Source: a virus
Reading direction: 5' to 3' (one strand)
Length of the DNA stretch: 64,000 nt
Virus genome (UHGV): UHGV-0117634
The notes below the pieces were generated by a model. It worked only from the letters and a program-made list of their open reading frames with translations, searched no databases and was not told the DNA's origin. Below, piece after piece: positions 1 to 64,000 of the stretch. Both the position numbers and the translations under genes were made by a program. How positions within the stretch are numbered: the stretch's first letter is position 1; each line of letters opens with the position of its first letter.

Positions 1-234
1 TAATAAAGCTCTTTATCTGGGGCTTAAGATACTACCTTTTAAACCCCATGTAAAGCACTTTATGAAATAATTTTTATAAAATCTTTCATGGTTATTTTGT
101 CGCCATTTGTTAGGGCTATGCAGTCATTGCCCATCACTGACTTGTAAAGGTAGAAAACCTTCCCAATTTTTGGATAACCATCTAAACCCTTGTAATGTAT
201 TACATCGCTTTCTTTAACCATTGTCAAGCCCTTT

Positions 235-441
235 TTAAACGTTGTAATAATAAATTGCTGTATGTCTTGTAAACTTTCTTGTGTGAGTTGTCAAGTAACA
301 ATCCGAATTAATTGATGTGTCAACATAATTATCATAATCCTTTTCTGATATTCTTTGCCAAACGTCGCAGATTAGCATATAAAAACGGCGTTTCTTTGTT
401 TTGTTGTTGTCAACAATCATTAATTCACGTTGATATAACAT
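235..441 (-). CDS. hypothetical protein (68 aa)
   Basis: ORF-track ORF downstream of the repeat-containing non-coding gap; no recognisable motif. Confidence 0.3.
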   Translation of the reverse strand: MLYQRELMIVDNNKTKKRRFYMLICDVWQRISEKDYDNYVDTSINSDCYLTTHTRKFTRHTAIYYYNV

Positions 442-696
442 CTTAGATTCTCCAGTTTAGGATTGTTGGGGCTTGCTTACCCCGTTGATGCAAATACTAC
501 AAAACTGGATTCATAGAGTCAACAAAATTTTTAAAAATATTTTTGGCATGTTGTGAATGAAACGCGTGTACGCAACTAACAGAAAACAGAAAACTAGTCA
601 AGAATTATTTTTTAGTTCTCTACAAATTTTTCTCTTGACTTTTGGGAGGAAGGGGAGTAAGAGGGGATGGTGGGGCTGGCTTCCTATAGCTACCTA

Positions 697-890
697 CCTG
701 CACAAATTGAAAATGAATTTTCCCTTTGGAGTCCAACTGCATCTGCACAGATTGAAAATGAAAAAGCTCTTTGGAGTCTAGACCTGCACAAATTGAAAAT
801 GAATTTTCCCTTTGGAGTTCAGCTAAAGAAATCTGTCCAGAGTTCTATGCAATTGCACCTGCACAAATTTGAAATGAAAAAGCCCTCCTT
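697..890. repeat. array of four ~37-bp direct repeats (unit ~CTGCACAAATTGAAAATGAA[TTTTCCC/AAAAGCT]CTTTGGAGT), period ~42-44 bp, in a ~500-bp non-coding gap
   Basis: Copies read at ~697, ~741, ~783 and ~857, alternating between two variants; the last copy abuts a long-loop hairpin (GCCCTCC...GGAGGGC) downstream of the macro-domain gene. Confidence 0.7.
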
Positions 891-948
891 ACCTGAGATT
901 TTAAACTCAAACTTTGGAGGGCTTGTCTATGTCTATTTAGGTAACTTA

Positions 949-1743
949 TTAGTTACGTGCTTCAACATAGTTAACATTCTCATGTGTGATATAATCCTCT
1001 GCAAACTCTTCTGTAGCAGCACCGATATACACACTTGCATCATCACCAAATGTTACGGCTCTGTGGCAATGGCCTTGTAACGGGTGGGTAACTTGAGCGT
1101 TACTTTGATTGTACTTCTCAACCGGAGGGTAACTGGTGTGTACCTTGCCATTACGCTTCACCTTGAGGGTAACTTTATCCTTGCCTACCACGGCAACACC
1201 ATCAAAGTATTGAGGTTCACTAAAGTTTTCCCAACCAGTAACCGGATTAGTCAACTGACTGTACATCTTATCTTCATAGACATACATATAAACGTCAACA
1301 TCTTTCATGGTCTGATTGATGATAGACAGCACAGCCATGCTGTCAAGACCACCAATCCCTGCACCAATCATAGGAAGTCCAACTTTCTTAAGCTGGTTCA
1401 CTTTGCAGTAGTTATTAAGACGCTGCAAAGCTGCTTCTAAAGCATTGTATCGTGCATCTTTACCAGTGATAACCTGAGTGTAAAGGTTAGCAATTCGACC
1501 CTGCTTAAAACGTGCTACAGAGATGTTACCAAGCATAAGATGCTTAGGTTTATGACCTTCACCACCAACTGTAGCATAAACTTCAGCGTCAGTCTCATAA
1601 GCTTTTGGATAACGTTTAGCAATTGTTGCTGCAATACCTGCACCCATTAAGTTCATGCAGTTACAACCGTGACCAATGATATCAAACTTCTTATTATCAA
1701 AGTCTTTAAAGATATCACCTTTAATAATTTTTATGATACCCAT
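949..1743 (-). CDS. macro-domain protein (TARG1/DarG-like ADP-ribose-binding/hydrolase fold) fused to a ~100-aa C-terminal domain of unknown function
   Basis: N-terminal GDIF...DIIGHGCNCMNLMGAGIAATIAKRYP and later GLPMIGAGIGGLD match the two glycine-rich ADP-ribose-binding loops of macro domains; C-terminal part (HPLQGHCHRAV...) unrecognised. Confidence 0.65.
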   Translation of the reverse strand: MGIIKIIKGDIFKDFDNKKFDIIGHGCNCMNLMGAGIAATIAKRYPKAYETDAEVYATVGGEGHKPKHLMLGNISVARFKQGRIANLYTQVITGKDARYNALEAALQRLNNYCKVNQLKKVGLPMIGAGIGGLDSMAVLSIINQTMKDVDVYMYVYEDKMYSQLTNPVTGWENFSEPQYFDGVAVVGKDKVTLKVKRNGKVHTSYPPVEKYNQSNAQVTHPLQGHCHRAVTFGDDASVYIGAATEEFAEDYITHENVNYVEARN

Positions 1744-1744
1744 G

Positions 1745-1945
1745 TTACCATTCCTCCCACGATTCTTTATCTTCAGAAGGTTTTACACGTTGCCCTTCAT
1801 GGTCTACCCAGATTCCACCACAACCTTCACAGAGTGTTGGCATAGCATAACCAGCTTTGAAATCATCTTCAGTGATAAGACCTTTCAAGTCTCCTGTATC
1901 ACGTCCAAACATTTCAATAGAACAACTCTTGCAGAAATCAGCCAT
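1745..1945 (-). CDS. small Cys-rich protein, possible zinc ribbon (66 aa)
   Basis: CKSC ... CEGCGG cysteine pairs; start abuts upstream gene. Confidence 0.4.
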   Translation of the reverse strand: MADFCKSCSIEMFGRDTGDLKGLITEDDFKAGYAMPTLCEGCGGIWVDHEGQRVKPSEDKESWEEW

Positions 1946-2159
1946 TTAAGATTACCTCTTGAGTGACTGTACGATTACTGGTGAAAGTCTGTTTAAAACT
2001 TTCAACGTTTGAACGTAAGAAGCCTTCATCCAAATAATATTTGAAGGTTTCTTTATGTGAGAAAACCTCGGTAAACGGGATTACTTCACTTCTCCCTACA
2101 TAGATACCAGATGCTATAATTTGCCGTGTCTTTTTATTTCTGACGATTAGAACTTTCAT
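1938..2159 (-). CDS. hypothetical protein (73 aa)
   Basis: ORF-track ORF in tightly packed leftward operon. Confidence 0.3.
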   Translation of the reverse strand: MKVLIVRNKKTRQIIASGIYVGRSEVIPFTEVFSHKETFKYYLDEGFLRSNVESFKQTFTSNRTVTQEVILNG

Positions 2160-2460
2160 ACATTACCTTTTCAGTTAGTTGATATAAGTCTACATGTTCA
2201 ATGCCAACAATGTCAATACCAATTTTAGCGTAACGCTCTTTGATATCATTATCGTTCATCCAAACGAGACACCAATGATTTCTAACAGACTCTTCGAGCT
2301 TATGTACACAATCTTGGAATGTTGGGGTATCGCCTCTTGTACCAATCATGGCGATTACACCATATAGAAACTCACCATTGCCATATGTCACTTGGGCTAC
2401 ACCAATATCTTTCTCATTATCTGAGAAGACGGCTACAATGGTTTTACCATTAAGTTCCAT
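2134..2460 (-). CDS. hypothetical protein (108 aa)
   Basis: ORF-track ORF; its start overlaps the stop of the upstream small ORF. Confidence 0.4.
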   Translation of the reverse strand: MELNGKTIVAVFSDNEKDIGVAQVTYGNGEFLYGVIAMIGTRGDTPTFQDCVHKLEESVRNHWCLVWMNDNDIKERYAKIGIDIVGIEHVDLYQLTEKVMYESSNRQK

Positions 2461-2620
2461 TATAGATTACCTCTTTAATTTGTTGTAAGATTGCTTCTGA
2501 AGCTTCTTCCCATAAGGTAGAGTTTTCAATTGAATCTTTAACCTGTGCAATACCAATATTAAAACGGGTATCACCATACTCTTCAATCAAGTTAAGAAGC
2601 TTCTGTTTGTCCACAATCAT
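2453..2620 (-). CDS. small hypothetical protein (~55 aa, not in ORF track)
   Basis: ATG preceded by GAGGA Shine-Dalgarno (minus strand AAAAACGAGGAAATG); stop overlaps start of 2134..2460; fills an otherwise empty gap. Confidence 0.4.
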
Positions 2621-2630
2621 TTCCTCGTTT

Positions 2631-2885
2631 TTAACGTTGCGTAGATTTCTTTGGAGTTTTCACCGAACCAGATGTAAGATTCGTGTTGATTTCAGGATGA
2701 TTGTCAACACGAATCTTACATTCTCTTCCAACATGTTTTAACTGTGCTGTAATACCCTGAATAAACAGGTGACACATTACATCATCCATGATAGTTGGTA
2801 AGAAATCAATTCTCATATAAGTGTTACTTGGTCTTGGAAGAAGTAAGTAACCTTCTACATAAAACGTTTCACTCTTTTCTGTCAT
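2631..2885 (-). CDS. hypothetical protein (84 aa)
   Basis: ORF-track ORF. Confidence 0.4.
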   Translation of the reverse strand: MTEKSETFYVEGYLLLPRPSNTYMRIDFLPTIMDDVMCHLFIQGITAQLKHVGRECKIRVDNHPEINTNLTSGSVKTPKKSTQR

Positions 2886-3151
2886 TGCTGTTTATTCCCT
2901 AACAAAATCATATCAATCAAATTGTTTGCCTTGATAGCACATTCATAGAATCCATCACGATAAAACTCCATAGCACTAGCAAGGTCTTCACCCTTAGTAC
3001 CCTTGACAGTGTACCTAGTCTCTTCCTGAGTGTACTTGTCACTCTCACTTACTTGGGAGTTTTTGAAGGTACTGTTCACTTTGTTGGTTGAACACCCCGA
3101 TATAAGGCTCAGTAGCACAAATATTATAAAACTCTGTCTTAGTTTTTTCAT
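2882..3151 (-). CDS. lipoprotein, candidate o-spanin (overlapped with upstream gene)
   Basis: Signal peptide with lipobox (LSLISG-C); starts inside the 3' end of 3045..3392 in another frame and extends beyond it (Rz/Rz1-like overlapped architecture). Not proline-rich, so uncertain. Confidence 0.4.
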   Translation of the reverse strand: MKKLRQSFIIFVLLSLISGCSTNKVNSTFKNSQVSESDKYTQEETRYTVKGTKGEDLASAMEFYRDGFYECAIKANNLIDMILLGNKQQ

Positions 3152-3392
3152 AGGTCAATACCTCTTTTGTGTGTTTGTTTTTAGCAAGCACATCTTTCAA
3201 ATCATTTTTATAATTAGCACTAAGATTTGCTAAACCTTCTTGGTAAGCATCCTTAGCAACACTAACAAGCTTCTGATTAGTCAACTCTTTCTCGTTAACT
3301 TGGCTAGTCTTGTAAGTGTAACCGCCCCAAGCACCTACACCTAACAGAAAAATGATTACAAAAGCTGCTTGACAAAATTCTTTAAATGTCAT
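3045..3392 (-). CDS. type-II membrane protein, candidate i-spanin
   Basis: N-terminal TMD (FVIIFLLGVGAWGG) followed by charged, coiled-coil-like periplasmic region; embedded lipoprotein ORF in +1 frame. Confidence 0.4.
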   Translation of the reverse strand: MTFKEFCQAAFVIIFLLGVGAWGGYTYKTSQVNEKELTNQKLVSVAKDAYQEGLANLSANYKNDLKDVLAKNKHTKEVLTYEKTKTEFYNICATEPYIGVFNQQSEQYLQKLPSK

Positions 3393-3411
3393 TTAACTTC
3401 TCCTATAAATG

Positions 3412-3433
3412 AAAAAGGCTCCCGAAGGAGCCT
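3412..3433 (-). terminator. rho-independent terminator (minus strand GGCTCC-TTCG-GGAGCC then T-run)
   Basis: Plus strand AAAAAGGCTCCCGAAGGAGCCT; perfect stem, tetraloop, T-run on minus strand; follows 3445..3909. Confidence 0.6.
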
Positions 3434-3444
3434 CTATATTAACC

Positions 3445-3909
3445 TTAACCTAGAACTTTAGCAAGCACATTTGCAGCCATTGTTGAGGCTTTAGCAGCAG
3501 CGTTAACCCCAGATTTAATGGTGCTGTCCTTGATAGCTGATACCGTTGCAGCATCAGTAAACAGATAAGTGGTAGTCTTTTCACCACTTGTGAAGGAAAG
3601 CATAAGAGCAGTTTCCAGATTGAAGGAACGGTATGGTGCTCCCTGTTTTACAATCCCTGCTGCACCAAGTTCTGAAGCCATACCCATATCATAGATGGTC
3701 ATCAGATTTTCTTTGTGAGCAGTTGTAGAACCAACACCTTTAACGTGTTTAGAAACATTCAGCAGAGCACGATACTCACGAATCTCTCCGTCAGCTTTGA
3801 CGTTTACTGCTCGGAAGATTTTACCTTCAAAGTTGTCTTTGATGATACGACGAACAACTTCAGATTTGTTTCCGGTTGCATCGATAGCTACTGTTATAAT
3901 ATTTTGCAT
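3445..3909 (-). CDS. hypothetical protein (154 aa)
   Basis: ORF-track ORF with GAGAGAG-containing leader and its own terminator. Confidence 0.5.
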   Translation of the reverse strand: MQNIITVAIDATGNKSEVVRRIIKDNFEGKIFRAVNVKADGEIREYRALLNVSKHVKGVGSTTAHKENLMTIYDMGMASELGAAGIVKQGAPYRSFNLETALMLSFTSGEKTTTYLFTDAATVSAIKDSTIKSGVNAAAKASTMAANVLAKVLG

Positions 3910-3920
3910 GGTTTTCTCTC

Positions 3921-4616
3921 TCAGTTTTTAACTAACATTGTTTTAATGTGTGGAAGGATTCTTTCGACCTTTGCCACGTTCTTTACTGTATCTTCTATAA
4001 AGCATACTACATCATAGTAAGGTAGAATGCAAGACTGAAGCATACGAACTTTCAAACTTTCTGCACTAATCTCATTGTCACCAAATCCACGCATAAACAG
4101 TAAGAAATCACTGTCTACATTTTCATTCAGGAAGAGATGAGTGACCACTCTCTGTGATTCACCACGAGCAGTTAAGAATCCTATATCAGCATTTTGTGAT
4201 ATCCCACACAGGATGTTAAAAACATAAGTTGGTTTAGCTCTGCGAGAGTCCACCAAGTTAGTGTACTGTGAGTAAGTACCATCATCTAACAGAGTTGCAT
4301 TAAGTTTCTTATCAAAACTTGTAAGAACACCATCAATATCTGCTAAGACCATTTTACGTTTTTCTTCCAAGTTCTTTGCAACCAAGATAAGACTATTACG
4401 ACCCACATATACAGTCTTACCTGTTAGCAAATCTTGACAAGGAATCTGTGTCTTTGTTGAATGAAAGTCTTCAAAGCTACATGCAACACATCTTGCTGTA
4501 TCTGCAAAGTCAGCTTTAGCAACGTCTGACCAGCTTGCATAACTGATATCTAAATCAAGTGGTTTGATATCATAAGCATGACACAGAACCGTATCAAATT
4601 GTTTTGATTCGCTCAT
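3921..4616 (-). CDS. HAD-like phosphatase-domain protein (putative nucleotidase), N-terminal region unknown
   Basis: LADIDGVLT matches HAD motif I (DxDG[TV]); later GFGDNE resembles motif IV. Confidence 0.35.
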   Translation of the reverse strand: MSESKQFDTVLCHAYDIKPLDLDISYASWSDVAKADFADTARCVACSFEDFHSTKTQIPCQDLLTGKTVYVGRNSLILVAKNLEEKRKMVLADIDGVLTSFDKKLNATLLDDGTYSQYTNLVDSRRAKPTYVFNILCGISQNADIGFLTARGESQRVVTHLFLNENVDSDFLLFMRGFGDNEISAESLKVRMLQSCILPYYDVVCFIEDTVKNVAKVERILPHIKTMLVKN

Positions 4617-5142
4617 ATTTTACCTTTTTAATGTTTGTTGCAAACTCACATTGAGCAAGCAATTTCATGTTATTGTACACATCTTGAGAATATTGTCTAG
4701 CCTTTGGAATCTTATATTTGTAACCAGCATTATAAGAAGCTAGGACACGCTTCATAGAGTACTTTCCATCTGGGTTACCGTGAACCTTTGTCCAGAATAG
4801 CAACTCTTTATGAGCCTCTTTTGCTGAGTAATGGAAGTCACTTACCAACTTCTTCTTAGCAACCTTTGGAGATATTTTGTTACGCTTTACAACAGTCTTC
4901 AAGTGATTCTGGAAAACACCATAATCATGAGTCCTTTTATTTTCTAACATGACACCTAATTGTGACTCTTGTAAGGCTATAGCTGCTAAAGGGATTCCCC
5001 AACCTTTTCCCATCTGTCCTTCGCCATAGTTATATGCTTTTAACATATTTACTTTCTGACTGATTGTAAGTTCTGGACAGTCAGATGCTGTAGCTAAATG
5101 TGCTGTAAAGAATAAGCACAAACCTAAAACAAATTTCTTCAT
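4594..5142 (-). CDS. signal-peptide lytic transglycosylase (candidate secreted/SAR endolysin)
   Basis: Start moved to MKKFVLGLCLFF (AGGAG RBS); signal peptide; Slt-like motifs ALQESQLG, GVFQ, SYNAGY. Confidence 0.55.
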   Translation of the reverse strand: MKKFVLGLCLFFTAHLATASDCPELTISQKVNMLKAYNYGEGQMGKGWGIPLAAIALQESQLGVMLENKRTHDYGVFQNHLKTVVKRNKISPKVAKKKLVSDFHYSAKEAHKELLFWTKVHGNPDGKYSMKRVLASYNAGYKYKIPKARQYSQDVYNNMKLLAQCEFATNIKKVKYERIKTI

Positions 5143-5206
5143 TTGCACTCCTATTTTGTTAAACATGCAGACAATTATACATCATCCTGCACATTTTTCA
5201 AATAAA

Positions 5207-5229
5207 AAAGGCTGCCGAAGCAGCCCTTT
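5207..5229 (-). terminator. rho-independent terminator after rIIB
   Basis: Plus AAAAAAGGCTGCCGAAGCAGCCCTTT; stem GGCTGC/GCAGCC with CGAA loop, flanking A/T runs. Confidence 0.55.
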
Positions 5230-5242
5230 AGGAATTTACTTA

Positions 5243-6364
5243 TTATACTTCACGTTTACGCTGAGAAATCAGTTCACCAGCAGTTCCTACAACTACATGA
5301 AGTGCTTCTGAACCATCCCACTCTTTGATGACTTCACGGCGACTATTCACAATCGCTGCAACTTCATAACGTGAAGCTCGCATTTTCATATCGTTGTAGT
5401 CAGTTGGTACTGAAACAACATCACGAGGATGAACACGAACTTTCAGGATAGTGTCGCCAGAGAAGCTAGTTACATAGTCCCAAGCCCCAACATGCAGACC
5501 CTGAGAGCATGTTACATGACGGTTATTATCAACCATCCAACGTGGCATCTCAACAATGTTACCCAAATCGTTTGGAACTTTGCAGGTACGAGAGTCAAAC
5601 AGTTTACCACTACGAGTTGTGACTTTCTTCCAACCGATGATATAACCTTCTTCATCGATTTCAACATCAAGGTGTGACACAAAGCCCCAAAGTTGTTCTA
5701 CAGAGTCTTTTGATGGGTTTTCCATCAGTTTTTCGAAGAATGCAATCAGACGGGTAAAGCCTTCATCACCTTTCTTCATCATGTCCAGAATACGGTCTAC
5801 CAGAGTTGAACGCATTTGAACAGCACCGTAGTACAGGTTATCACCTTTAATGGTCACAGCACCCTGAGTAAAGTTCTCAATGGATTTGCGAATATTCATC
5901 AGTTCAAAGGCTTTCTTGTACTCACCTGATACAACAGCCATAACAATTTCAGTGTAGTTAGGGTGAGTTGATTCAACAATCTCTGACTCTGCACCGAAAG
6001 TCATGATAACCGAGTCACCAGTAATCATGTATTCAATCTGACTATTATTCTGCATTGCTTCGTGCAGAGCATTTACAGGTTCTGCTTTGACTGCTTCTTT
6101 AACAGCTTTTGCAACAGGTTTCTGAGTAGCTACCTTTTTAGTTGCTTTAGCTTTCTTAGCACCCTTTGCAATATCCTTCAGAGTCCTCGCAGGTTTTGCT
6201 TTGGTTTTCCCTGTCAGTAAAGTTGCTTCATGACGCTCTACAGCACGACCTACAGAACGAGTTGAAGTATTGTACTTCAGAGCAATTGCAGTTTTGGTAA
6301 GTTTACCTTCTTTAACCAGTGCGTAGATTTCTGCGTCGATTTGTGCTTTAGTCTTAGTAGTCAT
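5243..6364 (-). CDS. rIIB: rIIB-like protein
   Basis: C-terminal region (RSTLVDRILD..., CSQGLHVGAW, VRVHPRDVVSVPTDYNDMKMR) matches T4 RIIB as I recall it; lies immediately downstream of rIIA as in T4. Confidence 0.85.
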   Translation of the reverse strand: MTTKTKAQIDAEIYALVKEGKLTKTAIALKYNTSTRSVGRAVERHEATLLTGKTKAKPARTLKDIAKGAKKAKATKKVATQKPVAKAVKEAVKAEPVNALHEAMQNNSQIEYMITGDSVIMTFGAESEIVESTHPNYTEIVMAVVSGEYKKAFELMNIRKSIENFTQGAVTIKGDNLYYGAVQMRSTLVDRILDMMKKGDEGFTRLIAFFEKLMENPSKDSVEQLWGFVSHLDVEIDEEGYIIGWKKVTTRSGKLFDSRTCKVPNDLGNIVEMPRWMVDNNRHVTCSQGLHVGAWDYVTSFSGDTILKVRVHPRDVVSVPTDYNDMKMRASRYEVAAIVNSRREVIKEWDGSEALHVVVGTAGELISQRKREV

Positions 6365-6407
6365 TTTAATATCTCTCTTTGTTGTTTAAAGTTACTTAGT
6401 GGTTCGT

Positions 6408-6436
6408 ATTCTAAGGGGCTTTTCAGCCCCTGTCAA
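6408..6436 (-). promoter_or_regulatory. sigma70-like promoter for rIIB (TTGACA-N17-TAGAAT) with a GGGGCTGAAAAGCCCC hairpin in the spacer
   Basis: Minus strand TTGACA, 17-nt spacer made almost entirely of a perfect 6-bp-stem hairpin, then TAGAAT ~40 nt upstream of the rIIB ATG. Confidence 0.45.
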
Positions 6437-6443
6437 ACTATTT

Positions 6444-8816
6444 TTATTCCCAACAGTTGGTATCTTCTGGCAGACCTCTAACATCAAACCCTAAGAATCT
6501 ACCAACTTCAACAGGTGACACTTTATTCCAATCCAGATTAGAAAGCAAGAAGTTTTCTTTACGGCGTTTTTCAAAGTAATCTTTGAACTTGCTTTCAAGA
6601 CGCTTCTTAGCATTGTCCAGAATCTTTCTTGGCTTACAAGAGCTTCTCATATTCCTGCGAATGGTGTCAAGAGTACTGTAGATTTCTTTGTAAGCAATTG
6701 GTGCAGCAGTGTATGCCAAGCGACCAAACATTGCTTCTACAGCGTCTTCGTTCCCTTCTAACAGGATTGTTGAGTCAAAGTCTTTGTTATATACATGACC
6801 CCTTGACTTCTTCTTACCAGCAAAGTTGAAGTTACGAGCAACAACATTACAATCTGTGATATCATGCTTATCAGTCATGTACTGATATGTCAAGTAACGA
6901 TGATACTCAATCCAGTGAGTGTTATCAATAAAATCTTTCATCACCTGTGCATTGACTTCTGTCCAATCTTCAGGAATCTTCTTCCAGTTTGCTTTACGGA
7001 AGACATAAACTGTTTGTCCAGTTAATTCTGTCATCAACGTTGCAGCACGTTCTGGTGAGCATGAGAAGATACCACCAAGAACTTCATCACTCTGTGCTTT
7101 GATATACAGTTGTGGTTCTTCAATCTCATCAAAGTTTTCCTTAACTTCCGTATAACGGATTATGCCGGAGTTTGGGCATATAAATGCTTTGTACAGCTTC
7201 ACCACTCCACGTACAATGGTACGTTTCTCATAGTGGTGCTCTTTAGATGACATTGTATGCACACTTAACAGAGTCTTGTCAAGCATATGCAGAGCTACAA
7301 ATTCATCAAATTGCTGCTGACTGCTGAACAAGAAAGCAATACCATTGTAGCGACGGAAGTTGGAATCTTCCTGTTCACGGTCACGGCAAGCTCCACGGAT
7401 AATCTGATTTTTACCAGTCGTCTTTTCAGACCCGTTCTTGTTTCGACGGTCATTGATAAGGAACAAATAGTTGCTCAACTTATCTTTACTCATTGCACCA
7501 AAGATACTAAACATGGCAGCATCTTGTGAATATGTTGCTGAAGTTGCTCGAATACGATTCTCCAGACTGCTGTACTTGTAATATGCTACAGGTTCATACA
7601 GATTACCAATATTAGGAACTGGATTACCGTCTTTGTCAAGCCTTAAGTTACCTGCATCATCTTTTAAGAATGATGGAGAACCATCTGCTTCAGTTAACTG
7701 ACCACGACGAATACCCAACAGCTTTTGTTCAAGCTTTTTCAAGTTCTGACCTTGCCACTCCAGAGAATCTTGGACGTGATTAAAGATTTCACGAGCCTCT
7801 TTCCTCATGGTATCATAAGCCTGAGCAGCATCAATCAGCGTTGGCTTATTAGCAATCTCTTTAACCACATCTTCAACGATTGTCTTAGTGATTTTCTTCA
7901 CGGCTTCAACAATCTTTGTCTTAGTGGTCTCATTCATCTGTAATGCTTCACGAGATGCAGCAATAGCCACTGAACCAATTGGCATGTAGATATTAACAAG
8001 GTCTACAGCACTACGGAAGAACTGAGGCAGAATACTTGTAAACTCTGAACCAAGCAACTCACCCATTTCAACAGGATAAGCAATATTACCCATGATTACG
8101 TTGAAATGGACACTATTACTATTTGAGCGCCAGTTCTCTTTGTACTTCATTGCATCATAGACACCATCTTCACGAGAAATGGAAGTCATTGCTTCAAGAA
8201 TGTCATAGTACTCAACATTACACTCTGGCTTAACTTTAAAGTACGAGTATACATTGCTCGCTTCTTCATGAAACTTGTTAATACGGTTATCAGATACCGC
8301 TACTCGAACAGCTAAACCATTTGGCTCTGTAGTTGGGTTAGTAGTCAACTTAGTGACTTGAGGGATACCATTCTCAAGATATACAGAGTACTTGTTAACA
8401 ACACCATCAACATAGCTTGATACAGTAAATGATTGAGCAATCGCAAACGGTGACTTTGAACCGATACCCATAGCACCGATGTAGTCATTTGAATCGTTCT
8501 TTGTAGATTCTCCATAGGTCATATAAAGCTTCATGACTTTTTCATGAGTCAGACCTGTACCAAAATCACGAACTTCAAAGAAAGGCTCAAAACGAGTTGG
8601 CAAGTGAACCAAGAAAGGCTTATCAACATTACCAGAATCAATGTGAGCATCTACTGCGTTACAAGATAACTCACGAATAACAGCACGTTCTTTGTATGTG
8701 TAAACACCTGAGCTTAGAAGACTGAACATTTCAGGTGTCATCTTAATCTGAGCCTGAGAGGTTTCCAGTGTACTTGAGCTTTTAATTACCGTTGCGTGGT
8801 CATTTACCATGCGCAT
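6444..8816 (-). CDS. rIIA: rIIA-like protein (GHKL/Bergerat-fold ATPase N-terminus)
   Basis: N-terminal YKERAVIRELSCNAVDAH...RDFGTGL...DYIGAMGIGSKSPF aligns with T4 RIIA ATPase-fold motifs from memory; 790 aa. Confidence 0.9.
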   Translation of the reverse strand: MRMVNDHATVIKSSSTLETSQAQIKMTPEMFSLLSSGVYTYKERAVIRELSCNAVDAHIDSGNVDKPFLVHLPTRFEPFFEVRDFGTGLTHEKVMKLYMTYGESTKNDSNDYIGAMGIGSKSPFAIAQSFTVSSYVDGVVNKYSVYLENGIPQVTKLTTNPTTEPNGLAVRVAVSDNRINKFHEEASNVYSYFKVKPECNVEYYDILEAMTSISREDGVYDAMKYKENWRSNSNSVHFNVIMGNIAYPVEMGELLGSEFTSILPQFFRSAVDLVNIYMPIGSVAIAASREALQMNETTKTKIVEAVKKITKTIVEDVVKEIANKPTLIDAAQAYDTMRKEAREIFNHVQDSLEWQGQNLKKLEQKLLGIRRGQLTEADGSPSFLKDDAGNLRLDKDGNPVPNIGNLYEPVAYYKYSSLENRIRATSATYSQDAAMFSIFGAMSKDKLSNYLFLINDRRNKNGSEKTTGKNQIIRGACRDREQEDSNFRRYNGIAFLFSSQQQFDEFVALHMLDKTLLSVHTMSSKEHHYEKRTIVRGVVKLYKAFICPNSGIIRYTEVKENFDEIEEPQLYIKAQSDEVLGGIFSCSPERAATLMTELTGQTVYVFRKANWKKIPEDWTEVNAQVMKDFIDNTHWIEYHRYLTYQYMTDKHDITDCNVVARNFNFAGKKKSRGHVYNKDFDSTILLEGNEDAVEAMFGRLAYTAAPIAYKEIYSTLDTIRRNMRSSCKPRKILDNAKKRLESKFKDYFEKRRKENFLLSNLDWNKVSPVEVGRFLGFDVRGLPEDTNCWE

Positions 8817-8849
8817 AAGAATATCTCCTTAGTTGTCGATGTGGCAAAC

Positions 8850-8877
8850 TATATAATTTTATAGATGCCACTGTCAA
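8850..8877 (-). promoter_or_regulatory. sigma70-like promoter upstream of rIIA (TTGACA-N16-TATATA)
   Basis: Minus strand TTGACAgtggcatctataaaatTATATA about 30 nt upstream of the rIIA ATG. Confidence 0.4.
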
Positions 8878-8878
8878 G

Positions 8879-9058
8879 TTACTTTTTAAATTTCTTTCCA
8901 GTTCCGTTGCAGTAAGGGCAACAATGTCCCATACCAGCTATACCAGAACCTTCACACTCATCACAAGGTTCTGTCTCTGAGAAGTACTTGCATAGTAGCA
9001 CTGCAATGGCAACAATACAACCTAATGATAGAACAATCTCTAACCAATAACTTTGCAT
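8879..9058 (-). CDS. small membrane-anchored protein with two CxxCxGxG (DnaJ-type zinc-finger) motifs (~59 aa, not in ORF track)
   Basis: Translation MQSYWLEIVLSLGCIVAIAVLLCKYFSETEPCDECEGSGIAGMGHCCPYCNGTGKKFKK: one TMD then CDECEGSG and CPYCNGTG. Confidence 0.4.
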   Translation of the reverse strand: MQSYWLEIVLSLGCIVAIAVLLCKYFSETEPCDECEGSGIAGMGHCCPYCNGTGKKFKK

Positions 9059-9375
9059 ACATTTTCTCCTACAGTTCTAAATAGAACAAAACTTCTGTCA
9101 TGAACAATACTCGAAGATACTGCAAAACTATTCTCAAGTATATTTTTATTTGGATTGTAGAATCCTTCTTGGAACAAATCAAGTGCCTCTTGATGATTTT
9201 GTGGCAGACCTTTGATGTAAACCTTCAAAGTGACCGTTGTATAAATCTCAGAAGCTAACTCTGACTGTGCTGCTTGAAACAGTTCGTTGATAAACTTGTG
9301 ACCATCTTCAGGACGCTGAATGTTTTCCCAACGTTCTTCAATGATTACATTGACATTCATCTGTTTAATTTTCAT
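9040..9375 (-). CDS. hypothetical protein (111 aa)
   Basis: ORF-track ORF downstream of the NAMPT-family gene. Confidence 0.4.
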   Translation of the reverse strand: MKIKQMNVNVIIEERWENIQRPEDGHKFINELFQAAQSELASEIYTTVTLKVYIKGLPQNHQEALDLFQEGFYNPNKNILENSFAVSSSIVHDRSFVLFRTVGENVCKVIG

Positions 9376-9599
9376 AGTCTGTTAATTCCTTTGCAAGTTT
9401 TACGAAACTCTCTGCGAAGCTTTCTAATCTGACGTTTAGTAGGTTTTGTAGGGAATTTGTAATCATCCACAAAAACCTGCATATCATCTCTGTAGTCTTC
9501 TGCAAACCATAACTGCCAAGATGCTACACAATATCCACCAAAGAATCCAGTACTATCTGTATAAAATAAATCAGTGTTAAATCTCATAACATTCTCCAC
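9372..9599 (-). CDS. hypothetical protein (75 aa)
   Basis: ORF-track ORF; GGAG RBS; overlaps next gene start. Confidence 0.4.
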   Translation of the reverse strand: MENVMRFNTDLFYTDSTGFFGGYCVASWQLWFAEDYRDDMQVFVDDYKFPTKPTKRQIRKLRREFRKTCKGINRL

Positions 9600-9604
9600 A
9601 AATT

Positions 9605-9627
9605 AAAAAGGCTCCCGTAGGAGCCTC
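9605..9627 (-). terminator. rho-independent terminator after NAMPT-family gene
   Basis: Plus AAAAAGGCTCCCGTAGGAGCC; stem GGCTCC/GGAGCC, tetraloop, T-run on minus strand. Confidence 0.6.
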
Positions 9628-9640
9628 TTATCATACTATT

Positions 9641-11458
9641 TTACAGTTGCTTGTCAATAACTTTTCGTACATCACGAAGGTTAACGTAACCATATGGTTG
9701 TGAGTCACAGAAGACAAGCTTCAAAGCACACTGAGGGTTGTCAATGACACCTTCAAACTCTGCAAATCCTAAGCCATCTACAGCTTCCAGCTTATCACCA
9801 TCCCACATAGGAATGACACCACCAAAAGCAGATTTCTTAAGACCACTATCTGTTTTAGGGTCTTTAGCCAGCATGATTTCTTTACCATCCATCTGTGCAA
9901 GAGTTGCTTTAACAGCAAATGCAAAGGTATCGCGAGTCAAGTACTGATAAGTGTATGAACCTACACCAAACACTACGTTAGAACTTGCAAAACCCTTATC
10001 AGCAAGACGTGACAGGATATCATTAGCTCTTTCCAGAGTGATAGAATCACCGTAGATTAATCCAATGTGCTCATCCAGTACTTTGTACCCTTTGGAGTTA
10101 ACAGTGCCACCAAAGATGTTATACAGCGTGTGGATAGCCCCATCAATCTCTGCTGTCAGCATACGCTTCACAGTAAACTGTCCAGTTTTCTGAGCGGTAA
10201 TCAGGTTGATTGTATCAGCAGATTCAAAATCTTCCTTATCAACAACCATCTCATAACCTTCAGAGATTAGCCAAGCAGAGAACCCAAAGCCAATATCAGA
10301 CATTTCACAATTCAAGATTGTGTCATGCAGATGTGTATTGTTCGGTGCAAGCTCTTTCATGTGCTTGTAGAACATTGACTTAGCAGTTTCCCACTCAATG
10401 GCTTTGTAACCAGTAACAATGTGAACAGGGTCTCCAGAGTCTGGACGGATTACCAACTTACCATCACGATTCAGAATCACATTACGTAGCTCTGGTAAAA
10501 TCTGTGTAACAGTTCTCCAGAAGTTGTAAGTATCTGATACAACACTTGCAATACCAGTTGGGTAGACTTCTGTCAGAAGACGTTGGAAAGTTTCTACCTC
10601 ACCACGCCAACGCATTGCATCTAACAAGTTGTCAGACTGTAGCAGATGCCAATCACTTACTTCTTTTGCACAACTATTCCATGAGATGTTTGCACACATC
10701 ACAGAGTGTTCAGTTGCTGGTACAGAGTTCCCGATATCACTTACAGTCATAAACTGACCATATGCACGTTTAGCTGTGTATACAGCAGGGAAGCTGTCAG
10801 TACCTTTAAAACTTGTCAGGTGACCTACTGCGTTAAACGCATCATCTGTGAATCCAGACATACCACGCATTGCAAAGTCATGACACTGCCAAGGAAGATG
10901 GAAGTCGTTATCACAGGTCAAATCTGACCACTTCTTACAAATACGTTTGTAATGTAGTGCAATAGTTGCAATTGTACAAGCTTTCCAGATTTCAGCAGAG
11001 AAAGCATCTTCGAGATAACCAGCTACCCAATGGAAGCCCTCTACAGTGTTTTTGAATATAATCATCGGGACACGCATAGGGACAATTGTACCTTCCTCTA
11101 CAGAGTAGACTTCAACAGGCAGATAACCTAAGTCATGAAGTTCTTCCCAATGTTGGCGACCAATAGCATCTGCACCAAGAACACCATTCATGATTTCCAA
11201 GATTTCGTCAATGGCTTCTTTCTTATCGCGTTCAAAGAACGTTGCATTCCAGTGGTCTACCAGATAGTCTTTTACAAAACGCTGAATACCAAATGCTACA
11301 ACACCATCAATTTCTAATGGAGAGTTAAACCATTTGTCTCCACGAGGTGTTAAGTTCAGCATAAGATACTGAGTAGCATCTGGATACTGGTAGATATGAC
11401 CAGCTTTGTAAGCATCTGCGTTAAGTCCTGCTGGTACTGCATAGATTGATTTAGTCAT
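9641..11458 (-). CDS. nadV: nicotinamide phosphoribosyltransferase-family protein (NAMPT/NadV-like; candidate Namat of an NAD+ reconstitution pathway)
   Basis: Clear NAMPT motifs: DAYKAGHIYQYP, FAMRGMSGF...SFKGTDS, SVPATEHS, VVSDTYNFW, IRPDSGDP, IYGDS, FGVGSY...LTRD. Confidence 0.9.
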   Translation of the reverse strand: MTKSIYAVPAGLNADAYKAGHIYQYPDATQYLMLNLTPRGDKWFNSPLEIDGVVAFGIQRFVKDYLVDHWNATFFERDKKEAIDEILEIMNGVLGADAIGRQHWEELHDLGYLPVEVYSVEEGTIVPMRVPMIIFKNTVEGFHWVAGYLEDAFSAEIWKACTIATIALHYKRICKKWSDLTCDNDFHLPWQCHDFAMRGMSGFTDDAFNAVGHLTSFKGTDSFPAVYTAKRAYGQFMTVSDIGNSVPATEHSVMCANISWNSCAKEVSDWHLLQSDNLLDAMRWRGEVETFQRLLTEVYPTGIASVVSDTYNFWRTVTQILPELRNVILNRDGKLVIRPDSGDPVHIVTGYKAIEWETAKSMFYKHMKELAPNNTHLHDTILNCEMSDIGFGFSAWLISEGYEMVVDKEDFESADTINLITAQKTGQFTVKRMLTAEIDGAIHTLYNIFGGTVNSKGYKVLDEHIGLIYGDSITLERANDILSRLADKGFASSNVVFGVGSYTYQYLTRDTFAFAVKATLAQMDGKEIMLAKDPKTDSGLKKSAFGGVIPMWDGDKLEAVDGLGFAEFEGVIDNPQCALKLVFCDSQPYGYVNLRDVRKVIDKQL

Positions 11459-11478
11459 CTTTTTATCTCTCTCAAAGT

Positions 11479-11494
11479 GGGGCTTTTCAGCCCC
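11479..11494 (-). promoter_or_regulatory. second copy of GGGGCTTTTCAGCCCC hairpin (intergenic, between PRPP-synthetase-family and NAMPT-family genes)
   Basis: Identical 16-mer to the one in the rIIB promoter spacer; here no good -35/-10 flank it. Confidence 0.4.
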
Positions 11495-11502
11495 TAAAGT
11501 TT

Positions 11503-12402
11503 TTATTCAATATTTACTACAGTCACTTGTGAGAAGTGTGAAAGTCCACGCCATTTAGCACTTCCTAATGAATCTGTAGTGTAGATATGGTCAATACCGT
11601 TGTCAAGAAGATTTTCAACACCTTTAGAGAAAATCCCATGAGTGACATATAGTTCTACATGTTCTGCACCAGCTTCACGAAGATACTTTGCAGCCTCAAT
11701 GAAGGTACGACCACCGTCACAGATATCATCCAGAATCATGACAGTCTTACCTGTTAAGTCTACATCATCAAGGATTCGCATACCAGTTATTTCACCAGTT
11801 TTTAGGTTGCGTACCTTAGCCATTGTGATATATGGCTTTTCAACATCCTTAGCAGCTTCTTCTGTCTTCTTAGCTGCACCTGCATCTGGAGCCACTAAGT
11901 AATCAATTCGTGGGTCACTTGCAAAGTGTGATGCAACGGCTTTTTGTGGAACATTATAGAAGCACTTGAACAAATTTTCTGCTACGTTGCTGTGAACATC
12001 CAGAGCACATACAGAATCAAATTCCATAGCATTTACCAGATTGGCAAACACTTTCAATGCTGCTGCATCTCCTTTAAACATGTGTCGGTCATATCTTGCA
12101 TTTGGTAAGAAACCAAATAACACTGACTTCATTGTTGTTTGTTGAGGTATAAGGTTGTCAATTGCTTCTTTAGCCAAAGCTAATGCAAATAAGGTGTCTT
12201 TGTCATAACCTTGTACCGTGAAGATTACGTTTTCAATTTTTCCAGCAGCATGTTTAGCAAAATCTACTAAGTCTTCTGAAAAGTTACCACCAATTTCCCC
12301 TGAAGGGAACTGAATAATGTTGAAGGTCTCTTGGTGTGAACCTTTTGAATTTGAATTAAGCAGAACTTGAATAGTAGTTTCCATAGTATTTCTCTCAGTC
12401 AA
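11503..12402 (-). CDS. ribose-phosphate pyrophosphokinase (PRPP synthetase)-family protein (candidate Adps)
   Basis: PRTase-type binding loop VMILDDICDGGRTF and overall Prs-like layout; immediately upstream of the NAMPT-family gene. Confidence 0.8.
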   Translation of the reverse strand: MTERNTMETTIQVLLNSNSKGSHQETFNIIQFPSGEIGGNFSEDLVDFAKHAAGKIENVIFTVQGYDKDTLFALALAKEAIDNLIPQQTTMKSVLFGFLPNARYDRHMFKGDAAALKVFANLVNAMEFDSVCALDVHSNVAENLFKCFYNVPQKAVASHFASDPRIDYLVAPDAGAAKKTEEAAKDVEKPYITMAKVRNLKTGEITGMRILDDVDLTGKTVMILDDICDGGRTFIEAAKYLREAGAEHVELYVTHGIFSKGVENLLDNGIDHIYTTDSLGSAKWRGLSHFSQVTVVNIE

Positions 12403-12421
12403 AAGTTACGTTTGTAAATTA

Positions 12422-12871
12422 TTATTCCCAAATAATTTTCTTTCTTTTTAATTTAATGATGTTCTTTTTACAATACTCAACTGCCTCATCCATTGTATCA
12501 AACATCATCTCACCAATAAAGTACTTAACATTTGGGTTTTGCTCTTGTATTATTTGGATTTCTGTAGTTTTTACTTGGTCTTTTACACCAGTAACCAGTC
12601 TTGCTAGTCGTGGTTCATTTTCCATAAATGGTTTGCTTAACTGGTTGATATAAAGAACTCCACCATTTTTGCTACCATGCTTGACAGTCACGAGAACCCC
12701 AACTTTACGCAACGCTGATAAGTAATACCTTGAATTAGCTATCGGCATTTTCTTAAGATAATCACAATTACTTCTTAGAGCTTTCACCGCTTCATTGGAA
12801 TCAAATTCCTTATCAGTCCCGAACTTTTCGTGTAGTATCTCAACAAGCGTTACATAAAATGAGCTAATCAT
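12422..12871 (-). CDS. hypothetical protein, tandem paralog B (149 aa)
   Basis: Same length as and about 45% identical to 12898..13347 (shared EIL..KFGT..FDSNEA...YL.ALR..GVL.TV and C-terminal YFI...MF.T..EAVE.CKK.IIK.KR.KIIWE). Confidence 0.6.
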   Translation of the reverse strand: MISSFYVTLVEILHEKFGTDKEFDSNEAVKALRSNCDYLKKMPIANSRYYLSALRKVGVLVTVKHGSKNGGVLYINQLSKPFMENEPRLARLVTGVKDQVKTTEIQIIQEQNPNVKYFIGEMMFDTMDEAVEYCKKNIIKLKRKKIIWE

Positions 12872-12897
12872 AACTTTGTCTCTTTAGCTAGTGTAAA

Positions 12898-13347
12898 TTA
12901 TTCCCAAATAATCTTTGCACGTTTAATCTTAATGATGTGTTTTTTGCAATGCTCAACAGCCTCTTCTAAGGTATTAAACATCGCACTTTCAATAAAGTAC
13001 CTTACGTCAGGGTCTGTGTCAACAATTTTGTTCTCATCTTTATTTTTAGGTTCTTCATGTGATTCATCCAATAATGGTGATAGCTGGATGTGCTTTTCCA
13101 TGAAGGATTTATTTAACTGGTTAATGCTCAGTCTACCTTTACTTTTTATCTGGCCTACAGTCATTAGTACACCAGTTTGTCGTAATGCTGTCAAGTAACC
13201 ACGAGCATTATTAATTGATTGACCTCTAATGTATAGGCTTTTCTTTCGAAGTACATCAATAGCCTCATTAGAATCAAATGTCCCCTCTGTTCCAAACTCT
13301 TTATACAAAATTTCTATTACATGTTTTTGTAAATTACAAAAAATCAT
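12898..13347 (-). CDS. hypothetical protein, tandem paralog A (149 aa)
   Basis: Paralog of 12422..12871; conserved GTAACTTTTGACTGAGAGAAA leader upstream. Confidence 0.6.
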   Translation of the reverse strand: MIFCNLQKHVIEILYKEFGTEGTFDSNEAIDVLRKKSLYIRGQSINNARGYLTALRQTGVLMTVGQIKSKGRLSINQLNKSFMEKHIQLSPLLDESHEEPKNKDENKIVDTDPDVRYFIESAMFNTLEEAVEHCKKHIIKIKRAKIIWE

Positions 13348-13358
13348 AATATTTTCTC

Positions 13359-13652
13359 TCAGTCAAAAGTTACAAATGTTACAGCCATAGCTGTTTTACA
13401 TTTCTTTGGGTCTACAGTGTGATAAATAACTAAACAGTTACCTGTTCCATCTGGTACTGGTTTTGTCCAAGTACGTTCAATATTTGGCTCTCCAAATTCT
13501 TTATAGAATCCGTTGGAGTAGTGGTCAATCATCTCAATAGCAAGTGCATCTGGGACGTGACCACGTATCATATACATCTCACTACCGTTTCCAGCTTCAC
13601 TAATAAGTTCTTTGATATCCCATTGTTCTCTAGACATGATAAGTTGCCTCAT
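13359..13652 (-). CDS. hypothetical protein (97 aa)
   Basis: ORF-track ORF. Confidence 0.4.
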   Translation of the reverse strand: MRQLIMSREQWDIKELISEAGNGSEMYMIRGHVPDALAIEMIDHYSNGFYKEFGEPNIERTWTKPVPDGTGNCLVIYHTVDPKKCKTAMAVTFVTFD

Positions 13653-14145
13653 AAACTTCCCTAAACTTCAACAAGAGAGATATTGCCAGAACTGCATAGC
13701 TCCTGTCAAGCATTGGTGGCATATTATTTTTAAGATATGCTTTCTGTTCTTCCCAAGTCATCTTAGGAGTCTCAGGAAGTTTCTCACCTTGCTTCTGATT
13801 ATCTTCTTGTGTCTGGATAAACCAGTTTGAGCAATGGTGCTCTCCACCTTTTGTCACAGGCTTATGGTGGCCTAATGTGAAAGCTTTCTTTCCAGAATAT
13901 CTACAAAGCTTATTAAGGGTTGCAATAGTGTTCTTGACAACGCAGTATTCATAGAGGTTGTCAATAGTGTAATGAGGGTAGTACTGGAACAAGGCACTAT
14001 CACGGAACTTACCACGATTCCAAAGCACCATGTGATTAGAATTTGAAGGGTCATACTTATGTGACTCGATGAACTCTTGACGCTCATCAAAATCAAGACG
14101 AAGAACAGACATTGCAGCAGCACGTTTCATATTTGAATGGTACAT
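13630..14145 (-). CDS. hypothetical protein with possible HNH-like nuclease motif
   Basis: LGHHKPVTKGGEHHCSNW resembles the HH..P..GG....N HNH core; weak. Confidence 0.35.
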   Translation of the reverse strand: MYHSNMKRAAAMSVLRLDFDERQEFIESHKYDPSNSNHMVLWNRGKFRDSALFQYYPHYTIDNLYEYCVVKNTIATLNKLCRYSGKKAFTLGHHKPVTKGGEHHCSNWFIQTQEDNQKQGEKLPETPKMTWEEQKAYLKNNMPPMLDRSYAVLAISLLLKFREVYEATYHV

Positions 14146-14164
14146 GATTTCTCCAAAATAAAAA

Positions 14165-14186
14165 AGGGAACCTTTTACAGTTCCCT
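14165..14186 (-). terminator. rho-independent terminator
   Basis: Plus AAAAAGGGAACCTTTTACAGTTCCCT; stem AGGGAAC/GTTCCCT, T-run on minus strand. Confidence 0.5.
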
Positions 14187-14198
14187 AATCATATACGT

Positions 14199-14510
14199 TT
14201 ACTGAGCTATTTTCAAGACTTTTAAGAAACCTCCCTCACCAATTGCATCATAAACGTTTTCAGTTGGCTTGATAAGGTTGTTCAAGCATACAATTTTCTT
14301 ACGCTTCTTGTCATAAGTAAGCTTCAGTTGTTTCAACTCTTTGTCATCTTCAGGGTGCTCGTTGTACATCTTCACAGCTTCTTTAAAGCTAATGTAGCCA
14401 CCACCTAAAGTAAGGAAACCTGTACCACAATAGTGGGAGTTGTGTTTATCAGCCATAAACTGGCACAGGATAGAAATCTGAATTTTACGAGTGTTATAAA
14501 TCTTTTCCAT
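14199..14510 (-). CDS. hypothetical protein (103 aa)
   Basis: ORF-track ORF; AAGGATTATTAAAATG leader. Confidence 0.45.
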   Translation of the reverse strand: MEKIYNTRKIQISILCQFMADKHNSHYCGTGFLTLGGGYISFKEAVKMYNEHPEDDKELKQLKLTYDKKRKKIVCLNNLIKPTENVYDAIGEGGFLKVLKIAQ

Positions 14511-14521
14511 TTTAATAATCC

Positions 14522-14779
14522 TTACTTGCTACGTTTGCGGTTGCGAGCTTTTTTAGCTGCACGTTTAATTGCTGCTGCACCAGTTTGGCGATGAGCTTGC
14601 TTCTTACCACCTTTACCACGTCCAACATGGATGTAAGGTTGCTGTTCAATCTGACTTGCAAGAACCTGTGCAACTGCTGAAGCATCTACACCAACTTGTT
14701 TACCAGTCATTGAAACGATAGCTGCTGCTTTCGCCAGAGCCGCTAAGAAACCTGCTTTCATGTTTGAAAAAATTCCCAT
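14522..14779 (-). CDS. small protein with Lys/Arg-rich C-terminal tail (85 aa)
   Basis: C-terminus KRAAKKARNRKRSK; leader AAAGAGAGATATTAAAATG identical to the rIIB leader. Confidence 0.45.
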   Translation of the reverse strand: MGIFSNMKAGFLAALAKAAAIVSMTGKQVGVDASAVAQVLASQIEQQPYIHVGRGKGGKKQAHRQTGAAAIKRAAKKARNRKRSK

Positions 14780-14794
14780 TTTAATATCTCTCTT

Positions 14795-15073
14795 TTAAAG
14801 TTTAATACAGAACTGGTCTAGTTCTTCTTTTTCTATGATAACCGTAACATTGTCATATGTTACATCTGTGAAAAGCATTTGTCCATCACCAAGCGTTGAT
14901 TTTTCATCAACTGTGAATGTAACCTGCTTAACAAGCGCAGCTAAAGCTGTTAAGCCACTTTCTCCAAACTTTTCATGAGTTTTCACCATCCACTCATCGA
15001 GTGAGTTAATGTTATAAGTCCACTTACCGGAGTAGCTACTCTGCTCTCCATTGACAGTCGCCTTGCCAGCCAT
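14795..15073 (-). CDS. hypothetical protein
   Basis: ORF-track ORF 14795..15151 trimmed to internal Met (MAGKATVNG) preceded by GGAGAAAAGAG RBS; overlaps nrdG 3' end. Confidence 0.35.
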   Translation of the reverse strand: MAGKATVNGEQSSYSGKWTYNINSLDEWMVKTHEKFGESGLTALAALVKQVTFTVDEKSTLGDGQMLFTDVTYDNVTVIIEKEELDQFCIKL

Positions 15074-15521
15074 ACTCTTTTCTCCACAGTATTTGATTGT
15101 CAGACCCACGATACGGTTTGTGTGTCGGTTTAGAAGCATCATACTTACCATCTACTACCACGTCAACATATTTCATCACTTCTAAGTGAATTTTTTCATG
15201 TAGCTGGTAACCTGTCCACAACCATATAGTTTTATCTGGATAGACAGTCTTAATCCGCTTACAGATATTTGTCACTTCCTGTACGTTTCGGTCATCAAGA
15301 GGTTCTCCACCTAATATAGAGAATCCACTGATAGCATCATCGTTCATTAGTTGCATAATGCCATAAAGGTTTGCATAAGTAAACTCCTTGCCAGCATTAA
15401 ACTTCCAAGACTCCCTGTTAAAGCATCCTTCACAGTGGTGTTTGCAGCCAGCTACAAAAAGACTAACACGAGCACCTTCACCGTTTGCTGTATCGAATTT
15501 TCGTATTTCCATGTAATTCAT
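15036..15521 (-). CDS. nrdG: anaerobic ribonucleotide reductase activating protein (radical SAM)
   Basis: CKHHCEGC radical-SAM cysteine motif; adjacent to nrdD. Confidence 0.8.
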   Translation of the reverse strand: MNYMEIRKFDTANGEGARVSLFVAGCKHHCEGCFNRESWKFNAGKEFTYANLYGIMQLMNDDAISGFSILGGEPLDDRNVQEVTNICKRIKTVYPDKTIWLWTGYQLHEKIHLEVMKYVDVVVDGKYDASKPTHKPYRGSDNQILWRKEYGWQGDCQWRAE

Positions 15522-15913
15522 TAAATCACCTCAACTTCAAACCTTACATGTTTTGTGACGTACTCTTCACAGTGTTCTTTAATAAATTCCTGAAGGAGTT
15601 CATCTTCCTGAGCACGAGTCATCAGAGCAACATACTTTGGATTCATCGTTTGTTCAATGCTGTAGAAGGATAGGTCACCAATCTCTGTGCCATATGAGTC
15701 TGACCATGTACCAGTTGCTACCAAAACTTTACCACATAGTGATGGAGGGATACTAATACCTTCTTCCTCAGATTCACCAATGACAGCTTCATCAATCATC
15801 AGTGTGCAAGTGAGGTAAAACTCTGAGTATTTTCTGTGAGTCTTCTCACAAGAACCGCACTCTAAAGCATAATCTTTAAGCCAATCTCTCTGAGCTTTAT
15901 TTAATTTAGTCAT
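15521..15913 (-). CDS. hypothetical protein (130 aa)
   Basis: ORF-track ORF between nrdD and nrdG. Confidence 0.45.
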   Translation of the reverse strand: MTKLNKAQRDWLKDYALECGSCEKTHRKYSEFYLTCTLMIDEAVIGESEEEGISIPPSLCGKVLVATGTWSDSYGTEIGDLSFYSIEQTMNPKYVALMTRAQEDELLQEFIKEHCEEYVTKHVRFEVEVI

Positions 15914-16007
15914 CTTTCTTTCCTTTCAATGTGTTGTATAAAAGACCTAACAAAAAGCCTAGTAGAACAGAACCTACTAAGGTAACTAATAAGAATGTCT
16001 TAATCAT
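15906..16007 (-). CDS. tiny hydrophobic peptide (~33 aa, not in ORF track)
   Basis: MIKTFLLVTLVGSVLLGFLLGLLYNTLKGKKDD; ATGA start/stop overlap with upstream gene and overlap with downstream ATG. Confidence 0.25.
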   Translation of the reverse strand: MIKTFLLVTLVGSVLLGFLLGLLYNTLKGKKDD

Positions 16008-16267
16008 TCGCCATACCACCATATAGTTTGGTTATTGTCACAAGTATATAGGTACTCTGTACCAATTTGAGGAACAACAATTGTCGTATTCCCTGAGATT
16101 ACTGTCATGTAGTACATGTATTCTCTACTTTGTGATGTTTGCTGACAATTGTTTGCATTCATCCAAATTCTTGTTTGATAAGTGTCATATATGAGTAATC
16201 CAACCATGATTGCTAATGCAATTCCAAGGAACCATAACCAAAATTTAGGCCAAAAATCGTAACTCAT
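16004..16267 (-). CDS. small membrane protein (87 aa)
   Basis: N-terminal hydrophobic helix (FWLWFLGIALAIMVGLLIY). Confidence 0.45.
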   Translation of the reverse strand: MSYDFWPKFWLWFLGIALAIMVGLLIYDTYQTRIWMNANNCQQTSQSREYMYYMTVISGNTTIVVPQIGTEYLYTCDNNQTIWWYGE

Positions 16268-16336
16268 ATTTTAATACTCTGCTCCAATAAAAAGGTGATG
16301 CAAGCCTATCAAGACCTACACCACCTTGTCAACTAC

Positions 16337-18478
16337 TTACATAGATTTTCTATCCTGAATCTCAGCAATTTTTGCATCGTTCATTCTGGAAGTGCCTTTA
16401 ATCTTAGTCCAGCCAAGATAACCACAAACACGGTTAATCACAGAGATATCGTGTGAGTTGCACTTAGTGCATAATTCAACATCTGCACTTGGACGGTGAC
16501 CACAATTTTCACAGATTGCTAAATCAAAGTTAACACCTTGATAGAAACCTTTACCCATACCTCTTGTCACACAAGCCCTGATAGCTTTATGGTTCTCTGG
16601 GTTAGCAATACGAACGTACTGGATATGACCACCATTACAAGAGTGGAAGAAAGGTTCTTCTAAGTCTTGCTTTTCAAACGGTGTAATGTCTGCACCAACA
16701 TTCATGTGGAAACTGTTTGTGAAGTATTCTTTATCAGAAACACCTTTAACAACTCCGAACATATTTCTAAACTGCTTCAATTGCGTACCACAAAGACTCT
16801 CAGCAGGTGTACCATAAAGTGCATACAGGAAGCCGTCTTCCTGCTTAAACTGCTCCAGCTTGCTATTCAGATAGCTTAAAACCTTGCTTGCAATATCACC
16901 ATCAGACTCATGCAATCTTCTACCTTGAGCAAGCACTGTTAATTCATCTAATGCAGTCACGCCAAAAGATGCTGTAAAAGACTTAACAGTATCCCAACCA
17001 ATCTTATCAGTTGGCTTCTTATGTCCTTTATACAATCCACCTTGTGTGAAAGCTAAAGGGTTAGAACTTGCTGGCATATTAGCAATCATCTCATATCGCT
17101 TCTTATGGAAGCTTCGAATCATTTCAAGGTATTTGTCAAGCTCTTTCCAGAAGTCTAAACCATTCTCTTCAGAGTATTTGTAAATCATCGGCAGATTAAG
17201 AGACACTGCACCGATGTTTGCTCTACCTGTGTAGAACTCTTTACCTTCCTCATCATAGTAAGGAGATAAGAAAGCCCTACAACCCATTGGAGAGATAACT
17301 GCACCTGAACGTTCAAAAGCTTCTGCAACAGAACCGTGACCAGACACACTTAAGAAGTCTGGATACATAGCTTTAGAGCAACACTCAATAGCTTTATCAT
17401 AAAGCTGCCCCTGCCAAGGGTCTAACATGTGTCTTGTTTCATCATAGATATAAACCAGTTTAGGGAACACAACAGGCTTCTTAGATTTACCTTGACCATT
17501 CATCCTAACATCTAGAATAGTCTTAGCAATCATAAATTGCAAACGGTTATCTCCACTAGCCATGTCTGGTTCAAGTAAACCAAATGTTAATGTTGTGAAT
17601 GCAAAGTCACCACGACTGCAAGGAACAGTGTTCAGTTTCATTTCCAGAGATTGGAATCCCTGAGTTAGTTCAATCTGAAGTTGCTCTTTAGCGTAGTGGT
17701 ATACTTCCTTGCTTGGAATATTGTATTGCTTTGCTTTTTCCAGATGATACTCAAAAGACTTCTTAGCATATGGCACAAGAACCTTGTCAATCTCTGGGAT
17801 AGTGAATCCACCAAACTGCTGTGCAGTTGCTGAGAGTACAACATCACCGATAACCTGTAAGGCTGATAGTACAGACTTAGGTTCACAGTATTCGATGCCG
17901 GACATTTCAAAACCACCTTCTAAGACACTCCCAATGTCAAATAAGCAGCAGTTAATACCACCGAAGATTAAGTCTCTTAAGTCATGGATATAAATGAATC
18001 CATCTTCAATAGCACTTGCTTCTTCTGGTGTCAAGTGATACTGCTTAAAGATTTCTTTTGTCAAATATCCACGGATGATTGAACCTTTTGTAGAGATTAA
18101 GCTGCTGTCAAAGTTAGCATTCTCACGGTCACCTAAGAAGAGTGTGTCTTTAGTTTTCTGGTAAAGTTCATCCCAATTCTGTGCAACCTCTTTACGATAG
18201 TTTCTGTAGGTTGAATATGACTCATAGATTTCATGGTTTACCTCTGCCAGAGTCCCTTCTACAATACTGTGAACATCATCTACAGAGATGAGCATAGCAT
18301 TCTGATTAGTTGCTCTGACAAGCAGTCTCATAAAGGCTGATTCAAGAGCATGGATAACTTCTAGTGGTAACTCTTTGTAGCCAACTCTATTAGCTGACTT
18401 GGTAACTGCTTCGACGATTTTATTTACGTTTGGCTTTTCCAGTGAACCGTCTTTCTTAATAATTTGTACTTTAACCAT
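16337..18478 (-). CDS. nrdD: anaerobic ribonucleoside-triphosphate reductase (class III)
   Basis: ATP-cone start (MVKVQIIKKDGSLEK), C-terminal glycyl-radical motif RVCGY and Cys-rich zinc site; start moved from 18568 to the Met with AGGAG RBS just downstream of a terminator. Confidence 0.85.
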   Translation of the reverse strand: MVKVQIIKKDGSLEKPNVNKIVEAVTKSANRVGYKELPLEVIHALESAFMRLLVRATNQNAMLISVDDVHSIVEGTLAEVNHEIYESYSTYRNYRKEVAQNWDELYQKTKDTLFLGDRENANFDSSLISTKGSIIRGYLTKEIFKQYHLTPEEASAIEDGFIYIHDLRDLIFGGINCCLFDIGSVLEGGFEMSGIEYCEPKSVLSALQVIGDVVLSATAQQFGGFTIPEIDKVLVPYAKKSFEYHLEKAKQYNIPSKEVYHYAKEQLQIELTQGFQSLEMKLNTVPCSRGDFAFTTLTFGLLEPDMASGDNRLQFMIAKTILDVRMNGQGKSKKPVVFPKLVYIYDETRHMLDPWQGQLYDKAIECCSKAMYPDFLSVSGHGSVAEAFERSGAVISPMGCRAFLSPYYDEEGKEFYTGRANIGAVSLNLPMIYKYSEENGLDFWKELDKYLEMIRSFHKKRYEMIANMPASSNPLAFTQGGLYKGHKKPTDKIGWDTVKSFTASFGVTALDELTVLAQGRRLHESDGDIASKVLSYLNSKLEQFKQEDGFLYALYGTPAESLCGTQLKQFRNMFGVVKGVSDKEYFTNSFHMNVGADITPFEKQDLEEPFFHSCNGGHIQYVRIANPENHKAIRACVTRGMGKGFYQGVNFDLAICENCGHRPSADVELCTKCNSHDISVINRVCGYLGWTKIKGTSRMNDAKIAEIQDRKSM

Positions 18479-18496
18479 TCTGACTCCTAATGCAAA

Positions 18497-18518
18497 AAAG
18501 GTCTCCGAAGAGACCCTT
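18497..18518 (-). terminator. rho-independent terminator upstream of nrdD
   Basis: Plus AAAAAAGGTCTCCGAAGAGACCCTT; stem GGTCTC/GAGACC, CGAA loop. Confidence 0.55.
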
Positions 18519-18527
18519 ATATTAATT

Positions 18528-18728
18528 CTACTTAGAAAACTTTTCAATAAGCTTTTTAAGCTTTCCACTCAAATCATGTTTGATATCTAATATCTCAAAG
18601 ATAACCCATACTAGCATAGCTCCAAAGAGAGCACCTTGTTTTAAATCAGTAAACAGGCTAGTAACCATGAATGCCAGAGCAATCATCGGAGCATCTTCAA
18701 CAAAACCATCCCATAAACGTTTAAGCAT
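18528..18728 (-). CDS. small membrane protein (66 aa, two predicted TM helices)
   Basis: Hydrophobic segments MIALAFMVTSLF and ALFGAMLVWVIF; GAGGTG RBS. Confidence 0.45.
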   Translation of the reverse strand: MLKRLWDGFVEDAPMIALAFMVTSLFTDLKQGALFGAMLVWVIFEILDIKHDLSGKLKKLIEKFSK

Positions 18729-18963
18729 TATTCACCTCTGCCATAAAGTTCTGTAGTGTTCCAACAGGTTTCATTTCATTGTCTTCAACCTTCATAATGA
18801 AAGGCATCTGACGAACAGGTATCTTTGCAATATCCATCAGGTCACTTAGCTCATAATCTTTCCCAAGCATTCTTACAACATGGTCTAAGCCACGAGCCTG
18901 AGCAAAGTTTTTAGCAGTCACACACTGTGGGCATCCATCTTTTGAGTAAATTACATAAGTCAT
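18721..18963 (-). CDS. nrdH: glutaredoxin-like protein NrdH
   Basis: CPQC redox motif near N-terminus, ~80 aa, next to nrdB. Confidence 0.7.
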   Translation of the reverse strand: MTYVIYSKDGCPQCVTAKNFAQARGLDHVVRMLGKDYELSDLMDIAKIPVRQMPFIMKVEDNEMKPVGTLQNFMAEVNNA

Positions 18964-20036
18964 TAAGGAACCTCTAAAAATCCTGAATTTAAATCATCAA
19001 CAACAGTATTCAAAAGATACGCACCATTTTGTTGTTCTTGGTTAGCGTTTTGCTCTTTATCAATTTCCATCTTCTTAATCATATATTTCAAAGGTGGTTC
19101 TTTAGGAGCTACGAAGTCTCTTGGAATACCAAACATATCATACAATGGAGCAGCATTGTAGTAAACCCATTCATGAAGAAGTTTTGTATTCAAGCCTACA
19201 ACAGCACGTCCTTCAGAGAAGATATAATAAGACCATTTCTCTTCACTTTCAACTACTTCATCCAGAATTACTTTAATCTCTGGGAGTACTTGACGGAAAG
19301 CTTCTTGCCACTCTTCATCTTTCAAAGTTTCTTTTAATGCTTCGATATCAATCTTTGTGTGAATGATTTCGTCAAGCATAATTTTCTGTACTGCTTGTGC
19401 AATCCCTTGGAATTTATCTTGTGCATCAAGTGCAAAGGTACATGCAAAGGATGCCATGAAGGAAATACCCTCAAGTGCTGTTACTGCAAAGAGACCTTTC
19501 AAGATTACTTTGTGGAAGTGTAAAGGGTCTTTCTCCATTAACTCTTGACGAACATAGTTTAAACGATAGTTAATACCTTCGTCAAGTAATTCTGCCAGTG
19601 CTCTGTTTACAGTCTTCAATCTGTCCTGAACAGCAGTGTTCTGGTTAATCTCATCAAGGATTGTTTCAGGGTTCTTGATACACTGACGAACAATCTCTGA
19701 ATAAGTTAGTGCATGAAGGTTCTCAATTTCTGATTGCTTCATGATAGCAGTTGCATAGATATCATCAGAGATGAATGGTGCAAATGCAAAAGCTAAACTC
19801 TTAGCAACCTGTGTATCTGCTTCCCATTGCCATTTCAGAATCTCAAGCATTACACCAGACATTGACTGAGGGACACTCTCAAAGTCTAAGCGTGATTGCT
19901 CAAATGGAAATTCCTCTTCAGACCAGTCTTGAGCTTTCTGCTGCTTATACAGTTCAAAGATTTTTGGATAGTGTTTATTAAGTGAATCAAAAGTCTTACG
20001 TTCTTCACCTAAGAAGATTGGATGTGAATTAATCAT
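18963..20036 (-). CDS. nrdB: ribonucleotide reductase class I small subunit
   Basis: Ferritin-like di-iron ligand pattern (e.g. LDEIIH), 357 aa, downstream of nrdA. Confidence 0.8.
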   Translation of the reverse strand: MINSHPIFLGEERKTFDSLNKHYPKIFELYKQQKAQDWSEEEFPFEQSRLDFESVPQSMSGVMLEILKWQWEADTQVAKSLAFAFAPFISDDIYATAIMKQSEIENLHALTYSEIVRQCIKNPETILDEINQNTAVQDRLKTVNRALAELLDEGINYRLNYVRQELMEKDPLHFHKVILKGLFAVTALEGISFMASFACTFALDAQDKFQGIAQAVQKIMLDEIIHTKIDIEALKETLKDEEWQEAFRQVLPEIKVILDEVVESEEKWSYYIFSEGRAVVGLNTKLLHEWVYYNAAPLYDMFGIPRDFVAPKEPPLKYMIKKMEIDKEQNANQEQQNGAYLLNTVVDDLNSGFLEVP

Positions 20037-20308
20037 TCTGGTAATTTTCCTGTTCTGAACATATCTCTCGCAGCTTGTCTTGTAAGGACTAGCCAGTTTT
20101 CCATATTAAATAACTCAGGTGCTCTAACATATTCTTTGCCGCCATTAAAGCAGTCAATATATCTCACACATTTCTTCCAAGAATCATCATCCTGCTTTAC
20201 CATTACCTCTGTACTGGCAACATAGTAAAGTGTATTTCTTGGCTTATACATCAGATAAACAGATTTACCTTCTGCTTTATTTCTTGCGGATTCTATTAAG
20301 TCTATCAT
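20033..20308 (-). CDS. hypothetical protein inserted between nrdA and nrdB (~91 aa)
   Basis: ORF-track ORF trimmed to internal Met with GGAGAG RBS and TAACTTT leader; longer version would overlap nrdA. Confidence 0.4.
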   Translation of the reverse strand: MIDLIESARNKAEGKSVYLMYKPRNTLYYVASTEVMVKQDDDSWKKCVRYIDCFNGGKEYVRAPELFNMENWLVLTRQAARDMFRTGKLPE

Positions 20309-20363
20309 AGACTCTCCAAAGTTAATTTTAGAGGGTCTTTTACGACCCTCATAGTTATTGAAA

Positions 20364-22598
20364 CTAAACACCACAACCTTCGCAGTAAGCATCTTGAAGT
20401 GCTGATTTACCAACACCAATACGACTGTTTAGGTAGTACATGGTTTTCATACCTACAGAGTTTGCATAAATCATGTACTTCAAAGCTTGCTCTAATGATA
20501 CCTTCTTAGACTTCGAGTAGTCAACATAGAAATCTGAAGAGATAGCTTGACCAGTGAATTTTTGAACAATTGCATAGCAATCAATCATATCAAATGTGTC
20601 AATATCCCAAGCAATTTCATAGACATACTTCAACTCTTCGTAGTCTGGTACGATAAACAGTACGTTACCAGTGGCAGACTTTTTAGTTAAAATAAAGTCA
20701 CGGATTGGGTACAAGCCATTTGTCGTATTAGTTGCTAGTGAAGAACTCTCGTTAGGCATGTAAGCTTCTAATACAGAGTTTCGGATTCCACCATTTTCTT
20801 TGATACGTTGTGCTAAGTCATCCCAATCATATCTTAGTTTTGCATCATGTTTTTCATCAATCTTCTTGTTAGCTGTCTTAGTTGGAACCCAACCATCAGG
20901 GTACTTAGTAAACTTCATGTACTCAGGCACACCACGCTCTTTAGACAGTCTCAGTGAAGCCTCATGCAGATAGAATGAGTGCATCTCTGCAAGTTCATGT
21001 AGCTTCGTTTTACCAGCCCTTGAAGAGTAGTTCACGTAGTTCTTTGCAAGGTAATGAGCCACATTTGTAAGGCCAATCCCAACAGAGCGACGTTTCTGTA
21101 CATGGTTACGCATCGACGGATACGGGTAGTCCATGAGGTCAATAACGGAGTCAACCATTGCAAGAGCATAATAAGCAACGTCAGCGTATTCATCTTCTGA
21201 AATTCTCCCTGCAACCAAACTAGCTAGGAAGCAAAGAGCTACTTCACCATCTTCTTTAGCAGCATTGTAGCTGTAAAGGTCTGTCTCTTTCTCAAATCCA
21301 TAAACTGGCAATATAATTTCCATGCACAGGTTAGACATTTTCAAAGGTTCTTTGAACGGCGTATGTGTGTTTGCGTTGTTCGTAAAGAACGGATAAACAC
21401 GACCAGTTGCATAACGTTGCTGGATAAACAACTTAGCAATCTCACGAGCTTTTACTCGCTTATGTTTAACACCAGTGTGAACCGCATGTCCAACAGCCAT
21501 TGCAAACTCATCTGCACTTGCTGTGTAGAACATATCATACAATTTTGGAGCGTCCTTGTAAGAGAATAGTAGCCAATCTGTATCGTACTGCACACATTGC
21601 CAGAAGTAATCGTTTGTTCCAAATGAGTAATCCATCTCATTAATACGCTTTGAAGTAACCGTTGTAGGGTGCTTCAGACGAAGTAAATCTTCAATCTGAG
21701 GGTCAAGAGCAGTGTAGAAGTTGTTCGCTGAACCACCACGACTCTTCTGCTTATTAGCCTCTACAGCAGCACGTACCAGCTTATAATAAGGGAGTTTTCC
21801 CATATGCTCAATAGTGTTTTGTCGGATACCGTCACCAATTGTTCTGGTCTCCATCAGCATACCAATACCTGCTTGCTTAGTGGTCATGTCATAAGCTACT
21901 TTTGTAGCAATGCCAAGAGATTCAGCAGTATCATTTGCTTTAATTAGGCAGCATGAAGCGTAGCCAGATTTTGTAGCTCTCAGACCATTCAGATACGGTG
22001 TAGGAGCATTAATCTTCAGGTCAGATAGATATGTGTAGAGCTTAATAACATCATCTAAACGCCGCTGTTTAGGCTGTCTTTCAAAGGCTTTCATAGCCAT
22101 ACCCATGAACATAAACTGTGGAGACTCAAACAGCTTACCACTTTTAATGTCACGGATTCCATACTTATCACGGAACTGCTTCAGCACTGCATACCCATAA
22201 GAGATATCTTTCGAATGTACGATGTGACCTTGTAAGTAGTCAATCTCTTCAGGTGTGTAATCCATGTGTTCCCAAAGTCCCATCTGCTCCATCTTCATCA
22301 CAAATGGAAGTAACTGAGGAACCTTTGTAAATCCACCAAAAGCTTCTTTGTAGATAATGCCAAGAAGTAGTCTCCCAGCCATATCAGAGTACTCTTGAGT
22401 TTGTTTATCAATACAAACGTCAATCATAGCTTGGTGCATTTCTTTTGTTGTACAACCTTCATAGACACGCTTCATAGCTTCCATTACAACTTCTGACCAG
22501 ATAATTCCTCTCTTGTCAGCCCATGAAGCCCATTTATTTAAACGTTCTGGTTCGAATGGTACGATTGTACCGTCTGATTTGCGAATAGTAGTAATCAT
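20364..22598 (-). CDS. nrdA: ribonucleotide reductase class I large subunit
   Basis: N-terminal ATP-cone (MITTIRKSDGTIVPFEPERL), 744 aa, C-terminal Cys pair (CEGCGV). Confidence 0.85.
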   Translation of the reverse strand: MITTIRKSDGTIVPFEPERLNKWASWADKRGIIWSEVVMEAMKRVYEGCTTKEMHQAMIDVCIDKQTQEYSDMAGRLLLGIIYKEAFGGFTKVPQLLPFVMKMEQMGLWEHMDYTPEEIDYLQGHIVHSKDISYGYAVLKQFRDKYGIRDIKSGKLFESPQFMFMGMAMKAFERQPKQRRLDDVIKLYTYLSDLKINAPTPYLNGLRATKSGYASCCLIKANDTAESLGIATKVAYDMTTKQAGIGMLMETRTIGDGIRQNTIEHMGKLPYYKLVRAAVEANKQKSRGGSANNFYTALDPQIEDLLRLKHPTTVTSKRINEMDYSFGTNDYFWQCVQYDTDWLLFSYKDAPKLYDMFYTASADEFAMAVGHAVHTGVKHKRVKAREIAKLFIQQRYATGRVYPFFTNNANTHTPFKEPLKMSNLCMEIILPVYGFEKETDLYSYNAAKEDGEVALCFLASLVAGRISEDEYADVAYYALAMVDSVIDLMDYPYPSMRNHVQKRRSVGIGLTNVAHYLAKNYVNYSSRAGKTKLHELAEMHSFYLHEASLRLSKERGVPEYMKFTKYPDGWVPTKTANKKIDEKHDAKLRYDWDDLAQRIKENGGIRNSVLEAYMPNESSSLATNTTNGLYPIRDFILTKKSATGNVLFIVPDYEELKYVYEIAWDIDTFDMIDCYAIVQKFTGQAISSDFYVDYSKSKKVSLEQALKYMIYANSVGMKTMYYLNSRIGVGKSALQDAYCEGCGV

Positions 22599-22610
22599 TA
22601 TATTAAATCC

Positions 22611-22634
22611 TACAGGTGAAAAAGGGTCTCCGAA
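22611..22634 (-). terminator. rho-independent terminator upstream of nrdA
   Basis: Plus AAAAGGGTCTCCGAAGAGACCCCTT; stem GGGTCTC/GAGACCC, CGAA loop, T-run on minus. Confidence 0.6.
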
Positions 22635-22649
22635 GAGACCCCTTAGAGA

Positions 22650-22985
22650 TTAAATGCTAAAAATCTTTTTACTTTCCCAGAGTTCAATGAACTTCTGTGA
22701 CACTTTTGTTAGTGAACCTTTAGACATTGTATTCATATACCAGTAACGTTTACCTTCATCGAATGCCATGTCAAGTTTCTCACTAATATCTTCTTCAAGT
22801 CTTGCAATTGAAAAGTTACCACGTACTTTGCAGACAACTCGTCCAAATTTGATATCGCTGCGGCCTTTGCAATCTTCAGTGTACATTACAAAGTCACCAT
22901 GATGTAATGTCTCACCAAACTTATCATTGCCTAGTTCTTCACCAGCTTTGATTTCTTCTTTAGTTAACTTTTTAATTTTAGACAT
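22650..22985 (-). CDS. hypothetical protein (111 aa)
   Basis: ORF-track ORF. Confidence 0.4.
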   Translation of the reverse strand: MSKIKKLTKEEIKAGEELGNDKFGETLHHGDFVMYTEDCKGRSDIKFGRVVCKVRGNFSIARLEEDISEKLDMAFDEGKRYWYMNTMSKGSLTKVSQKFIELWESKKIFSI

Positions 22986-23304
22986 GGTATCTATCCAAGT
23001 TTCGTTTCAAGTAAATCCACTGGTCATCTGTGCGCTCTACACCCATGAACAGGGGGGCTACAACAACTTTACCAAAAGTATTTCTGTGCTGGCAAATCTC
23101 GTAAGAGTACGGTTTATCAATATTTAAGCCATACTTATACAACACTGCTGCTAATACTTGTTCATTATCCAGAATCGTTTCTGGCTTCTCTCCGTACTTG
23201 TCTAACAGTGAATCATTCATAAACACTGTCATAGAGAGGTTGTAGTTGGAGAAGTGGCTTTTTGCCACCACTTCTTCACCTTTATTAATGTTCTGTGAAT
23301 CCAT
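22978..23304 (-). CDS. hypothetical protein (108 aa)
   Basis: ORF-track ORF. Confidence 0.4.
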   Translation of the reverse strand: MDSQNINKGEEVVAKSHFSNYNLSMTVFMNDSLLDKYGEKPETILDNEQVLAAVLYKYGLNIDKPYSYEICQHRNTFGKVVVAPLFMGVERTDDQWIYLKRNLDRYHV

Positions 23305-24040
23305 TATAACCGACTCCTTTCAACCACTGCTTGAGGTTGATTGCATCATAATTCAATTTCGGATATGAGGTTACATGGAACTTCTCACCATCATAGTACA
23401 CAATATCCGCAAGCCATAATCCATTCTCACGGCAGAAATCTTTATCTGCTTTTGAAGAGATTGGTTCAACTTTAGAAAAGTTTTTAATGCCAAGACTACC
23501 AAGACTTCCAATCAGTCCTTGGCAGATAACGCATGTGTCAGATGTTACCACAAATAATTCTTTTGCGTCAACTTCTGCAACAAAACTTTCAAGTTGAACT
23601 TTTGGAAGATTAGACTGTTTCATAACCTTACCATCAGACTTGCGAATAATTGCAAACCACTCTTTGCCTTCGATGATTGATTGGCGCAGGTAGCATTCAT
23701 CACCAGTACGTTTCTCAATATCAAACATTCGCTGTACAGCTTCTTGATAGTCATCTGTGTATTTGAGGTTGTTGTTTTCACAAACAGCCTTGATAGCACC
23801 ATCATGGTCATGCTGTGTTAGGAAAATTAAACCGTCAAGTACATACTGCAAATCAGCTTGAGCATCAAGAGTTTCAATGGGGTCTTTGGCTTCTACTGCT
23901 GCGACTAACTCTCTAGCTTCTTCAAGCATGCACAGAGATTGACTTTTCAGTGATTCCCAATACTCTGTGCTGTATGGCTCTTTTGGGTTATTGCCACAAC
24001 GTAGATTCCAATTTCTTACGGATTCTCTGGAATTAAACAT
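23285..24040 (-). CDS. hypothetical protein; N-terminal region weakly MazG-like (all-alpha NTP pyrophosphohydrolase)
   Basis: EEARELV...ETLDAQADLQYVLDG fits the ExxE...ExxD spacing of MazG/HisE-type pyrophosphatases; tentative. Confidence 0.3.
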   Translation of the reverse strand: MFNSRESVRNWNLRCGNNPKEPYSTEYWESLKSQSLCMLEEARELVAAVEAKDPIETLDAQADLQYVLDGLIFLTQHDHDGAIKAVCENNNLKYTDDYQEAVQRMFDIEKRTGDECYLRQSIIEGKEWFAIIRKSDGKVMKQSNLPKVQLESFVAEVDAKELFVVTSDTCVICQGLIGSLGSLGIKNFSKVEPISSKADKDFCRENGLWLADIVYYDGEKFHVTSYPKLNYDAINLKQWLKGVGYNGFTEH

Positions 24041-24270
24041 TAAGCCTCCTTATCTTCAAACAACTTTTGTTGAGACTCAATATATTCCATTCGTTCTTTG
24101 AGTTCAACACGTTTGCTTAACAGATGTTGAATTTGTGATTCCAGAGCATCCATCTCAGCTTCTGTAGCTGACTTAGCTTTACTGATAGTTTCCTTCAGTG
24201 CTGCTACGCCACTCTGGATTTTAGAAACATGGTCATTTTTGATTTTATTAAACATTTTAAACTCTCTCAT
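24040..24270 (-). CDS. small coiled-coil protein (76 aa)
   Basis: Heptad-like charged sequence. Confidence 0.4.
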   Translation of the reverse strand: MREFKMFNKIKNDHVSKIQSGVAALKETISKAKSATEAEMDALESQIQHLLSKRVELKERMEYIESQQKLFEDKEA

Positions 24271-24757
24271 TAAGTTTCATGATTTTAGTGATTCTCTTCT
24301 CAGCTTCATCATAAGTCTCTTTTGTAAGAAACTTGATTGCTGCAATGTTTGCATTGTAGAAGAGTCGAAGCTTAGAGTCAATCCTTTTTGTCATGACGTC
24401 AAACTTATGCTGTAGGTTAGCTTCGCCATAAACTAAGCCACCTCGCGTATAGTAAGTCTGGATGATGTAGAAGTCAAACTCTTTTTCACCAAAAGATTCA
24501 ATATCCTTCTTAATGTATTCAGAAGATGTTTGATAAGTCATCCAATCACTTTCTTTTGTCACGACTTTACGTCTGGTCTTTCCAGCAACCTTTCTCTTAG
24601 TGACATTATTAAATTGTTTCTTTCCAATATAATATTGCCCAGTTTTCTTACAGTATACTAAATAGACAAAACCAAAATAGTTAGCGGGGTCAATTTCCCC
24701 GCACAGTGAAATCCAATGTCCATAAACAGGGCAATTTCCAAATCCTTTAATCTTCAT
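24257..24757 (-). CDS. GIY-YIG domain protein (candidate homing endonuclease)
   Basis: FGFVYLVYCKKTGQYYIGKK matches the GIY-(x10)-YIG signature; basic linker follows. Confidence 0.45.
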   Translation of the reverse strand: MKIKGFGNCPVYGHWISLCGEIDPANYFGFVYLVYCKKTGQYYIGKKQFNNVTKRKVAGKTRRKVVTKESDWMTYQTSSEYIKKDIESFGEKEFDFYIIQTYYTRGGLVYGEANLQHKFDVMTKRIDSKLRLFYNANIAAIKFLTKETYDEAEKRITKIMKLNERV

Positions 24758-25814
24758 TCATAACTGGCTCCCAATTGTATTTTTTAAACGTAAAATCATC
24801 TTTAGGATTTCGTTCTTGATAAGCAATCCAGAAGTGCTGCTCCATTAGTTCTAGTGGAGTTCTTGTCACAATCTGACCATCCCACGATTCATAAGTATAT
24901 GACTCTTTCTTAGCATAAAGTTCATAGATTGCGTCTAAGCACTCTTTGTAGGTAGTTTTACCTTCCAGTGCATTCATCACTGCAACCTTACCAGCACCTT
25001 TTAAACCGAAGTAGTTATCTGCATTATCACCTGCTACAGCTTGATAGCAGAGGAATTTAAAACCTACTCCAACTGTCTTCTTAGCTTTCGGTTTAGATTT
25101 GATAGGGCAATCCCAAATCTCACCAACGTTATTATCTGCAATGAAAATTAATGGAGCTTTCTCATAAGTCATATCAATACAGTAAGTTCCTTCAGCTTGA
25201 CGAAGGTCTTTATCAATACTCATCAGAGCAGCTTTTTTACCCATCTTCTCAGCTTTTGCAATAACGATAGAGTCTGCTTCGAAGCCCCCCTTTAGGAGCT
25301 TAAACTCTGGTCGTGACAGAAGATACTCACGACAAGCAACTAGGTGTGTAGGTGTTACAGCTTCTTTTCTGTTACCTTGGTATTGGTGTTCAAGACCTTT
25401 GATATCCTTGTGTTTGTGAACACCTTTCTCAGTAAGGTAACCCATCCATTTGCGTTCTTTACCAACGACTTTCAACCACTCCTGAAGAACTTGCTGTGTA
25501 GCCATAATTGCTTCAGCTTCACTCTTAGCCTCCTTCCAAGTCTGTCTTTCCCATTCATCTTCATCAAAGTCAAGTCCTAACTCTTCAGTTAAAACTCTTT
25601 GGTCAGACAGCCATTGTGCTGCCAGTTTTGCACTATCAAAAGCGTCGGATTCTTCAGCAGTGATTTTATTCACATACTTGTACTTTGCTTTTTCAACTAC
25701 ACAAGCACCTTTGTAAGCAATGCTATCAGAGTCAATAAAGACGTGTGTAACGCTCTCTGGGAGCTTTGTTAAGGTGTATTGTTCCATTGTACTCTCCATA
25801 CGAAAAAGCCCCAT
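24747..25814 (-). CDS. 5'-3' exonuclease, T7 gp6-like
   Basis: Segments ALMSIDKDL, GDNADNYFGLKGAG, EIWDC align with T7 gene 6 exonuclease as recalled. Confidence 0.6.
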   Translation of the reverse strand: MGLFRMESTMEQYTLTKLPESVTHVFIDSDSIAYKGACVVEKAKYKYVNKITAEESDAFDSAKLAAQWLSDQRVLTEELGLDFDEDEWERQTWKEAKSEAEAIMATQQVLQEWLKVVGKERKWMGYLTEKGVHKHKDIKGLEHQYQGNRKEAVTPTHLVACREYLLSRPEFKLLKGGFEADSIVIAKAEKMGKKAALMSIDKDLRQAEGTYCIDMTYEKAPLIFIADNNVGEIWDCPIKSKPKAKKTVGVGFKFLCYQAVAGDNADNYFGLKGAGKVAVMNALEGKTTYKECLDAIYELYAKKESYTYESWDGQIVTRTPLELMEQHFWIAYQERNPKDDFTFKKYNWEPVMNED

Positions 25815-25831
25815 ACGTCTGTACAGGGCTT
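25804..25831 (-). terminator. terminator-like hairpin after SSB-like gene
   Basis: Plus AAAAGCCCCATACGTCTGTACAGGGCTTT; stem with longer loop, T-run on minus strand. Confidence 0.4.
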
Positions 25832-25849
25832 TGTAGTAGTTACTGACTA

Positions 25850-26710
25850 TTACTCGTCGTCAGTTTCGAAATCATCTTCGTCATCATCATCTGGGTTTGG
25901 CAGGTCGTCGTCATCGTCATCACCACCTTTACCTTCATCACCAGAATCTTTTGCATCTTCTTCAGTGATTTCGCCGTTGTCTTCAACACCTGCAAGACCA
26001 AGCATTGCCAGTTCATCTTCATCCAGTTCAGTCTCAGTAGCACCACCAGTACCACCAGTGTAAGGAACCAGAGTATCAATGATAAATTGTTCCTGAATTG
26101 GCTTGGTCAGAACGTTACCTTCAAATGTGTAGAAGTGAGTCGCCAGAATCACACTACCAAATGAGCCGTTACCAACTGCAATATCTGGATGAATTACATC
26201 GTAAGTCTTATCATCATCGTGCTTATCAGATTTTGCTGCCTTGATTTTCTTCATAGGCTGCTTAACTGCAACACGCTTACCGTTGATTTCTTCAACCAGC
26301 ATTACAGGGAAACTCTGTTTTGCTGACCACACAGCACCGTCTTTATATGCTGCTGAACGGCTAACCTTCAGGATGTGATAGGTGTCAGCTTCAAACGGAG
26401 GCTCACAACCAAACTTCTCTTCGAAGTCATCTGCATCAACAGCCTCTGTAGTAACTTTATCCCAACCTTCAGGACTCTTTTTAGACTTGGTGAACTCTTT
26501 AAAGAGCTTGTTACCATCTTTTGCCAGAATTGAAACGCTGTAGTTACAATCTTTGCCCGGAAAATGCTTATCCACAGATTTACCCTTTTGAGGACGTGGA
26601 ATAGTGTTCAGGTAATAGAACCAAACATCTTTCAGCAGGTAACGAAGAGTCTCACGTTCTTGACCATTGTACTTCTCTACCGGAGCTTTCATTTTAACAC
26701 CTTTAGACAT
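25850..26710 (-). CDS. putative ssDNA-binding protein with acidic C-terminal tail (T7 gp2.5-like architecture)
   Basis: ~40-residue Asp/Glu-rich tail (...DDDDDDLPNPDDDDEDDFETDDE) and position within the T7-like replication module; body not aligned. Confidence 0.45.
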   Translation of the reverse strand: MSKGVKMKAPVEKYNGQERETLRYLLKDVWFYYLNTIPRPQKGKSVDKHFPGKDCNYSVSILAKDGNKLFKEFTKSKKSPEGWDKVTTEAVDADDFEEKFGCEPPFEADTYHILKVSRSAAYKDGAVWSAKQSFPVMLVEEINGKRVAVKQPMKKIKAAKSDKHDDDKTYDVIHPDIAVGNGSFGSVILATHFYTFEGNVLTKPIQEQFIIDTLVPYTGGTGGATETELDEDELAMLGLAGVEDNGEITEEDAKDSGDEGKGGDDDDDDLPNPDDDDEDDFETDDE

Positions 26711-26761
26711 TTTAATACCTCTTTCTCAAATTAACTTTCAACTCAATTATCAAGGAGTACA

Positions 26762-26790
26762 ATCTTACAGACTTCGTACTCCATTGTCAA
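26762..26790 (-). promoter_or_regulatory. sigma70-like promoter upstream of SSB-like gene (TTGACA-N17-TAAGAT)
   Basis: Minus strand TTGACAatggagtacgaagtctgTAAGAT, ~50 nt upstream of the ATG. Confidence 0.4.
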
Positions 26791-26796
26791 ACATTT

Positions 26797-26934
26797 TTAA
26801 GCAGATTTTTTAGCTGCTTTACGAGCTGTCTTACCTGTGCGAACTCGCTTCTGTACATAGTGTTCAGCAGACTTACCAGCAGTTGCTTTCATGGAATCGC
26901 CAAATACTTTCTCAAATGCTTTAGAATGTTTCAT
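26797..26934 (-). CDS. small basic protein (~45 aa, not in ORF track)
   Basis: MKHSKAFEKVFGDSMKATAGKSAEHYVQKRVRTGKTARKAAKKSA; ATGA overlap with stop of 26931..27212. Confidence 0.35.
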   Translation of the reverse strand: MKHSKAFEKVFGDSMKATAGKSAEHYVQKRVRTGKTARKAAKKSA

Positions 26935-27212
26935 GAATCTCTCCGATATATTTCATATTCAAAATGTTTATTTGTCAAGGTAAACATGTAAACTGTGGAC
27001 AAATTATCAATTGCTAATGCAAACATCTCAACATTGTCTTTTGATATATGTTCAAACTTTACTTCATGTCCCTTGTTGATGAGTACTTTACCGAACTGTT
27101 CTATCTTAGTCAAGCACTCATTTACAAATTTTTCTCTACTTTTTTCTGAATAGAAGGGTGTAAAACACTCCTTCAGATAGCTATCAATCAGTTTCGAACG
27201 GACAGTCATCAT
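26931..27212 (-). CDS. hypothetical protein (93 aa)
   Basis: ORF-track ORF overlapping the 3' end of the primase-helicase gene. Confidence 0.4.
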   Translation of the reverse strand: MMTVRSKLIDSYLKECFTPFYSEKSREKFVNECLTKIEQFGKVLINKGHEVKFEHISKDNVEMFALAIDNLSTVYMFTLTNKHFEYEIYRRDS

Positions 27213-29175
27213 TATCCTCGTTAATCACAGGTGGAATGGTGGAACTTTCACGTTGTTCTTGTGTGTAAATCTCTCCAGATTCACGGTCAAAATCAACATC
27301 TTCATAGTGTGGCATAGAGTCATCGTAATGGTCTTCAGCCTCACCAATACCAAACTGCTGACGAATATTCTCTGCTGCACCATCAATATCAACACCACAT
27401 CCAGCAGCCTTTACAAGACGACCTGTATCTGGATTATACCAAGTGTGACCAGCAATACCAGTTGACTTACCATGACGGCGACATTTTGTTAGCTTGATTT
27501 TTGTCAAGTTCTTTTTAACAGGGTCTGGGTCAACCTTGTTACGCATAAGCAAAATGTTGTTCATGGAAATCTGGAAGTATGCACCAGAACCCTTGATATC
27601 TTCTTCAGAAATATCACCACCTTCAGAGTTGGCCTTTTGACCACCTGCACTCTTACGAACGTGACATACGTTTACCTGAGCATACTGATAACGCTTACAG
27701 CGACGAAGTAACTCAGACAGAACTTCTTCTTCATCTGTATCAGAGCGTGACAGTGCCAATGTAATAGGGTCAAGGATGATAATCTTACAATCGAGACTGT
27801 TAACAAGATAGTCAACAAACTCCAGCAGGTTATCTTGGTCAATTGCCCCTTGGTGGTCTACGATGTGAATACGACGACCTTTTGATAACTCAGCATGTGC
27901 AACCTTAATCTCATCCCAATTACGCTCATCGTAAGGAATCTCTGAAATCTGCTTACTAAGATGGATTGCACAGAGCATTTCCATAAGTTCTTCGTAAGTA
28001 TCCTCTACAGGAATCACACCGATGTTGTACTCAGTATCTTTCCATGCTTTGTAAATCATCTCACGAGTATATGCAGATTTACCTACAGATGAAGGTGCAG
28101 CAAGGGTTGTAATCTCGCCTAAACCATACCCGCCATAAGTCAGCTTATTCAAATCCCCGAAAGAATCTGGGAAAGGAATTAAAGGAATCTGACCACGATT
28201 CTTCATAGCATCGAAACCGTCTGCAAAGTTCTTGATACCAGCAGGACAGTAACGAGGTGCATTGTAGATTCGTTGTTTAAATCCTTCTAAGACTGTATCT
28301 TTGTCTTTGAAGAACTTAGTCCACCACTCACTAAGGTCTTTAATACCTTCAGGATACTGGAACAGTCTTACTTTCTCAATAGGTAAGATACCAGCAGCTT
28401 CCTTAGTTGCTTTAGCCCCTGCTTCATCATTATCAAAGCACAGGTAGATTTCATCAAAGGAAGTAATATACTGATAGTTCTCTTTGATAGACTTAACATT
28501 AGCACCAGATGGTACAGAAACGTGGCAGTAATTCTTACGTCTAGACTTATCTTTAATTGCTAAAGAAGTCATGTAGATTGCTGTAGCACATTCCATCTCA
28601 CCTTCCCAGATGAAAAGACGGTTACCACCTTCTGGAGCAATCCATGAACCGAACATAGCCAGTTCACCTTTAATATCTCCGACACCACCAGAAAAGTCTT
28701 TCAACTTCCCACGTAAGTGCTCTTTGTGATAGTCATCTGGATATTTGTGACGAACACGATAACCTACATGTTGCAACTTACCATCTTCATCTTTTTTGTA
28801 TGTTGGATAGAAATGTGCATCAATGTCGCCATTATCGTCAATATCAACTTTAATACCAAGACGCTCAAGGACTTTTGCAGGAATCTTCCTGTCTTTTAAA
28901 TCCATTGCTTCTAGGTTTTCTTTCACATCATCCAAATCCATACCACGAAATGTACGGTTTTTATTCTCTGAACCTGAAGTATGAGTACTCACAATCTGCC
29001 CTTTATCAAAATCCCACTCTGGAAAACCTTTTCCACAACTGAAACATGTCATTGAATATGAACCGTCATCATGACGATATATAGAACCTGCATCTGAAGA
29101 TAAACATTGAGGGCGTGGACATGCACAGTGACCTACAAATGTTCCAGCATCTTTCAGTTTTCTCTGTTTAGCCAT
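27184..29175 (-). CDS. DNA primase-helicase (T7 gp4-like)
   Basis: N-terminal Cys4 zinc finger (CACPRPQC...CFSCGKG), primase core, DnaB-type helicase with Walker A (AAPSSVGKS). Confidence 0.85.
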   Translation of the reverse strand: MAKQRKLKDAGTFVGHCACPRPQCLSSDAGSIYRHDDGSYSMTCFSCGKGFPEWDFDKGQIVSTHTSGSENKNRTFRGMDLDDVKENLEAMDLKDRKIPAKVLERLGIKVDIDDNGDIDAHFYPTYKKDEDGKLQHVGYRVRHKYPDDYHKEHLRGKLKDFSGGVGDIKGELAMFGSWIAPEGGNRLFIWEGEMECATAIYMTSLAIKDKSRRKNYCHVSVPSGANVKSIKENYQYITSFDEIYLCFDNDEAGAKATKEAAGILPIEKVRLFQYPEGIKDLSEWWTKFFKDKDTVLEGFKQRIYNAPRYCPAGIKNFADGFDAMKNRGQIPLIPFPDSFGDLNKLTYGGYGLGEITTLAAPSSVGKSAYTREMIYKAWKDTEYNIGVIPVEDTYEELMEMLCAIHLSKQISEIPYDERNWDEIKVAHAELSKGRRIHIVDHQGAIDQDNLLEFVDYLVNSLDCKIIILDPITLALSRSDTDEEEVLSELLRRCKRYQYAQVNVCHVRKSAGGQKANSEGGDISEEDIKGSGAYFQISMNNILLMRNKVDPDPVKKNLTKIKLTKCRRHGKSTGIAGHTWYNPDTGRLVKAAGCGVDIDGAAENIRQQFGIGEAEDHYDDSMPHYEDVDFDRESGEIYTQEQRESSTIPPVINEDNDDCPFETD

Positions 29176-29368
29176 TCACACCTCTTCGTTGTAGTTCTGC
29201 CTTAAGACCGTTTTCAATCTTATCAAGCTCATGGATTTCTTCTGCAATCTCTTTCCTTCTTGAAGCGACCCTTTCAAGTCGCTCCATCATAACTTCTTTG
29301 GAAAGAGATGAGAGTTCCACTGTACGGTGGTCAATTACTTTAAAGTTATTCTCTCTCATCTTCAACAC
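29168..29368 (-). CDS. small coiled-coil protein (66 aa)
   Basis: ORF-track ORF. Confidence 0.4.
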   Translation of the reverse strand: MLKMRENNFKVIDHRTVELSSLSKEVMMERLERVASRRKEIAEEIHELDKIENGLKAELQRRGVNG

Positions 29369-29371
29369 CTT

Positions 29372-30112
29372 TTACAGATTGATAATGGTTTTAAGTTTAC
29401 TCTCTAATTCTTCCATCGTTCCATTATTCTGGATAATATCACGAGAGAAGTTAGTGGAAATACCACGTTCAGAGCTATGGGAAGCCACCTGAATAGCATC
29501 TTTTCTTGTAATCTCAATTATCTGGCTATCATAGCTTTGAAGGAACTCAGCTTCAATATCAAACCTTAAATCACATATCAGTGCAATACCTATGTGACTT
29601 TTCTTAACACAATCACCATAGAATTTTTCAATACGTTCTGCTAAGTCTGTAATCCAGAAACGCTCTCCAAGAATTTTACGGATAACCTCACTACCCCAGA
29701 CTTGCTGTATTTGTCTTGAGGAAATCATATATTCATTTTTCAAACCAAGCTTTGTAAGCAATGTTGGCTTACCAACTTTCTTTAACTCTTTGATAAGTCT
29801 GTCTGTGATTTCCCCACAAAGTTTTGCATCATCTTGTATACCCTTGCTTTTCATGTTTATATTGAAAGCCCATGCCACACGAGAGTTAAGGTTGTCAAAA
29901 TCTAAGCTAAACTTTTTAGGCGTTTCTTTCGTATCACCATATAGGTCGTGCCAGTTTAAGTCAAAGATAAACCCAGCAGTTGCTTTTAAGTTATCGGCAA
30001 ACGCAAACACTTTAACAGTGTATCCAGCCTCATTCAATAGATTTTTTACAATGCTGCAAGACGTATCCTTTCCAGAACGAGCTTTTCCAGTAAATGCAAT
30101 AACACTTTTCAT
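29372..30112 (-). CDS. deoxynucleoside monophosphate kinase (T4 gp1-like)
   Basis: MKSVIAFTGKARSGKDT P-loop and C-terminal GTMEELESKLKTIINL match T4 dNMP kinase ends; start trimmed to internal Met. Confidence 0.75.
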   Translation of the reverse strand: MKSVIAFTGKARSGKDTSCSIVKNLLNEAGYTVKVFAFADNLKATAGFIFDLNWHDLYGDTKETPKKFSLDFDNLNSRVAWAFNINMKSKGIQDDAKLCGEITDRLIKELKKVGKPTLLTKLGLKNEYMISSRQIQQVWGSEVIRKILGERFWITDLAERIEKFYGDCVKKSHIGIALICDLRFDIEAEFLQSYDSQIIEITRKDAIQVASHSSERGISTNFSRDIIQNNGTMEELESKLKTIINL

Positions 30113-30169
30113 ATAAGTCACTCCATAATAAAAAGCCCCCAATTAAGGAGGCTGAAGGGTATGCCACAA

Positions 30170-30964
30170 TTATTGTAGTTGAGAACCAGTGAGTTCACGC
30201 TCAGACATTGCTTCTAGCTGCTGAACAAACTCTTCACCGAAGTTGATTGCAATTTTGGTGCTAAGAACTGCTGCACCAGTTTGACTAAATACTTCTCCGA
30301 GTGCTGCTGTATGAGCACCTTGTGACATGCTCTCTACAAAGCTTGGGTCAGACTCTAACATTTTTGACACTTCAAGTAAAGCATGAATACCCATGATACT
30401 AAAGATGGCATTTAACATTGAAGTTACTTTAACCTGAATAGGGTCTAGAGAGAGACCATTAGTAATCTCTGACAGCTTATTCATTGTCTCATCAGCATAC
30501 TGAATTGCCTTGTCAGATACTTCATCAAAGCCCCAATCCAGTTTTACATAACGTGGTGACTTATCATTCATACGCTTCTCTAGTGATGCCATTACAGCAG
30601 CAACTGGCGTACAAATACCTTTCAGAAGGTCTTCATCACTCATGTTATCAAGCTCTTTAATACCCTGCTCAGTAATCTGGATGTATCCACCTGAATACAT
30701 TTCATCAAAGATATATGTTGCAAAAGCATCAACACCAATGAGGATGGTTTTCAGAGCATCAGTCTTATTAGATAGCAGGTATTCAACCTCTTTACGGAAA
30801 TCTTCGTCATTCTCTACAGCGTTTTTTACAACACGCAGAGATTCAGGGATAAATTTTCCTGACAGTGAGTTGCTACGCATAATGATAGCAAGAGTCTCAA
30901 CAGTGTTCAGCATGAATGCTTCGTCAATACCTTTTTCTTCCAGAATCTCATTTACAGTTTTCAT
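30170..30964 (-). CDS. hypothetical protein (264 aa)
   Basis: ORF-track ORF. Confidence 0.45.
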   Translation of the reverse strand: MKTVNEILEEKGIDEAFMLNTVETLAIIMRSNSLSGKFIPESLRVVKNAVENDEDFRKEVEYLLSNKTDALKTILIGVDAFATYIFDEMYSGGYIQITEQGIKELDNMSDEDLLKGICTPVAAVMASLEKRMNDKSPRYVKLDWGFDEVSDKAIQYADETMNKLSEITNGLSLDPIQVKVTSMLNAIFSIMGIHALLEVSKMLESDPSFVESMSQGAHTAALGEVFSQTGAAVLSTKIAINFGEEFVQQLEAMSERELTGSQLQ

Positions 30965-31388
30965 CTTTAATCTCTCTCATTTTGTTAATAGTAAGTCGTG
31001 ATAATCTTAAGCTTTCTTGTGAAGAGAAGTCAAGTCCTTTTTCAGACCGTGGGAAGTAATTTCTGTCCCACGTATTCTCTGCATCCTGAAGCAGTTGGGA
31101 TAGACTATCTAAGTCCGTTCCATTTTGCAACTTATTTTTTAAGGTATCTATCAAAAAGATTGTGTCTTTCGCTTTACGTCTTTCTGAAGATATCTCTTTC
31201 ATGTGCTCAAATACCGAGCACTTTAAACCTTCGTCGTATCCACTTGATAGTTCTATCTCATGCTGAACATCAACCATTCGACGATGTTGATAAGCATACT
31301 CCTTCTGAGCCTCAATGTAAAGTGCTTCAACTCTTTCTAAAGCTTGGACAAGGTTATTGATATCTGGGTGAACGTACATCCTCTGCAT
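30948..31388 (-). CDS. hypothetical protein (146 aa)
   Basis: First gene of the leftward block next to the divergent control region. Confidence 0.45.
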   Translation of the reverse strand: MQRMYVHPDINNLVQALERVEALYIEAQKEYAYQHRRMVDVQHEIELSSGYDEGLKCSVFEHMKEISSERRKAKDTIFLIDTLKNKLQNGTDLDSLSQLLQDAENTWDRNYFPRSEKGLDFSSQESLRLSRLTINKMREIKDENCK

Positions 31389-31648
31389 AATTGCCTCTGT
31401 TAAGTATCTATAAAGATTTTAATCTCTTATCTTTATGTATGTTATACATATAACTTTAAAGCTTTTTTAAAAGCTATTAAAAATCTTTTGAGACTTTTAA
31501 AGAAACTGTATAGTTAATCTATAAAGGGAGTCTATTAAGATAAAACCCACTTCGAAAAGACTAACACCTTGTCAAGCAGTTTGTCAACTTGCTTTTTGCA
31601 GAAAATTGCTGTAGGGTATTATCCAGAATGATTTGAGAGGGAGTAAAA
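31389..31648. promoter_or_regulatory. divergent AT-rich control region with palindromes (AGCTTTTTTAAAAGCT; TATGTATgttATACATA) and TTGTCAA direct repeats
   Basis: 260-bp gene-free gap between oppositely oriented blocks; a 16-bp perfect palindrome at ~31466..31481; candidate operators and promoters, exact -35/-10 not resolved. Confidence 0.45.
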
Positions 31649-34348
31649 ATGGACAATGTAGATTTCGAAAAATTACATTTGGTTGGTGATACAGAAACTG
31701 ATGGGTTGCTCCTTGAGTTTACAAAAGCACACGTAATGGCTTTCGCAGACTATAAAGATGACAGTGATGAACCTGCTGTGTGGGTTTTCACTGATGAGCC
31801 TATTCTTGGTCACAAGTATACAAAATACATCAAAGGTGGTCTGCGTGAAGGTGTTGAGTTTGCACTGAAAGCTAAACGTCTTTGTATCCACAATGGTCTT
31901 GGTTATGACTGGTGGGTGTTTAATCACATTGCACCTGACCTGTGGAACTTTGAGAATCCTAAGTGTAAGCCTTGGAGTGACTTCTTTCAGGATTCACTTA
32001 TCCAATCTCGCGTACAGTGGATGGATAGAACTACACCAAAAGGTTACAAAGGTGCTCATGGTTTGGCTGCATGGGGTGCTCGTGTTGGTGTTCGTAAACC
32101 AGAGATTGAAGAGTGGGGTGTCTGGAATGCAGAGATTCTTACTCGTGTTGTAGAAGATATTAAGATTAACGCCAAAACTAAACGTGCTCTTGACAATGAG
32201 TATCTCAAGCTTAAGAAGTGTGGCGTGGATACTTATGAAACCTACATGCGAGCTAAAGAAACATCTTTCTGGATGAGTCAGCAAGCTATCAACGGTTGGA
32301 AAGCTGATGTAGAGCTTATGCAGTTCCACGTTAAAGAGCTTGACAAGTTAACTAATGAGTTGGCTGCTGAGGTTGAACCACACCTTCCACCAACTATTAA
32401 GACAAAAGGTAAAGTCACAGGTGAAGAATTTGCCAAGTCTTGGAACGAGTATGTAGATACATTTGGTCACGTTGACGGCTTAAAAAGGATTACCAAGTAC
32501 CCTAAGACAAAGTATCGTGAACAGATGCGTGAAGGTGAGTTGAAGCAGTACCCTATTAAGCCATATGGTAAGCCAACTACAAAGATTTTTAATGTTGAGA
32601 AACGCAACTGCTACACTCCAACTAACACGGTCACAAAAGAAGAGTACCCTGAAGGTTTTGTAGCAATGAAAGATGCTCGTGCAGTTTGTAATGAACTGAA
32701 TGAGAAGATTGGCAAGAAGTGTAAAGATTGGAAGCCAGTTAAGACTGTGAAAACTGTGAAGTACTACAATGTTCACGTTGTTAATCACTTTGAGTTAGAG
32801 TCTAGTCGCTACACTGGTTTGATTGATGCACCATTTACACCAATTGAGTTTGAAGTTTCACGAATGACTCAGGTAGCTGTGGTGAAGGATTACTTAAAAT
32901 CTGTTGGTTGGATTCCTGATGATTGGAACTATAAAAAAGATTCTGATGGTCGTCCTATCAAGGTTTGCAGATTCAAAGACAACAAAAAGATGATTCGCAA
33001 ACATCCTAAGTGGGATGAGATGGTTGAGCGTTGTGGGTTGAACTATATTGAGCATGAAGGTGTCTATTACATCGAGCATAACTGGTCTGTTAAGAAGTAC
33101 ACAGATGTGCTTGAACCTTGCTTGATTAGGACTTCACCAAAGCTTACAGAGTCTTCTTATGATACAATCGAAGGTGAGCTTGGACAGAAGATTGCGAAGT
33201 ACTATACTTTGATGCACCGACGCAGGACTATTGAGAACTCAAAGGATGATGAGAAAGGTTGGCTGAACCAGATTCGTCCAGATGGTCGTTTGAGTGCAGG
33301 TGCAATGGTGTTTGGTACTTCTACTGGACGTATGACTCAGTATGGTATTGTAAACGTACCTTCTGGTGCTGCTGTTTACGGTGAGCCAATGAGGGCAGTG
33401 TGGATTTGTGAAGAGGGAACCAACGTAGTATCTGTTGATATGAACTCTGCACAGCTTGTACTACTCTGTAACTTCATGGGTGATAAAGACTTCACCAAAG
33501 CGGTAACAGAGGGTAAAGAAGAGATTGAGTTTGTTCGTCAAGAGGATGGAAGATACTACTGCAAACACTTTGACCAGTATCTGAATCCAGAGATTGACAA
33601 GTATCTGCGTTATGACTCTGAAAACGATTTGTACGTAGTTTACTCAGGGACTGATGCTCACACTCTGAACAGTATCTACTTCAGCCTTAATGATGAGCAA
33701 GATATCTTGACTTGTCGTGCTACTCAGGATGAGAATCTTCTTCATGAGATTAGCAAGGGACGTAAGAAAGCTAAGAATGGTATCTATGCCCTGTTGTTCG
33801 GTGCAGGTGATGAGAAGTTTGCTAAAACAATTAAAGCAGCAACTACTCAGGAAGGTGCATTGACTAAGCAGACTTACTTTGTGCGTTTACCGAAGATTAA
33901 GAAACTGTTAGACAACTTGGAAGCTGATTTCAAAGCAACTAAGAAAGCACTTGAAGAGGTGTTTGGTAAGACTGCTGCAATCTCTAAAGGTGGTTTTGTG
34001 AAGGTTGCTGGGGCTTGGCTGTGGTGTAAGTCTCCACACAAACTCTTGAACTATTTGTTAATGGGTTCAGAAGCACAAGTTCAGAATGAAGCAATCAACC
34101 TTGCATGTCGTCGTATGATTGATGAGGGTTTGATGAAGTTGAATGGTCGTAAACCAGCTATTGGTGCTCGCTTACTCTGTGCTTACCACGATGAAACAAG
34201 CTGGGAATGTCCAGAGAGCATGACAGCAGATGTGAAAGCAGTAACTGACTGGTATTATGGTCAAGCATCTAAGAACCTTGGACTAAGAAAAGAGACACTA
34301 GTCACAGGTGCAGGGAAAGTTGGTAAATCGTGGCTTGAAGTCCACTAA
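31649..34348 (+). CDS. DNA polymerase, family A, with 3'-5' exonuclease domain
   Basis: Exo I motif DTETDGLL; Pol A motif B RKKAKNGIYALLFG and motif C YHDE; 899 aa. Confidence 0.9.
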   Translation: MDNVDFEKLHLVGDTETDGLLLEFTKAHVMAFADYKDDSDEPAVWVFTDEPILGHKYTKYIKGGLREGVEFALKAKRLCIHNGLGYDWWVFNHIAPDLWNFENPKCKPWSDFFQDSLIQSRVQWMDRTTPKGYKGAHGLAAWGARVGVRKPEIEEWGVWNAEILTRVVEDIKINAKTKRALDNEYLKLKKCGVDTYETYMRAKETSFWMSQQAINGWKADVELMQFHVKELDKLTNELAAEVEPHLPPTIKTKGKVTGEEFAKSWNEYVDTFGHVDGLKRITKYPKTKYREQMREGELKQYPIKPYGKPTTKIFNVEKRNCYTPTNTVTKEEYPEGFVAMKDARAVCNELNEKIGKKCKDWKPVKTVKTVKYYNVHVVNHFELESSRYTGLIDAPFTPIEFEVSRMTQVAVVKDYLKSVGWIPDDWNYKKDSDGRPIKVCRFKDNKKMIRKHPKWDEMVERCGLNYIEHEGVYYIEHNWSVKKYTDVLEPCLIRTSPKLTESSYDTIEGELGQKIAKYYTLMHRRRTIENSKDDEKGWLNQIRPDGRLSAGAMVFGTSTGRMTQYGIVNVPSGAAVYGEPMRAVWICEEGTNVVSVDMNSAQLVLLCNFMGDKDFTKAVTEGKEEIEFVRQEDGRYYCKHFDQYLNPEIDKYLRYDSENDLYVVYSGTDAHTLNSIYFSLNDEQDILTCRATQDENLLHEISKGRKKAKNGIYALLFGAGDEKFAKTIKAATTQEGALTKQTYFVRLPKIKKLLDNLEADFKATKKALEEVFGKTAAISKGGFVKVAGAWLWCKSPHKLLNYLLMGSEAQVQNEAINLACRRMIDEGLMKLNGRKPAIGARLLCAYHDETSWECPESMTADVKAVTDWYYGQASKNLGLRKETLVTGAGKVGKSWLEVH

Positions 34349-34409
34349 TAGTGTTGACAAGGTGCTCATGGAAGAGTACCTTATACTATATATTATATAG
34401 GAGACTTGT

Positions 34410-34610
34410 ATGACTATTTCAGAAATTGAAGTTCAACTGCAATGTGCTGGATATTCTCAAAGTGAGATTGAGGCTATGTGCATCATCATTTGCAGTAGCC
34501 ATAAGCACCTCAAGCTTTCTAATGAAAATCTTCGCAAGGTTGATATTTTTATTGCTGGAGGTAAGATTATCAAGGATAAGACAGGATACCTTAAAGGTGA
34601 ACGTCTATGA
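34410..34610 (+). CDS. hypothetical protein (66 aa)
   Basis: ORF-track ORF with RBS. Confidence 0.4.
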   Translation: MTISEIEVQLQCAGYSQSEIEAMCIIICSSHKHLKLSNENLRKVDIFIAGGKIIKDKTGYLKGERL

Positions 34611-34816
34611 GCCATCGTGGAAGAACTCATCTCGCTATGATGCAAGGTGCTTCAAAAGAGACTATCAAGAATCGGAAGAAAACTCTTTTTGACAGAATGA
34701 ATAGACTCATTGATAATGCGAGCCTACCTAACTCTGAAAAGGTTTTCTTGAAAGGAAATCTGAAGAGTATTGCACAGGAACTTATTGACATTGAATTTTG
34801 GAGACACCAAAAATGA
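34607..34816 (+). CDS. hypothetical protein (69 aa)
   Basis: ATGA overlap with upstream gene. Confidence 0.4.
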   Translation: MSHRGRTHLAMMQGASKETIKNRKKTLFDRMNRLIDNASLPNSEKVFLKGNLKSIAQELIDIEFWRHQK

Positions 34817-35070
34817 GCAGCAAAGAAGAAGAAGGTTTAGCAATAATCCGTCACAAAAACCCTCAGATATCATTCGTTTCTGAAGCATGGTGTCGTGGTT
34901 TAGACTATCAATGGTACTTAGATTTGTGTAAAATGAAATCTGTAGAGCCAGTAAAAGAAGGGACTTTCAAGGAACTTTACAAGACCGTCCAAGAAGGTTA
35001 CGAAGAAAACTGTGAAAAAGGAAATCAACTATGTGGAAAACAATCATTGCACTTGGAGTGCTTTTTCTAA
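34813..35070 (+). CDS. hypothetical protein (~85 aa)
   Basis: Start moved to second Met (GGAGA RBS, ATGA overlap with the upstream stop). Confidence 0.4.
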   Translation: MSSKEEEGLAIIRHKNPQISFVSEAWCRGLDYQWYLDLCKMKSVEPVKEGTFKELYKTVQEGYEENCEKGNQLCGKQSLHLECFF

Positions 35071-35276
35071 CTGGCTGTAACCCAAGCTACGATAACAAAG
35101 AAGGGAGCTACACACTACCTCCAGAGATGAGAGATTGCTCAATCTATCGGCTGAATGGTTCCATGATTAATAGGGACTTGGTAGTTGTTCGTTGTCCAAA
35201 TTCACAGACTACAACTACCTCTAAAGTTGGTAGAAGTAGTACCCAAAGTGTAACAGTTATCAACGAAGGATATTAA
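35031..35276 (+). CDS. small lipoprotein (candidate superinfection-exclusion protein)
   Basis: Signal peptide plus lipobox (VLFLTG-C), ~60-aa mature part with two further Cys. Confidence 0.45.
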   Translation: MWKTIIALGVLFLTGCNPSYDNKEGSYTLPPEMRDCSIYRLNGSMINRDLVVVRCPNSQTTTTSKVGRSSTQSVTVINEGY

Positions 35277-35277
35277 G

Positions 35278-35484
35278 ATGCAAGTACTGGTAAACTTTAT
35301 TCACCTATATGACGTTATACACTCAACTACTACAGTTGCCCAACGTAACCCTATCGTACCACGAGAAGGTGAGTGGGTAAGGATTGATGGTTGGACTTAC
35401 ACTGTAGAAAATGTCATTCACAAGTTTGATGTTTGTGGAGACACTCAAGTTATCGACGTAGAAATTGGTGGTAAGAGAAAATGA
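35278..35484 (+). CDS. hypothetical protein (68 aa)
   Basis: ORF-track ORF; overlaps ligase start. Confidence 0.4.
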   Translation: MQVLVNFIHLYDVIHSTTTVAQRNPIVPREGEWVRIDGWTYTVENVIHKFDVCGDTQVIDVEIGGKRK

Positions 35485-36581
35485 CAATTCTGTACAAACA
35501 AAACAAAGATGGTTCTTTCAACGTTTGGTCATGTGTTGCTGTAGGTGATAAAGTTGTTACAACCTACGGTAAAGAAAATGGCAAGATGATGTTCGAAGAG
35601 TACACAGCAGAACCAAAGAACATTGGTAAGAAGAATGAGCGTAATGCTGAACAGCAAGCTCTCTTTGAAGTTGCTGCTAAGTACAAGAAGCAAGTTGACC
35701 GTAAAGGATACGCTTACACAAAATCTGAAGCAGAGAATGTTGAGAAGGTTGGTGTACAGCTTGCTCAAGATGCTTCCAAGATAAGTCATAAGAAATATTT
35801 GAAGTTCCCTGCTGACGCTCAACCAAAACTTGATGGTGTTCGTTGCAGGATTTCAAGGAATACTGATACTGTAAGCTTCACAGCTTATTCTCGTGAGAAT
35901 ACGGTATATAGCATACCTGAAGAGTTAATTCCTGATGTTCTTCTCATGTTGAAGCTTCACAAAGATGTTAAAGACTTCGATGGTGAGATTTATGCTCATG
36001 GTTGGGACTTAGAAGATATTGTTTCGATGATTAAGAATGCTGACAATCCAGACCGTCACCTTCTTAAATTCTACTGGTATGATATCTGTGACAAGACCAA
36101 ATCTTGGCCTGAGCGTCGTGAAGTTATTGACAATTCGCCAATCGTTGAACTCGGTGATGCTTGCAGGGTTGTACCTGTTCAGACAATACGTGTCAACTCT
36201 TGGGAAGAGTTTGATACTGCTCATGACAATTGGGTTAAGCTTAAGTTTGAAGGGGCAATGTATCGCTCAATCTCACCAGATTCGTTCTATGAGTGTAGTC
36301 ACCGTTCATACTTCCTGATTAAGCATAAGAAGATGCACACACAGGAATTTAAAGTAACTGGTGTAAAGACTGATAAGCGTGGTCATGGCAAGTTCGTTGT
36401 AGAAACACTTCCTAATGTCTTTGTAGATGTTTCATGGAAGACTACACACGAGAAGAAACAGTATCTTGCTGAACATCCTGAAGAGTTTATCGGGAAACCT
36501 TTGACTGTTCAGTTCCAGAAGATGACTCGTAAGGGTTCTTTACAGTTCCCTGTTGGGCTAGTAATTCGAGACTATGAATAG
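35481..36581 (+). CDS. ATP-dependent DNA ligase (T7-like)
   Basis: Adenylation motif I KLDGVR; size 366 aa. Confidence 0.85.
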   Translation: MTILYKQNKDGSFNVWSCVAVGDKVVTTYGKENGKMMFEEYTAEPKNIGKKNERNAEQQALFEVAAKYKKQVDRKGYAYTKSEAENVEKVGVQLAQDASKISHKKYLKFPADAQPKLDGVRCRISRNTDTVSFTAYSRENTVYSIPEELIPDVLLMLKLHKDVKDFDGEIYAHGWDLEDIVSMIKNADNPDRHLLKFYWYDICDKTKSWPERREVIDNSPIVELGDACRVVPVQTIRVNSWEEFDTAHDNWVKLKFEGAMYRSISPDSFYECSHRSYFLIKHKKMHTQEFKVTGVKTDKRGHGKFVVETLPNVFVDVSWKTTHEKKQYLAEHPEEFIGKPLTVQFQKMTRKGSLQFPVGLVIRDYE

Positions 36582-36589
36582 AGGCCAGT

Positions 36590-36739
36590 ATGTTTAGTGC
36601 AATTGTTCTGTTTATATTTGTTGTTTTATCATTGGCTTACTTCACAAGTAAACTCTTAAGTATAACATACAAAGCAGCCTTAGCCTTTACTCTGTTGTCA
36701 TTTGTAGTAAATGCAGTAGTCAGAGAATTTTTAGTATAA
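36590..36739 (+). CDS. small hydrophobic protein (~49 aa, not in ORF track)
   Basis: MFSAIVLFIFVVLSLAYFTSKLLSITYKAALAFTLLSFVVNAVVREFLV; GAGG RBS. Confidence 0.35.
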   Translation: MFSAIVLFIFVVLSLAYFTSKLLSITYKAALAFTLLSFVVNAVVREFLV

Positions 36740-36744
36740 AGTTG

Positions 36745-36772
36745 TTGACATGAAGAATCTGACGGGTATACT
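36745..36772 (+). promoter_or_regulatory. sigma70-like promoter (TTGACA-N16-TATACT)
   Basis: Near-consensus hexamers ~50 nt upstream of 36823 ORF; inverted repeat TCTGACGGG...CCCGTCAGA brackets the -10 and leader. Confidence 0.55.
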
Positions 36773-36822
36773 GCCTATATAGAAAATTATATATTAACCC
36801 GTCAGAAATCTCGGAGGTAGTT

Positions 36823-37203
36823 ATGAAAAAGTTACTTGTTGGTGTCATTGCTCTTGGTATGAGTTTTAGTGCAGTGGCTATGAAGATGCCTGAAGCAAAC
36901 TTTAATGGTGTTGCTTTAGAGTCTTGTAAGATTGTACAGAAAATTGCATCAAATGCTGGAGAGTTAACTAAACCGTTATCTGCTCCAACTGTTCAAGAAA
37001 TGACTGATAAGATGGTTGACTACAATTACCATTTTATGGGTGATTACTATGACAGATTAGCAGATGAGATGGTCACCCAGAATGTCGATGTTCTTGACAG
37101 CAAAGGTATCGAAACTGTAGAAGATGTGAAAGATAATTTTATGCGTGAGTCTTTCAAAGGTGTCCAATATTTTATTGAAAATCGTAACTGCATAGGTTTA
37201 TAA
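36823..37203 (+). CDS. secreted/periplasmic protein (signal peptide), function unknown
   Basis: MKKLLVGVIALGMSFSAVA signal peptide; GGAGG RBS. Confidence 0.5.
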   Translation: MKKLLVGVIALGMSFSAVAMKMPEANFNGVALESCKIVQKIASNAGELTKPLSAPTVQEMTDKMVDYNYHFMGDYYDRLADEMVTQNVDVLDSKGIETVEDVKDNFMRESFKGVQYFIENRNCIGL

Positions 37204-37205
37204 TC

Positions 37206-37409
37206 ATGAAGAAGAACATCTGTAGAACAGACTATGGTGAAGTGGTCGATGATGACGGAGTAGTTATTTACAGAGTTTGGGCTAATGATTTTTCAACCCT
37301 TGTAGAGTCTTTAGATAACTACATCAACGGGACTCGTGAAAACGTCAGAGCAACTAATCTTGATTCGTTAATAGACACTTCTCGAAAGCGGAGAAAGAAA
37401 GATGAATGA
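37206..37409 (+). CDS. hypothetical protein (67 aa)
   Basis: ORF-track ORF. Confidence 0.4.
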   Translation: MKKNICRTDYGEVVDDDGVVIYRVWANDFSTLVESLDNYINGTRENVRATNLDSLIDTSRKRRKKDE

Positions 37410-37701
37410 AGTCTTCGACCCTTATGCACCTCAAGATTCTTGGGAGGCTGATAGAGAGGCTGAAATGGAGAGTTATGTCTGTCCAATGGATATAGAAGAG
37501 ATGAAAGACTTTGTATCTTTCAGATTCTCTAAAGAGATTGAGAAGCTAAAACTTTCTCAGGCTCAAGTAGCAACTGTTTGTGAAATCTCACAGAGTCGTG
37601 TATCAAATATCATTAACGACCCTCAAAAGATTTCTTTAGAGTACATGCTTAATGCTTGTACAAAACTTGGTGTAAATTTTAACTTAAGGCTGGCAGATTA
37701 A
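37402..37701 (+). CDS. helix-turn-helix (XRE/Cro-like) DNA-binding protein with acidic N-terminus
   Basis: LSQAQVATVCEISQSRVSNI resembles XRE-family HTH. Confidence 0.45.
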   Translation: MNEVFDPYAPQDSWEADREAEMESYVCPMDIEEMKDFVSFRFSKEIEKLKLSQAQVATVCEISQSRVSNIINDPQKISLEYMLNACTKLGVNFNLRLAD

Positions 37702-37702
37702 T

Positions 37703-38062
37703 ATGAAACGTGAAAATGCAATCTTTAACGATAACTTTGCAATTGGCTTCTATGGTAAACCAACTCCAGCAGAGAAGCTTTATGGTAATGCAATTCTGGA
37801 GACCTTGAAAGAGGTTTACACAACTGGTGGTATGAAGCATACTGAAGCAAACCGTGTAAGAGGTTATATGGCAATTGGCTCTGCAATCTCTAACATCAAA
37901 CTTGAAACCACCAGTGCCAAAAAGGTACGAGACCACTTCATCAAAGAGTTGTCAGAGAATCTAGATGGTGTTGATGTTAAGGCTGTCTGGTTAGATGTTG
38001 ATGGTCACAACTACACAACTTTTGTGTTTAAAAATGAGGATATCAAATGTCTCTTCCCTTAA
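37703..38062 (+). CDS. hypothetical protein (119 aa)
   Basis: ORF-track ORF. Confidence 0.4.
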   Translation: MKRENAIFNDNFAIGFYGKPTPAEKLYGNAILETLKEVYTTGGMKHTEANRVRGYMAIGSAISNIKLETTSAKKVRDHFIKELSENLDGVDVKAVWLDVDGHNYTTFVFKNEDIKCLFP

Positions 38063-38550
38063 AACTCGATTTATACTTTGGGTACAGTGTATTGCAAGGC
38101 AGCATACTATCACTACCAAAGTCAGATTATCGTTGTGATTTAGGTTCTGTGAAACGTGCATCACACTTTAACAACAACATCTTAGGCTTGCAGACACTTC
38201 ACAGGTGGCTTGAGGAAGATGGACGGTTGAATGAGTATCTTCACCAACTCGAACTAGCCAAAGAAGAAGGTCATATGGGCTATGAAATGCTTCCACGTCT
38301 TTACAAACCTGTAAGCCCAAATGAGATTCGTTGGAATGAGCAAGCTGTTGAGAGCTATAATAAATTTAATATAACTATTTGCTCCAGAGCTTGGAAGGAG
38401 TATATGAAACTCCGTGAAATCATCATACAGACTATTGGAAAGCGTGTAGCAAAAGGTCTTGCTTATGATGAAAAGGTTGACTGGAATACACAAAAGTGTA
38501 TAAAATTCTTCAAGTACGATAATGACAAGGATACTTTTGTAGAGGTTTAA
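38047..38550 (+). CDS. hypothetical protein (167 aa)
   Basis: ORF-track ORF. Confidence 0.4.
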   Translation: MSLPLKLDLYFGYSVLQGSILSLPKSDYRCDLGSVKRASHFNNNILGLQTLHRWLEEDGRLNEYLHQLELAKEEGHMGYEMLPRLYKPVSPNEIRWNEQAVESYNKFNITICSRAWKEYMKLREIIIQTIGKRVAKGLAYDEKVDWNTQKCIKFFKYDNDKDTFVEV

Positions 38551-38551
38551 C

Positions 38552-39067
38552 ATGAAAATTGGAATTACCCTTTGCCAGCCTGAAGCAGAGTTCTTGAAAT
38601 CAATGTTGTCTGAGCATATGAAAGCTACAAATCATACTGAGAAGACATTCTTGATTGATACAAACTATGATGCAGGAACTATTGAGTTCATCGATGAAGA
38701 CACTGCTGACTCTCTGTGTGTTCTTCCTGCTCACTTATTTACTCCAGAGCTACGGGATAGTCGTTCTATTGAAGTTAATCTGGAGCCAAGTATTGAACTG
38801 TACTCAGATACACAGTATCCAAGAAGTTTTAAAGCATTGCTAAACATCTTCATAGCTGATATTGTAGAGATTGTTAAGCAGACTGAAGGTGGTCATGTAG
38901 TAACTGCTGAGTATGAACAAGGAACTATCAAACTGACAGGTGACTTTGGTTCTATGAGTTTCTTAGACTTTGTGCCAAAACACTTTGAAGATTTTCTGTC
39001 AAGTGAAGTTGATGACCTTGATTTCATACTAAAATTTGAACGCACTTTTAAGGTAAACAAAAAATGA
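38552..39067 (+). CDS. acidic hypothetical protein (171 aa)
   Basis: Strong Asp/Glu excess; no motif recognised. Confidence 0.4.
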   Translation: MKIGITLCQPEAEFLKSMLSEHMKATNHTEKTFLIDTNYDAGTIEFIDEDTADSLCVLPAHLFTPELRDSRSIEVNLEPSIELYSDTQYPRSFKALLNIFIADIVEIVKQTEGGHVVTAEYEQGTIKLTGDFGSMSFLDFVPKHFEDFLSSEVDDLDFILKFERTFKVNKK

Positions 39068-39336
39068 AAATCTTAAGCGGAGTATCACAGTGTTACATGA
39101 ATAATGGTGAGCCAGTTAAATGCTGCCATTGTGGAGGTGAGAACTTCCAAGGTGAAGTTTCAGAGATTGTCTCTGGCAATATCGCTGAAGAGTACACCCG
39201 TTGCTGTGGATGTGGAAAGATTTTATCTTTTTGGGCTTATGGAAGTTATGAACCACAGCCTCACCTTATTTACCATCCGAACAGGATTGTGAAGCGTGTT
39301 CTAAACTGGTTCATTATCAAAGGATTTACAAAATGA
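39064..39336 (+). CDS. small Cys-rich protein (zinc-binding?)
   Basis: CCHCGG and CCGCGK cysteine clusters. Confidence 0.4.
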   Translation: MKILSGVSQCYMNNGEPVKCCHCGGENFQGEVSEIVSGNIAEEYTRCCGCGKILSFWAYGSYEPQPHLIYHPNRIVKRVLNWFIIKGFTK

Positions 39337-39878
39337 TTAAGTTAATTTTTGCAAGTGGTATTAACGGGGAGTTTGGCACAGCTACTGGAATGCCTTGGCC
39401 TCGTAATAAACAAGATATGGCAGAGTTTAAGAAGCAGACTGTTAACCAGTTAGTCTTGATGGGTAGCGAAACTTGGAAGACTCTTGGGAGCAAACCTTTG
39501 CCAAACCGTGAGAACCTTGTCTTAACAAACTCTCTTGACTTTTATGGTCTGGACTTTAAAGATGACTCTCATTGCAAAGCAAGAGTTAAGTCTGAAGCTT
39601 TTGGGGCTTTCCTAAAGTATATTGATAGTTCTATTGAGGAAGATGTTTTAGTAATCGGTGGAGCCAATATCTTAATCTCAGCTTTGCCGTATGCTGACGT
39701 AGTTTTCCACAGTGTTATTAAGGAAGTTACTGAAGAGGCTACTGTCAAGCTACCTTATGAGGGTTTCTTCCAGTGCTTGTATGACACAGAGTTATTTGCT
39801 AAAGTACAGTCCAAACCCTCAGAAGATAAGTCTGTGGTGTTTGATACCTATGTTCCACAAGTAAGAGGACGTTTCTAA
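39333..39878 (+). CDS. folA: dihydrofolate reductase
   Basis: MIKLIFASG...TGMPWPR...LVLMG DHFR N-terminal motifs; directly upstream of thyA. Confidence 0.8.
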   Translation: MIKLIFASGINGEFGTATGMPWPRNKQDMAEFKKQTVNQLVLMGSETWKTLGSKPLPNRENLVLTNSLDFYGLDFKDDSHCKARVKSEAFGAFLKYIDSSIEEDVLVIGGANILISALPYADVVFHSVIKEVTEEATVKLPYEGFFQCLYDTELFAKVQSKPSEDKSVVFDTYVPQVRGRF

Positions 39879-39879
39879 T

Positions 39880-40779
39880 ATGTCACAAGCAGATGTAAGC
39901 TACAAAGCTATTTTAAACCATGTTTTATCAGTTGGTGAGTTGCGTAAAACCCGAACTGGCTCAGTGATTTCGACCTTTGCTCCACCTGAGTTCCGTTTTG
40001 ATATGCGTAGTGGATTCCCATTAATCACCTCAAAACAAACATTTATGCGTCAAGTCCTCGGTGAAGCATTATGGTTTATGAACGGTGAAAACCAACTAGG
40101 CCATTTGCGTTACAGAACTTGGGGGGAGAACGACGGAGAGCGTTGGACTATCTGGACAGATGATTTTAAACGTTGGTTGAAAACAACCTATGCTACAGAG
40201 AATGATTGGCTGGAGGACGCTGGAGGAAGAATCTATGGGGTCCAATGGAGAGCCTACGAAGGTCATGGTGGCGTTGTTGTAGACCAGTTGAGTAATCTTG
40301 TAGAGAAGATGAGAAAGTCCCCTACAGACCGTTACATGCTCGTTAACGCATGGAATGCAGCAGATATCTCAAGTAACTCTATGGCATTAGCACCTTGTCA
40401 TGTACTTTTTCAGATTTATATCTCGAATACTAATGAGGTGGATTTAAAATGGTATCAGCGTTCTTGTGATACGTTCTTAGGGTTACCGTTTAACATCGCT
40501 TCCTATGCCTTTATCTTGGAAGTGTTGTGTAAACTGACGGGATATACACCGAGATATCTGATAGGTACTTATGGTGATACTCAAATCTACCAGAACCATA
40601 TGTCGCAGGTTTTTCAACTTCTTGGTAATGAAGAGTTTCCAGCACCTAAGTTTGAAATTCATCAAGATTTGAAGTCTCTTGAAGACTTGAGACATATGAC
40701 AGCAGATGACTTTCTAGGTGGGTTGAAAGGGTATAAACATGCTGGTAAGATTGAAGCGCCTTTATCAGTAGGTAAGTAG
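39880..40779 (+). CDS. thyA: thymidylate synthase
   Basis: Catalytic-Cys context LAPCHVLFQ, 299 aa. Confidence 0.9.
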   Translation: MSQADVSYKAILNHVLSVGELRKTRTGSVISTFAPPEFRFDMRSGFPLITSKQTFMRQVLGEALWFMNGENQLGHLRYRTWGENDGERWTIWTDDFKRWLKTTYATENDWLEDAGGRIYGVQWRAYEGHGGVVVDQLSNLVEKMRKSPTDRYMLVNAWNAADISSNSMALAPCHVLFQIYISNTNEVDLKWYQRSCDTFLGLPFNIASYAFILEVLCKLTGYTPRYLIGTYGDTQIYQNHMSQVFQLLGNEEFPAPKFEIHQDLKSLEDLRHMTADDFLGGLKGYKHAGKIEAPLSVGK

Positions 40780-40785
40780 AAACAA

Positions 40786-40812
40786 AAAAGGCTCCCGTAA
40801 AAAGGAGCCTTA
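40786..40812. terminator. bidirectional rho-independent terminator between converging operons
   Basis: AAAAAAGGCTCCCGTAAAAAGGAGCCTT flanked by A-run and T-run; lies between thyA (+) and 40816..41190 (-). Confidence 0.65.
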
Positions 40813-40815
40813 TAG

Positions 40816-41190
40816 TTATTTCTTTTTAGTGCTTTGGGTATTTTGTTCTGTAATTGCCTGCAAAGCTGATACAGATTGTGCTAAGTTGTTAACACTGTCA
40901 GAGAACTTATCAAGGGTCTTAGTCAACTTAGCGTTTTCTCCCTTAACATTCTCTAGCTGAACTTTCTGGTTCTCCATCCCTAATTGTAGGAGCTTCATAT
41001 CAGATTGTAAGTCACGAATAGCTGAATAGTTACCTTTTGAGTAACCATCCAACTGCTGTAACTTATTTGTGATAGACACTTCCTGTTTACCATCAGAGAC
41101 CTGCATTGTAGTGTACATACCAATTACACTGAAAATACCTACAACGATTGCACCAATATTATTCTTAAAAGCATCTTCAAGCCACTTCAT
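40816..41190 (-). CDS. membrane-anchored coiled-coil protein (124 aa)
   Basis: N-terminal TMD (IGAIVVGIFSVIGMY) then heptad-rich region; no embedded lipoprotein ORF seen. Confidence 0.45.
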   Translation of the reverse strand: MKWLEDAFKNNIGAIVVGIFSVIGMYTTMQVSDGKQEVSITNKLQQLDGYSKGNYSAIRDLQSDMKLLQLGMENQKVQLENVKGENAKLTKTLDKFSDSVNNLAQSVSALQAITEQNTQSTKKK

Positions 41191-41384
41191 TATTTCTCAC
41201 CTTTAAAAGCCTTTTCCAAGGTATCTACAAATTCATCATCAATAGGTGTATCTGTTTTACTCGCAAGGTATCTTGCAAGCTTAAAGAACACTTTTTCAAT
41301 CATGTATTCGCTAAGAAGAGAAAGTAGAAGCTTCCAGAAGAATGCCCCAAGATTTTTCAAGAGGATTGCTAGAATGGTTGGCAT
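41190..41384 (-). CDS. small single-TMD protein (64 aa), holin-like
   Basis: Hydrophobic N-terminus, charged C-terminus; located after tail fiber genes with its own promoter. Confidence 0.4.
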   Translation of the reverse strand: MPTILAILLKNLGAFFWKLLLSLLSEYMIEKVFFKLARYLASKTDTPIDDEFVDTLEKAFKGEK

Positions 41385-41433
41385 TTAATCACCTTACTTC
41401 TTGAGCCAAGATGGTGAGAATACCTACTAAGAA

Positions 41434-41462
41434 ATATTAACACCATCTTGACAGTTAGTCAA
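41434..41462 (-). promoter_or_regulatory. sigma70-like promoter (TTGACT-N17-TAATAT) for 41384..40816 genes
   Basis: Minus strand hexamers with 17-nt spacer; overlaps palindrome TTGACagttaGTCAA. Confidence 0.4.
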
Positions 41463-41470
41463 CAAGGTAA

Positions 41471-43846
41471 TTATGCAGTTCTTACCCAAGCCATTAGTTT
41501 AATGTAAGTGTTAAGAACACTGAATGCTGCACCAGAACCAGTTGCCCTAGTGTTACCACTGAATGTGTGGTTGTGTCTACCAATACCTACACCGTGACCA
41601 TGAGCACCTACCCAACTAGTTCTACCTGTCCAAGTTCTGGAAGCATAGAAGTTAACTGGCGCACCATAAGTGAAGTTAGAACCAGTGAAACTATGACCAC
41701 CTTGGCTACCACTCATTGCAAAAGCACCGTCTGCAAGGTAAAATGACTCATTATCACTTCTAAACCATCCAAAGTTACCAGAGATTTCCATATTACCTCT
41801 GTCGTGGTCGTGAGCACCATTAACATCTGTGTACTTAGTACCATAGTCAAACCAAGAAGTTGTTCCAGAGAAGCTGTGAGTGTGTGCAGGGATGTGACCA
41901 ACACTTAATGCAACCGTATCAGCACCACCAAGACCCTTCACATCAGAACCATTTTCAGAACCAATCCTAATAGTTCTGTTTGCACCCTCAGTTAAGTAAG
42001 TCCAAGTAGTGCCTGGGAAAGCTGTATTTGGGTTGACATTAGAAGCAAAGAACGCCACAATACCAACCGGATACACTTTCTTAAGGTCTGTAGCATCAGT
42101 TACAGCGGAAGCAATACGTTGGTCCACTTCAGCCTTGGTGTAAGCACCAAGTTCAGAGGGTGTAGGTTTGTCTTTGTCGGTGTAGATTTTAGCCCAAGCC
42201 TCTTCAAAACCAAACCCATCCCTTGCTGTTCTATAATAGATTCCAGTATTCTTGTAGTTAAATTTAAACTGTGCAGTTGGTGTAGATGCACCAACTCCAA
42301 GGTACATTTGGTAAACTAAGTGAGTAGACCCACCAGTTGAATTTGTAACACTGTACAAACCTGTTTTTGCATCCCAAGCAACACCTGTGCCATCACCTAC
42401 TTCTGTTCCAGTTCCAGATACACCAGACAACATATATCTTGAGTTTGCAGCAGATTGTGTGTAGTATCTTGAGTCAAAGTTTGACCAATCGCTTGGTCTT
42501 ACTTGTCCAACAATATTCATATGTGTATTCACATCTAAATCAGTACCAATATTGATTGCCTTTCCTGTTACATCATTGTTAAGTACCACATTGTTTTGAC
42601 CAGCATCACCAATACCCAACCACCATCTCCTGCTCCCATTAGCATTATGTGCAGACATGTAGATTCCAGAGTCTTGTACTGTTGCCTGTAGTCTAAAAGG
42701 ATTGTCGCTGTCAGTATTGATAGTCTGTGGACTAGTAAAAACGTTTGCAGCATTAGTTCTTGCAAGAACGTTCGTCAAAGAGCTTGGAACATATCTTGTA
42801 TCAAAGTTAGAAAAGTCACTTGGTTTTACCTGACCAGCTACATTGATAGCTTTGTTAAATGAAAACTCTGTAGCAATTTTCAAGTTAACATTTGTCATCT
42901 GGTTTGCTAAAACAATCTCAGACTGCGTACCATCTGGTTGACCTACATACCAAGCACCTGTCCCAGCACTGTTGTAACCACGCATAAATAATGCAGCATT
43001 CTCTGAAGCCGCTCTTAAGTTAAGTGCATTCCTATCTGCAATAACATAAGTCTTCCCGTTGAAGTTGTTAACCCCAACAAAGTTATTACTTGCATTAAGT
43101 CTTGCAAATCTCTGGTCAGCAGCAGTCTGTGTAAAGAATCTTGCATCAAGGTTGTTCCAGTTATTAGGCTGAACCTGACCATTGATTTTAAAGTTCTTGT
43201 CAACACTAACAGAGTTTGTACCAAGAGTCAACGTAGCACCTTTGCTGTTAACTAATGTAACATCAGTCCCAGAAGTCAAGTTACCAACTGTGAATCTCAA
43301 AGCATTATTTGAGTCTCTTGCTTCAATATATGCTCCACCATCTGGTAAGATGCTTTTAAGTGTCAAACCAACACCGTTGATATTAATGATTTGTCTTGCC
43401 AAGAAGGTATTTTCAGTTTCCTTCATAGCGTATCTTGCATCATTTTCAGTATTAGTTCTCATACCTAATTCATTAGGAGATGGTTTATTAAGTGTGTGAT
43501 AAACTGTTGCAGACCTTGTGGCATCATTTACAGTTAATCTTAAAGCACTTGCATTAATTCTAAAGGTCTTGGCAGTGTCACCGAGAATAACCTCAGAAGA
43601 ACCTGTTGGGTCTAATAAGTCTTTTCCACCGTATCTTAATTTGACGATGCCAAGATTCCCTGTCATATCCCCACCAGTTAGTTGTAAGAATCTTTCTAGT
43701 TTGAAAGAGGCAAGGAAATTTGCATAGGTCATTTTACGGTCTTCATCACCTAGCATATCAGACCTTTTGATAATTCTTAGGTGAAGTAAATCTTCTGAGC
43801 GAACTGTATCAATACTGTTTAGCTCACTTAGCTTATATTCAGCCAT
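41471..43846 (-). CDS. tail fiber protein (long) with C-terminal HxH-motif domain
   Basis: 791 aa; C-terminal HTHSF..FDYGTK..GAHDHD..GAHGHGVGIGRHNHTF; N-terminus similar to the adjacent fiber. Confidence 0.65.
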   Translation of the reverse strand: MAEYKLSELNSIDTVRSEDLLHLRIIKRSDMLGDEDRKMTYANFLASFKLERFLQLTGGDMTGNLGIVKLRYGGKDLLDPTGSSEVILGDTAKTFRINASALRLTVNDATRSATVYHTLNKPSPNELGMRTNTENDARYAMKETENTFLARQIININGVGLTLKSILPDGGAYIEARDSNNALRFTVGNLTSGTDVTLVNSKGATLTLGTNSVSVDKNFKINGQVQPNNWNNLDARFFTQTAADQRFARLNASNNFVGVNNFNGKTYVIADRNALNLRAASENAALFMRGYNSAGTGAWYVGQPDGTQSEIVLANQMTNVNLKIATEFSFNKAINVAGQVKPSDFSNFDTRYVPSSLTNVLARTNAANVFTSPQTINTDSDNPFRLQATVQDSGIYMSAHNANGSRRWWLGIGDAGQNNVVLNNDVTGKAINIGTDLDVNTHMNIVGQVRPSDWSNFDSRYYTQSAANSRYMLSGVSGTGTEVGDGTGVAWDAKTGLYSVTNSTGGSTHLVYQMYLGVGASTPTAQFKFNYKNTGIYYRTARDGFGFEEAWAKIYTDKDKPTPSELGAYTKAEVDQRIASAVTDATDLKKVYPVGIVAFFASNVNPNTAFPGTTWTYLTEGANRTIRIGSENGSDVKGLGGADTVALSVGHIPAHTHSFSGTTSWFDYGTKYTDVNGAHDHDRGNMEISGNFGWFRSDNESFYLADGAFAMSGSQGGHSFTGSNFTYGAPVNFYASRTWTGRTSWVGAHGHGVGIGRHNHTFSGNTRATGSGAAFSVLNTYIKLMAWVRTA

Positions 43847-43890
43847 TTATAAATCCTCTTTCTAGGGGCTGTGTAGCCCCTTATAAATAA

Positions 43891-45066
43891 TTACGCAGTT
43901 CTCTTCCAAACATATACAACATAAGAAGGTTGCTCAATATTAAATGCTTGTCCAGCACCAAATGCACCAGTTGTACCTGAGTGAGTGTGCTCAGAAGATT
44001 GAACTGTCACAGTACCTGAGTGTCCATGTGAACCAATTGCAACGCTGTGTCCATGTGCTCCGATATACACACTGTGAGAGTGGTTACCACCAACTGAAGA
44101 GTTAACGTTGAAGGTATGTGTGTGAACCCCATCAAAGTCTGTATATGACGCATTACCAACACCTGCATCAGCCGTTGCCGTAATAGCGTTTACACCACCC
44201 CTGTCAGAACCCCTCAATGGAATCCTGTGGCTGTGACTACCAGCACTGCTTACAGAACCATTAACATTATGAGCGTGGCTTCCAGAGTCGTTTGTGGCCT
44301 TAGAACCATAATCAAAACTTGATGTGCTCTTAGTCCCATAGTCAAAGCTAGAAATTACTACTGTTGCATTATGGGAGTGTCCACCACCAGTTAACAACAC
44401 AGAGTGTGTGTGACTTGGAATGTTATTTTGTGTAAGTGTTACAGTAGCAGAACCAAATACTGATTCTACAGGTCTTGTATCTGTGTCATAACCGACAAGA
44501 GACCTTCCTTTAGAAACTAACTCCCAAGTACCACCACAAAGTAAATATGTAGATGGGTTTGCAGGGTTAACTGACAAATGAATAGTACCAATTGGATAGC
44601 TATTCTGGATAGCTCTATATAAAGCATTCACAGCTTTTGCAGTAGCATACTTATCAGCATCTTCAGAGTAAGAGTTTGAATATGTCCAGTTTTGAATATT
44701 AGACAAACCTACTTGAATCTTGTTAGTGTTGTGAGGGTTATTCTTGTCATTAATGTGATTTTGAATAAGGGCATTAACTTCATCACTTGATAGAATATTA
44801 AGGTTCTGTCTAGCCTCTTCAACACTAACCACGTCTGACAAGTTATTAGCAGCCACTAATTGGAGTGCGTTAACAACATTACCAAGTTCTACGTGAACCT
44901 TTGTAACACCGTGTGGGTTATTTCTTAAAGATGCGTGTGGAGCAAGTAATTGCTCAAGTGTGCATCGTTTATCCTCAATACCTTGCTTCAGGTGAAAGAT
45001 ATCACTTAAATCAATCGGTAATGAGGCTTGAGGCAATGCACTAATTTGAATTTCACCGACTGCCAT
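43891..45066 (-). CDS. tail fiber protein with HxH-repeat receptor-binding domain
   Basis: Repeated HTHS, GHSHN, SHAHN, SHSHR, HTHTF, NHSHS, AHGHS, SHGHS, HTHS motifs; FDYGTK repeats. Confidence 0.65.
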   Translation of the reverse strand: MAVGEIQISALPQASLPIDLSDIFHLKQGIEDKRCTLEQLLAPHASLRNNPHGVTKVHVELGNVVNALQLVAANNLSDVVSVEEARQNLNILSSDEVNALIQNHINDKNNPHNTNKIQVGLSNIQNWTYSNSYSEDADKYATAKAVNALYRAIQNSYPIGTIHLSVNPANPSTYLLCGGTWELVSKGRSLVGYDTDTRPVESVFGSATVTLTQNNIPSHTHSVLLTGGGHSHNATVVISSFDYGTKSTSSFDYGSKATNDSGSHAHNVNGSVSSAGSHSHRIPLRGSDRGGVNAITATADAGVGNASYTDFDGVHTHTFNVNSSVGGNHSHSVYIGAHGHSVAIGSHGHSGTVTVQSSEHTHSGTTGAFGAGQAFNIEQPSYVVYVWKRTA

Positions 45067-45068
45067 TA

Positions 45069-45368
45069 TTAGCTCCCTTTATATTCATATGTGTAAAGGT
45101 TAGTCGTGCTGGTGTGTGCAGTTCCTGTTACTGTTTCAATTAATTCCCAACCATTGGAAACTAAATCAGGTTGCTCCGTAGCAAATGAACGAACCTCTCC
45201 AACCGTACCATTTACTTTGTTAAGCAAATAGTTGATAATATAGTTAAACCACTGACGACCCATAGGTTCACCCCTTAATAGGCCAGTGGCTTGAATTTCT
45301 GGAGGTGGTAAAACTTTAAGCTGGTTACCGTCAGCATCAACTGTATCTGTAGACCATGAAAGAGACAT
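45069..45368 (-). CDS. small tail/baseplate-associated protein (99 aa)
   Basis: Position between baseplate genes and fibers. Confidence 0.35.
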
Positions 45369-46264
45369 TATGAACTTCCTTCTTGTTGAGATTTATCTTT
45401 TCTGCCTTTGACGATTTGGGCGACTTCTGCCATAATCCCATAATCACCACCTGCTACTGTTTCTTTACCAGCAATGAAATAGTCGTTGCTATTGTTTGTT
45501 TTGCTGACTTTTAAATAATCTTTACTGGTACTTCCACCAGTTTTATCCACTCTTACATAACCATCCCTTACACCTGCATCTGCAAAACTACCTAATTTGT
45601 TTGCTTCTAGAGAGCCACCTGTGTTGTTCGTAATAAGACCCTTGTTAGTGTTTGTTACAAACCAGTTATTGTTCTCATCAGTAATTGCCAGAGATGAATC
45701 AGCAACCTCTACAGGAGTCCAAGCAGTACCATTTAAGGTAACATCTCTAAGGATAACTGCTGAACCAATAGTTGTTGCAGCAATCTTAGAAAGTGTGTAT
45801 GCTGTATCTAACACGTTATTACGAGTGTTTACACGGATAACAATTCCACCAGTCATTGGCGTAATGTGCTCAAAAATCTGACTGAATGATGCGTTGTAAA
45901 GGGTCATAACAGCCCTTTGTAAGAAGCTTGGTGTGGTGTCAGAACGTCTTAAGAAAATTTGAATGTAGAGGATAGCTCTGTAAGTGTCATCATCAGCACC
46001 AATAGGTCTAGGGACTTTAATCAAAGCCCCGATGTTATCAAGTTGTGTGCCAACACCTACACGAATATTCCTTTCAGTATATAACTGATTACTGATATCC
46101 TCTAATAATTGTAACTCATCTGTGATAGATTTCAATAGACTTGTGTAAATAAACTTATCTTTGAATTGAGTTACAGTTCTTTCGTCCAATGTTTTCTCAT
46201 AAAAGTTTTCAATCTTTTTAAACATTGTTACTCCTTGGTAATTGTATACTGTGAGCTTTCCCAA
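45368..46264 (-). CDS. baseplate protein (P2 gpI-like position)
   Basis: Synteny only. Confidence 0.35.
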
Positions 46265-47697
46265 ACAGTGTACTGGTCACCATCAATAGTGATTCTTGAA
46301 GTTGTGTACTGCCCCTCAGCAGGTGGAATTGCTTGGTTATTTGAAAGTGCAACCTTAATCTCATTAATCTCGATACCTTGAATCACATCATAGATATGTC
46401 CATAGATTCTGTTAGGGATTACATCATTACCAACTTTCAAAGTTCTACCGTAGGCATTAATACCTTGAACAATTCTGTCATGAATATCCTGTTCAGGGAT
46501 GTTAAGAGTTTCTTCATCGTAAAGAGAGTAAGTAACCTTGACAAAAACGTATTTAGGCATTGGTCTACTAAAGTAAACGTCGTGAGGAAGAGAACCTAAG
46601 TCATATGCAGTACCAAAGATTGTACCAAATGGGCGAATACCAGCAGGTTTCGTGTCCCAGATTGCCTGTGCAATATTATCATTCTGACCACCAACTACAA
46701 CAATCTTAAAAGACTTCGGAGGAAGACCGTCAGCGTTTGTTGTCTCAGTATCATTTTCTACACCAGAAGCATCAGACACACCTTGCACTCTCTTGACAGC
46801 AGCTACAATAGCATCTAGAGTACCTACACCAGTAACAGCCAGAGATTCTAAGTAACGCTGTCTCAGTTCTGTGTCAGTTTCCTCATCACGACCTGTTGTC
46901 AAGTCATATCTGTTGAAAACACTATCAAGACCATCTACAGTTGTTTCAATCTCAATCAAGGTTCCTGCAAGAGTCTGGATAGCTCCAGTTTCATCTGCTA
47001 CAACGTCACTGATTGAAGTAATCTTTGTAAATGTTAAGAATGTCGTTGCAGTAACAACCATAGGGTTAGTTCTGGCAATGATATCTCCAGTGTCTTTATA
47101 GATTCTTAGGACTGAACCATCATTAATAACTTCAGCCTTTGCAATAATACCACCATTGATAGCATCTGCAAGTTTCTGTAGCAATGTTGTAATGGTGTCA
47201 GAGCTAGTCGGCTGATATGAATACTCAATGTTGTCAATGATAATAACATAGTTTGCATCTGTTCGTAAAGAGTTAACTTCTAAGTTTGCCTCTACACAGT
47301 AAGATGGAGTCAGCGTGAAAGTTGACACAGGGTAAAAGATGTTACCTGCTGTGCTTCTTAGTCTTGTAGTGGCTGGTACAGGAGCACCAGAATTACCAGT
47401 GAACTCAGCTTGACCTCTTGTAGCCTGCGCCACATATCTGTATACAGCATTCAAAGCTGTTACATCATCTAAACTGAATCCTTCAGCTTTGTCAATAGTA
47501 CCACCGTCATAAATTTCTGACAAGATTTCATGAACGTCTGCAAGACCTCGGCAAACAGAAGCTAAGAATAACCCAAGTTCGCTATCTTCAGAAACATCAA
47601 GGTTTGGTGAGATATCTCTATACAGACTTGCTTTAACATCATCCAAGATTTCTTGATATCTTTTTGTTTGTAAACCTGTAGTTGTTAATCCAGCCAT
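46228..47697 (-). CDS. baseplate J-like protein
   Basis: Synteny (V-W-J-I order), 489 aa. Confidence 0.4.
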
Positions 47698-48112
47698 TAA
47701 ATGTTTACCTCTGTATTAATTTCAACATCGTCAGCAGTTGTCGTTGCATTAAATCTTACTGACACTTTCCTCATTGCATTATCCATTGTTGAAGAGTAGT
47801 TGTAGATGTTTGTTACATCTCTCGTTTCAACAAGGTAACCTTTCATATAATTATCAAAAATAGAGGTCTTCTGCTTGAACTTAGCAAGCTGTAAATAAGG
47901 GAATCCAGCAGATGTATTAAAGAATACCTCTCCAGCCCTTAGAAGACACCTAATATGTAATCTTTGAGCTACCTGAGTAGCTTTATCGTCTTCTGGGATA
48001 ATTCTAATCTGATTACCCGTAATTTTTAAATCTCCGTGAGCAACGTATACAGAATCATTTCCTAATTTAGCTACGTAGTCACCACCAAGATTAATTGCAA
48101 AATCTGTTTTCA

Positions 48113-48113
<1 letters not shown>
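47697..48113 (-). CDS. baseplate wedge protein (gpW/gp25-like)
   Basis: 138 aa, position between spike-like and J-like genes. Confidence 0.4.
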
Positions 48114-50874
<2,761 letters not shown>

Positions 50875-50875
<1 letters not shown>

Positions 50876-53112
50876 TATTCATCCTCTGGGTAGCTAGAGT
50901 TTAACAGAATATCTTCCTGACTCTTATCAGTGATATCCACCATCTTAGTAGCAATCTGCTTACCATCCAGATTAAAGGAAACGTTAAGCGTCTGCTTAGT
51001 TTGCAATGGTAGTCCAGAAGGAGTCATCATCATAGGTGTCTGGTTAAACTTGTTTGCAAAGTTATTTAGAGACTCAGACAGGTTGTTCATGATAATATCC
51101 CAATTTGACAAACCATTATCAACTCTCTGAATATTTCCAGAAGTGTCTGTGGTATATTGTGCAAACTGAAGTTGCCCATTCTGGTCAAAGAACATTGGAC
51201 GTTTTGGATTAGTGATTCCTGAGATAGCTTCATTGAAAGGATTAGGTGTGTTAACCTCGTTAAATCTCTTTCCAGCATTCTTGTCAACTGAACCAGATAA
51301 CATTAATGCAGAACCACCTACACCAAGAGCCATTCTGGTTGCTGATACACCAGCCGTTGTAGCTGCTGTTTCTGCTGCTGTAGTTAACCCAAACTTCTGT
51401 GCAATCTTAGCTAAGATACCTTCTTCAAAAATACTCTTGACAAATGCTACAGTACCACCAAAGATTTTAGCAACTTTTGTAATAGCTGCAATTGAGACAC
51501 CAATAGCAGTGAACGTAGCAACTAACTCAGCAGAATCCTTGATTAGTTTCTGTTGACTAGCATCTAATTCCTTGAAATAGCCCATTGAGGTATAGTACAA
51601 TGAAGAAATGCGGTACATGATATCTGTCACGAAGTCTAGAAGGTTACTAGCACCTTTTAAAAGGTAACCAATACCTGTACCAAGTGCTTCAGATGTACCA
51701 AGGGAACCTTGCAAGAACATTGCAACTGAGTTAGAGAGTTGTGAGATACCTTCACTAGAGTTGTTAAACAAAGCTACAAGGGTGTTATCCCACATTGCCT
51801 TTGCTTGACCCATAGAGGTAGCTGTCTGCTTAGAAACTGCATTCATACCACCTGCTGCTTCAACAAGCTCTCTCATTTTTTCTGAGACTTTTGGTAGAAC
51901 GTCTTTTGCAAGAAGCTGACCATCTTTCATCATCTTGTCAAGTTCTTGTGGAGTTTTACCAATAGCATCAGCAAATAACTGAACAGCACCTGCCAAACGG
52001 TCACCTAACTGTCCACGAAGTTCTTCAGCCTGAATCTTACCTTTAGATGCCATTTGCTGGAAAGCAACCATGATACCTTTCAAGTCTTCATCAGAAGCAC
52101 CACGAATACGTGAGAACATAGCAGCATTCTTATAGAACTCTTGAGTTCCTTTAAAACCTAACTCTGGTTGAGCACCAGCAGCGAAGTTTGAGTACTGCTT
52201 CATAGTGTCTGTGTAGTTCTGACCAATCTGGTGAGAGAACGTAGCAGCGAACATTCTAGCTTGCTGTGTATCCCCTCCAAAGATAGCTGTTGAGGCTAAC
52301 TGTGCAGACTGTCTCTTTACACCTGCATCAATAGTCTTCTGAGCTAATTCCAGCATAGCATACGCTGAAACAAAACCACCTACAAGCTGTCTTAGTGAAG
52401 AGTTTGCTCTGTCTTGTAACCAAGCTGACTCTCTGACTGCCTTAAGTCTAGCATTTTCTGCAATAACCCAACGTTTGGTAGTGTCAATGAGTTTCTTGAC
52501 TTCCATCTCATACTCACCAACTTTACCACTACCTTTGTACTTATTATAGATTCCTTGTAAGCTTCCTCTGAAGGAAGTAGCCATTTGGTTACCTTGTCCA
52601 CCAATTGTTTCAAGACGACGAGTCAAACCAGAATAGAAGTTGTTATTAAACATTCTTTCCATTTGTCTTTGAGCAATATCAGGTCTAACTCTAGGTGAAC
52701 CACCACCTCCAACCGGAGGGATAGTATTACCACGGCCTCTACCAACTCCACCACGAACATTGACTTTACCTTCAACATTCATAGCTTGTCTTAGAGCCTT
52801 ATTAATTTCTTTGGCTGTTTTCTTACCCTGTGTTTCTAATCTACGAAGTGATTTTACACCTTGTGAATCTAAATTCATAGCATTGTTTAGGGATTTATTG
52901 ATTCTGCCTGAAGCAGTCTGAGCGTTTTTTACAAGTCTGTTTAGAGCGTCTTGTGAACTTCTATTAGGCTTCACATCAAAGGCTTTATTGATATTGCGTT
53001 CGATACGTTGAGCAGACTGCATAGCCATTTTCTCAACTCTTTGCAAACCCTTAATAACCTTTTCACTGAATCCAAGTTCAACAACAAAACTATCAACTGT
53101 ATATTGTGCCAT
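50875..53112 (-). CDS. tail tape measure protein
   Basis: 745 aa, N-terminal coiled-coil-like charged repeats, central Gly/Ala-rich hydrophobic segments, located after the chaperone pair. Confidence 0.7.
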
Positions 53113-53339
53113 TAAATTTTACCTGCTTTTCTGAGTTCGTTGTAAGCCATTTCTTCTTTATATGACTTCTGGATTTCTAAATATTGACGTAGAGATAATA
53201 AATCAACGAAGGTCATATCAAAAAGTTGGTTGAGTGTTTCTTTACACCCATCCATACCATAAATAGCAAGCACAAATTTCATCTCATCTGCTTCATCATA
53301 AGTTGCCTTTACAGCCCCGTCAGTCAGCGGGGTCTGCAT
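53112..53339 (-). CDS. tail assembly chaperone, frameshift-extension ORF (GT-like)
   Basis: Frame is open ~30 codons upstream of its ATG, overlapping the 3' end of 53348..53749 in the -1 frame. Confidence 0.5.
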   Translation of the reverse strand: MQTPLTDGAVKATYDEADEMKFVLAIYGMDGCKETLNQLFDMTFVDLLSLRQYLEIQKSYKEEMAYNELRKAGKI

Positions 53340-53347
53340 AGAATAAC

Positions 53348-53749
53348 TTAAGCTTCCTGCTGAGAAGTTAGGCTTTTGAAAATGCTTGCCTCGAAAAAAC
53401 TTCCGAAGTTTGCCTCCAAAGCAAAAGCTAAGAAGTCAATAAATTCACCGTAGTTCGCTTGGAAGTAACTATCAATTTTCAGTGGGAAGTCATTAACTGT
53501 TGCCCCCTGAAATAGTGTCTCTGCCATTGCATCAATATCTAGTTCGTCAACCTTTTCAAAGCAAGCTTCAACGAGTTCTTTAAATGGAATTTTAGCTTCC
53601 CCATCTTTAGAGGTTAAACCAGAGAGCATCTGTGCAAATGCTGGTACAACTGCTTTACCAAGTTTCATAGAGATACGGATACCATCTCTTGCTCCAAGAA
53701 GAATAATAGTTACCTTCTTGCCATTAATCATTTTAGTTTCAGTCTTCAT
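53348..53749 (-). CDS. tail assembly chaperone (G-like)
   Basis: 133 aa acidic protein between tube and tape measure genes; contains slippery heptamer near its 3' end. Confidence 0.55.
   Translation of the reverse strand: MKTETKMINGKKVTIILLGARDGIRISMKLGKAVVPAFAQMLSGLTSKDGEAKIPFKELVEACFEKVDELDIDAMAETLFQGATVNDFPLKIDSYFQANYGEFIDFLAFALEANFGSFFEASIFKSLTSQQEA
53393..53400 (-). other. candidate -1 programmed ribosomal frameshift site (T_TTT_TTC slippery heptamer)
   Basis: In the chaperone frame ...GGA AGT TTT TTC GAG...; a -1 slip reads TTT TTT CGA GGC AAG... which is the frame of 53112..53339. Confidence 0.45.
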
Positions 53750-53782
53750 TGTGATTCCTTAAAAGTTATGCTATAAAAACAC

Positions 53783-53815
53783 AAAAGGGGAAGACCTTTT
53801 ACAGTCTCCCCCTTA
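53783..53815 (-). terminator. terminator-like hairpin after tail tube gene
   Basis: Plus AAAAGGGGAAGACCTTTTACAGTCTCCCCCTTATT; stem with one bulge, T-rich tail on minus strand. Confidence 0.4.
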
Positions 53816-53825
53816 TTAGGATTTG

Positions 53826-54272
53826 TTAAACGCTTGACGCAGGGATTGTTGAAGTGTAGTCTAACTTCTCACAACCGAAAATCCAAGTTTTCGAGTTCTG
53901 GTCACGACCTAGCTCAATCTGTGGAAGCTCTTGCAACCAAGCATTAATACCTGTTGCCAGAACTGAACCAGATGGGTCGTAAATTACAAAGTTAGATGAG
54001 ATATCTTCTTCAAGTTCCATGTCATCTTGTTTAGCTTGAATTGCAGAAAGCATCTGGTTTGATAGAGAAGTCTGCATTAGCTCAATCTCAATCGTACCTG
54101 TCTTGTCTGCATTTCTTGTCAGAGCTACTTGACCACCTGCACCTACAACTGGCGTAACAAGTGGAGAAGTTCTCTGAAGACGCAAGAATGAGTCTGGTGC
54201 AAAACCTTCAATGGCAATGCCATTCCAGCTACAAACTACATCTTTAGGGGAATATTGCTGATACATAGCCAT
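53826..54272 (-). CDS. tail tube protein
   Basis: 148 aa, immediately after the sheath-like gene. Confidence 0.5.
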   Translation of the reverse strand: MAMYQQYSPKDVVCSWNGIAIEGFAPDSFLRLQRTSPLVTPVVGAGGQVALTRNADKTGTIEIELMQTSLSNQMLSAIQAKQDDMELEEDISSNFVIYDPSGSVLATGINAWLQELPQIELGRDQNSKTWIFGCEKLDYTSTIPASSV

Positions 54273-54286
54273 TCCTAATTACTCCT

Positions 54287-55639
54287 TTATTCGTAAGCCA
54301 CTGTGCCTTTCAAGTCAACATCCAAGATAGCCCCTGCAAGAATACCGTGGAAGGTAACGTCTTTCAGGATACGTGCTTTCTTATCTGCCAATGCAACTTG
54401 TGAGGCTTTAGGAACAGTAACAGTGTAAGTTGACAAAAAGTTTCTGTTAACTGCTCGCTGAAGAGATGTTTCAATGACCTGACGAATACGGGTAATACCA
54501 GTATCATCATAAGTAATCTTACCACCCTTCTGATTAATTAGCAAGTCTCTCAGAGATGTTTTCAAATCAGATTCAAGCCAATCAACACCACGTACAATAT
54601 CAATCCATTCACCACCAGAAGTGATACCTCTACGCACTACAGGAACCCCACCATCGAGGTCAATGAAATTACAGCTACGGGTATCCAAAGCTGACTTCTG
54701 AATGCTTGTCAGTGGTCTCTGGTTAGCAGGTTGTAGAGATGCTGCAACACCAGTTAATTGAGCGTTACCCCAAGCAATTGAACCTGCATCATATGGAGCA
54801 CCATATGCGATGTAAGCCATTTCTGGGTAGTCATACTCGGCTGTGTGATGCCACAAGCAAACTGTACGAGTGTACTTTCTCTTAGCTAACTGTGCCGGAA
54901 CATCTGTTGCAGAGGTCAAATCAGTGCCTTGCAGAGCCTTAACGTCAGCATTAGCTGTGAAGAAAATCTTCTTACGAGCCTGAATCTCTGAAGCCATTGC
55001 CAAGACAAACTGTTGAGTTCTGTCTTCTGCTGAGATGAAGTACCAATCTGTTGAATATGCTTCAATGGATGCCAGAGCAGCGGAAGCCGTGTCAGCAGTT
55101 GTTGCTGCAATAGATGTTGTAGGTGTAATAGACGTTACTTTTACGAAGTCATTATCACCAGCTTTAGTAATAATCATCGTCGCAGAAGCACCAGTACCTG
55201 TTACACTAACATTAACACCATCTTTAATTGTTGGGCTTGCTTCAATCTGTGATTTAAACTCATTCAAGACAATAAGTGCTGTGTCGTTTTCTTTTGCAGT
55301 GTACTGGAATGGCTGAGAAACACCACCACCGATAGCAACTGTCAATGAATATTCATTTCCTTCAGCCACTGTGTCAGGAATAGAAACAGTATATTGCATA
55401 GTTCTTCTACCAATATACAGTTGAGTTACTTTTGGAGTTTGGCTCCATAGCTGTTTTGCAGCTTTATACGCAGCAGTACTTTCATCAAAGTCTTCAGCTA
55501 CTTCTGTTAATGAAGTATAACCACGGATTCTTTCTTCAAAGTTATCTGTTGAAGCAAGGAATAATGGTAAACCAAAACCTTCTCTTGTAGTTCCTGCTGT
55601 GTTCAATGTAATATCTACATTAACAATTGGATTCCACAT
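54287..55639 (-). CDS. tail sheath protein
   Basis: 450 aa, position between head-completion genes and tube gene. Confidence 0.55.
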   Translation of the reverse strand: MWNPIVNVDITLNTAGTTREGFGLPLFLASTDNFEERIRGYTSLTEVAEDFDESTAAYKAAKQLWSQTPKVTQLYIGRRTMQYTVSIPDTVAEGNEYSLTVAIGGGVSQPFQYTAKENDTALIVLNEFKSQIEASPTIKDGVNVSVTGTGASATMIITKAGDNDFVKVTSITPTTSIAATTADTASAALASIEAYSTDWYFISAEDRTQQFVLAMASEIQARKKIFFTANADVKALQGTDLTSATDVPAQLAKRKYTRTVCLWHHTAEYDYPEMAYIAYGAPYDAGSIAWGNAQLTGVAASLQPANQRPLTSIQKSALDTRSCNFIDLDGGVPVVRRGITSGGEWIDIVRGVDWLESDLKTSLRDLLINQKGGKITYDDTGITRIRQVIETSLQRAVNRNFLSTYTVTVPKASQVALADKKARILKDVTFHGILAGAILDVDLKGTVAYE

Positions 55640-56239
55640 TTATTTTACCCCTTTGGAGTCTACATCTAGATGGATAGTATATTCTGGTGGCTCCTGTCCT
55701 TCCTCGTAAACCAATTCACCATCCACAATGACACGTTCAATAATACTTCCACGTTCATCTTTTAATACTGAATTTTTTACAAGGGTTACAACAAGAGGTG
55801 CAGAATTTTCAAAATCTGTGTTGAGATAAGTATAATCATTTGGGATAGCCCCTGTATCAAGTACTGAAGCACCTGTCATGTCAGCTAGATAATCTCTTGT
55901 AGTACTCATCTCTAATCTTTGTTTTAGCTCAAGCATAATACTGTGAGCACCTTTACCATTTACAGTAATCAGTACAGGAATCTGAAAAGCAATTCTATAA
56001 CAAACTACATCATCTTCCACGAACTTATCAAGAACCCAACCATAAGGTGTGGTAGCATCTTGACAGTATACTGTAATAAAAGGCTGGTCTGGTTTTAGAC
56101 CTTTATCATTGGAATTATCTGAAGGGTAAGCCCTAATAACATTTGGTCTGTTATTCTTGTCTCTCGCTAAACGGTGACCAATAACATCAACCAAAACTCG
56201 GACAATACCTTTCTCAAGTTCTGCTGTTTCTAACTGCAT
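55640..56239 (-). CDS. head-tail joining / tail terminator-like protein
   Basis: Synteny between head and sheath genes. Confidence 0.35.
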   Translation of the reverse strand: MQLETAELEKGIVRVLVDVIGHRLARDKNNRPNVIRAYPSDNSNDKGLKPDQPFITVYCQDATTPYGWVLDKFVEDDVVCYRIAFQIPVLITVNGKGAHSIMLELKQRLEMSTTRDYLADMTGASVLDTGAIPNDYTYLNTDFENSAPLVVTLVKNSVLKDERGSIIERVIVDGELVYEEGQEPPEYTIHLDVDSKGVK

Positions 56240-56615
56240 TCATCTTATCCCTTCTAATAATGATATACTCATAATGGGATGTGTGAGCTAATTGTTCAGA
56301 CCAATCCATTGTCATAAAGACTTCGTATTCGTGTCCCTTAATCATGACAATATCCGCTTCAGTCCAATCAACATCATCAGACGTTCTTAACTCAGCTACA
56401 GTGAAAAGGATTCTTGTATCTGTCAATCTGATACCTTCAGGTAAAACAATCTGTGTACCATTCTTTACAGAACCCTTAATATAAGGTTGAATATTACCTT
56501 TACAGTTAATTGATACAATATCCTGTGAAGCTACCCAATCACCATCTTCATTGTAATAACCATCTTCAGATACCTTTCTTTTAACTACAAAGCTGTGTCT
56601 ATTTAAGAGTCTCAT
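56214..56615 (-). CDS. head-tail connector protein (133 aa)
   Basis: Synteny. Confidence 0.35.
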   Translation of the reverse strand: MRLLNRHSFVVKRKVSEDGYYNEDGDWVASQDIVSINCKGNIQPYIKGSVKNGTQIVLPEGIRLTDTRILFTVAELRTSDDVDWTEADIVMIKGHEYEVFMTMDWSEQLAHTSHYEYIIIRRDKMNAVRNSRT

Positions 56616-57094
56616 TTTTTAATACCTTTCTTAGTAGAGATTTTATAAGCAAGGTTATCTCGTAAATCTCCAGTTTCCACAAGAGGGGCATTGAAGCCTT
56701 TCTTTTTAACTGTAGATGGAGCGTTAGGAGGCAATATAGCCGTATTACCAAAACCTCTTTTAATTGCTTTCTGAGCACTCTTTGCAAATGCTTCTAAAGT
56801 ATCTGAGGGGTCAGTATTAAGACTGTTTAATTGCTTATAGAGATTCTTCTTAGTCTGCTCTAACAAGGTCTGTCTGTGTAACATCATAGTAATTTCAAAC
56901 AACCTACGATATACTTTACCTGAAGCTGCTGGTACACCAATAACTTCATGCAAGTACATTAAAGCAGAGTAAGAAAAACCAGAGCTATGTTGACCTTGTT
57001 CCTGAAAATACCCAACTTGAGCATTAGCCGTATGCAAGTTCTTCATAGCCCCGACTAATTTAGCTCTAGCGGGGTGAATAACCCTTTTAACCAT
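56612..57094 (-). CDS. head completion / minor head protein (160 aa)
   Basis: Synteny. Confidence 0.35.
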   Translation of the reverse strand: MVKRVIHPARAKLVGAMKNLHTANAQVGYFQEQGQHSSGFSYSALMYLHEVIGVPAASGKVYRRLFEITMMLHRQTLLEQTKKNLYKQLNSLNTDPSDTLEAFAKSAQKAIKRGFGNTAILPPNAPSTVKKKGFNAPLVETGDLRDNLAYKISTKKGIKK

Positions 57095-57543
57095 TATTCA
57101 TCTCGCTCGATAATAAATACACCATTGACACGTTCACAGTAATCTCTACCATTGTATCTAACAGCATCGCCATATTCAGTATATTTCTTGACAGAGCAAG
57201 GATTTTGACGACGCATATTAATATCACACTGGTTAATACCACCCGCATAAGGGAGGCCACTAACAGAGCTTTTAACTAGGTCGTCATAGACAGCTTTCAG
57301 AGATTTGAATCTGGAAGAGTTTCGTAAATAAACACCACCAACTTTCTCATCTCCCATCTTGGCTACTTGAAAGAGTAAATATTTAAGAGCTTTGATGGCT
57401 GCTTTCTTTTCATCCTTTCCAGATTCTTGGTAGAACCACTCTAGCACCGATTGGTCAATGAGGATTTCATTGTTGTCAGTATCGGTGCAGAGGATTCGAA
57501 CTCTATCAAGAGGGTTATTAGCGGGGTCGCCTGTATAACACAT
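57094..57543 (-). CDS. head completion protein (149 aa)
   Basis: Synteny; ATGA overlap with next gene. Confidence 0.35.
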   Translation of the reverse strand: MCYTGDPANNPLDRVRILCTDTDNNEILIDQSVLEWFYQESGKDEKKAAIKALKYLLFQVAKMGDEKVGGVYLRNSSRFKSLKAVYDDLVKSSVSGLPYAGGINQCDINMRRQNPCSVKKYTEYGDAVRYNGRDYCERVNGVFIIERDE

Positions 57544-57565
57544 TTATAACCCTCCTTTCAAGTTA

Positions 57566-58669
57566 TTACTCAGCGTCTGAACGAACGTCAACAAGCAGTT
57601 GAGGACGTGTGCAGTATGGCAGCATGTAAGAGTGGGCTTCGAAGTCAATACCTTCGTCACGGTCTTTCTCATATTCGAACACATACAGTTCCTGACCCAG
57701 AGTGTTTGCATAACCCATCTTAGGACATGGAGCGTAAGCAACTTCGAAGATGTTGTTAGCTTCACCCAACATTGCTACGTTAGGGAATGCGTGACCTACA
57801 CCAATATTAGTGTCAGATACACCGTCAATGCTAACCAGAGTATGAGTCTTACCACGCTTGTCTTTGAACTTACCGTTGTACTGTACGAATACAACACCAC
57901 CGTAGTAGAAGCGGTTCATGTGAGCCTGAACACCATCAGTACCACCAGTTCTCAGAGAACCAGTAATCTGTTGCCAAGCCAGCGGAGTCTGCTGTGCAAG
58001 GTATGCGTCACGAATCTTAGGATGCTTGATAAGCTTGCTGAAAAAAGTTCTGTCAACAACGATGTGAATTTCTTCACCGTTAATTACAGTACCTGTCTTA
58101 GCTTCATCTTCCATGTGCATACGCAGGTCTTCAATGTGCGCATCGATATCAGAGTTCGGGTTGTCCAAGTCGAAGTAGATAGTCTTCTTAGTTACATCGA
58201 ACTGCTTGTACAGGTCTGCGTACAGAACACCGTTAGCGTCGATAACTTTACCCTTCAGGGCTTGCATAAACAAGAACTCACGAGTAATATCAAACTTGGT
58301 ACGAATCTTCATCAGCTTCTTAGCACGTACAACTGCTTCAGTAGTCAGTTCATTTGCAGTGCCTGGCTGACGAACACCCTGAATCTCATCAGGAGTGATG
58401 CTTTCAACTTCCTTGAAGTACATCATCGGGAAGCTAATCTGACGAACACGCTCAGGAGCGCTAGTCTCAGCTTTACGGCTGGTACGGTCTACCGCATCCA
58501 GTAAGCTGATATCCCAATCAGTCAAGTCCATCAGGAAAGTAGTCTGTGTTTGTGGGGCAGAACGGAACAGTCCCAGACCAGAGATATATCCGTAAGTATT
58601 TGGAATAGACTGGACTTCACCAGTTAAGTCAGCAAGGAAAAATCTGCTTTTTTCAGAATTAGTCAACAT
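57566..58669 (-). CDS. major capsid protein (lambda gpE-like)
   Basis: 367 aa; local similarity to lambda E as recalled (e.g. ...MQALKGK...); position after protease and decoration-like genes. Confidence 0.7.
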   Translation of the reverse strand: MLTNSEKSRFFLADLTGEVQSIPNTYGYISGLGLFRSAPQTQTTFLMDLTDWDISLLDAVDRTSRKAETSAPERVRQISFPMMYFKEVESITPDEIQGVRQPGTANELTTEAVVRAKKLMKIRTKFDITREFLFMQALKGKVIDANGVLYADLYKQFDVTKKTIYFDLDNPNSDIDAHIEDLRMHMEDEAKTGTVINGEEIHIVVDRTFFSKLIKHPKIRDAYLAQQTPLAWQQITGSLRTGGTDGVQAHMNRFYYGGVVFVQYNGKFKDKRGKTHTLVSIDGVSDTNIGVGHAFPNVAMLGEANNIFEVAYAPCPKMGYANTLGQELYVFEYEKDRDEGIDFEAHSYMLPYCTRPQLLVDVRSDAE

Positions 58670-58700
58670 TGTAAAATTCTCCAGAATGTCTTATTATTAA

Positions 58701-59078
58701 TTACAGGCCAGTTGGGACGAAATCAATACCTTTCGCCTTAAGAGCAGACTTGACAGCAGCAGCATCAACGCCACTCTCTAGCTTCAGCAAGTCTTTCAGT
58801 TCAGCGTCACGGTAGATACCAACGACTTTCAACTGACCATGATAAGACAGTTGTAGGTCTGCATAGAAGTTAACGATACATACAGAATCTGCCTGAGCTT
58901 CTTGACCAGCAGCTACTTTAGAGCCGTCAGCCTTCAGAACTTCACCAACACGGTATTCTGTGCTTGCTACTGGAGCATACTCTTTACGAGAGTGACCAGT
59001 TGGGGTAATTTCTTCCCAAAGGATGATATCGTTAAGAGGTTCTCTTTCACCTAATTTAGTAAAACCTTGATATGCCAT
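58701..59078 (-). CDS. head decoration-like protein
   Basis: 125 aa, between protease-scaffold and major capsid genes as for lambda D. Confidence 0.45.
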   Translation of the reverse strand: MAYQGFTKLGEREPLNDIILWEEITPTGHSRKEYAPVASTEYRVGEVLKADGSKVAAGQEAQADSVCIVNFYADLQLSYHGQLKVVGIYRDAELKDLLKLESGVDAAAVKSALKAKGIDFVPTGL

Positions 59079-59090
59079 TATTTGTGTTCC

Positions 59091-60440
59091 TTATTTCTTG
59101 ATAAGAGTATTCAAAGCATTCTGGAGAGCCAGTTTGCGTTGGTCAGCGTTAGCATTAACATTTGCTTCTGGAGTGGTATCTTTACCATCATCCACTTCTG
59201 CTTCGCCGTCATTGCCAAGTTCTTCCATAGCGTTTGAGTGTTCCAGAACAGCACCAGCAGCTTCTTTCAGCTTAGTGATTTCAGAATCCTTCTCAGACAT
59301 GGCAGAAGCATGGGACGCGATAGTTTCATTAAGTTTCTGGTTAGCACCTTCCATAGCATTCATAAACAGAACACTCAGAGGGTTGTCAAGACCAGCACCT
59401 AAAATAGCTGTTGCAGCTTCTTTTGCATCAAACCCAAAAGCTTCAGCAGATGCAGAAATCTTACCAGTTAAATCTGTAAGAACTGTTTCCTGTTCCTTAG
59501 CTTTCATTTGAGCAACCTGAAGACGCAGAGCTTCTAGTTCTTGCTTTTCTTGTTCAGTCATTTCTTCACCTGAATTGTTTGTGTTTAAACTTACAGGAGC
59601 TTCTTCAGAACCTTGTAAGTAATTTAAGAAATCATCTTGAGACATGATAGAGTTAATTAAACCAAGTTCAAGAGCTTCCTGAGCAGAATAAACATTCGCC
59701 TCAGTATTCTTTACAGCTTCTTCAGAGATATTACGTGAGTCTGCAACAAAACTAGTAAAAGTCTTGTAAGTGTCATCAATTCTCTTTTGAAGTCTATTCT
59801 TGCTTTCTTCTGATAATGCTTGGAATGGGGAACCCATACCTTTAAATTCACCAGCTTTAATAACGTTAATAGTTACGCCATTCTTTTCAAATGCTTTAGT
59901 TAATTCTTGGTGAACCATAATCACACCAATTGAACCAACATCTGCATCTGGTGATGCAATAATTTCTTCAGCGGAAGATGCAAGAGCGTATGCAGCAGAG
60001 CAAGCAAACTCATCTACATAAGCAATAATTTTCTTTTGGCCTCTTGAAGCCATGATGTGACGTGCCAACTCAAAACAACCTGACGCTTCACCACCACCTG
60101 AATCAACGTGCAGCACGATAGTCTTAATAGACTCATCTGCTAGGGCTTCGTCAAAGCCTCTGCGTAAACCTTCATAAGAACTTAGTCCACCAGTACACAT
60201 TGCATCCATGAAGGTCATACGATGTGTTAGGCCACCCATAATAGGGATGATAGCAATGTCTTCTTTAACTTTTAAAAGACTCCTTGCTTCACCTTTTGGC
60301 TTATCGAAGTTTACTGCTGCTTGTACCTCACCTAACAAGCGGTTATTAACATAAGTCGCTGCTGAGTGGGCTAATGATTCTGTAGCTAGTAAAGGTTGGT
60401 TGAATAATCTGTCAGCAAGTCTGAAGATATTCGAACTCAT
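59091..60440 (-). CDS. head maturation protease (S49/ClpP-like) fused to scaffold-like C-terminal domain
   Basis: IVLHVDSGGGEASG and CSAAYALAS resemble S49 peptidase oxyanion and Ser-nucleophile regions; C-terminal charged coiled coil. Confidence 0.75.
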   Translation of the reverse strand: MSSNIFRLADRLFNQPLLATESLAHSAATYVNNRLLGEVQAAVNFDKPKGEARSLLKVKEDIAIIPIMGGLTHRMTFMDAMCTGGLSSYEGLRRGFDEALADESIKTIVLHVDSGGGEASGCFELARHIMASRGQKKIIAYVDEFACSAAYALASSAEEIIASPDADVGSIGVIMVHQELTKAFEKNGVTINVIKAGEFKGMGSPFQALSEESKNRLQKRIDDTYKTFTSFVADSRNISEEAVKNTEANVYSAQEALELGLINSIMSQDDFLNYLQGSEEAPVSLNTNNSGEEMTEQEKQELEALRLQVAQMKAKEQETVLTDLTGKISASAEAFGFDAKEAATAILGAGLDNPLSVLFMNAMEGANQKLNETIASHASAMSEKDSEITKLKEAAGAVLEHSNAMEELGNDGEAEVDDGKDTTPEANVNANADQRKLALQNALNTLIKK

Positions 60441-60451
60441 TTTTACTCACC

Positions 60452-60784
60452 CTATTTATTTAAGTCAATGGATACTGAAGAGATAACATAAATTCCTTCT
60501 TCAGCAAAGAACTGAGGGCTACTTAGAGCACCTGTTGCCACGCACTTAGAGTTGTCATCCCATAAGCTAAAATGAGAAACTGTAGCAGAAGCCGGAACAG
60601 TAATATTAACTGTGTCTTCTGAGGCAATTAATCCATTATTAGGTTCTGAGAAGAAGATAGCCACTGGCTGAGTAACCTTGTTTGCTGTAGGGTCTGCCGT
60701 TGGGTCTACATTGTGTAATACAATAGTTGTCGGGGTTAGTGTGGCTAGGATTTTATTCTTACCATCAATCGTTAATGTTCCCAT
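60452..60784 (-). CDS. hypothetical protein (110 aa) between portal and protease
   Basis: ORF-track ORF; Thr/Pro-rich N-terminal half. Confidence 0.4.
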   Translation of the reverse strand: MGTLTIDGKNKILATLTPTTIVLHNVDPTADPTANKVTQPVAIFFSEPNNGLIASEDTVNITVPASATVSHFSLWDDNSKCVATGALSSPQFFAEEGIYVISSVSIDLNK

Positions 60785-61284
60785 TAATTAAACCTTACTT
60801 TTTGTTTAAGGATTGTTGAATGGTTACCAGATTCATCTACCACATTTACAATCATATCATAAACTTTACCTTTGACAAGTACTTTGTAATCATTTTGTGA
60901 AAAAATGTACTCAAGTCTGTTAGACTCTTTATTTACTGTCATTGGAGATTGAAATGCTGTATCAATGGTAATGAATGCAGCTTCAACACTATTAACGTTA
61001 ACACGTTTATTCTCACAGTTATATAACTTTACACCCAAAAGGCATGAACTGTCAAATGGAATTTTAACAATTTCGTTACAATTGTTTGAAATAAACTGTT
61101 TTCCGCTCATTGGAGCATCAAGTAACCTGCAAATAGTGAAAACGTCAGAGGTTCCACCATCACTAACATACCCTGAAAGGCTGACCCTTGAGCCAGCCTC
61201 TACAGTTAATTCATCAGTGATAATTAAGACACCTCTATAAGAATGCACTCGCGTAGCATTGGAAATAGAGATAACTTCTGCCAT
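60784..61284 (-). CDS. hypothetical protein (166 aa) between portal and protease
   Basis: ORF-track ORF. Confidence 0.4.
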   Translation of the reverse strand: MAEVISISNATRVHSYRGVLIITDELTVEAGSRVSLSGYVSDGGTSDVFTICRLLDAPMSGKQFISNNCNEIVKIPFDSSCLLGVKLYNCENKRVNVNSVEAAFITIDTAFQSPMTVNKESNRLEYIFSQNDYKVLVKGKVYDMIVNVVDESGNHSTILKQKVRFN

Positions 61285-62750
61285 TATTTGTTTGCCTTAT
61301 TAGCTGTACTTGGGTCTTTAGCTGAAGGAGTATTAGCAGTCCCTTCTCCAGCAGTTTTATAACCATCACCAGAACGACTTTGAGTGTTTGGAGATAGTTT
61401 CTCAGATACTGGTTTAGACTCATCAGCAGGTTCAAGGTCAAGATATTCTCTAAGCTTGTCAGACAATGGCTTGTCAACTTCCAGAGCACCAACTGCAACT
61501 GTTTTCTGAATGAATGATGCAATAGCTTCAAGGTCTGGTGTCTCAATATCATCATACACAATTTCTACGTGTTCTTCATCATCCCACATATTTAGTGCAT
61601 AAGTCTGAGCAACCAAATCACGGTTAATTACATTCTTCACTTGCTTCAGAAGAATATCAACTGACATTGCCAGTAAGCTTGTCTTAGAATCTGCCAGAGA
61701 GAATGAGCCATACTTTGACTGTCCCATAGCAAGAACATCAGACATAAACGCCATCATAATTTGCTTAGAGTATCTATCAATGATAGAACCTGTATCATAA
61801 GCTTTAGCACCCTGTCGAGAAACTAATGAGAACTCAAAGATATCTTCTTTAGTTTCTGGGTCGATAAATCTAGGCCAAATTAAACCTGCTCTGTCATTAG
61901 CAATTAAATCATTTACTACTTCTTGGCAGTATTTAACAAAAGCTTTCTTTTCAGGTTCTGCATCTTCACCTAAGTAATCAGGTGGAAGACCAATCTTTGG
62001 CATACCTACTAAGTCTCTGGAAACACCAACTGCTTCAAACTCTTCAATTTGAACTTTGTATTTCCAAGGAACATAAGCATTAAGTAATGGTGAACGTCCC
62101 TCTGGGTTACCATATTCATCGTCATACTTGAACAATAAGAATTTACTTCTAGGAAGCTTTCTTGTCAATGGTTGTTCACCAAGATTAATTGCTCCTGCAA
62201 TATGGGAAACATTACGCAGGTTCTGTCTAACACCAATGACTTTTCTATAGTCAGAGTCAAAGTACCATTTGTCTAATGTAGTCTGATTACGGATTGGTAA
62301 TTTAGCCCAACCAATTAAACCATCATTATATTTTGAAGGGTACTTACCTTTCTTGCCTTGACGTTTCTTATAAACTTTTTCGTTTACACAGAAACCGTAA
62401 GTACAGAATGACATTACAGAGTTAATAAAGTCAGCCCAATCGTGCTCCATGTCATTCATTAGTGAGTTAAAGAAATTAGCCCTTTCAATCATCTTGGCAT
62501 CTTTCTCTTTTCCCTTCGGTGGTACGAATCTCCAGTTAACCTTTCTGACAAACATCTTAATAATATTTACAGAGGCTGCTACTGAAGGGTCTCTCATCAT
62601 AAGTTGGAAAGTCTTAATACTTTCTGGGAATCTTAAAGCCTGTCTAGGTTCTTCATAGATTCTTCCTGAGCGAACTTTAAGGCCAAGACTCCCAACCTCA
62701 CCCATTCTGAATGGAGGAAGGCTTTCTTGTGTTTCTGTGATATCTGCCAT
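61284..62750 (-). CDS. portal protein
   Basis: 488 aa, immediately downstream of the terminase large subunit gene; disordered basic C-terminus. Confidence 0.6.
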   Translation of the reverse strand: MADITETQESLPPFRMGEVGSLGLKVRSGRIYEEPRQALRFPESIKTFQLMMRDPSVAASVNIIKMFVRKVNWRFVPPKGKEKDAKMIERANFFNSLMNDMEHDWADFINSVMSFCTYGFCVNEKVYKKRQGKKGKYPSKYNDGLIGWAKLPIRNQTTLDKWYFDSDYRKVIGVRQNLRNVSHIAGAINLGEQPLTRKLPRSKFLLFKYDDEYGNPEGRSPLLNAYVPWKYKVQIEEFEAVGVSRDLVGMPKIGLPPDYLGEDAEPEKKAFVKYCQEVVNDLIANDRAGLIWPRFIDPETKEDIFEFSLVSRQGAKAYDTGSIIDRYSKQIMMAFMSDVLAMGQSKYGSFSLADSKTSLLAMSVDILLKQVKNVINRDLVAQTYALNMWDDEEHVEIVYDDIETPDLEAIASFIQKTVAVGALEVDKPLSDKLREYLDLEPADESKPVSEKLSPNTQSRSGDGYKTAGEGTANTPSAKDPSTANKANK

Positions 62751-62762
62751 TCTTTCTACCTA

Positions 62763-64000
62763 TTAGCGTCTTAGCCCCTGATATGGATTACTCTTCATAA
62801 TATCTGTATGAGCACCCATTGAAGGTGGCTTGAATAGTTTAACTTCGTTTAGACTGTTGAAAGCATCACTGGTAGCATCCACTTGGTCATCCTTAGTACG
62901 ACCATCGCCACAAAAACCTTCTAGTTCTTGGAAATATGCTTCATTCCAAGAGCCTCTAACAATTTTGACAAGTCCTGCCTCAGAAGCAGCAGAGAAACCC
63001 GCAAAACGGGTGACTTTATCTTTATTTGTTGGTTTAGCTCTTGCTCGGAAACCTTTCTCAGCAAGTTTTCTAATAAGGGAGGTTGCGTAGGATTTACCAG
63101 CAGCGCCGGGGTCTTGAGGGATAAAAATACCTGTGCGCTTACCATCACCTTCAGCAGTTTGGTTAATTTGTGTTTCAACTCCAGAAGGTCTATCTCTAAA
63201 TCTTACTACGTTAATCACATAATAGCAACCATCTTTTTTAGATTTACCCATTTTAACACCTGCTGTCCAGTCAGGGTTAGGGTTAACCTCAGAAGGTAAT
63301 GTTGCTGCTAAGTCCCATGCTCTTACGTCAAATACGTCTGCTGGAACACTATCAACAATTTCACACCATTGTCTTTGCCAGTAGTTTGAACCTTCAGCAC
63401 GAGCTTTCCAGTTACCAAAACGTAAACGTGCAACGTTAACTGGTGTGTTGTTTTCTAATTTACCACGATACTTAGGTTCAAGGAAATCTAGAATAGGGTT
63501 GTCATCAATTGTACCGGAAATAAAGGTATATGTTTGAGGAATCTCAAGAGGGAACATTTCAAGAATTTTATCCCTATCCCAATCAGAAACCATGACACCA
63601 TCATTCATAACATACCAACGAATCCTACCGCACTTCTCTGGGTCTGGATATCCAGCATCATCTAGGAAAGGTTCTACCCAATCATAAATAAAGTGGTCTC
63701 TATCTGGGTTCATTGAGATTTTCATATATGAGTCACCTTCAGCACCAGAACGTAAACGTGTCTGAAGATATGAAATCTGTGAAGCCGAGAAGTGTGTACC
63801 TTCGTCGAAATAAATAGCTGAGTATTCGATACCTTGGTGACCTTCTGAGTGTTTCTCAAGTTCCAAATAAGTAAACTTGATAGTTGCTCCAGAAGGGAAA
63901 GTGATAGTCATTTTCTGTTCATGTGGAACTCCACCAAACTTACCAAATAACTTCTTAGCCGCAGGCCACAGACCACCTTGTAACTGTGTTGTATTTCGAC
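62763..64000 (-). CDS. terL: terminase large subunit (partial; 5' end beyond window edge)
   Basis: Open frame runs to the window edge; C-terminal nuclease-like region (...KDDQVDATSDAFNSLN); first gene of the head operon. Confidence 0.75.
   Translation of the reverse strand, partial: RNTTQLQGGLWPAAKKLFGKFGGVPHEQKMTITFPSGATIKFTYLELEKHSEGHQGIEYSAIYFDEGTHFSASQISYLQTRLRSGAEGDSYMKISMNPDRDHFIYDWVEPFLDDAGYPDPEKCGRIRWYVMNDGVMVSDWDRDKILEMFPLEIPQTYTFISGTIDDNPILDFLEPKYRGKLENNTPVNVARLRFGNWKARAEGSNYWQRQWCEIVDSVPADVFDVRAWDLAATLPSEVNPNPDWTAGVKMGKSKKDGCYYVINVVRFRDRPSGVETQINQTAEGDGKRTGIFIPQDPGAAGKSYATSLIRKLAEKGFRARAKPTNKDKVTRFAGFSAASEAGLVKIVRGSWNEAYFQELEGFCGDGRTKDDQVDATSDAFNSLNEVKLFKPPSMGAHTDIMKSNPYQGLRR

Follow-up and report, generated by a model that had tools for sequence, protein, structure and literature searches.

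The window analysed in this study, a stretch of 64,000 nucleotides from the virus genome UHGV-0117634, raises the question of what a set of similar GC-rich hairpins does between the genes of one phage. The window comes from an Ounavirinae (Mooglevirus-like) myovirus, which has about 81% DNA identity to Felixounavirus and belongs to a different genus. An earlier note had listed at least six intergenic hairpins, each with a T-run on the leftward strand, as what looked like one reused terminator module. All six were found at the listed places with offsets of 1-3 nt. Each lay between open reading frames with a stop codon 5-13 nt before it, and each carried U5-6 on the minus strand, which is the coding strand. 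The best explanation is very probably that all six serve a Felix O1-like phage as intrinsic (rho-independent) terminators or attenuators; a promoter layer on some of them is less certain.

The first hairpin, H1 (3414..3435, minus strand), has a 9-bp stem with a U-run at 3416-3412 and folds at -14.8 kcal/mol (z -3.5). Its minus-strand RNA from 3435 to 3414 is AGAGGCUCC-UUCG-GGAGCCUUU, and it lies between a hypothetical gene (3445..3909) and an i-spanin gene (3045..3392; names from the HP1 annotation). H2 (5206..5229, minus strand; RNA from 5229 to 5206, AAAGGGCUGC-UUCG-GCAGCCUUUU) has a 10-bp stem, a U-run at 5209-5204 and a folding energy of -15.1 kcal/mol, and is located after rIIB (5243..6364) and before a putative lysin gene. 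H3 (9606..9629, minus strand; RNA from 9629 to 9606, AAGAGGCUCC-UACG-GGAGCCUUUU; 10-bp stem; U-run 9609-9605; -16.6 kcal/mol, z -4.7) follows the nicotinamide phosphoribosyltransferase gene (9641..11458) and precedes a small DUF7279 gene. H4 (18497..18518, minus strand; RNA from 18518 to 18497, AAGGGUCUC-UUCG-GAGACCUUU; 9-bp stem; U-run 18499-18494; -12.3 kcal/mol, z -4.5) is found between a small membrane-protein gene (18528..18728) and nrdD. H5 (22621..22644, minus strand; RNA from 22644 to 22621, AAGGGGUCUC-UUCG-GAGACCCUUU; 10-bp stem; U-run 22623-22619; -15.6 kcal/mol) is located after the gene at 22650..22985 and before nrdA.

H6 (40788..40811) appears to be a bidirectional terminator. 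Two convergent genes flank it, that of thymidylate synthase on the plus strand (end at 40779) and one on the minus strand (end at 40816). It shares the GGCUCC/GGAGCC stem of the family and has an A-tract and a T-tract on each side. The minus-strand RNA from 40811 to 40788 is AAGGCUCC(U)-UUUUAC-(G)GGAGCCUU, with a U-run at 40789-40784. The folding energy was -14.3 kcal/mol on the minus strand and -13.5 kcal/mol on the plus strand, where the U-run side, UUAUAGUUAUUUCUUUU, is weaker. Because its loop has 6-8 nt, H6 does not belong to the tetraloop family in which it had been placed.

Each hairpin shows the anatomy of an intrinsic terminator: a GC-rich stem with a U-run directly after it, an A-tract upstream and a stop codon just before. 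The stems have 9-10 bp with 4-5 GC pairs, the loops of H1-H5 have 4 nt, and all are on the coding strand. The CGAA and CGTA loops described earlier are present, but were read on the non-transcribed strand; in the RNA they are UUCG in H1, H2, H4 and H5 and UACG in H3. Folding energies of the six ranged from -12.3 to -16.6 kcal/mol, with z = -2.7 to -4.7. UNCG hairpins (stem >=6, >=4 GC pairs) were then counted against 100 first-order Markov simulations. All five were on the minus strand, the coding one, and the plus strand had none; per simulation the mean count was 0.05 and the highest 2. In an independent terminator scan, H1-H4 and H6 ranked at or near the list tops, and H5 was missed solely because part of its U-run was counted within the stem. 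Rfam covariance models gave no matches at the gathering score in the whole window.

In Felix O1, EcSzw-2, TP1 and ESh20 the corresponding gene junctions also carried hairpins, whose stems were different but compensated; H3 is identical across five genomes. Double compensatory changes were seen in 6 of 10 stem pairs, and the covariation score was reached by 0 of 500 shuffles. The closing C-G pair was invariant in all 15 distinct family members from six genomes, and the loop was likewise kept while the stems covaried. The stems had been called near-identical, which goes too far: they fall into three types (GGCUCC, GGCUGC and GGUCUC), interconverted by compensatory changes. When the six copies were aligned together with flanks of 55-60 nt, similarity was confined to the stem-loop and U-run of about 30 nt, and the flanks were unrelated. 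The idea of one reused module therefore holds only loosely, and since the stems differ by covariation, what is constrained is the structure rather than a repeated sequence. The unrelated flanks, the constant loop orientation and the covarying stems argue against a mobile short repeat (REP/MITE-like).

In E. coli, an intrinsic terminator has a 6-10 bp GC stem and a U-run; its loop is often 4 nt long, and UUCG is over-represented among such loops. d'Aubenton Carafa et al. in 1990 reportedly described such terminators with tetraloops. The phage hairpins do not differ substantially and look like copies of this host signal. CUUCGG hairpins are said to have been described by Tuerk et al. in 1988 in phage T4 and other phages. 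They are found mainly in phage intergenic regions (PMC4371310, PMC8948821). The T4 and window hairpins have in common the C(UUCG)G loop, the obligatory C-G closing pair and short GC stems, but the phage families differ and the T4 copies have mixed roles. Since every window copy has a U-run, all of them look like terminators, unlike those of T4.

The closest comparison is Felix O1, for which Table 2 of Whichard et al. 2010 (Viruses 2:710, PMC3185647) lists predicted rho-independent terminators. We found matches to t2, t5, t35, t111, t116, t79/t80, t124, t64 and t104, with core sequences that were the same or compensated (ggctccttcgggagcc, ggctgcttcggcggcc, ggtctcttcggagacc, ggctcctttttacgggagcc). 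The junctions also agree: H2 corresponds to t2 after rIIB, H1 to t5, H5 to t111 before nrdA, H4 to t116 before nrdD, H6 to t79/t80 after thymidylate synthase, and K1, a hairpin not among the noted six, to t124. At the H5 junction, t111 has a stem (GGAGCCUC/GAGGCUCU) that differs from that of H5 but is compensated. For H3, the counterpart lies at Felix O1 85516-85539 and is absent from Table 2. The earlier terminator interpretation is thus supported by anatomy, strand-specific loops, junction conservation with compensatory stems and the Felix O1 table. It is correct but not new, since the Felix O1 paper lists hairpins with the same core and phage intergenic CUUCGG hairpins were already known in 1988. 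New here is only the fusion of several hairpins to predicted host-type promoters; PMC3185647 mentions neither tetraloops nor fused promoters.

Demonstrated here are the sequence and structure of the hairpins, their excess over chance, their strand preference, their conserved positions and the covariation of their stems; we infer that transcripts end at the hairpins, which would function as terminators. A leftward-transcribing host RNA polymerase would copy the GC-rich inverted repeat, capped in five of six cases by a C(UUCG)G or C(UACG)G tetraloop. As this is the most stable small RNA loop known, the hairpin should fold quickly in the exit channel, and the downstream U-run would release the transcript. 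H6 would act both ways between its convergent genes. The formed hairpins may additionally protect the 3' end against exonucleases, and mRNA stabilisation or processing is plausible as a secondary role. No phage RNA polymerase has been reported in Felix O1 (PMC3185647); in a phage transcribed by the host enzyme, host-type signals are expected.

We found that a conserved sigma70-like promoter ends at the stem base of H3, H4 and K1, and weakly of H1. The H3 promoter (9630..9657, minus strand; TTGACA-16-TATGAT, 11/12) has a -10 that ends exactly at the hairpin base, with a predicted +1 at 9624-9622 within the 5' arm; it is kept in Felix O1, EcSzw-2, TP1 and ESh20 with a variable spacer. The -10 of the H4 promoter (18519..18547, minus strand; TTGAAA-17-TAATAT, 9/12) also ends at the base, with a predicted +1 at 18513-18511, and the EcSzw-2 counterpart is TTGAGA-17-TAATAT. 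K1 (14165..14186, minus strand; GUAAAA loop, U6 tail, -12.3 kcal/mol) is preceded by a promoter at 14188..14216 (minus strand; TTGAAA-17-TATGAT, 10/12) that ends 1 nt before it; the hexamers are kept in relatives (TATGAT, TACTAT), the spacer is variable, and the predicted start is 14182-14180. At H1 the match is weak (3436..3464, minus strand; TTGCTA-17-TAATAT, 8/12). Its -10 ends at the hairpin base and keeps T1, A2 and T6 in relatives (TATGAT, TAAGAT, TATTAT), with a predicted start at about 3430-3428.

Two further arrangements were seen. A promoter (5174..5201, minus strand; TTGAAA-16-TATAAT, 11/12, with TG upstream of the -10) begins 4 nt past H2 in the classical terminator-then-promoter order, and TGTATAAT is kept in EcSzw-2 and Felix O1. 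Between rIIA and rIIB, the spacer of another promoter (6408..6436, minus strand; TTGACA-17-TAGAAT, 11/12) is itself a GNRA hairpin, G1 (6414-6431, GGGGCU-GAAA-AGCCCC, -13.5 kcal/mol), also kept in EcSzw-2 and Felix O1. No convincing promoter match was found at H5 or H6. In this AT-rich genome promoter-like matches are common in general, with 73 against 55 expected in 20 kb.

Of 130 T-tailed hairpins from six genomes, 20 had a -10 that ended 0-3 nt upstream of the stem, with about 0.2 expected per offset. The promoter-abutting layout occurred at at least six independent loci, including pairs in which it was kept while the hairpin sequence was wholly different. When each hairpin's own upstream sequence was shuffled 2000 times, the window had 3 observed versus 0.21 (3/2000), Felix O1 4 versus 0.34 (1/2000) and EcSzw-2 6 versus 0.24 (0/2000); the same test gave no association in the distant relative LPML1. 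In the -10 hexamers T1, A2 and T6 were conserved, and spacers were variable. Within the window the promoter layer covers 3-4 of about 12 coding-strand hairpins.

Most hairpins are followed by the next start codon only 18-22 nt downstream in same-direction gene strings. Termination must therefore be incomplete unless the fused promoters work, and H5, with no recognisable promoter, must be leaky in any case. How transcription passes the Felix O1 terminators was stated as unknown in PMC3185647, and a literature search found no transcript 3'- or 5'-end data for Felixounavirus-like phages. We tentatively propose, at somewhat below an even chance, that some terminators of Felix O1-like phages (Felixounavirus, Mooglevirus, Suspvirus) act as one-way valves with the +1 within the 5' arm. 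Transcripts born at the H3, H4 and K1 promoters (and weakly H1) would start inside the 5' arm, lack the full hairpin and escape termination, and read-in transcripts would be terminated because they fold the complete hairpin with its C(UNCG)G loop. A start 6-8 nt past the -10 leaves a predicted residual hairpin of 0 to -5.4 kcal/mol, compared with -12 to -18 kcal/mol for read-in RNA. Together with H2, with its promoter just after, and G1, within a promoter spacer, the fused copies may form compact promoter/terminator cassettes, which could account for transcription passing the terminators. If true, the valve would answer the question posed in the Felix O1 paper; if functional, promoter fusion would give a simple testable account of how neighbouring genes in a tightly packed phage genome are insulated in less than 60 nt of intergenic space.

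It is also possible, if doubtful, that these are plain leaky terminators or attenuators without working promoters, the hexamers being non-functional and downstream genes being served by partial read-through. The sharp positional peak at offsets 0-3, significant against own-upstream shuffles in three genomes, argues against this, as do the non-coding -10 hexamers that keep T1/A2/T6 while neighbouring bases vary and the layout that survives hairpin replacement. It is consistent with the frequency of promoter-like matches in an AT-rich genome, with H5 and H6 having none and H1 only 8/12, and with the position of the -35 hexamers in coding sequence, where conservation could be protein-driven.

A mainly post-transcriptional role, with exonuclease barriers or processing landmarks giving differential stability in polycistronic mRNA and no stop of the polymerase, is unlikely. 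In its favour, hairpins with UNCG or GNRA loops have very high stability, T4 gene 32 offers a link between CUUCGG hairpins and mRNA stability (PMC8948821), and two GAAA-loop sister hairpins, G1 and G2, look like pure stabilisers because they have no U-run. However, all six hairpins carry U5-6 and an upstream A-tract, features that are termination-specific and needless for a stability element, and H6 has tracts on both sides, as a bidirectional terminator should.

The usual -10-to-start distance is 6-8 nt. It seems quite improbable that the promoter-fused copies instead start at the first G of the GC core, so that a 5'-end hairpin shields the mRNA from decay that depends on the 5' end (RNase E/RppH), in the manner of the ompA-type 5' stem-loop. 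That G lies 4-5 nt past the -10 in H1, H3 and H4, under the usual distance. A start 4-5 nt past the -10 would retain most of the hairpin (-6 to -13 kcal/mol), in these copies -6.2 to -12.9 kcal/mol with 0 unpaired 5' nucleotides, but with a U-run after it, a hairpin at the 5' end would be at risk of terminating its own transcript. In K1 and at the Felix O1 t29 / EcSzw-2 locus, the GC core begins 1-3 nt past the -10, which places the start well within the arm.

Finally, DNA-level elements (mobile repeat copies, protein-binding palindromes or recombination sites, not RNA structures) are very improbable: one core does recur several times, T4-type cassettes have been proposed as recombination sites, H6 is inverted between relatives and a hairpin (H3, X1, X3, 34359) lies at one edge of four variable segments, but the asymmetric loops always follow the coding strand, stems covary, similarity ends about 30 nt out in unrelated flanks, and, as about one in five gene junctions carries a hairpin, the edge coincidence is about chance level for junction-bounded indels, with no excess of indel boundaries found at hairpins.

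The putative promoter/terminator cassettes resemble the promoter-early stem-loop cassettes (PeSLs) of T4-type phages (Arbiol et al. 2010, PMC2839356; Comeau et al. 2014, PMC4122927), in which a sigma70-like promoter and a terminator stem-loop likewise occur together in the gap from a stop codon to the following Shine-Dalgarno sequence. The PeSL subclasses have counterparts here: stem-loop between -35 and -10 (G1), upstream of -35 (H2), and after -10 before the start (H1, H3, H4, K1). A PeSL-type promoter test found promoter matches for H2, H3, H4, K1 and G1 at the scores given above and weakly for H1, and none for H5 and H6. PeSL copies are alike over about 100 bp and have polyG/polyC stems, whereas the window copies are alike over only about 30 nt and have GGCUCC/UNCG-type stems. 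The window cassettes lie among conserved nucleotide-metabolism genes, and PeSLs in ORFan-rich hyperplastic regions. The phage subfamily also differs from that of the PeSL carriers, and neither PMC2839356 nor PMC4122927 mentions Felix O1-like phages. If the valve is true, PeSL-like cassettes would not be limited to T4-type phages but would also occur in a myovirus subfamily unrelated to them, where the copies lack the long stretches of repeat homology to which PeSL recombination is attributed.

As terminators, the hairpins are of value mostly for annotation, as marks of the borders of transcription units in the early region (nucleotide metabolism and replication); they are also the sort of compact, strong part that synthetic biology uses. 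The window also has about ten further GC hairpins on the coding strand; their loops are different (GAAA, GUAAAA and others), and they belong to the same functional class.

Six intergenic hairpins, H1 to H6, had been described in an earlier note as near-identical terminators with CGAA or CGTA loops. All six were found where that note had placed them. The loop description holds for five of them, but in the RNA these loops are UUCG or UACG, and H6 has a 6-8-nt loop instead. Because the surrounding genes lie on the minus strand, the RNA of H1-H5 is the reverse complement of the sequence originally read, and the identity of the motif was missed because the non-transcribed strand had been used. H1 (3435..3414), H2 (5229..5206), H3 (9629..9606), H4 (18518..18497) and H5 (22644..22621), all on the minus strand, are hairpins with a UNCG loop closed by C-G. 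Their stems are 9-10 bp long, with a U-run of 5-6 directly 3' and an A-tract 5'. H6 (40788-40811, both strands) has a GGCUCC/GGAGCC stem. Placed where two genes converge and flanked by A/T tracts to the left and right, it is therefore a bidirectional terminator. For most hairpins, the start codon of the next gene follows after just 18-22 nt, within strings of same-direction genes.

A motif count across the window, which had been proposed as a check, gave five UNCG hairpins (stem of at least 6, at least 4 GC pairs), all of them on the coding strand. The mean expected from 100 composition-matched first-order Markov simulations was 0.05 and the maximum was 2. Another proposed check, RNA folding, gave predicted energies of -12.3 to -16.6 kcal/mol (z -2.7 to -4.7). 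H1-H4 and H6 ranked at or near the top of an independent consensus terminator scan; H5 was overlooked only because its U-run was partly assigned to the stem. A search of the whole window against Rfam at gathering thresholds gave no match. UUCG tetraloops are said to have been found over-represented in E. coli terminators by d'Aubenton Carafa et al. in 1990. The motif count, the folding energies and the terminator scan support H1-H5 as C(UNCG)G-tetraloop intrinsic terminators.

The same cores are tabulated as predicted rho-independent terminators in the Felix O1 genome paper (PMC3185647), so that the terminator interpretation was right and the finding as first stated is not new. In that table, t2 (ggctgcttcggcggcc) matches H2 in position, t5 (ggctccttcgggagcc, shared with t35) matches H1, t111 (gagcctcttcggaggctc) matches H5, t116 (ggtctcttcggagacc) matches H4, and t79/t80 (ggctcctttttacgggagcc) matches H6. 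According to the passages on Tuerk et al. 1988 in PMC4371310 and PMC8948821, T4 mRNA is where CUUCGG hairpins were first found, and the regions between phage genes often contain them. The terminator motif itself is textbook. The Felix O1 record also carries the exact H3 cassette at 85516-85539, TTGACA-16-TATGAT followed by AAGAGGCUCC-UACG-GGAGCCUUUU; this copy is absent from the published terminator table.

In a similarity search, a 9-kb piece of the window matched Ounavirinae myoviruses: Salmonella phage S.Kent 1-2-1 at 98% identity, Citrobacter phage HP1 (Mooglevirus) at 97% and phiSUSP1 at 94.5%. In a second search, Felixounavirus members matched the window at ~81%. ORFs run leftward over 1-31.4 kb and rightward over 31.6-40.8 kb; from 40.8 kb on, the direction is leftward once more. 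Neighbouring genes, named from the HP1 annotation, include those for a spanin, rIIA/rIIB, nicotinamide phosphoribosyltransferase, nrdD and nrdA. A segment of ~930 nt (12410-13343) is missing from every relative compared, even from HP1 with its 97% identity. Two 149-aa ORFs lie there in tandem (12422..12871 and 12898..13347); they share 48% identity and have no Pfam match over the curated cut-off.

For comparison with the window we used the full genome sequences of Felix O1, EcSzw-2 and LPML1, along with a 46-kb stretch each from typing phage 1 (TP1) and ESh20. The relatives carry hairpins at the same gene junctions, some with a different, compensated stem. At the junction before nrdA, the stem is GGGGUCUC/GAGACCCU in the window and EcSzw-2 and GGAGCCUC/GAGGCUCU in Felix O1. 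Orthologues were located by flank anchoring, which did not recover most loci of the distant LPML1, nor H3, because the gene downstream of H3 is replaced in relatives; its counterparts were taken from the hairpin census. When 15 different C(UNCG)G hairpins were aligned, the loop-closing C-G was invariant and 6 of 10 stem pairs had changes on both sides (27 cells). The covariation score of 0.56 was reached by 0 of 500 shuffles and fell to 0.10-0.20 in slid registers, with pairing of the inner six pairs partly by construction since the members were picked as hairpins; this selection does not affect the orthologous replacements, which were located by their neighbouring genes. The conserved feature of these hairpins is structure, not sequence. 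When the six copies were aligned with their flanks, similarity was limited to ~30 nt and the flanks failed to align, which rules out copies of a longer mobile repeat.

Individual junctions differ among the phages. The DUF7279 gene (71 aa, 9372-9587, minus strand) directly downstream of H3 has no nucleotide-level match at the H3 locus of ESh20, EcSzw-2, TP1 or Felix O1; the start sequences in these four differ, and the variable segment begins immediately past H3. H6 is inverted among relatives: on the same strand, the window and Felix O1 read TTTTTACG, and EcSzw-2 and TP1 read CGTAAAAA. Such a flip of the whole hairpin could arise by recombination within an inverted repeat. After nrdB (20331-20350), the hairpin position is kept and the module is swapped: GAGGGUC-GUAAAA-GACCCUC in the window and Felix O1, GGGGCU-GCAA-AGCCCC in EcSzw-2 and GGGGUCU-UUCG-AGACCCC in LPML1.

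A promoter scan placed sigma70-like promoters on the minus strand against several hairpins. TTGACA-16-TATGAT (9657..9630) and TTGAAA-17-TAATAT (18547..18519) end exactly at the stem bases of H3 and H4, respectively. TTGAAA-17-TATGAT (14216..14188) ends 1 nt ahead of K1, a further terminator hairpin (14165..14186), and TTGAAA-16-TATAAT begins 4 nt after H2. A weak match, TTGCTA-17-TAATAT, also on the minus strand and ending at the base of H1, was spotted by eye. Across six genomes, the -10 ended at offset 0 from the stem in 13 of 130 T-tailed hairpins and at offsets 0-3 in 20 of 130 (promoters matching at least 9/12), over a background of 0.0011-0.0022 per position; a second cluster lay at -23 to -25. 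The excess was evaluated by shuffling each hairpin's own 45-nt upstream sequence 2000 times. The window had 3 (0.21 expected; reached in 3/2000 shuffles), Felix O1 had 4 (0.34; 1/2000) and EcSzw-2 had 6 (0.24; 0/2000). LPML1 showed no excess, with 1 observed, 0.32 expected and 559/2000 shuffles reaching that number. The predicted fusions represent at least six independent loci, at one of which the hairpins of Felix O1 and EcSzw-2 are unrelated in sequence but share the TTGACx-17-TATGAT-stem layout. In non-coding -10 hexamers, T1, A2 and T6 are retained, and the middle bases and spacers vary.

The Felix O1 authors left open whether transcription gets past the terminators by read-through or from secondary promoters (PMC3185647). 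Literature searches gave nothing relevant on a promoter overlapping the terminator, or on 3'-end or TSS mapping for Felixounavirus. In folding calculations, a start 6-8 nt past the -10 left a residual hairpin of 0 to -5.4 kcal/mol, and read-in RNA gave -12 to -18 kcal/mol. From this we infer that the fused promoter-terminators might act as a one-way valve: read-in transcripts would form the full hairpin and terminate, and locally initiated transcripts, without the 5' arm, would continue. Promoter-terminator fusion in Ounavirinae is a real possibility, somewhat short of probable, and would be a modestly interesting, testable addition to the known terminators.

Promoter-early stem-loops (PeSLs) of T4-type phages are composite cassettes of a sigma70 promoter and a stem-loop terminator, with both activities demonstrated in reporters. 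The position of the stem-loop defines the subclasses, among them stem-loops in the -35/-10 spacer, ahead of the -35, and past the -10 directly in front of the start site (PMC2839356, PMC4122927). The promoter/stem-loop layout of the window cassettes matches, but one PeSL hallmark, the ~100-bp homology among copies, is absent from the window. As to a second hallmark, an excess of stem-loops at indel boundaries, hairpins coincided with synteny breakpoints four times, about the number given by junction-bounded indels, and these coincidences thus lend no support to PeSL-type recombination. The window arrangement, which by analogy appears to work like a PeSL, is therefore not classed as one.

Other hairpins in the window were also associated with promoter-like elements or shared loops. 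Between rIIA and rIIB, hairpin G1 (GGGGCU-GAAA-AGCCCC) forms exactly the 17-nt spacer of TTGACA-17-TAGAAT (6436..6408, minus strand; 11/12 to sigma70 in the scan), a layout kept in EcSzw-2 and Felix O1. G1 and G2 (11479-11494, minus strand) are GNRA-loop hairpins of the same sequence without a U-run; the G2 loop is GCAA in EcSzw-2. Hairpin X1 (16327..16292, minus strand) and one at 34359-34382 (plus strand) both start with a TTGAC-AAGGTG motif, in which a perfect -35 hexamer overlaps the 5' base of the stem and is kept in relatives. They were discounted as promoters, as the candidate -10s, TAGGCT and TACCTT, are poor. Four terminator-like hairpins that differ in all else share a GUAAAA loop, at 14165-14186, 20331-20350 and 53785-53814 (all minus strand) and at 40788-40811 (plus strand). 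This loop is not strictly kept, being UGUAAA or UUAAAA in Felix O1.

Follow-up and report, generated by a model that had tools for sequence, protein, structure and literature searches.

What is the stretch that recurs just upstream of the ATG of many leftward genes in this phage, and does it do more than a ribosome-binding site would? The window (the whole 64,000-nt stretch of DNA analyzed) is a Mooglevirus, one of the Felix O1-like phages, and is 96.5% identical to Citrobacter phage HP1. The initial annotation described a leader containing AACTTT followed by GAGAGA and the start codon, and read it as more than a Shine-Dalgarno sequence, possibly a phage promoter element or a translational enhancer. 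Our analysis indicates that the recurring core is quite probably a Shine-Dalgarno variant, a GA dinucleotide run that serves early and middle genes. All features for which coordinates are given below lie on the minus strand.

A search for enriched words in upstream regions, as the initial annotation had proposed, separated the two parts of the leader. GAGAGA is the top hexamer at positions -16 to -4 of the window's start codons (12 occurrences in nine genes vs. 0.23 expected, p = 4e-17) and also in Felix O1 (14 occurrences in 10 genes, 0.28 expected), while over the whole window it is not enriched (33 found vs. 39.9 expected). AACTTT is neither enriched in the window overall (104 vs. 90 expected) nor found among the enriched hexamers at -45 to -15, where the 5-mer AACTT occurs 15 times vs. 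6.1 expected (p = 1.6e-3 before correction over 1024 words). GAGAGA occurs at the starts of 9 of 51 leftward early/middle genes vs. 0 of 44 other genes (Fisher p = 0.003); the late block is without GA-run leaders. The users are about 8–10 early and middle genes of the leftward block, including rIIB, NadV, and Prs. In 8/8 pure cases the gap from the run to the ATG is 5–7 nt, and TATTAAAATG has four exact matches, each at a minus-strand gene start. The claim of a recurrent element upstream of many leftward genes, concerned with translation initiation, thus stands for the GAGAGA part of the leader.

The gene at 3445–3909 carries GAGAGAGA at 3915–3922, 5 nt before its ATG and overlapping the TGA of the upstream gene (cTGAGAGAGA). 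GAGAGA lies 7 nt before the ATG of rIIB (gene 5243–6364, run 6372–6377), and GAGAGAGA is found at the same distance before that of NAMPT/NadV (gene 9641–11458, run 11466–11473). The run precedes the Prs ATG by 6 nt (gene 11503–12384, GAGAGA at 12391–12396) and that of paralog A by 7 nt (gene 12898–13347, GAGAGA at 13355–13360), where it again overlaps the upstream TGA; the gaps at both overlapped stops, before starts 3909 and 13347, are 11 nt. Before the 85-aa gene (14522–14779), GAGAGA at 14787–14792 is 7 nt from the ATG with the upstream gene's stop just 5' of it, and for a 71-aa gene (24040–24255) GAGAGAG at 24263–24268 is separated by 6–7 nt from its ATG at 24255. One further leader of this type, outside the range covered by the initial annotation, is GAGAGAGA at 30971–30978, 6 nt ahead of the start codon (ATG) of the gene at 30170–30964. 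Among the leaders previously listed as variants, those of the 3909-start and NAMPT genes are GA runs; the nrdA-nrdB insert ORF, which truly starts at 20308 (TTAACTTTGGAGAGTCTATG, core GGAG), and the SSB-like gene (26710, GAGAAAGAGGTATTAAAATG, core AGAGGT) have ordinary ones.

Orthologous leaders were compared across about 30 relatives' loci, the window, and Felix O1. The sampled relatives are fairly close (rIIB protein 76–99% identical), so the conservation counts are phylogenetically non-independent. The GA run is present in 32/32 recovered copies of the gene at 3445–3909 (window, relatives' loci, and Felix O1), and is retained in 32/32 recovered copies of rIIB and 32/32 of orf5, with variable length. 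In the rIIB leader GAGAGA is invariant across all relatives while the remaining 5' UTR is divergent. Runs of variable length are likewise retained in the copies recovered for nadV, prs, and the 85-aa gene, with 6–12 nt for NAMPT/NadV and (GA)3 to (GA)8 for the 85-aa gene, the latter being the range across all relatives' orthologues. In Felix O1, nadV keeps its run within the 17 intergenic nucleotides that separate this gene from an HNH gene inserted immediately upstream; Felix O1 orf108, orthologue of the 71-aa gene, has TTGAGAGAGAATAAAATG at its leader, and orf98 has ACTGAGAGAGAAATAATATG, the counterpart of the 30971–30978 site. The distantly related Erwinia phage phiEa21-4 has no GA run, its orthologues having AAGGAA, AGAGG, or GGAGAA in the corresponding position, and the macro-domain gene illustrates such interconversion (GGGAGGA in the window vs. 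GGGAGAGA in Felix O1). The GenBank record of phage Mordin annotates the GAG inside the Prs run as a ribosome-binding site (RBS). Because of this annotation, the fixed spacing, and the canonical sequences in phiEa21-4, we read the run as behaving as the Shine-Dalgarno equivalent itself rather than as an addition to one, and the description "more than a Shine-Dalgarno" does not hold for the core.

The proposed consensus is (T/A)GAGAGA(GA), and the run ends 5–7 nt short of the ATG. Docking of the 30S subunit may use either the GAG core with CUC of the 16S rRNA 3' tail, or GAG[A]GAG with CUCCUU and one A bulged. Predicted pairing with the 3' tail is -5.0 kcal/mol for GAGAGAGA, vs. -5.7 for AGGAG and -4.4 for AAGGA, the GA-run value of about -5 kcal/mol being obtained with one bulged A; the bare GAGAGA of the Prs and paralog A leaders is predicted to pair weakly (-2.9 kcal/mol). 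Leaders of this class are A/U-rich and predicted to be unstructured, and their initiation regions are less folded than others (mean MFE -1.6 vs. -4.4 kcal/mol, p = 4e-4). Since the run and its A/U-rich flanks are almost devoid of C, we propose that the initiation region is single-stranded, which could offset modest pairing and favor S1-dependent, standby-type binding. Both pairing of the ribosome with the run and any effect on expression are what we infer from these features. Overall, we regard the motif as a clade-biased Shine-Dalgarno variant within A/U-rich leaders, of low novelty. A plain Shine-Dalgarno account leaves unexplained the confinement of the class to one transcription block and its invariance in relatives, with no drift to GGAG or GAGG.

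The two long leader identities noted in the initial annotation are real and non-random. The 19-mer AAAGAGAGATATTAAAATG has two exact copies, in the rIIB translation initiation region (6362–6380) and before the 85-aa gene (14777–14795), where relatives carry sister variants two substitutions away; at ≤3 mismatches it has four matches vs. 0.09 expected. The 21-mer GTAACTTTTGACTGAGAGAAA, shared by the paralog A and Prs leaders, has exact copies at 13353–13373 and 12389–12409 vs. 0 expected. Its upstream copy includes GTA ACT TTT GAC TGA, the C-terminus VTFD and stop of the gene at 13359–13652, and the downstream copy is non-coding. Together the copies bracket a 964-bp insertion, whose cassette (12422–13347) comprises two tandem paralogs of 149 aa each (phrog_29478). 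HP1 and about 20 relatives have a single copy of the 21-mer and lack the paralogs; the cassette is present in just 16 of 294 related records, and in Mordin it is flanked by a 34-bp duplication. The 21-mer pair is the direct repeat left by insertion of a two-gene cassette between a resident RBS and the Prs ATG, and the 19-mer pair is best read as two near-consensus, low-complexity leaders that are coincidentally identical in this lineage. Identity extending past the Shine-Dalgarno position is therefore attributed to history, that is, to cassette-linked duplication and low-complexity consensus, and not to function.

These repeats raise the question of whether the recurrence of the leader is mainly a by-product of recombination, with initiation regions serving as microhomology for insertion, deletion, and gene conversion, and with PeSL-like spread and homogenization. 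We consider this rather unlikely, even though it accounts for the 21-bp and 34-bp repeats around the cassette, for a joint inside the GA run in phage finno, and for a prs-nadV deletion at one relative's locus (L018) that falls exactly within a 16-nt identity, GAGAAAACTATGAAAA, common to the prs and orf130 initiation regions. The rIIB leader is, moreover, the 3' end of a unit resembling the PeSL cassettes of T4-like phages (Arbiol et al., 2010; PMC2839356), in which a sigma-70 promoter, its -35 and -10 boxes separated by a GGGG...CCCC stem-loop, is followed by a Shine-Dalgarno sequence and ATG, and in both systems inserted or deleted genes are flanked by short leader identities. However, most GA-type leaders here lack a promoter or hairpin and adjoin the upstream gene. 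The cassette here is bracketed by repeats of 21–34 bp, made up of coding end plus RBS and not of a full PeSL, and this phage belongs to another subfamily, Ounavirinae. Cassette turnover is seen at the Prs junction only, whereas rIIB, orf5, orf98, orf108, and the 85-aa gene are core genes at fixed positions in relatives, with no signs of mobility; recombination would cover the long identities but not the Shine-Dalgarno spacing of the run. The confinement to one block, the invariance of the run amid divergent neighboring bases, and its use at about 2–7 times the level in T4, T7, or an E. coli sample would all suit an operator through which a dedicated regulator, similar to RegA of T4, controls translation of some ten early and middle genes, or alternatively an escape from a RegB-like, GGAG-specific nuclease, to which a Shine-Dalgarno sequence lacking GGAG would be immune. 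T4 rIIB is a classical RegA target, and T4 RegA operators on early mRNAs likewise place a common sequence over the initiation regions of an early/middle gene set that includes rIIB. Yet a tblastn search for RegA homologues found none in the window or Felix O1 (best E = 4.2), no Rfam family was found in the region, and the T4 operator is A/U-rich rather than a GA run. Run length is free from (GA)3 to (GA)8, which would be unusual in a specific protein site, phiEa21-4 has ordinary Shine-Dalgarno sequences before the same genes, and GA runs occur occasionally in T4 and E. coli, all of which makes an operator or escape role improbable.

A phage-specific middle or late promoter element, recognized by modified host RNA polymerase, would also fit a class restricted to one transcription block, and in Felix O1 the timing of transcription still lacks an explanation, with no phage-specific promoter known (PMC3185647). 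Its position disfavors this role for the run, and we give it very little credence: the run is tied to the ATG (5–7 nt) and to no upstream landmark, it overlaps or directly follows upstream stop codons before starts 3909, 13347, and 14779, and Felix O1 nadV retains it behind the HNH gene. The only promoter-like matches across the motif score 9/12, and such matches are common (73 in the window vs. 55 in shuffles). A conserved sigma-70-type promoter does precede rIIB (6408–6436; TTGACA at 6436–6431, hairpin GGGGCTGAAAAGCCCC in the spacer at 6430–6415, TAGAAT at 6413–6408), and the GA run lies about 25–35 nt downstream of it, so the rIIB leader motif is inside the transcript. The same 16-nt hairpin occurs between Prs and NAMPT (11479–11494), and the ACTTT beside the NAMPT run is its 3' flank, reading ATTTT in relatives. 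The AACTTT stretch is several things depending on the leader: coding sequence with a stop codon, hairpin flank, or 5' UTR. It is also doubtful that AACTTT(AA) is a translational enhancer of the T7 gene 10 type (epsilon, UUAACUUUA) placed 5' of the Shine-Dalgarno sequence of at least rIIB, the 85-aa gene, and the nrdA-nrdB insert ORF, although gene 10 has a documented 9-nt A/U-rich enhancer in that position (PMC8748333) and the leaders here are A/U-rich and unstructured. Three leaders match TTAACTTTA at 8/9 positions, in the rIIB 5' UTR (AACTTT at 6388–6393, in GTAACTTTA), before the 85-aa gene (14797–14802, in TAAACTTTA), and directly before the ordinary GGAGAG of the insert ORF starting at 20308 (TTAACTTTG, 20317–20325, conserved in Felix O1 orf113). 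The T7 gene 10 leader (NC_001604, ...ttttgtttaactttaagaaggagatatacatATG) and the 14779 leader (...ctgtattaaactttaaaagagagatattaaaATG) share the 17-nt distance from AACTTT to ATG, with 11/17 positions identical, and both the rIIB and 85-aa leaders follow the g10-L layout of AACTTTAA, a purine tract ending in GAGAT, an A/T spacer, and ATG. Against this, the three leader matches compare with about one by chance on a rough estimate (~29 coding-strand matches, ~3.6% of positions in leader zones); the word is not enriched at -45 to -15; rIIB orthologues have GTAATTTTA, TTAACTAAC, or AAACTTTTA in its place, although their GAGAGA is unchanged; before starts 14779 and 13347 its bases are codons and stop of the upstream gene (K-L-stop of gene 14795–15076 in the former); the 18728 and 53749 equivalents of Felix O1 lack it; the T7 Shine-Dalgarno sequence is AAGGAG rather than GAGAGA; and pairing between epsilon and 16S rRNA has lost its support in the literature (PMC8748333). 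We treat the gene 10 likeness of these two leaders as a lead only; of the enhancer proposal, AACTTT drops out, and the A/U-rich flanks may contribute.

A close known counterpart to the Shine-Dalgarno variant that we favor is the GAG-core Shine-Dalgarno of T4 (TGAGAGA, and the common TGAGGA type), which is likewise purine-rich, lies 5–8 nt before the ATG, is often preceded by T, and is able to pair with CCUCC in the 16S tail. The present motif differs in being a GG-free run of true GA dinucleotides, from (GA)3 to (GA)8, and in its absence from the late block and from phiEa21-4. Here 18% of the genes in one block have GA runs, vs. 2/86 in T4 and 0/57 annotated T7 starts. The word TGAGAGA itself is used in T4, before motB and dam, and occasional GA runs are seen in E. 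coli as well as in T4.

Megablast of window positions 5200–15200 returned 294 related phage records, the nearest relative being Citrobacter phage vB_CbrM_HP1 (96.5% identity; Ounavirinae, Mooglevirus), and the window therefore belongs to a Felix O1-like myovirus. ORF layout taken together with GC skew divides the window into three gene blocks: the first runs from 1 to ~31.4 kb on the (−) strand and holds rII, NAD salvage, nrd and replication genes, the second covers 31.6 to 40.8 kb (+), and the third, with the structural genes, extends from 40.8 to 64 kb (−). For comparison of leaders we used 29 IMG/VR loci from relatives, covering the rIIB region, and the complete Felix O1 and Erwinia phage phiEa21-4 genomes.

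The initial annotation proposed a recurrent leader element before many leftward genes, and hexamer enrichment confirms one part of it, a GAGAGA-type element just before the ATG (GA run), at −16 to −4. GAGAGA is not over-represented in the window overall (33 occurrences vs. 39.9 expected); in the −16 to −4 zone of starts it is the most enriched hexamer, with 12 occurrences in 9 genes where 0.23 are expected. The same hexamer ranks first in that zone of Felix O1 (14 occurrences in 10 genes, 0.28 expected). Within 20 nt of the start, it precedes 9 of 51 leftward-block genes vs. 0 of 44 others (Fisher p = 0.003). At eight starts (3909, 6364, 11458, 12384, 13347, 14779, 24255 and 30964) the GA run is pure and contains no GG; it consists of (GA)3 or (GA)4, in many cases with a T in front, and in all eight genes it lies 5–7 nt from the ATG. 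Other variants had been listed before the nrdA–nrdB insert ORF and the SSB-like gene, and these turned out to carry ordinary Shine-Dalgarno cores: GGAG in TTAACTTTGGAGAGTCTATG, the leader of the true insert-ORF start at 20308, and AGAGGT in GAGAAAGAGGTATTAAAATG.

The GA run is anchored to the ATG, while the landmarks upstream of it differ (stop overlap, hairpin, promoter or inserted HNH gene). At starts 3909 and 13347 the run overlaps the TGA with which the upstream gene ends, and a stop stands immediately 5' of it in the leader of the 85-aa gene (14522–14779, (−)), here called the 14779 leader. A hairpin and then the run make up the leader of the NAMPT gene nadV (9641–11458, (−)), and before rIIB (5243–6364, (−)) the run is found ~25–35 nt downstream of a sigma-70 promoter. 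Felix O1 carries an inserted HNH gene upstream of nadV, and the GA run survives in the remaining 17-nt gap.

Within the Felixounavirus/Mooglevirus group, every recovered copy of rIIB (32) and orf5 (32) has the GA run, as do the nadV, prs and 85-aa gene copies recovered; the 5' UTR beside it diverges among relatives through substitutions and indels. Direct comparison of leaders gave run lengths from (GA)3 to (GA)8 among relatives, a variation expected of a slippage-prone dinucleotide repeat (a regex tally by gene family undercounts some families). Upstream of the 85-aa gene and nadV, run length differs between close relatives, amounting to a microsatellite inside a putative ribosome-binding site. 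The distance from run to ATG is steadier than run length, at 7 nt in 28 of 29 rIIB copies and 4–9 nt in other genes. The phiEa21-4 orthologues have an ordinary Shine-Dalgarno sequence instead (AAGGAA, AGAGG or GGAGAA), with zero use of GA runs across that whole genome, and upstream of the macro-domain gene GGGAGGA alternates with GGGAGAGA among relatives.

The GA run shows three properties of a Shine-Dalgarno sequence: purine-rich complementarity to the 3' end of 16S rRNA, a spacing tied to the start (about 4–10 nt is expected), and exchange with canonical sites in orthologues. Bare GAGAGA is predicted to pair with the 16S rRNA 3' tail at −2.9 kcal/mol through its GAG core only (with CUC), and GAGAGAGA at −5.0 kcal/mol, through GAG[A]GAG:CUCCUU pairing with a single bulged A; the latter is comparable to the values predicted for AGGAG and AAGGA, −5.7 and −4.4 kcal/mol. 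The GA leaders span −2.9 to −5.6 kcal/mol vs. roughly −6 for a typical window gene on an approximate reading, placing them at the weak end. Initiation regions (−30 to +18) of genes carrying a GA run (GA-class genes) are less structured (mean MFE −1.6 vs. −4.4 kcal/mol; Mann-Whitney p = 4e-4) and richer in A/T (74% vs. 67% in the rest). Judged from sequence, the results say that the GA run would fill the Shine-Dalgarno role, as a clade-biased variant and not a separate type of signal: the observation is genuine and ordinary in kind.

Use of GA runs elsewhere is sparser. In the first 50 kb of T4, TGAGAGA precedes motB and dam (2 of 86 genes), and T7 has a GAGAGA run at 0 of 57 annotated starts; T7 genes 1.1 and 2 have GAGAG but read GAGAGG, which is a canonical GAGG core. 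An annotation-free ratio of GA-run to canonical sites came to 0.075 for the window and 0.064 for Felix O1, with 0.036 for T4, 0.010 for T7, 0.026 for a 50-kb sample of E. coli and 0 for phiEa21-4. Among the closest known counterparts of the GA run and its leaders we count the GAG-core Shine-Dalgarno sequences of T4, the T7 gene 10 leader and the PeSL cassettes of T4-like phages. In the GenBank record of Citrobacter phage Mordin, the GAG inside the GA run is annotated as ribosome_binding_site for these genes. Our literature search, which was in part too broad, found neither a transcriptome for Felix O1-like phages nor any account of phage-specific promoters or GA-run ribosome-binding sites in them, and no paper on such sites in phages generally. 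In the Felix O1 genome paper (PMC3185647), no phage-specific promoters are reported, and neither ribosome-binding sites nor Shine-Dalgarno sequences come up.

The upstream part of the proposed motif, AACTTT, did not hold up: it is neither enriched at −45 to −15 of starts nor conserved in rIIB orthologues. It occurs 104 times in the window vs. 90 expected, and is absent among the enriched words of the −45 to −15 zone, which are mostly terminator U-tracts and hairpin fragments. In the leader of the gene starting at 13347, GTA ACT TTT GAC TGA encodes the VTFD C-terminus and stop of gene 13359–13652, an end conserved in Felix O1 with a synonymous change (GAT), and in the 14779 leader ATT AAA CTT TAA is the end of gene 14795–15076. 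The AACTTT-like bases of the NAMPT leader are a hairpin flank, reading ATTTT in relatives; in the rIIB leader AACTTT is non-coding 5' UTR and becomes GTAATTTTA, AAACTTTTA or TTAACTAAC in relatives. Enrichment, conservation and these mixed contexts rule out AACTTT as one discrete motif.

As a minor rival reading, the AACTTT stretch would be a translational enhancer of the T7 gene 10 type, a leader in which a 9-nt A/U-rich enhancer is documented (PMC8748333). The 14779 leader and T7 gene 10, by the T7 sequence, both have 17 nt from AACTTT to ATG, with 11 of 17 bases identical; the 9-nt enhancer (epsilon, UUAACUUUA) matches the leaders of rIIB, the 85-aa gene and the 20308 start at 8/9 positions and others at 7/9, and the longer word TTAACTTTA has three leader-position matches vs. 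~1 by chance on a rough estimate. Epsilon is not conserved as a non-coding leader element, given its drift at rIIB, its coding context in the 13347 and 14779 leaders and its absence from the Felix O1 counterparts of the 18728- and 53749-start genes, and because AACTTT failed the tests of both enrichment and conservation we treat the likeness as a resemblance and not a finding. The initial annotation had also suggested a promoter element, a reading ruled out by position: the GA run ends 5–7 nt from the ATG and fills intergenic gaps of 11–17 nt, and at rIIB it lies in the transcript zone, past the conserved sigma-70 promoter. We think it quite improbable that the GA run is the signature of a distinct translational regulon of ~10 early/middle genes in Felix O1-like phages. 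Such a regulon would take in rIIB, NadV, Prs, orf5, orf98, orf108 and the 85-aa basic protein, whose GGAG-free, unstructured initiation region a phage factor or phage-modified ribosome would distinguish from canonical Shine-Dalgarno sites, and differences in the slippage-prone length of (GA)n would adjust expression from strain to strain. Block restriction and the invariance of the GA run, which a plain Shine-Dalgarno role does not fully account for, speak for it, but run length varies freely, which argues against a specific protein site, and Rfam gave 0 matches at the gathering score in window 1–32000. A homologue of T4 RegA was likewise not found in the window or Felix O1 (tblastn, best E = 4.2), which speaks against a RegA-type operator.

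Both exact leader repeats noted initially, one between rIIB and the 14779-start gene and one between paralog A (12898–13347) and the Prs gene (11503–12384, (−)), were recovered far over shuffle expectation: the 19-mer AAAGAGAGATATTAAAATG at 6362–6380 and 14777–14795, and the 21-mer GTAACTTTTGACTGAGAGAAA at 12389–12409 and 13353–13373. The 21-mer pair is a direct repeat made by cassette insertion between the resident ribosome-binding site and the Prs ATG, because a single copy, directly before Prs, is present in HP1 and about 20 other relatives (among fetched loci, only this window has two), the 21-bp repeats flank a 964-bp insert (12389–13373, (−)) of two tandem paralogs (149 aa each, phrog_29478), Mordin shares the insertion, its duplication being longer at 34 bp, and in phage finno the insertion joint falls inside the GA run. 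Only 16 of the 294 related records have the paralog insert, in one or two copies and alongside other inserted genes. The stretch before Prs is a hot spot for insertions. In one IMG/VR locus (L018, IMGVR_UViG_3300045988_004931, 7006–7060), prs, the HNH gene and nadV are all absent; comparison with Felix O1 82284–82353 and 85519–85588 puts the deletion joint within a 16-nt identity, GAGAAAACTATGAAAA, common to the prs and orf130 initiation regions, and similar leaders therefore serve as crossover points at this junction. Recombination, with leaders acting in insertion/deletion turnover, explains the long repeats and the turnover at the Prs junction, but it leaves the GA class as a whole unaccounted for, since most GA-class genes are fixed core genes. 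The 19-mer is a low-complexity consensus for which coincidence or a short gene conversion each suffices; coincidence is enough because the 85-aa gene leader has sister variants only two substitutions away from it.

The rIIB promoter (window 6408–6436, (−)) comprises TTGACA, GGGGCTGAAAAGCCCC and TTAGAAT, with a GC hairpin in the spacer; boxes and stem are kept in 31 of 31 relatives and the loop varies. An identical 16-nt hairpin stands between Prs and NAMPT (11479–11494). The promoter-hairpin-Shine-Dalgarno unit before rIIB resembles the PeSL cassettes described for T4-like phages (PMC2839356). The full unit (sigma-70 promoter, GC stem-loop, Shine-Dalgarno and ATG) is present at the rIIB leader, the NAMPT leader has the hairpin only, and the other six GA leaders have neither promoter nor hairpin; crossover-point use of leaders, also a PeSL feature, was observed at the Prs junction. 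To our knowledge, PeSL architecture has no report for Felix O1-like phages. A second, much more repetitive early-gene leader, CCTAAACTGGAGAATCTAAGATG, has one copy in the window (442–465, (−); gene 235–441) and at least 7 in Felix O1 (orf15–orf23); its phiEa21-4 counterpart, AACAACCCTTATAAAGGAATCAAAACATG, occurs at least 10 times (gp15–gp31). Most copies of the two come after a hairpin or common upstream block, and they have the appearance of regulatory cassettes repeated in the early region, which lies mostly beyond the window.

The GA-run results do not overturn current understanding, and their use lies in annotation and engineering. For annotators and start callers working on Felix O1-like phages, GA runs without GG are worth accepting as putative ribosome-binding sites. 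For ORFs 20033–20392 and 24040–24270 (both (−)), the first-listed starts are probably wrong and we favor 20308 and 24255, as indicated by leaders, relatives' annotation and orthologue lengths; 20392 and 24270 were probably mis-called because GA runs without GG are not accepted as ribosome-binding sites. Felix O1-like phages are widely used in Salmonella and E. coli biocontrol and in cell-free phage synthesis, and for refactoring, about one-tenth of their genes are predicted to have a weak-pairing, unstructured initiation region. Together, the Prs cassette insertion and the L018 deletion point to short leader identities as crossover points in Ounavirinae, extending a principle known from T4-like phages.

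Within T7 (L035), ACTTTAAGGAG precedes each ATG of genes 7.3, 9, 10 and 17 (19535, 21950, 22967 and 34624), so part of the gene 10 "enhancer" context recurs inside T7; there, ACTTTAAGGAG overlaps the extended Shine-Dalgarno TAAGGAG. GA-class genes and inserted paralogs had zero Pfam matches at cut-off, and their PHROG matches were to unknown-function families only, except gene 30170–30964, which matches the family "minor tail protein". ORF 14795–15076 (−) ends in ...EELDQFCIKL and has a homologue in Felix O1 orf122; the matching HP1 stretch, in the gap between HP1_99 and HP1_98, has no annotated gene. At the C-terminus of the 85-aa protein (14522–14779, (−)) is a highly conserved and strongly basic tail, GKGGKKQAHR..AAIKRAAKKARNRKR, which is also found in Felix O1 orf123 (family phrog_4425).

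Follow-up and report, generated by a model that had tools for sequence, protein, structure and literature searches.

What does a perfect hairpin do inside the spacer of a promoter, and why should the same hairpin stand a second time in the same genome where no promoter surrounds it? Both questions are raised by the junction of the rIIA and rIIB genes in the 64,000-nucleotide stretch of viral DNA (UHGV-0117634) that we analysed as a whole and refer to as the window. By megablast, the window comes from a Felix O1-like phage of the genus Mooglevirus (Ounavirinae), and it shares 97% identity with Citrobacter phage HP1 over the 8 kb tested.

Results

A putative promoter and a hairpin in the rIIA-rIIB gap

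The genes around rIIA and rIIB lie on the minus strand of the window, and the gap of 79 nt between the two holds the element on the same strand. Direct reading of the minus strand from 6436 to 6408 gave TTGACA-GGGGCTGAAAAGCCCCT-TAGAAT, the very letters that an earlier, sequence-only reading had placed before rIIB as TTGACA, a 17-nt spacer and TAGAAT. The gene identities given in that reading held as well: rIIB is 99.7% identical to rIIb of Citrobacter phage HP1, and the names of the NAMPT gene and of the PRPP-synthetase gene are taken from the annotation of relatives. In a consensus scan, TTGACA-17-TAGAAT matched at 11 of 12 positions, with a spacer of 17 nt. On the 5' side of TTGACA lies the A/T-rich stretch TAAAAATAGT, which holds the stop codon of rIIA, and on the 3' side the -10 box is separated by 28 nt from the ribosome-binding stretch and by 43 nt from the ATG of rIIB. 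The features of the junction, in the direction of transcription, are as follows.

6444..6446, minus strand: rIIA stop codon TAA, 13 nt 5' of the hairpin, in A-rich surroundings (direct reading)
6431..6436, minus strand: -35 hexamer TTGACA of the putative rIIB promoter (direct reading, consensus scan, relatives)
6414..6431, minus strand: stem-loop AGGGGCU-GAAA-AGCCCCU of 7 bp, which fills the 17-nt spacer (6430-6414), with the 16-mer core at 6415-6430 (direct reading, RNA folding)
6408..6413, minus strand: -10 hexamer TAGAAT (direct reading, consensus scan, relatives)
6399..6402, minus strand: predicted rIIB transcription start, 6-8 nt past the -10 box and 3' of the hairpin (from standard sigma-70 geometry)
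6362..6379, minus strand: rIIB ribosome-binding stretch AAGAGAGA (6379-6372) and ATG (6364-6362) (direct reading; kept in relatives)

The 16-mer of the spacer consists of a 6-bp stem without mismatches and a GAAA loop, and the stem is extended to 7 bp by the final A of the -35 box and the T preceding the -10 box. Its predicted free energy as RNA is -11.3 to -13.5 kcal/mol. The RNA of the whole rIIA-rIIB intergenic region folded with a z-score of -3.6 (0 of 200 shuffles were equally stable), and its centroid structure was the spacer hairpin alone. Reading and scan together show a predicted sigma-70-type promoter and a stable hairpin sharing the same 29 bp, and according to the folding model a 7-bp, G+C-rich hairpin with a GAAA loop would form in any RNA that reads through the junction.

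Constant boxes and stem, drifting loop

We compared 38 rIIA-rIIB loci of Mooglevirus, Suspvirus and Felixounavirus, which amount to 34 distinct sequences. The -35 box is TTGACA in 32 of the 34 distinct sequences and TTGACG or TTGACT in the other 2, and the -10 box is TAGAAT in 30, TAAAAT in 3 and TAGGAT in 1 of them; the changes are confined to positions that sigma-70 tolerates (TTGAC[A/G/T] and TA[G/A][A/G]AT). The spacer is 17 nt long in the Mooglevirus/Suspvirus type and 18 nt long in the Felix O1 type. The arms GGGGC/GCCCC are unchanged, and the 12 stem positions invariant, in 31/34 distinct sequences, the exceptions being GGGGT..GCCCC, which is U.G-paired in the sense RNA, and GGGGC..ACCCC, which occurs in 2 sequences. 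The six bases between the arms vary (TGAAAA, TGCAAA, TTTGAA, TTCAAA, TTTTAA, TTAAAA), and so does the sequence that flanks the hexamers. Selection thus acts on the promoter boxes and on the stem, and not on the loop. The claim that the element is a promoter is thus borne out on the sequence level, with the hexamers standing as conserved islands in the 34 distinct sequences.

The gene content of the junction does not vary among the 38 loci, and the junction is vertically inherited. No compensatory double change was seen in the stem at the rIIB site of these relatives. Since the stem is near-invariant and invariant pairs are uninformative, we set formal covariation counting aside and relied instead on the way in which distant relatives replace the hairpin.

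A second copy and a family of intergenic hairpins

The window contains exactly two copies of the 16-mer, at 6430..6415 (site 1) and at 11494..11479 (site 2), both of them on the minus strand, whereas 0 occurrences were expected from 100 shuffles. That an identical 16-mer stands at about 11479..11494 before the NAMPT gene without good hexamers had been claimed in the sequence-only reading, and both points were confirmed: we sought flanking -35 and -10 hexamers at 11494..11479 by direct reading and by the consensus scan, and found none. The more general motif GGGGY-N6-RCCCC occurs 4 times in the window, against 0.07 expected, and 7 times in HP1, and all of these copies (4/4 and 7/7) are intergenic. 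Site 2 belongs to this family as a hairpin without a promoter; the members in the window beyond site 1 are the following.

11479..11494, minus strand: second, identical hairpin GGGGCUGAAAAGCCCC (site 2), in the gap from the PRPP-synthetase stop to the NAMPT start, both early metabolic genes; no promoter (direct reading, 16-mer count, folding)
43864..43881 (core 43880..43865), minus strand: third member AGGGGCU-ACAC-AGCCCCU (site 3), between two late tail-protein genes; no promoter (motif search, folding, HP1 annotation)
468..483, minus strand: fourth member GGGGU-AAGCAA-GCCCC, in a 5' leader, about 10 nt past the -10 box of TTGACT-17-TAGTAT (522..494) (motif search)

The member at 483..468 contains a U.G pair that is possible only in the sense RNA, and paralogous copies of it lie in the leaders of other small early genes of HP1. 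As a separate observation, the 507 nt from 442 to 948 are non-coding and hold a 41-nt repeat in about 2.8 copies (696-818, unit ACCTGCACAAATTGAAAATGAATTTTCCCTTTGGAGTCC...), the C-rich tract CCAGCCCCACCATCCCCTCTTACTCCCCTTCCTCCC and a terminator-like hairpin; this could be a regulatory or replication-related region.

At site 2, the stem is kept in Mooglevirus, Suspvirus and Felixounavirus with loops that include TGAAAA, TGAGAA, TTTTAA, TTGAAA, TTAAAA and TGCATA, among others. The loops of sites 1 and 2 differ in most phages, as GAAA and GAGA do in HP1. Concerted evolution of the two copies was considered and rejected, as the loops of the two sites differ in HP1, mistaenkt, SUSP2, Tribble, REP6 and pEC-M719. 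A single loop base separates the two copies of HP1, so that it is not exact identity that is selected, and the identity of the two window copies reflects a common stem consensus and the same GNRA loop rather than a functional link between the sites. The exact 16-mer has more than 120 matches in IMG/VR, mostly in unrelated viral contigs, which is about as many as would be expected for a generic 16-mer hairpin in a very large collection and tells nothing about function. The loop variants GAAA, GAGA and GCAA, found at site 1 in Mooglevirus/Suspvirus and at site 2 in HP1, are all GNRA tetraloops on the sense strand, and this is a small pointer to a function in RNA.

In 6 of 32 loci, an HNH gene takes the place of the site-2 hairpin, and the hairpin is also absent from Yersinia phage P778; judging from this replacement and this absence, the hairpin at site 2 is dispensable. 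The gene in question, a free-standing HNH endonuclease gene between PRPP-synthetase and NAMPT in L123, L128, L131, L141, L152 and L156, occupies a position equivalent to 11459-11502 of the window and ends right at the NAMPT ribosome-binding site. The promoter-like match nearest to site 2, TTGACA-17-TACACT at 11606..11578 (minus strand), lies within the PRPP-synthetase gene, 84 nt 5' of the second hairpin. Across 25 relatives, the synonymous codon positions in both of its hexamers are unchanged, while adjacent synonymous sites vary. The match may serve as an internal promoter from which NAMPT is transcribed separately, with the second hairpin in the leader.

The hairpin is distinct from canonical terminators and RNase III sites

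The G+C-rich hairpin right behind the rIIA gene is a feature that the element shares with intrinsic terminators. A U-tract directly 3' of the stem was found neither at site 1 (tail UUAGAAUA) nor at site 2 (ACUUUGAG) nor at site 3 (UAGAAAGA). As the tail of the site 1 hairpin, UUAGAAU in the RNA, is not a U-tract, the element was not classed as a canonical intrinsic terminator. Moreover, none of the three sites (6414, 11479, 43864) was called in a sense-strand terminator scan of the window, the annotation of phage Tribble has no terminator at any of the three hairpins, and the start of the terminator table of Felix O1 shows none after rIIA. The canonical terminators of the window (9629..9606, 5229..5206, 3435..3414) resemble the element in being G+C-rich tetraloop hairpins just past a stop codon on the sense strand, but they have stems of 9-10 bp, UUCG or UACG loops and an A-tract/U-tract pair, whereas the element has 7 bp and UUAGAAU. 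A terminator acting on the antisense strand, as the T-rich plus-strand tail at site 2 might suggest, was also rejected: there are no plus-strand genes here, the T-run of site 1 is non-adjacent, and the family favours sense RNA.

With its 6-7 bp, the stem falls short of the approximately 20 bp of double-stranded RNA of an RNase III site. Rfam returned no family, either for the whole window at gathering thresholds or for the locus at E <= 5.

Distant relatives keep a hairpin at the junction but replace its sequence

All three distant relatives that we compared carry a hairpin at the rIIA-rIIB junction, each of a different sequence, and two of the three keep a TTGACA promoter. In Yersinia phage P778, TAA-ATAGTA-TTGACA is followed by a 15-bp stem (dG about -24 kcal/mol) with four G.U pairs, which encloses the -10 box TTAAAT in its loop and 3' arm. 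In contig L159, whose rIIB has 58% identity, TTGACA-17-TCTAAT is accompanied by a 9-bp hairpin over the -10 box. Pectobacterium phage Arno18, with a rIIA of 29% identity, has an 8-bp hairpin past the rIIA stop and no clear hexamers. The hairpins of L159 and Arno18 are each only modestly significant, and it is the three relatives jointly that carry the argument. As the structure is held in place while its sequence is replaced, and as G.U pairs are used, the comparison points to a junction hairpin that acts in the sense-strand RNA and not as a DNA site.

Most promoter-like sequences between genes overlap hairpins

In a survey of the intergenic regions of the window, most sigma-70-like promoters were found to overlap a hairpin. 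At 5201, 26790 and 41437, as at the rIIA promoter (8877), the -10 box lies between the two arms of the hairpin, and the hairpin begins directly past the -10 box at 9657 and 14216. An example of each arrangement is given below.

8841..8877, minus strand: putative rIIA promoter TTGACA-18-TATAGT within the hairpin GUGGCA...UGCCAC, z = -4.2 (consensus scan, folding)
9606..9657, minus strand: composite of TTGACA-16-TATGAT and, at once after it, a UACG-loop terminator hairpin, z = -4.4 (consensus scan, folding)

The complete genome of HP1 was examined in the same respect, with promoter matches counted from at least 10 of 12 positions and the hairpin threshold set at z <= -2. A segment that folds at this threshold accompanied 9/15 of the intergenic promoter matches versus 0/35 of the coding ones (Mann-Whitney p = 5e-5). 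In HP1, the region of small early ORFs (82.2-85.7 kb) has at least six repeated cassettes in which a TTTACA-17-TAGTAT promoter lies inside a long GGGGUUUAU...AUAAGCCCC hairpin. The rIIB element is one of a genome-wide family of promoter/hairpin composites, a point that the sequence-only reading had missed. Additionally, in 17 of the 19 intergenic regions of the window the sense RNA folds more stably than the antisense RNA; the difference is -5.2 kcal/mol on average (p = 1.7e-4, Wilcoxon test). The rIIA-rIIB intergenic region itself folds slightly better as antisense RNA; the element is a perfect Watson-Crick palindrome and, therefore, provides no information on the strand.

Several further observations were made during the survey. 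The hairpin of the TTTACA-17-TAGTAT cassettes is about 20 bp long and interrupted (dG about -25 kcal/mol), and the repeated cassette TAA..AAAGTnCTTTACATGGGGTTTAT..TAGTATAAGCCCCAGATAAAGAGCTTT spans 82276-85656 of the HP1 record L163, with one copy at the edge of the window (62..1, minus strand). A small ORF at 9372-9599 (minus strand), directly 3' of the 9657..9606 composite, is present here and in HP1 and Sf17, and absent from ESh19 and others. The motif TTGACAAGGTG has three intergenic occurrences, at 16332 (minus), 31575 (minus) and 34354 (plus). At two of them, the last A of TTGACA opens a long hairpin, of 16 bp at 16332 and of 9 bp at 34354, and there is no good -10 box 16-18 nt away. The divergent region 31389-31648 contains two TTGACA boxes, 12 nt apart.

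Discussion

Promoter-early stem-loops (PeSLs) are known from the T4-like phages RB49, phi1, PST and nt-1 (Arbiol et al. 2010, PMC2839356; Comeau et al. 2014, PMC4122927). We consider it rather probable that the element before rIIB is a composite of the PeSL type, that is, a sigma-70 promoter combined with an RNA stem-loop that attenuates read-through or protects the 3' end of the rIIA mRNA. Host RNA polymerase would use TTGACA-17-TAGAAT, and rIIB transcripts would start at about 6400, 3' of the palindrome, so that RNAs made from the rIIB promoter would lack the hairpin. RNA from the rIIA promoter (8877), the likely source of read-through, would in turn pass the rIIA stop and carry the hairpin as a whole. 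There, the hairpin might weakly terminate or attenuate transcription, might block 3' exonucleases and thereby define and stabilise the end of the rIIA message, or might do both; as the U-tract is lacking, these are the roles that appear most likely. RB49 provides a precedent: there, a stem-loop in the spacer with a -10 box behind it is still able to reduce downstream expression strongly. The placement of the hairpin inside the spacer would save space in the 79-nt gap and would uncouple the expression of rIIB from upstream traffic. As no transcript 5' or 3' ends of Ounavirinae phages were found in the literature searched, the use of the promoter and the effect of the hairpin are what we infer.

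One of the two suggestions made in the sequence-only reading, that the hairpin is a shared RNA processing or attenuation signal, fits this evidence and matches the published PeSLs (PMC2839356). Several observations count against a PeSL-type composite, among them the missing U-tract, the lack of compensatory changes in the stem and the dispensability of the hairpin at site 2. In addition, the GGGGC..ACCCC change in two relatives weakens the stem on the sense strand, and invariant half-sites around a variable centre of fixed length would also suit a palindrome bound by a protein.

Might the stem be read for its sequence rather than for its structure? That GGGGC(U)/(A)GCCCC is a sequence-specific RNA signal for a protein or a nuclease, with a role in processing, antitermination or translational control, seems unlikely to us. 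One stem sequence does recur at four window sites and seven HP1 sites and across three genera, with variable loops and with no compensatory stem changes seen, and the stems of the canonical terminators in this genome are different ones, followed by U-tracts. However, distant relatives carry unrelated stems in the same position and site 2 of L142 and L143 is shifted to another register (ATGGG..CCCAT), both of which speak for structure as such, and purifying selection alone would be expected to freeze a G-C stem of 5-6 bp. Neither a candidate binding protein nor an Rfam match was identified. It is quite unlikely, too, that the GGGGC(U)...(A)GCCCC stem is a specific site for a phage or host factor, for example a regulator that binds RNA, a nuclease or a recombinase; a recombinase has been an earlier speculation for PeSLs. 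If this were true, the phage could time its early gene expression through these sites, which would address the ordering of transcription in Felix O1-like phages, where no polymerase-modifying proteins are known.

PeSLs of RB49 and phi1 recombine with each other and form mini-circles (PMC2839356), and it has been proposed for them that short repeats mediate the insertion, deletion and shuffling of gene modules. That recombination is likewise the main role of the GGGG..CCCC cassettes considered here, with any effect on transcription secondary, we regard as very unlikely, even though site 2 is polymorphic in that the HNH endonuclease gene replaces its hairpin, an extra small ORF comes and goes beside the 9657..9606 composite, and the cassettes of the small early ORF region of HP1 are repeated. 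Against it stand the constant gene content and vertical inheritance of the rIIA-rIIB junction, the shortness of a 16-bp repeat as a substrate for homologous recombination, and the independent evolution of the loops at the two sites, with no sign of gene conversion; moreover, homing endonuclease genes insert by a mechanism of their own. A role in recombination is plausible for the family, but it is not evident at the stable rIIA-rIIB junction. No more credible, and contradicted by the pattern of conservation, is a promoter alone, with the palindrome as a tolerated spacer or a relic of a former terminator that is functionless now: a sigma-70 spacer is largely free in sequence and the hairpin has no U-tract, but the 12 stem positions are invariant in 31/34 distinct sequences while four loop positions and the flanks are free, and four divergent lineages have a hairpin at the junction, including where a promoter is not evident.

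The other suggestion of the sequence-only reading, an operator, is disfavoured by the evidence. A dimeric repressor that binds GGGGC-N6-GCCCC and shuts the rIIB promoter and similar sites in an early-to-late switch is highly improbable. Conserved half-sites around a variable centre of fixed length fit the site of a dimer, but an RNA stem would be expected to show them just as well. Of the four copies in the window, two are placed as operators might be (6430..6415 in the spacer, and 483..468 at about +3 to +20), and the Felix O1 genome paper states the timing of transcription to be unexplained (PMC3185647); the other two copies (11494..11479 and 43881..43864), however, have no promoter, the unrelated hairpins in the same place at other promoters would call for many different repressors, and G.U pairs, on which members of the family and orthologous hairpins depend, would be mismatched in DNA. 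One candidate repressor was checked, a 67-aa ORF at 37206-37409 (plus strand) that is annotated in HP1 as 'XRE family transcriptional regulator' (HP1_62); it had no Pfam match at E <= 0.01 and was, therefore, rejected as the operator-binding protein.

In the Felix O1 genome paper, only five candidate promoters are given, none of them at rIIB, and the passage of transcription past many terminators is described as unexplained (PMC3185647). Our results suggest a simple answer for the Felix O1 group, namely that host-type promoters are packed in or against hairpins, and that each such unit would end the upstream traffic and restart its own. This helps to annotate the transcription units of Felix O1-like phages, a group that finds wide use in typing, biocontrol and therapy.

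Comparison with known systems

Promoters that overlap hairpins have parallels outside the PeSLs. For phage T7, Dunn and Studier reportedly described in 1983 overlapping pairs of promoters and RNase III sites, such as phi3.8/R3.8 and phi6.5/R6.5. As in the element, the promoter lies in or beside an RNA hairpin, and read-through RNA has the full structure, while RNA started at the promoter has not. Unlike the element, however, the T7 pairs consist of T7 RNA polymerase promoters and long RNase III substrates, for which a stem of 7 bp is too short. Horwitz and Loeb are said to have reported in 1988 a synthetic promoter with a palindrome between its -35 and -10 boxes that was regulated by cruciform extrusion. 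The inverted repeat in the promoter spacer is common to both, but the palindrome of the synthetic promoter is longer and its extrusion driven by supercoiling, whereas a G+C-rich arm of 6-7 bp with a 4-nt centre would be unlikely to extrude. The hairpin of the element is also found away from promoters.

The closest likeness is to the PeSLs themselves, which are made up of a sigma-70 consensus promoter, an upstream A/T-rich stretch with the preceding stop codon, a stem-loop, and a Shine-Dalgarno sequence with the next start codon, the promoter spacer being one of the two commonest positions of the stem-loop (PMC2839356). The parts in the window follow in the same order: a stop codon in an A/T-rich stretch, the -35 box, a GGGG..CCCC stem-loop in the 17-nt spacer, the -10 box, the Shine-Dalgarno sequence and the start codon. 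Direct reading of intergenic regions of RB49 gave TAAAAAGTTGTTGACA-GGGGGTCACCGATCCCC-TATAAT, TTGACA-GGGGATCGGTGATCCCC-TATAAT and similar others, and TAAAAATAGTTTGACA-GGGGCTGAAAAGCCCCT-TAGAAT of the window has the same architecture, with TTGACA followed by GGGG..CCCC and then by the -10 box. The element thus has the sigma-70 boxes at 17+/-1 nt, the stable poly-G...poly-C stem-loop over the promoter, and the A/T-rich stop and Shine-Dalgarno/start codon of a PeSL. Like PeSLs, such composites are many per genome, as seen in HP1 from the 9 of 15 intergenic promoter matches and the at least six cassettes before small early ORFs, and in both the window and HP1 the position of the stem-loop relative to the promoter varies, as it does in PeSLs.

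The systems also differ. In RB49 and phi1, promoter and terminator activity has been shown with lacZ: one stem-loop of the spacer type lowered downstream lacZ about as much as rrnB T1 did, and a complete PeSL drove strong lacZ expression (PMC2839356). For the element, the corresponding activities are predicted from the sequence. Its stem of 6-7 bp is shorter than the stems of RB49 PeSLs, and its phage belongs to the Ounavirinae, with a genome of about 89 kb, whereas the PeSL phages belong to the Straboviridae. In the literature searched, PeSLs are mentioned for T4-like phages and in passing for a few others, and no paper on Felix O1 relatives was found. The element exists and is conserved, and its design, known before from T4-like phages, is here that of a Felix O1-like phage; it reveals no new mechanism, and it shows that the PeSL design is not confined to the relatives of T4. 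While the PeSLs of RB49 mostly flank ORFans in hyperplastic regions, the rIIB copy precedes a conserved gene and is stable across three genera.

What the first reader, a model, noticed from the sequence alone, without database searches (positions are those of the whole stretch)
8879..9058. Unannotated small membrane protein with two CxxCxGxG zinc-finger motifs
A 59-aa ORF just below the ORF-track size cutoff encodes one transmembrane helix followed by CDECEGSG and CPYCNGTG, the spacing seen in DnaJ-type zinc fingers. A membrane-tethered mini zinc finger downstream of rIIA could modulate a host membrane protein or chaperone.
Basis: seen in the sequence. Interest (0 to 1): 0.45.

Follow-up and report, generated by a model that had tools for sequence, protein, structure and literature searches.

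The report
Phage membrane-anchored mini zinc-finger protein
The 59-codon reading frame is a real, conserved gene of Felix O1-like phages that encodes a membrane anchor carrying one DnaJ/anti-TRAP-type zinc knuckle; related genomes already list it as a hypothetical or membrane protein, its function is unknown, and it is dispensable in laboratory screens.

Summary
Window 8879-9058 (minus strand) encodes a 59-aa protein with an N-terminal transmembrane helix and two CxxCxGxG motifs. These are the only two such motifs in the six-frame translation of the window.

It is a real gene:
- A GGAG Shine-Dalgarno sequence lies 7 nt upstream.
- dN/dS is 0.06-0.15 among close relatives.
- It matches PHROG 3931 over its full length (E 3.5e-33).
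- Orthologues occur across the sampled Ounavirinae genera, and a distant copy in RB49-like Krischvirus.

All eight Cys/Gly motif positions are invariant. With two motifs, not four, the protein can form one zinc centre, as in anti-TRAP; it is not a DnaJ. Charge distribution predicts N-out/C-in, which places the finger in the cytoplasm.

Two details in the finding are wrong. The gene lies upstream of rIIA in the direction of transcription, not downstream. It is also annotated in GenBank relatives as "hypothetical" or "membrane protein".

In published knockout screens of phage Bas63, the orthologue gp83 is non-essential. It is not needed for rIIA/B-mediated escape from QatABCD.

My best guess, which is inferred, is an accessory membrane-tethered protein-binding module aimed at a host target. 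It is an uncharacterised but ordinary member of a known motif class, of moderate to low interest.

The parts
8879..9058 (-). CDS for a 59-aa small membrane zinc-finger protein (PHROG 3931; orthologue of Bas63 gp83, Mijalis gp001, Michonne gp002)
   Evidence: ORF and translation. Full-length match to phrog_3931, E 3.5e-33. tblastn finds 259 phage records. dN/dS is 0.06-0.15 among Mooglevirus orthologues.
9066..9069 (-). Shine-Dalgarno GGAG, 7 nt upstream of the ATG
   Evidence: Read from the sequence. An equivalent GGAG or GAGGTGAG is present in all relatives examined and is annotated as an RBS in Mijalis and Michonne.
8993..9043 (-). Hydrophobic core of the transmembrane helix (residues 6-22; the predicted helix spans about residues 3-28)
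   Evidence: Mean Kyte-Doolittle value 2.74. AlphaFold2 helix 3-28/29 with pLDDT 76-86.
8942..8965 (-). First CxxCxGxG motif (C32-D-E-C35-E-G37-S-G39)
   Evidence: C32, C35, G37 and G39 are invariant in the 14-sequence alignment.
8897..8920 (-). Second CxxCxGxG motif (C47-P-Y-C50-N-G52-T-G54), preceded by an extra, semi-conserved Cys46
   Evidence: C47, C50, G52 and G54 are invariant. Cys46 is absent in P0002 and Arno162.
9040..9375 (-). Upstream 111-aa ORF (PHROG 4262, function unknown). Its last 19 nt overlap the start of the zinc-finger gene, which suggests translational coupling.
   Evidence: The same 19-nt overlap occurs in Mooglevirus, Felixounavirus and Suspvirus. This ORF is absent in Arno162 and Krischvirus.
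9372..9599 (-). First gene of the three-gene cassette, 75 aa, DUF7279 / PHROG 2375
9606..9657 (-). Sigma-70-like promoter (TTGACA-16-TATGAT, 9657-9630) directly followed by a GC-rich hairpin and T-run (9629-9606), at the end of the NAMPT gene and ahead of the cassette
   Evidence: The identical hairpin and hexamers are found in Bas63. These are consensus matches only.
8848..8877 (-). Sigma-70-like promoter (TTGACA-18-TATAGT) between the zinc-finger stop codon and rIIA
   Evidence: It is not conserved in Felixounavirus, where the spacer to rIIA is only 28 nt.

Best explanation
This is a genuine accessory gene of a Mooglevirus (Felix O1-like, Ounavirinae) phage, probably expressed early. Early expression is inferred only from sigma-70-like promoter matches.

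Its 59-aa product is a single-pass inner-membrane protein. It has a short periplasmic N-terminus (about 5 residues), one transmembrane helix, and a roughly 35-residue cytoplasmic tail. In that tail, two adjacent CxxCxGxG motifs fold back on each other to bind one zinc ion through four cysteines. This is the arrangement in Bacillus anti-TRAP and in half of the DnaJ cysteine-rich domain.

The zinc knuckle has no room for catalysis. It most likely acts as a membrane-tethered protein-binding module that captures or blocks a host protein at the cytoplasmic face of the inner membrane. It could also be a phage protein. The benefit would be conditional on the host, for example host takeover or counter-defence, and it is not part of core replication.

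Shown here: the gene is real, conserved and under purifying selection; the motifs are invariant; the orthologue is dispensable in laboratory hosts.

Inferred: zinc binding, N-out/C-in topology, and a protein-binding inhibitor or adaptor role. The target is unknown. FtsH is one candidate, by analogy with plant FIP.
For: Coding:
- A Shine-Dalgarno sequence lies 7 nt upstream.
- Synonymous changes greatly outnumber non-synonymous ones: window vs Michonne 11 vs 3, JH2 vs SflM_004 7 vs 0, dN/dS 0.06-0.15.
- Full-length PHROG 3931 match.

Distribution:
- 259 phage records, all Ounavirinae apart from records whose organism names look mislabelled (Staphylococcus, Campylobacter); only the Staphylococcus SA1 record was seen in the listed rows.
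- Kolesnikvirus phiEa104 gp118 and Pectobacterium phage Arno162.
- A 52-aa copy, RB49ORF046c, in Krischvirus. It sits in a different genomic context and still has phrog_3931 as its best match, E 4e-10.

Zinc module:
- C32, C35, G37, G39, C47, C50, G52 and G54 are invariant across 14 sequences.
- A profile search of the PDB hits the DnaJ Cys-rich domain 1exk_A (E 5.6e-9), and anti-TRAP 3lcz_A and 2bx9_A (E 0.008 and 0.03). The anti-TRAP matches are of equal length, 31-53 against 11-33.

Topology: there are 0 Lys/Arg N-terminal of the hydrophobic core in all 11 homologues tabulated, against 2-6 on the C-terminal side. There is no signal-peptide-like basic n-region; phiEa104 gp118, read directly, fits the same pattern.

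Accessory status:
- Bas63 gp83 is the orthologue. Its PhageMaP fitness scores are mostly positive, meaning non-essential (doi 10.1101/2024.10.10.617714).
- Frameshifted or truncated copies exist in several records.
- The gene sits between two validated counter-defence modules of Bas63: the NAD-salvage genes g79/g80 and rIIA/B g84/g85.

Analogy: plant FIP has the same layout, a membrane anchor plus two CxxCxGxG motifs on the stromal side, and binds the membrane protease FtsH5 (PMC5915565).
Against: - There is no experimental or computational evidence for any partner.
- The knockout is neutral in every sheet I read: two of the four laboratory-host sheets and three defence-system sheets, including QatABCD. 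The paper reports no gp83 phenotype in the text I read. A counter-defence role is therefore not supported for the systems tested.
- PADLOC gives no hit.
- In Mooglevirus proteins the 15 residues after the helix are net acidic (1 Lys against 4-5 Asp/Glu), so the topology call rests on counting Lys/Arg only.
- Conservation of the first six residues is confounded by the 19-nt overlap with the upstream gene.
Confidence: 0.45

Rival explanations
1. It is a membrane-localised holdase or co-chaperone-like factor, using the substrate-binding role of the DnaJ zinc-finger domain. It would help insertion or assembly of phage membrane-associated proteins such as RIIA/RIIB or the co-translated 111-aa neighbour.
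For: The gene is always immediately upstream of rIIA in Ounavirinae and probably co-transcribed with it in Felixounavirus, where the spacer is 28 nt with no convincing promoter. It has a 19-nt overlap with the 111-aa ORF. Its closest sequence relative with a solved structure is the DnaJ Cys-rich domain. By established knowledge, J-less DnaJ-like zinc-finger proteins in plastids act as assembly factors (discussed in PMC5915565).
Against: In the Bas63 QatABCD screen, rIIA and rIIB knockouts are strongly depleted (-1.0 to -2.5) while the gp83 knockout is neutral (+0.66 to +0.81). RII function therefore does not need gp83. The 111-aa partner is absent in Arno162 and Krischvirus, and the Krischvirus copy is not next to rII. 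A single roughly 25-residue knuckle is a small surface for general holdase activity.
Confidence: 0.15
2. It is a superinfection-exclusion or membrane-protection factor. The small inner-membrane protein would block DNA entry by other phages or stabilise the membrane. Single-phage knockout screens would not detect this.
For: It is a small single-pass membrane protein, probably expressed early, sits next to the 'membrane integrity protector' genes rIIA/B, and is dispensable in pooled fitness assays that do not test superinfection. By general knowledge, T4 Imm and Sp are small early membrane proteins of this functional type.
Against: There is no sequence similarity to known exclusion proteins: PHROG and Pfam give only unknown-function or zinc-motif hits. 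The conserved functional-looking part is predicted to be cytoplasmic, whereas exclusion usually acts at the periplasmic face or in the membrane.
Confidence: 0.12
3. It has the opposite topology (N-in/C-out). The Cys-rich domain would then be periplasmic and disulfide-bonded or redox-active, for example a thiol-disulfide relay or a lysis-timing regulator comparable to an antiholin.
For: In Krischvirus the gene overlaps the 3' end of nrdH (glutaredoxin) by 11 nt. By established knowledge, DnaJ-type fingers can show thiol-oxidoreductase activity. The juxtamembrane region in Mooglevirus is acidic. The extra Cys46 and the transmembrane cysteines Cys14 and Cys23 are present.
Against: No homologue has Lys/Arg N-terminal of the hydrophobic core, and the C-side carries 2-6. 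CxxCxGxG pairs with invariant glycines are the signature of Zn(Cys)4 knuckles. NrdH is itself cytoplasmic, so that linkage fits a cytoplasmic domain equally well. Holin, endolysin and spanin genes are annotated elsewhere in Bas63. The extra cysteines are not conserved.
Confidence: 0.1
4. It is not a functional gene: a chance ORF, or a decaying remnant kept only because it overlaps neighbouring signals.
For: It is very short. Frameshifted or truncated copies exist in several records: phiWec177, NJ12, GE_vB_B3 and some metagenomic contigs. The knockout is neutral.
Against: There is strong purifying selection. Eight motif positions are invariant across genera that have saturated synonymous divergence. 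An RBS is conserved. The gene occurs independently in a second phage family, in another genomic context. Motif occurrence is far above chance.
Confidence: 0.02

Closest known systems
Anti-TRAP (RtpA) of Bacillus subtilis/licheniformis (PDB 2bx9, 3lcz; Pfam PF15777)
   Same: It is about 53 aa. Two adjacent CxxCxGxG motifs form one Zn(Cys)4 centre, and the inter-motif spacing equals the family consensus (equal-length, presumably ungapped profile match 31-53 vs 11-33). It works purely by binding and blocking another protein.
   Different: Anti-TRAP is soluble and has a C-terminal helix for trimer/dodecamer assembly. The phage protein has an N-terminal membrane anchor and only about 5 residues after the finger. 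Scores are far below the curated cut-offs (11.1 vs 32 bits; 14 vs 65 bits). Host lineage and genomic context are unrelated.
Cysteine-rich (zinc-finger) domain of DnaJ/Hsp40 (PDB 1exk; Pfam PF00684)
   Same: The CxxCxGxG motif is identical, and this is the best solved-structure sequence match (E 5.6e-9). The spacing resembles DnaJ motifs 3-4.
   Different: DnaJ has four motifs forming two interleaved zinc centres, plus a J domain, a G/F region and C-terminal domains. The phage protein has two motifs, so one centre, and no J domain. The Pfam score is 16 bits against a gathering cut-off of 32.7, and covers only model positions 36-65 of 65. The 'dnaJ/chaperone/heat shock protein' labels in a few GenBank records are over-annotations.
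Plant thylakoid FIP (FtsH5-interacting protein, At5g02160) and other J-less DnaJ-like zinc-finger membrane proteins
   Same: The mature architecture is the same: a roughly 9-kDa protein with a short lumenal N-terminus, one transmembrane anchor, and a C-terminal finger with two CxxCxGxG motifs on the stromal side, which is equivalent to the cytoplasm. It acts by binding a membrane protein, FtsH5 (PMC5915565).
   Different: FIP is eukaryotic and plastid-targeted with a transit peptide. Sequence homology to the phage family was not tested here. No interaction of the phage protein with bacterial FtsH is known.
Orthologues already in databases: Bas63 gp83 (QXV81774), Mijalis gp001 (ARB06496), Felix O1 'unknown', phiEa104 gp118, RB49ORF046c
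   Same: They belong to the same family, PHROG 3931, and all share the transmembrane segment plus CxxCxGxG-x5-6-(C)CxxCxGxG.
   Different: All are annotated only as hypothetical or (putative) membrane protein, and none has an assigned function. The Krischvirus copy lies next to nrdH rather than rIIA.

Membership tests
PHROG 3931 (phage protein family of unknown function) | Full-length, significant match to the family profile | tested here: met
   E 3.5e-33, residues 1-59 on profile positions 1-59 of 59. The Bas63, RB49-type and Arno162 proteins also have it as their best hit.
DnaJ cysteine-rich domain (Pfam PF00684) | CxxCxGxG zinc-binding repeat | tested here: met
   Two perfect repeats, invariant in homologues.
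DnaJ cysteine-rich domain (Pfam PF00684) | Four repeats forming two zinc centres, with a score above the Pfam gathering cut-off | tested here: not met
   Only two repeats. The score is 16.0 bits against a cut-off of 32.7, and only profile positions 36-65 of 65 are matched.
DnaJ/Hsp40 co-chaperone | J domain (HPD motif) that stimulates Hsp70 | tested here: not met
   The 59-aa protein has no J-domain hit in Pfam or NCBIfam. DnaJ equivalog scores are about 16 bits against cut-offs of 377-556.
Anti-TRAP (Pfam PF15777 / NCBIfam NF058604) | Two adjacent CxxCxGxG motifs with the same spacing, forming a single Zn(Cys)4 centre | tested here: met
   Motif and spacing: equal-length (presumably ungapped) profile alignment 31-53 vs residues 11-33 of 3lcz_A and 2bx9_A, E 0.008 and 0.03. 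Zinc binding itself was not measured.
Anti-TRAP (Pfam PF15777 / NCBIfam NF058604) | Score above curated cut-offs; soluble protein with a C-terminal oligomerisation helix | tested here: not met
   11.1 vs 32 bits and 14 vs 65 bits. An N-terminal transmembrane helix is present instead, and only 5 residues follow the finger.
Membrane-anchored J-less DnaJ-like zinc-finger proteins (plant FIP type) | One transmembrane anchor followed by a C-terminal finger with two CxxCxGxG motifs | tested here: met
   Helix 3-28 plus motifs at residues 32-39 and 47-54. The FIP architecture is taken from PMC5915565.
Membrane-anchored J-less DnaJ-like zinc-finger proteins (plant FIP type) | Sequence homology to FIP, and binding to an FtsH protease | not tested
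No plant proteins were identified among the top 27 representative hits, but only 12 of those sequences were inspected. Binding needs an experiment.
Bitopic N-out/C-in inner-membrane protein | A hydrophobic segment long enough to span the membrane, and positive-inside charge bias | tested here: met
   The 17-residue cores have mean hydropathy of 2.0-2.8. Lys/Arg counts are 0 on the N side and 2-6 on the C side in 11 homologues; phiEa104 gp118 fits on direct reading.
Bitopic N-out/C-in inner-membrane protein | Experimentally determined membrane insertion and orientation | not testable with these tools
   Needs PhoA/GFP fusions or cysteine accessibility assays.
Known anti-phage defence or counter-defence proteins (PADLOC-DB; PhageMaP hits) | Profile match, or a knockout phenotype on a defence system | tested here: not met
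   PADLOC gives no hits. Bas63 gp83 is neutral in the sheets read (TerY-P, one further defence sheet, qatABCD) and is not among the validated counters.

The most novel reading that the evidence does not exclude
The protein is a new type of phage host-takeover or counter-defence effector: a membrane-tethered, anti-TRAP-like zinc knuckle. It would dock onto a host inner-membrane machine and inhibit it from the cytoplasmic side. Candidate targets are the FtsH protease, by analogy with plant FIP-FtsH5, or a membrane-acting abortive-infection effector not included in the panels tested so far. The variable loop between the two motifs would set target specificity. Horizontal spread between Ounavirinae and RB49-like phages would reflect a shared enterobacterial target.
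Probability: 0.15. Interest if true: 0.6.

Novelty: new member of a known kind. Interest (0 to 1): 0.3.

Why it matters
Small phage membrane proteins are a large, mostly unexplored class, and this family is compact and easy to work with. It consists of one anchor plus one zinc knuckle, is conserved across the Ounavirinae genera sampled here (several hundred phage records), and was exchanged with RB49-like T-even relatives.

In Bas63 it sits between two validated counter-defence modules, NAD+ reconstitution and RIIA/B. If it proved to inhibit a host membrane protein, it would add a minimal inhibitor scaffold and possibly a new phage-host conflict point.

As things stand it is an already-catalogued hypothetical protein with a recognisable motif and no phenotype in the published screens. 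Its immediate value is mainly better annotation: 'membrane-anchored DnaJ/anti-TRAP-type zinc-knuckle protein', not 'DnaJ chaperone'.

Tried and rejected
- The word-indexed protein search with the single sequence returned only 2 proteins. It needed a profile of divergent members to reach 20.
- The exhaustive HMMER search of 1.84 billion representatives found only 4 full-length clusters. The rest were unrelated multi-repeat CxxCxGxG proteins. The family is therefore narrow, and there is no informative distant relative.
- PADLOC gave nothing, and NCBIfam only sub-threshold DnaJ and RtpA matches.
- Seven literature searches found no study of this family: CxxCxGxG + phage; Felixounavirus + membrane protein + rIIA; DnaJ-like zinc finger + bacteriophage; Ounavirinae + zinc finger; Felixounavirus transcriptome; small membrane protein / zinc finger / anti-defense. 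The only related material was the PhageMaP data set.
- A guessed accession for Bas63 (MZ501111) turned out to be Bas51. The correct accession, MZ501086, came from the paper.
- I tested whether the 111-aa neighbour is conserved next to the finger in the most divergent genus. phiEa104 gp117 shows no significant similarity (E 0.09), and the 111-aa protein has no meaningful Pfam, PDB, NCBIfam or PADLOC match.
- An obligatory partnership with RIIA/B is rejected on the QatABCD data.
- A lysis-gene role is rejected as unlikely, because holin, endolysin and spanins are annotated elsewhere.
- The other CxxC...CxxC strings in the window are the NrdD C-terminal zinc ribbon and an antisense artefact inside nrdB.
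Full report
**1. What is there**

The finding's coordinates hold an ORF on the minus strand: ATG at 9058-9056 and TAA at 8881-8879. It encodes MQSYWLEIVLSLGCIVAIAVLLCKYFSETEPCDECEGSGIAGMGHCCPYCNGTGKKFKK.

- A GGAG Shine-Dalgarno sequence (9069-9066) lies 7 nt before the ATG.
- The start lies 19 nt inside the end of an upstream 111-aa ORF (9375-9040).
- The stop is followed by a 62-nt spacer and then rIIA (8816-6444).
- The gene is therefore upstream of rIIA in the direction of transcription, not downstream as the finding says.
- The motifs CDECEGSG and CPYCNGTG are the only two CxxCxGxG matches in the six-frame translation of the whole 64-kb window. Shuffled sequence gives a mean of 0.11 per window and never more than one.

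**2. Where the window comes from**

- The 1.3-kb stretch around the ORF is 98.8% identical to Salmonella phage S.Kent 1-2-1 and 93-97% identical to Citrobacter phages HP1, Moogle, Mijalis and Michonne. These are Mooglevirus, Ounavirinae, the Felix O1-like myophages.
- The local gene order on the minus strand is: ribose-phosphate pyrophosphokinase, NAMPT, [75 aa DUF7279], [111 aa PHROG 4262], [59 aa zinc finger], rIIA, rIIB.

**3. It is a real gene**

- The protein matches PHROG 3931 end to end (E 3.5e-33).
- tblastn finds it in 259 phage records. About 255 of these are full length, and all are Ounavirinae apart from records whose organism names look mislabelled.
- Starting from the Felix-type, Arno162-type and RB49-type sequences extends the family to Felix O1 itself, Suspvirus, Kolesnikvirus (phiEa104 gp118), Pectobacterium Arno phages and Krischvirus.
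- In most records it is an annotated CDS. Labels include 'hypothetical protein', 'membrane protein' and 'putative cytoplasmic membrane protein', with an annotated RBS in Mijalis and Michonne.
- Codon-level comparison shows purifying selection:

| Comparison | Synonymous changes | Non-synonymous changes | dN/dS |
|---|---|---|---|
| window vs Michonne | 11 | 3 | 0.06 |
| window vs Sf14 | 12 | 5 | 0.09 |
| JH2 vs SflM_004 | 7 | 0 | 0 |

- Between genera, synonymous sites are saturated while dN stays at about 0.4.
- An SD-like sequence precedes the ATG in all ten relatives examined.
- The exhaustive HMMER search of 1.84 billion cluster representatives found only four full-length clusters. The other hits are unrelated proteins with many CxxCxGxG repeats. 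The family is therefore narrow and phage-specific.

**4. Anatomy**

- AlphaFold2 predicts a helix over residues 3-28 (pLDDT 76-86), followed by a short beta-hairpin-like region of only moderate confidence.
- Across 14 intact homologues at 31-92% identity, the invariant positions are M1 and C32, C35, G37, G39, C47, C50, G52 and G54. These eight are exactly the Cys and Gly positions of the two motifs. phiEa104 gp118 keeps them too.
- The loop between the motifs varies between genera: IAGMGH, YTRAG, LVGYG, THGDG, LRGDG.
- The extra Cys46 and the transmembrane cysteines are not conserved.
- A profile of the family hits the E. coli DnaJ Cys-rich domain (1exk_A, E 5.6e-9), human DNAJA3 (2ctt_A) and anti-TRAP (3lcz_A E 0.008; 2bx9_A E 0.03). 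The anti-TRAP alignments are of equal length and presumably ungapped, 31-53 against residues 11-33.
- Pfam and NCBIfam scores for DnaJ and anti-TRAP are all well below the curated cut-offs.
- There are only two motifs and no J domain, so the protein is not a DnaJ. Two adjacent motifs can only pair with each other, which gives one Zn(Cys)4 centre, the anti-TRAP arrangement. This last step rests on established structural knowledge of anti-TRAP and DnaJ, not on a measurement here.

**5. Topology**

- In all 11 homologues tabulated there is no Lys/Arg N-terminal of the hydrophobic core. The C-terminal side carries 2-6, often right after the helix (CKYF, AKHF, LKKCKHC). phiEa104 gp118 (AKYR), read directly, fits the same pattern.
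- There is no basic n-region as in a Sec signal peptide.
- The positive-inside rule therefore predicts N-out/C-in, with the finger in the reducing cytoplasm where zinc-thiolate sites are stable.
- This is an inference. The Mooglevirus juxtamembrane stretch is net acidic, which weakens it somewhat.

**6. Context and expression**

- A sigma-70-like promoter (TTGACA-16-TATGAT) is followed at once by a GC-rich hairpin and T-run at the end of NAMPT, ahead of the three-gene cassette. Both are identical in Bas63.
- The three small genes overlap: 4 nt between the first pair and 19 nt between the second. The 19-nt overlap with the 111-aa ORF is conserved in Mooglevirus, Felixounavirus and Suspvirus.
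- This overlap also means that conservation of the N-terminal MQxYW(L/I) is confounded by dual coding with the neighbour's C-terminal CK(V/H)IG*.
- In the window a second promoter-like site (TTGACA-18-TATAGT) lies between the finger gene and rIIA. In Felixounavirus the spacer is 28 nt without a convincing promoter, so there the gene is probably co-transcribed with rIIA/B.
- The 111-aa partner is missing in Arno162.
- In Krischvirus the finger gene sits in a different place. It overlaps the end of nrdH by 11 nt and precedes gene 55.2.
- The finger gene therefore behaves as an independent, transferable unit.

**7. Functional data from the literature**

- Bas63 (MZ501086) gene bas63_0083, 'putative membrane protein', is the orthologue. 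Its sequence is MQAYWIEILLSLGSVAVFVYLLCKYYAEHKKCDYCNGEGYTRAGCCPMCGGSGKMFNK, and it sits in the same position between the 111-aa ORF and rIIA.
- In the PhageMaP genome-wide knockout screen (doi 10.1101/2024.10.10.617714), its fitness scores were as follows. By the paper's definition, a score below 0 means essential.

| Sheet | Gene | Fitness scores (three replicates) |
|---|---|---|
| S17-1 host | gp83 | +0.25 / +0.11 / +0.48 |
| a second host | gp83 | +1.27 / -0.07 / -0.17 |
| TerY-P | gp83 | +0.10 / +0.51 / +1.16 |
| another defence strain | gp83 | +0.39 / +0.66 / +0.88 |
| qatABCD | gp83 | +0.77 / +0.66 / +0.81 |
| qatABCD | rIIA (g84) | -1.26 / -1.30 / -1.61 |
| qatABCD | rIIB (g85) | -1.05 / -2.46 / -2.45 |

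- The paper validates g79/g80 (NAD+ salvage) and g84/g85 (rIIA/B) as counter-defence genes. It does not mention g83 in the text I read.
- The finger gene therefore lies inside an accessory, counter-defence-rich region. It is itself dispensable under all conditions I could read, and it is not required for RII function against QatABCD.
- Several database copies are frameshifted or truncated: phiWec177, NJ12, GE_vB_B3 and some metagenomic contigs. This fits dispensability, though sequencing error is also possible.
- No paper in the searchable library deals with the family itself.

**8. Most likely mechanism**

A roughly 25-residue zinc knuckle has no catalytic potential. In its characterised relatives the module is a protein-binding surface:

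- Anti-TRAP blocks TRAP by direct binding.
- The DnaJ finger contacts substrates and DnaK.
- Plant FIP has the same layout as the phage protein: a short lumenal N-terminus, one anchor, and two CxxCxGxG motifs on the stromal side. It binds the membrane protease FtsH5.

I therefore favour a membrane-tethered binding module that acts on a host protein at the cytoplasmic face of the inner membrane, with a conditional, host-specific benefit. It could also act on a phage protein. My confidence is about 0.45 for the package. It is much higher for 'real membrane zinc-knuckle protein' and much lower for any particular target.

Rivals, with the evidence for and against each given in the rivals section:
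- a membrane holdase for RII or the neighbour, weakened and by the separate Krischvirus context;
- a superinfection-exclusion role, which is untested;
- inverted topology with a periplasmic redox domain, which is against the charge bias;
- a non-functional ORF, which is refuted.

**9. Comparison, novelty and verdict**

- The protein is a member of PHROG 3931.
- It carries the DnaJ/anti-TRAP-type motif but fails the membership tests for DnaJ and for anti-TRAP. The 'dnaJ/chaperone/heat shock protein' labels in a few records are over-annotations.
- In architecture it is closest to plant FIP-type J-less zinc-finger membrane proteins. Homology to these was not tested.
What is missing is function.
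- I rate it a new, uncharacterised member of a known kind, with interest 0.3.
- The most novel reading not excluded is a membrane-tethered inhibitor of FtsH or of an untested membrane Abi effector. I give this a probability of about 0.15.

Noticed in passing
window 9606-9657 (minus strand); L016 11439-11490: A near-consensus sigma-70 promoter (TTGACA-16-TATGAT) abuts a 10-bp GC-rich hairpin with a T-run, AAGAGGCTCC-TACG-GGAGCCTTTT. The unit is identical between this Mooglevirus window and the Felixounavirus Bas63, although the flanking genes have diverged. It could be a combined terminator and 5' stem-loop unit at the NAMPT/cassette boundary.
   Followed up: partly
window 9040-9375 (minus strand): The 111-aa ORF (PHROG 4262) has no Pfam, NCBIfam, PADLOC or meaningful PDB match. 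Its stop overlaps the zinc-finger start by a conserved 19 nt. It has no fitness data in PhageMaP, where g82 is blank. Its function is unknown.
   Followed up: partly
window 12422-12871 and 12898-13347 (minus strand): Two adjacent 149-aa ORFs are clear paralogues of each other. They share motifs such as FGT..FDSNEA and a ...KKxIIKxKRxKIIWE C-terminus, so this is a tandem duplication of an uncharacterised gene.
   Followed up: no
window 4594-5166 (minus strand): A 190-aa ORF begins with a signal-peptide-like N-terminus (MKKFVLGLCLFFTAHLATASDC...). This may be a secreted or lipoprotein-type wall-active protein lying just beyond rIIB. It was not examined.
   Followed up: no
L012 2236-2653; L020 2742-3159 (Krischvirus W115, RB49): In RB49-like phages the homologous 52-aa zinc-finger gene overlaps the 3' end of nrdH (glutaredoxin) by 11 nt. 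This hints at co-translation with a thiol-redox protein.
   Followed up: partly
P0035, P0038, P0040, P0024, P0039; L004 2350-2750: Several Felixounavirus records or contigs carry frameshifted or N-terminally truncated versions of the gene, broken at different positions. These are either independent inactivations or sequencing errors; GE_vB_B3 is an UNVERIFIED record.
   Followed up: partly
GU169904.1 120084-120257 (hit H110): The record named 'Staphylococcus phage SA1' (147 kb) contains a 91%-identical copy of the Felixounavirus gene. Two 'Campylobacter' records also match. These are probably chimeric or mislabelled records.
   Followed up: no
window 16460-16513 (minus strand); 19422-19487 (plus strand): There are other CxxC...CxxC strings in the window. 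The first is the C-terminal zinc ribbon of the anaerobic ribonucleotide reductase NrdD. The second lies antisense inside nrdB and looks spurious.
   Followed up: yes
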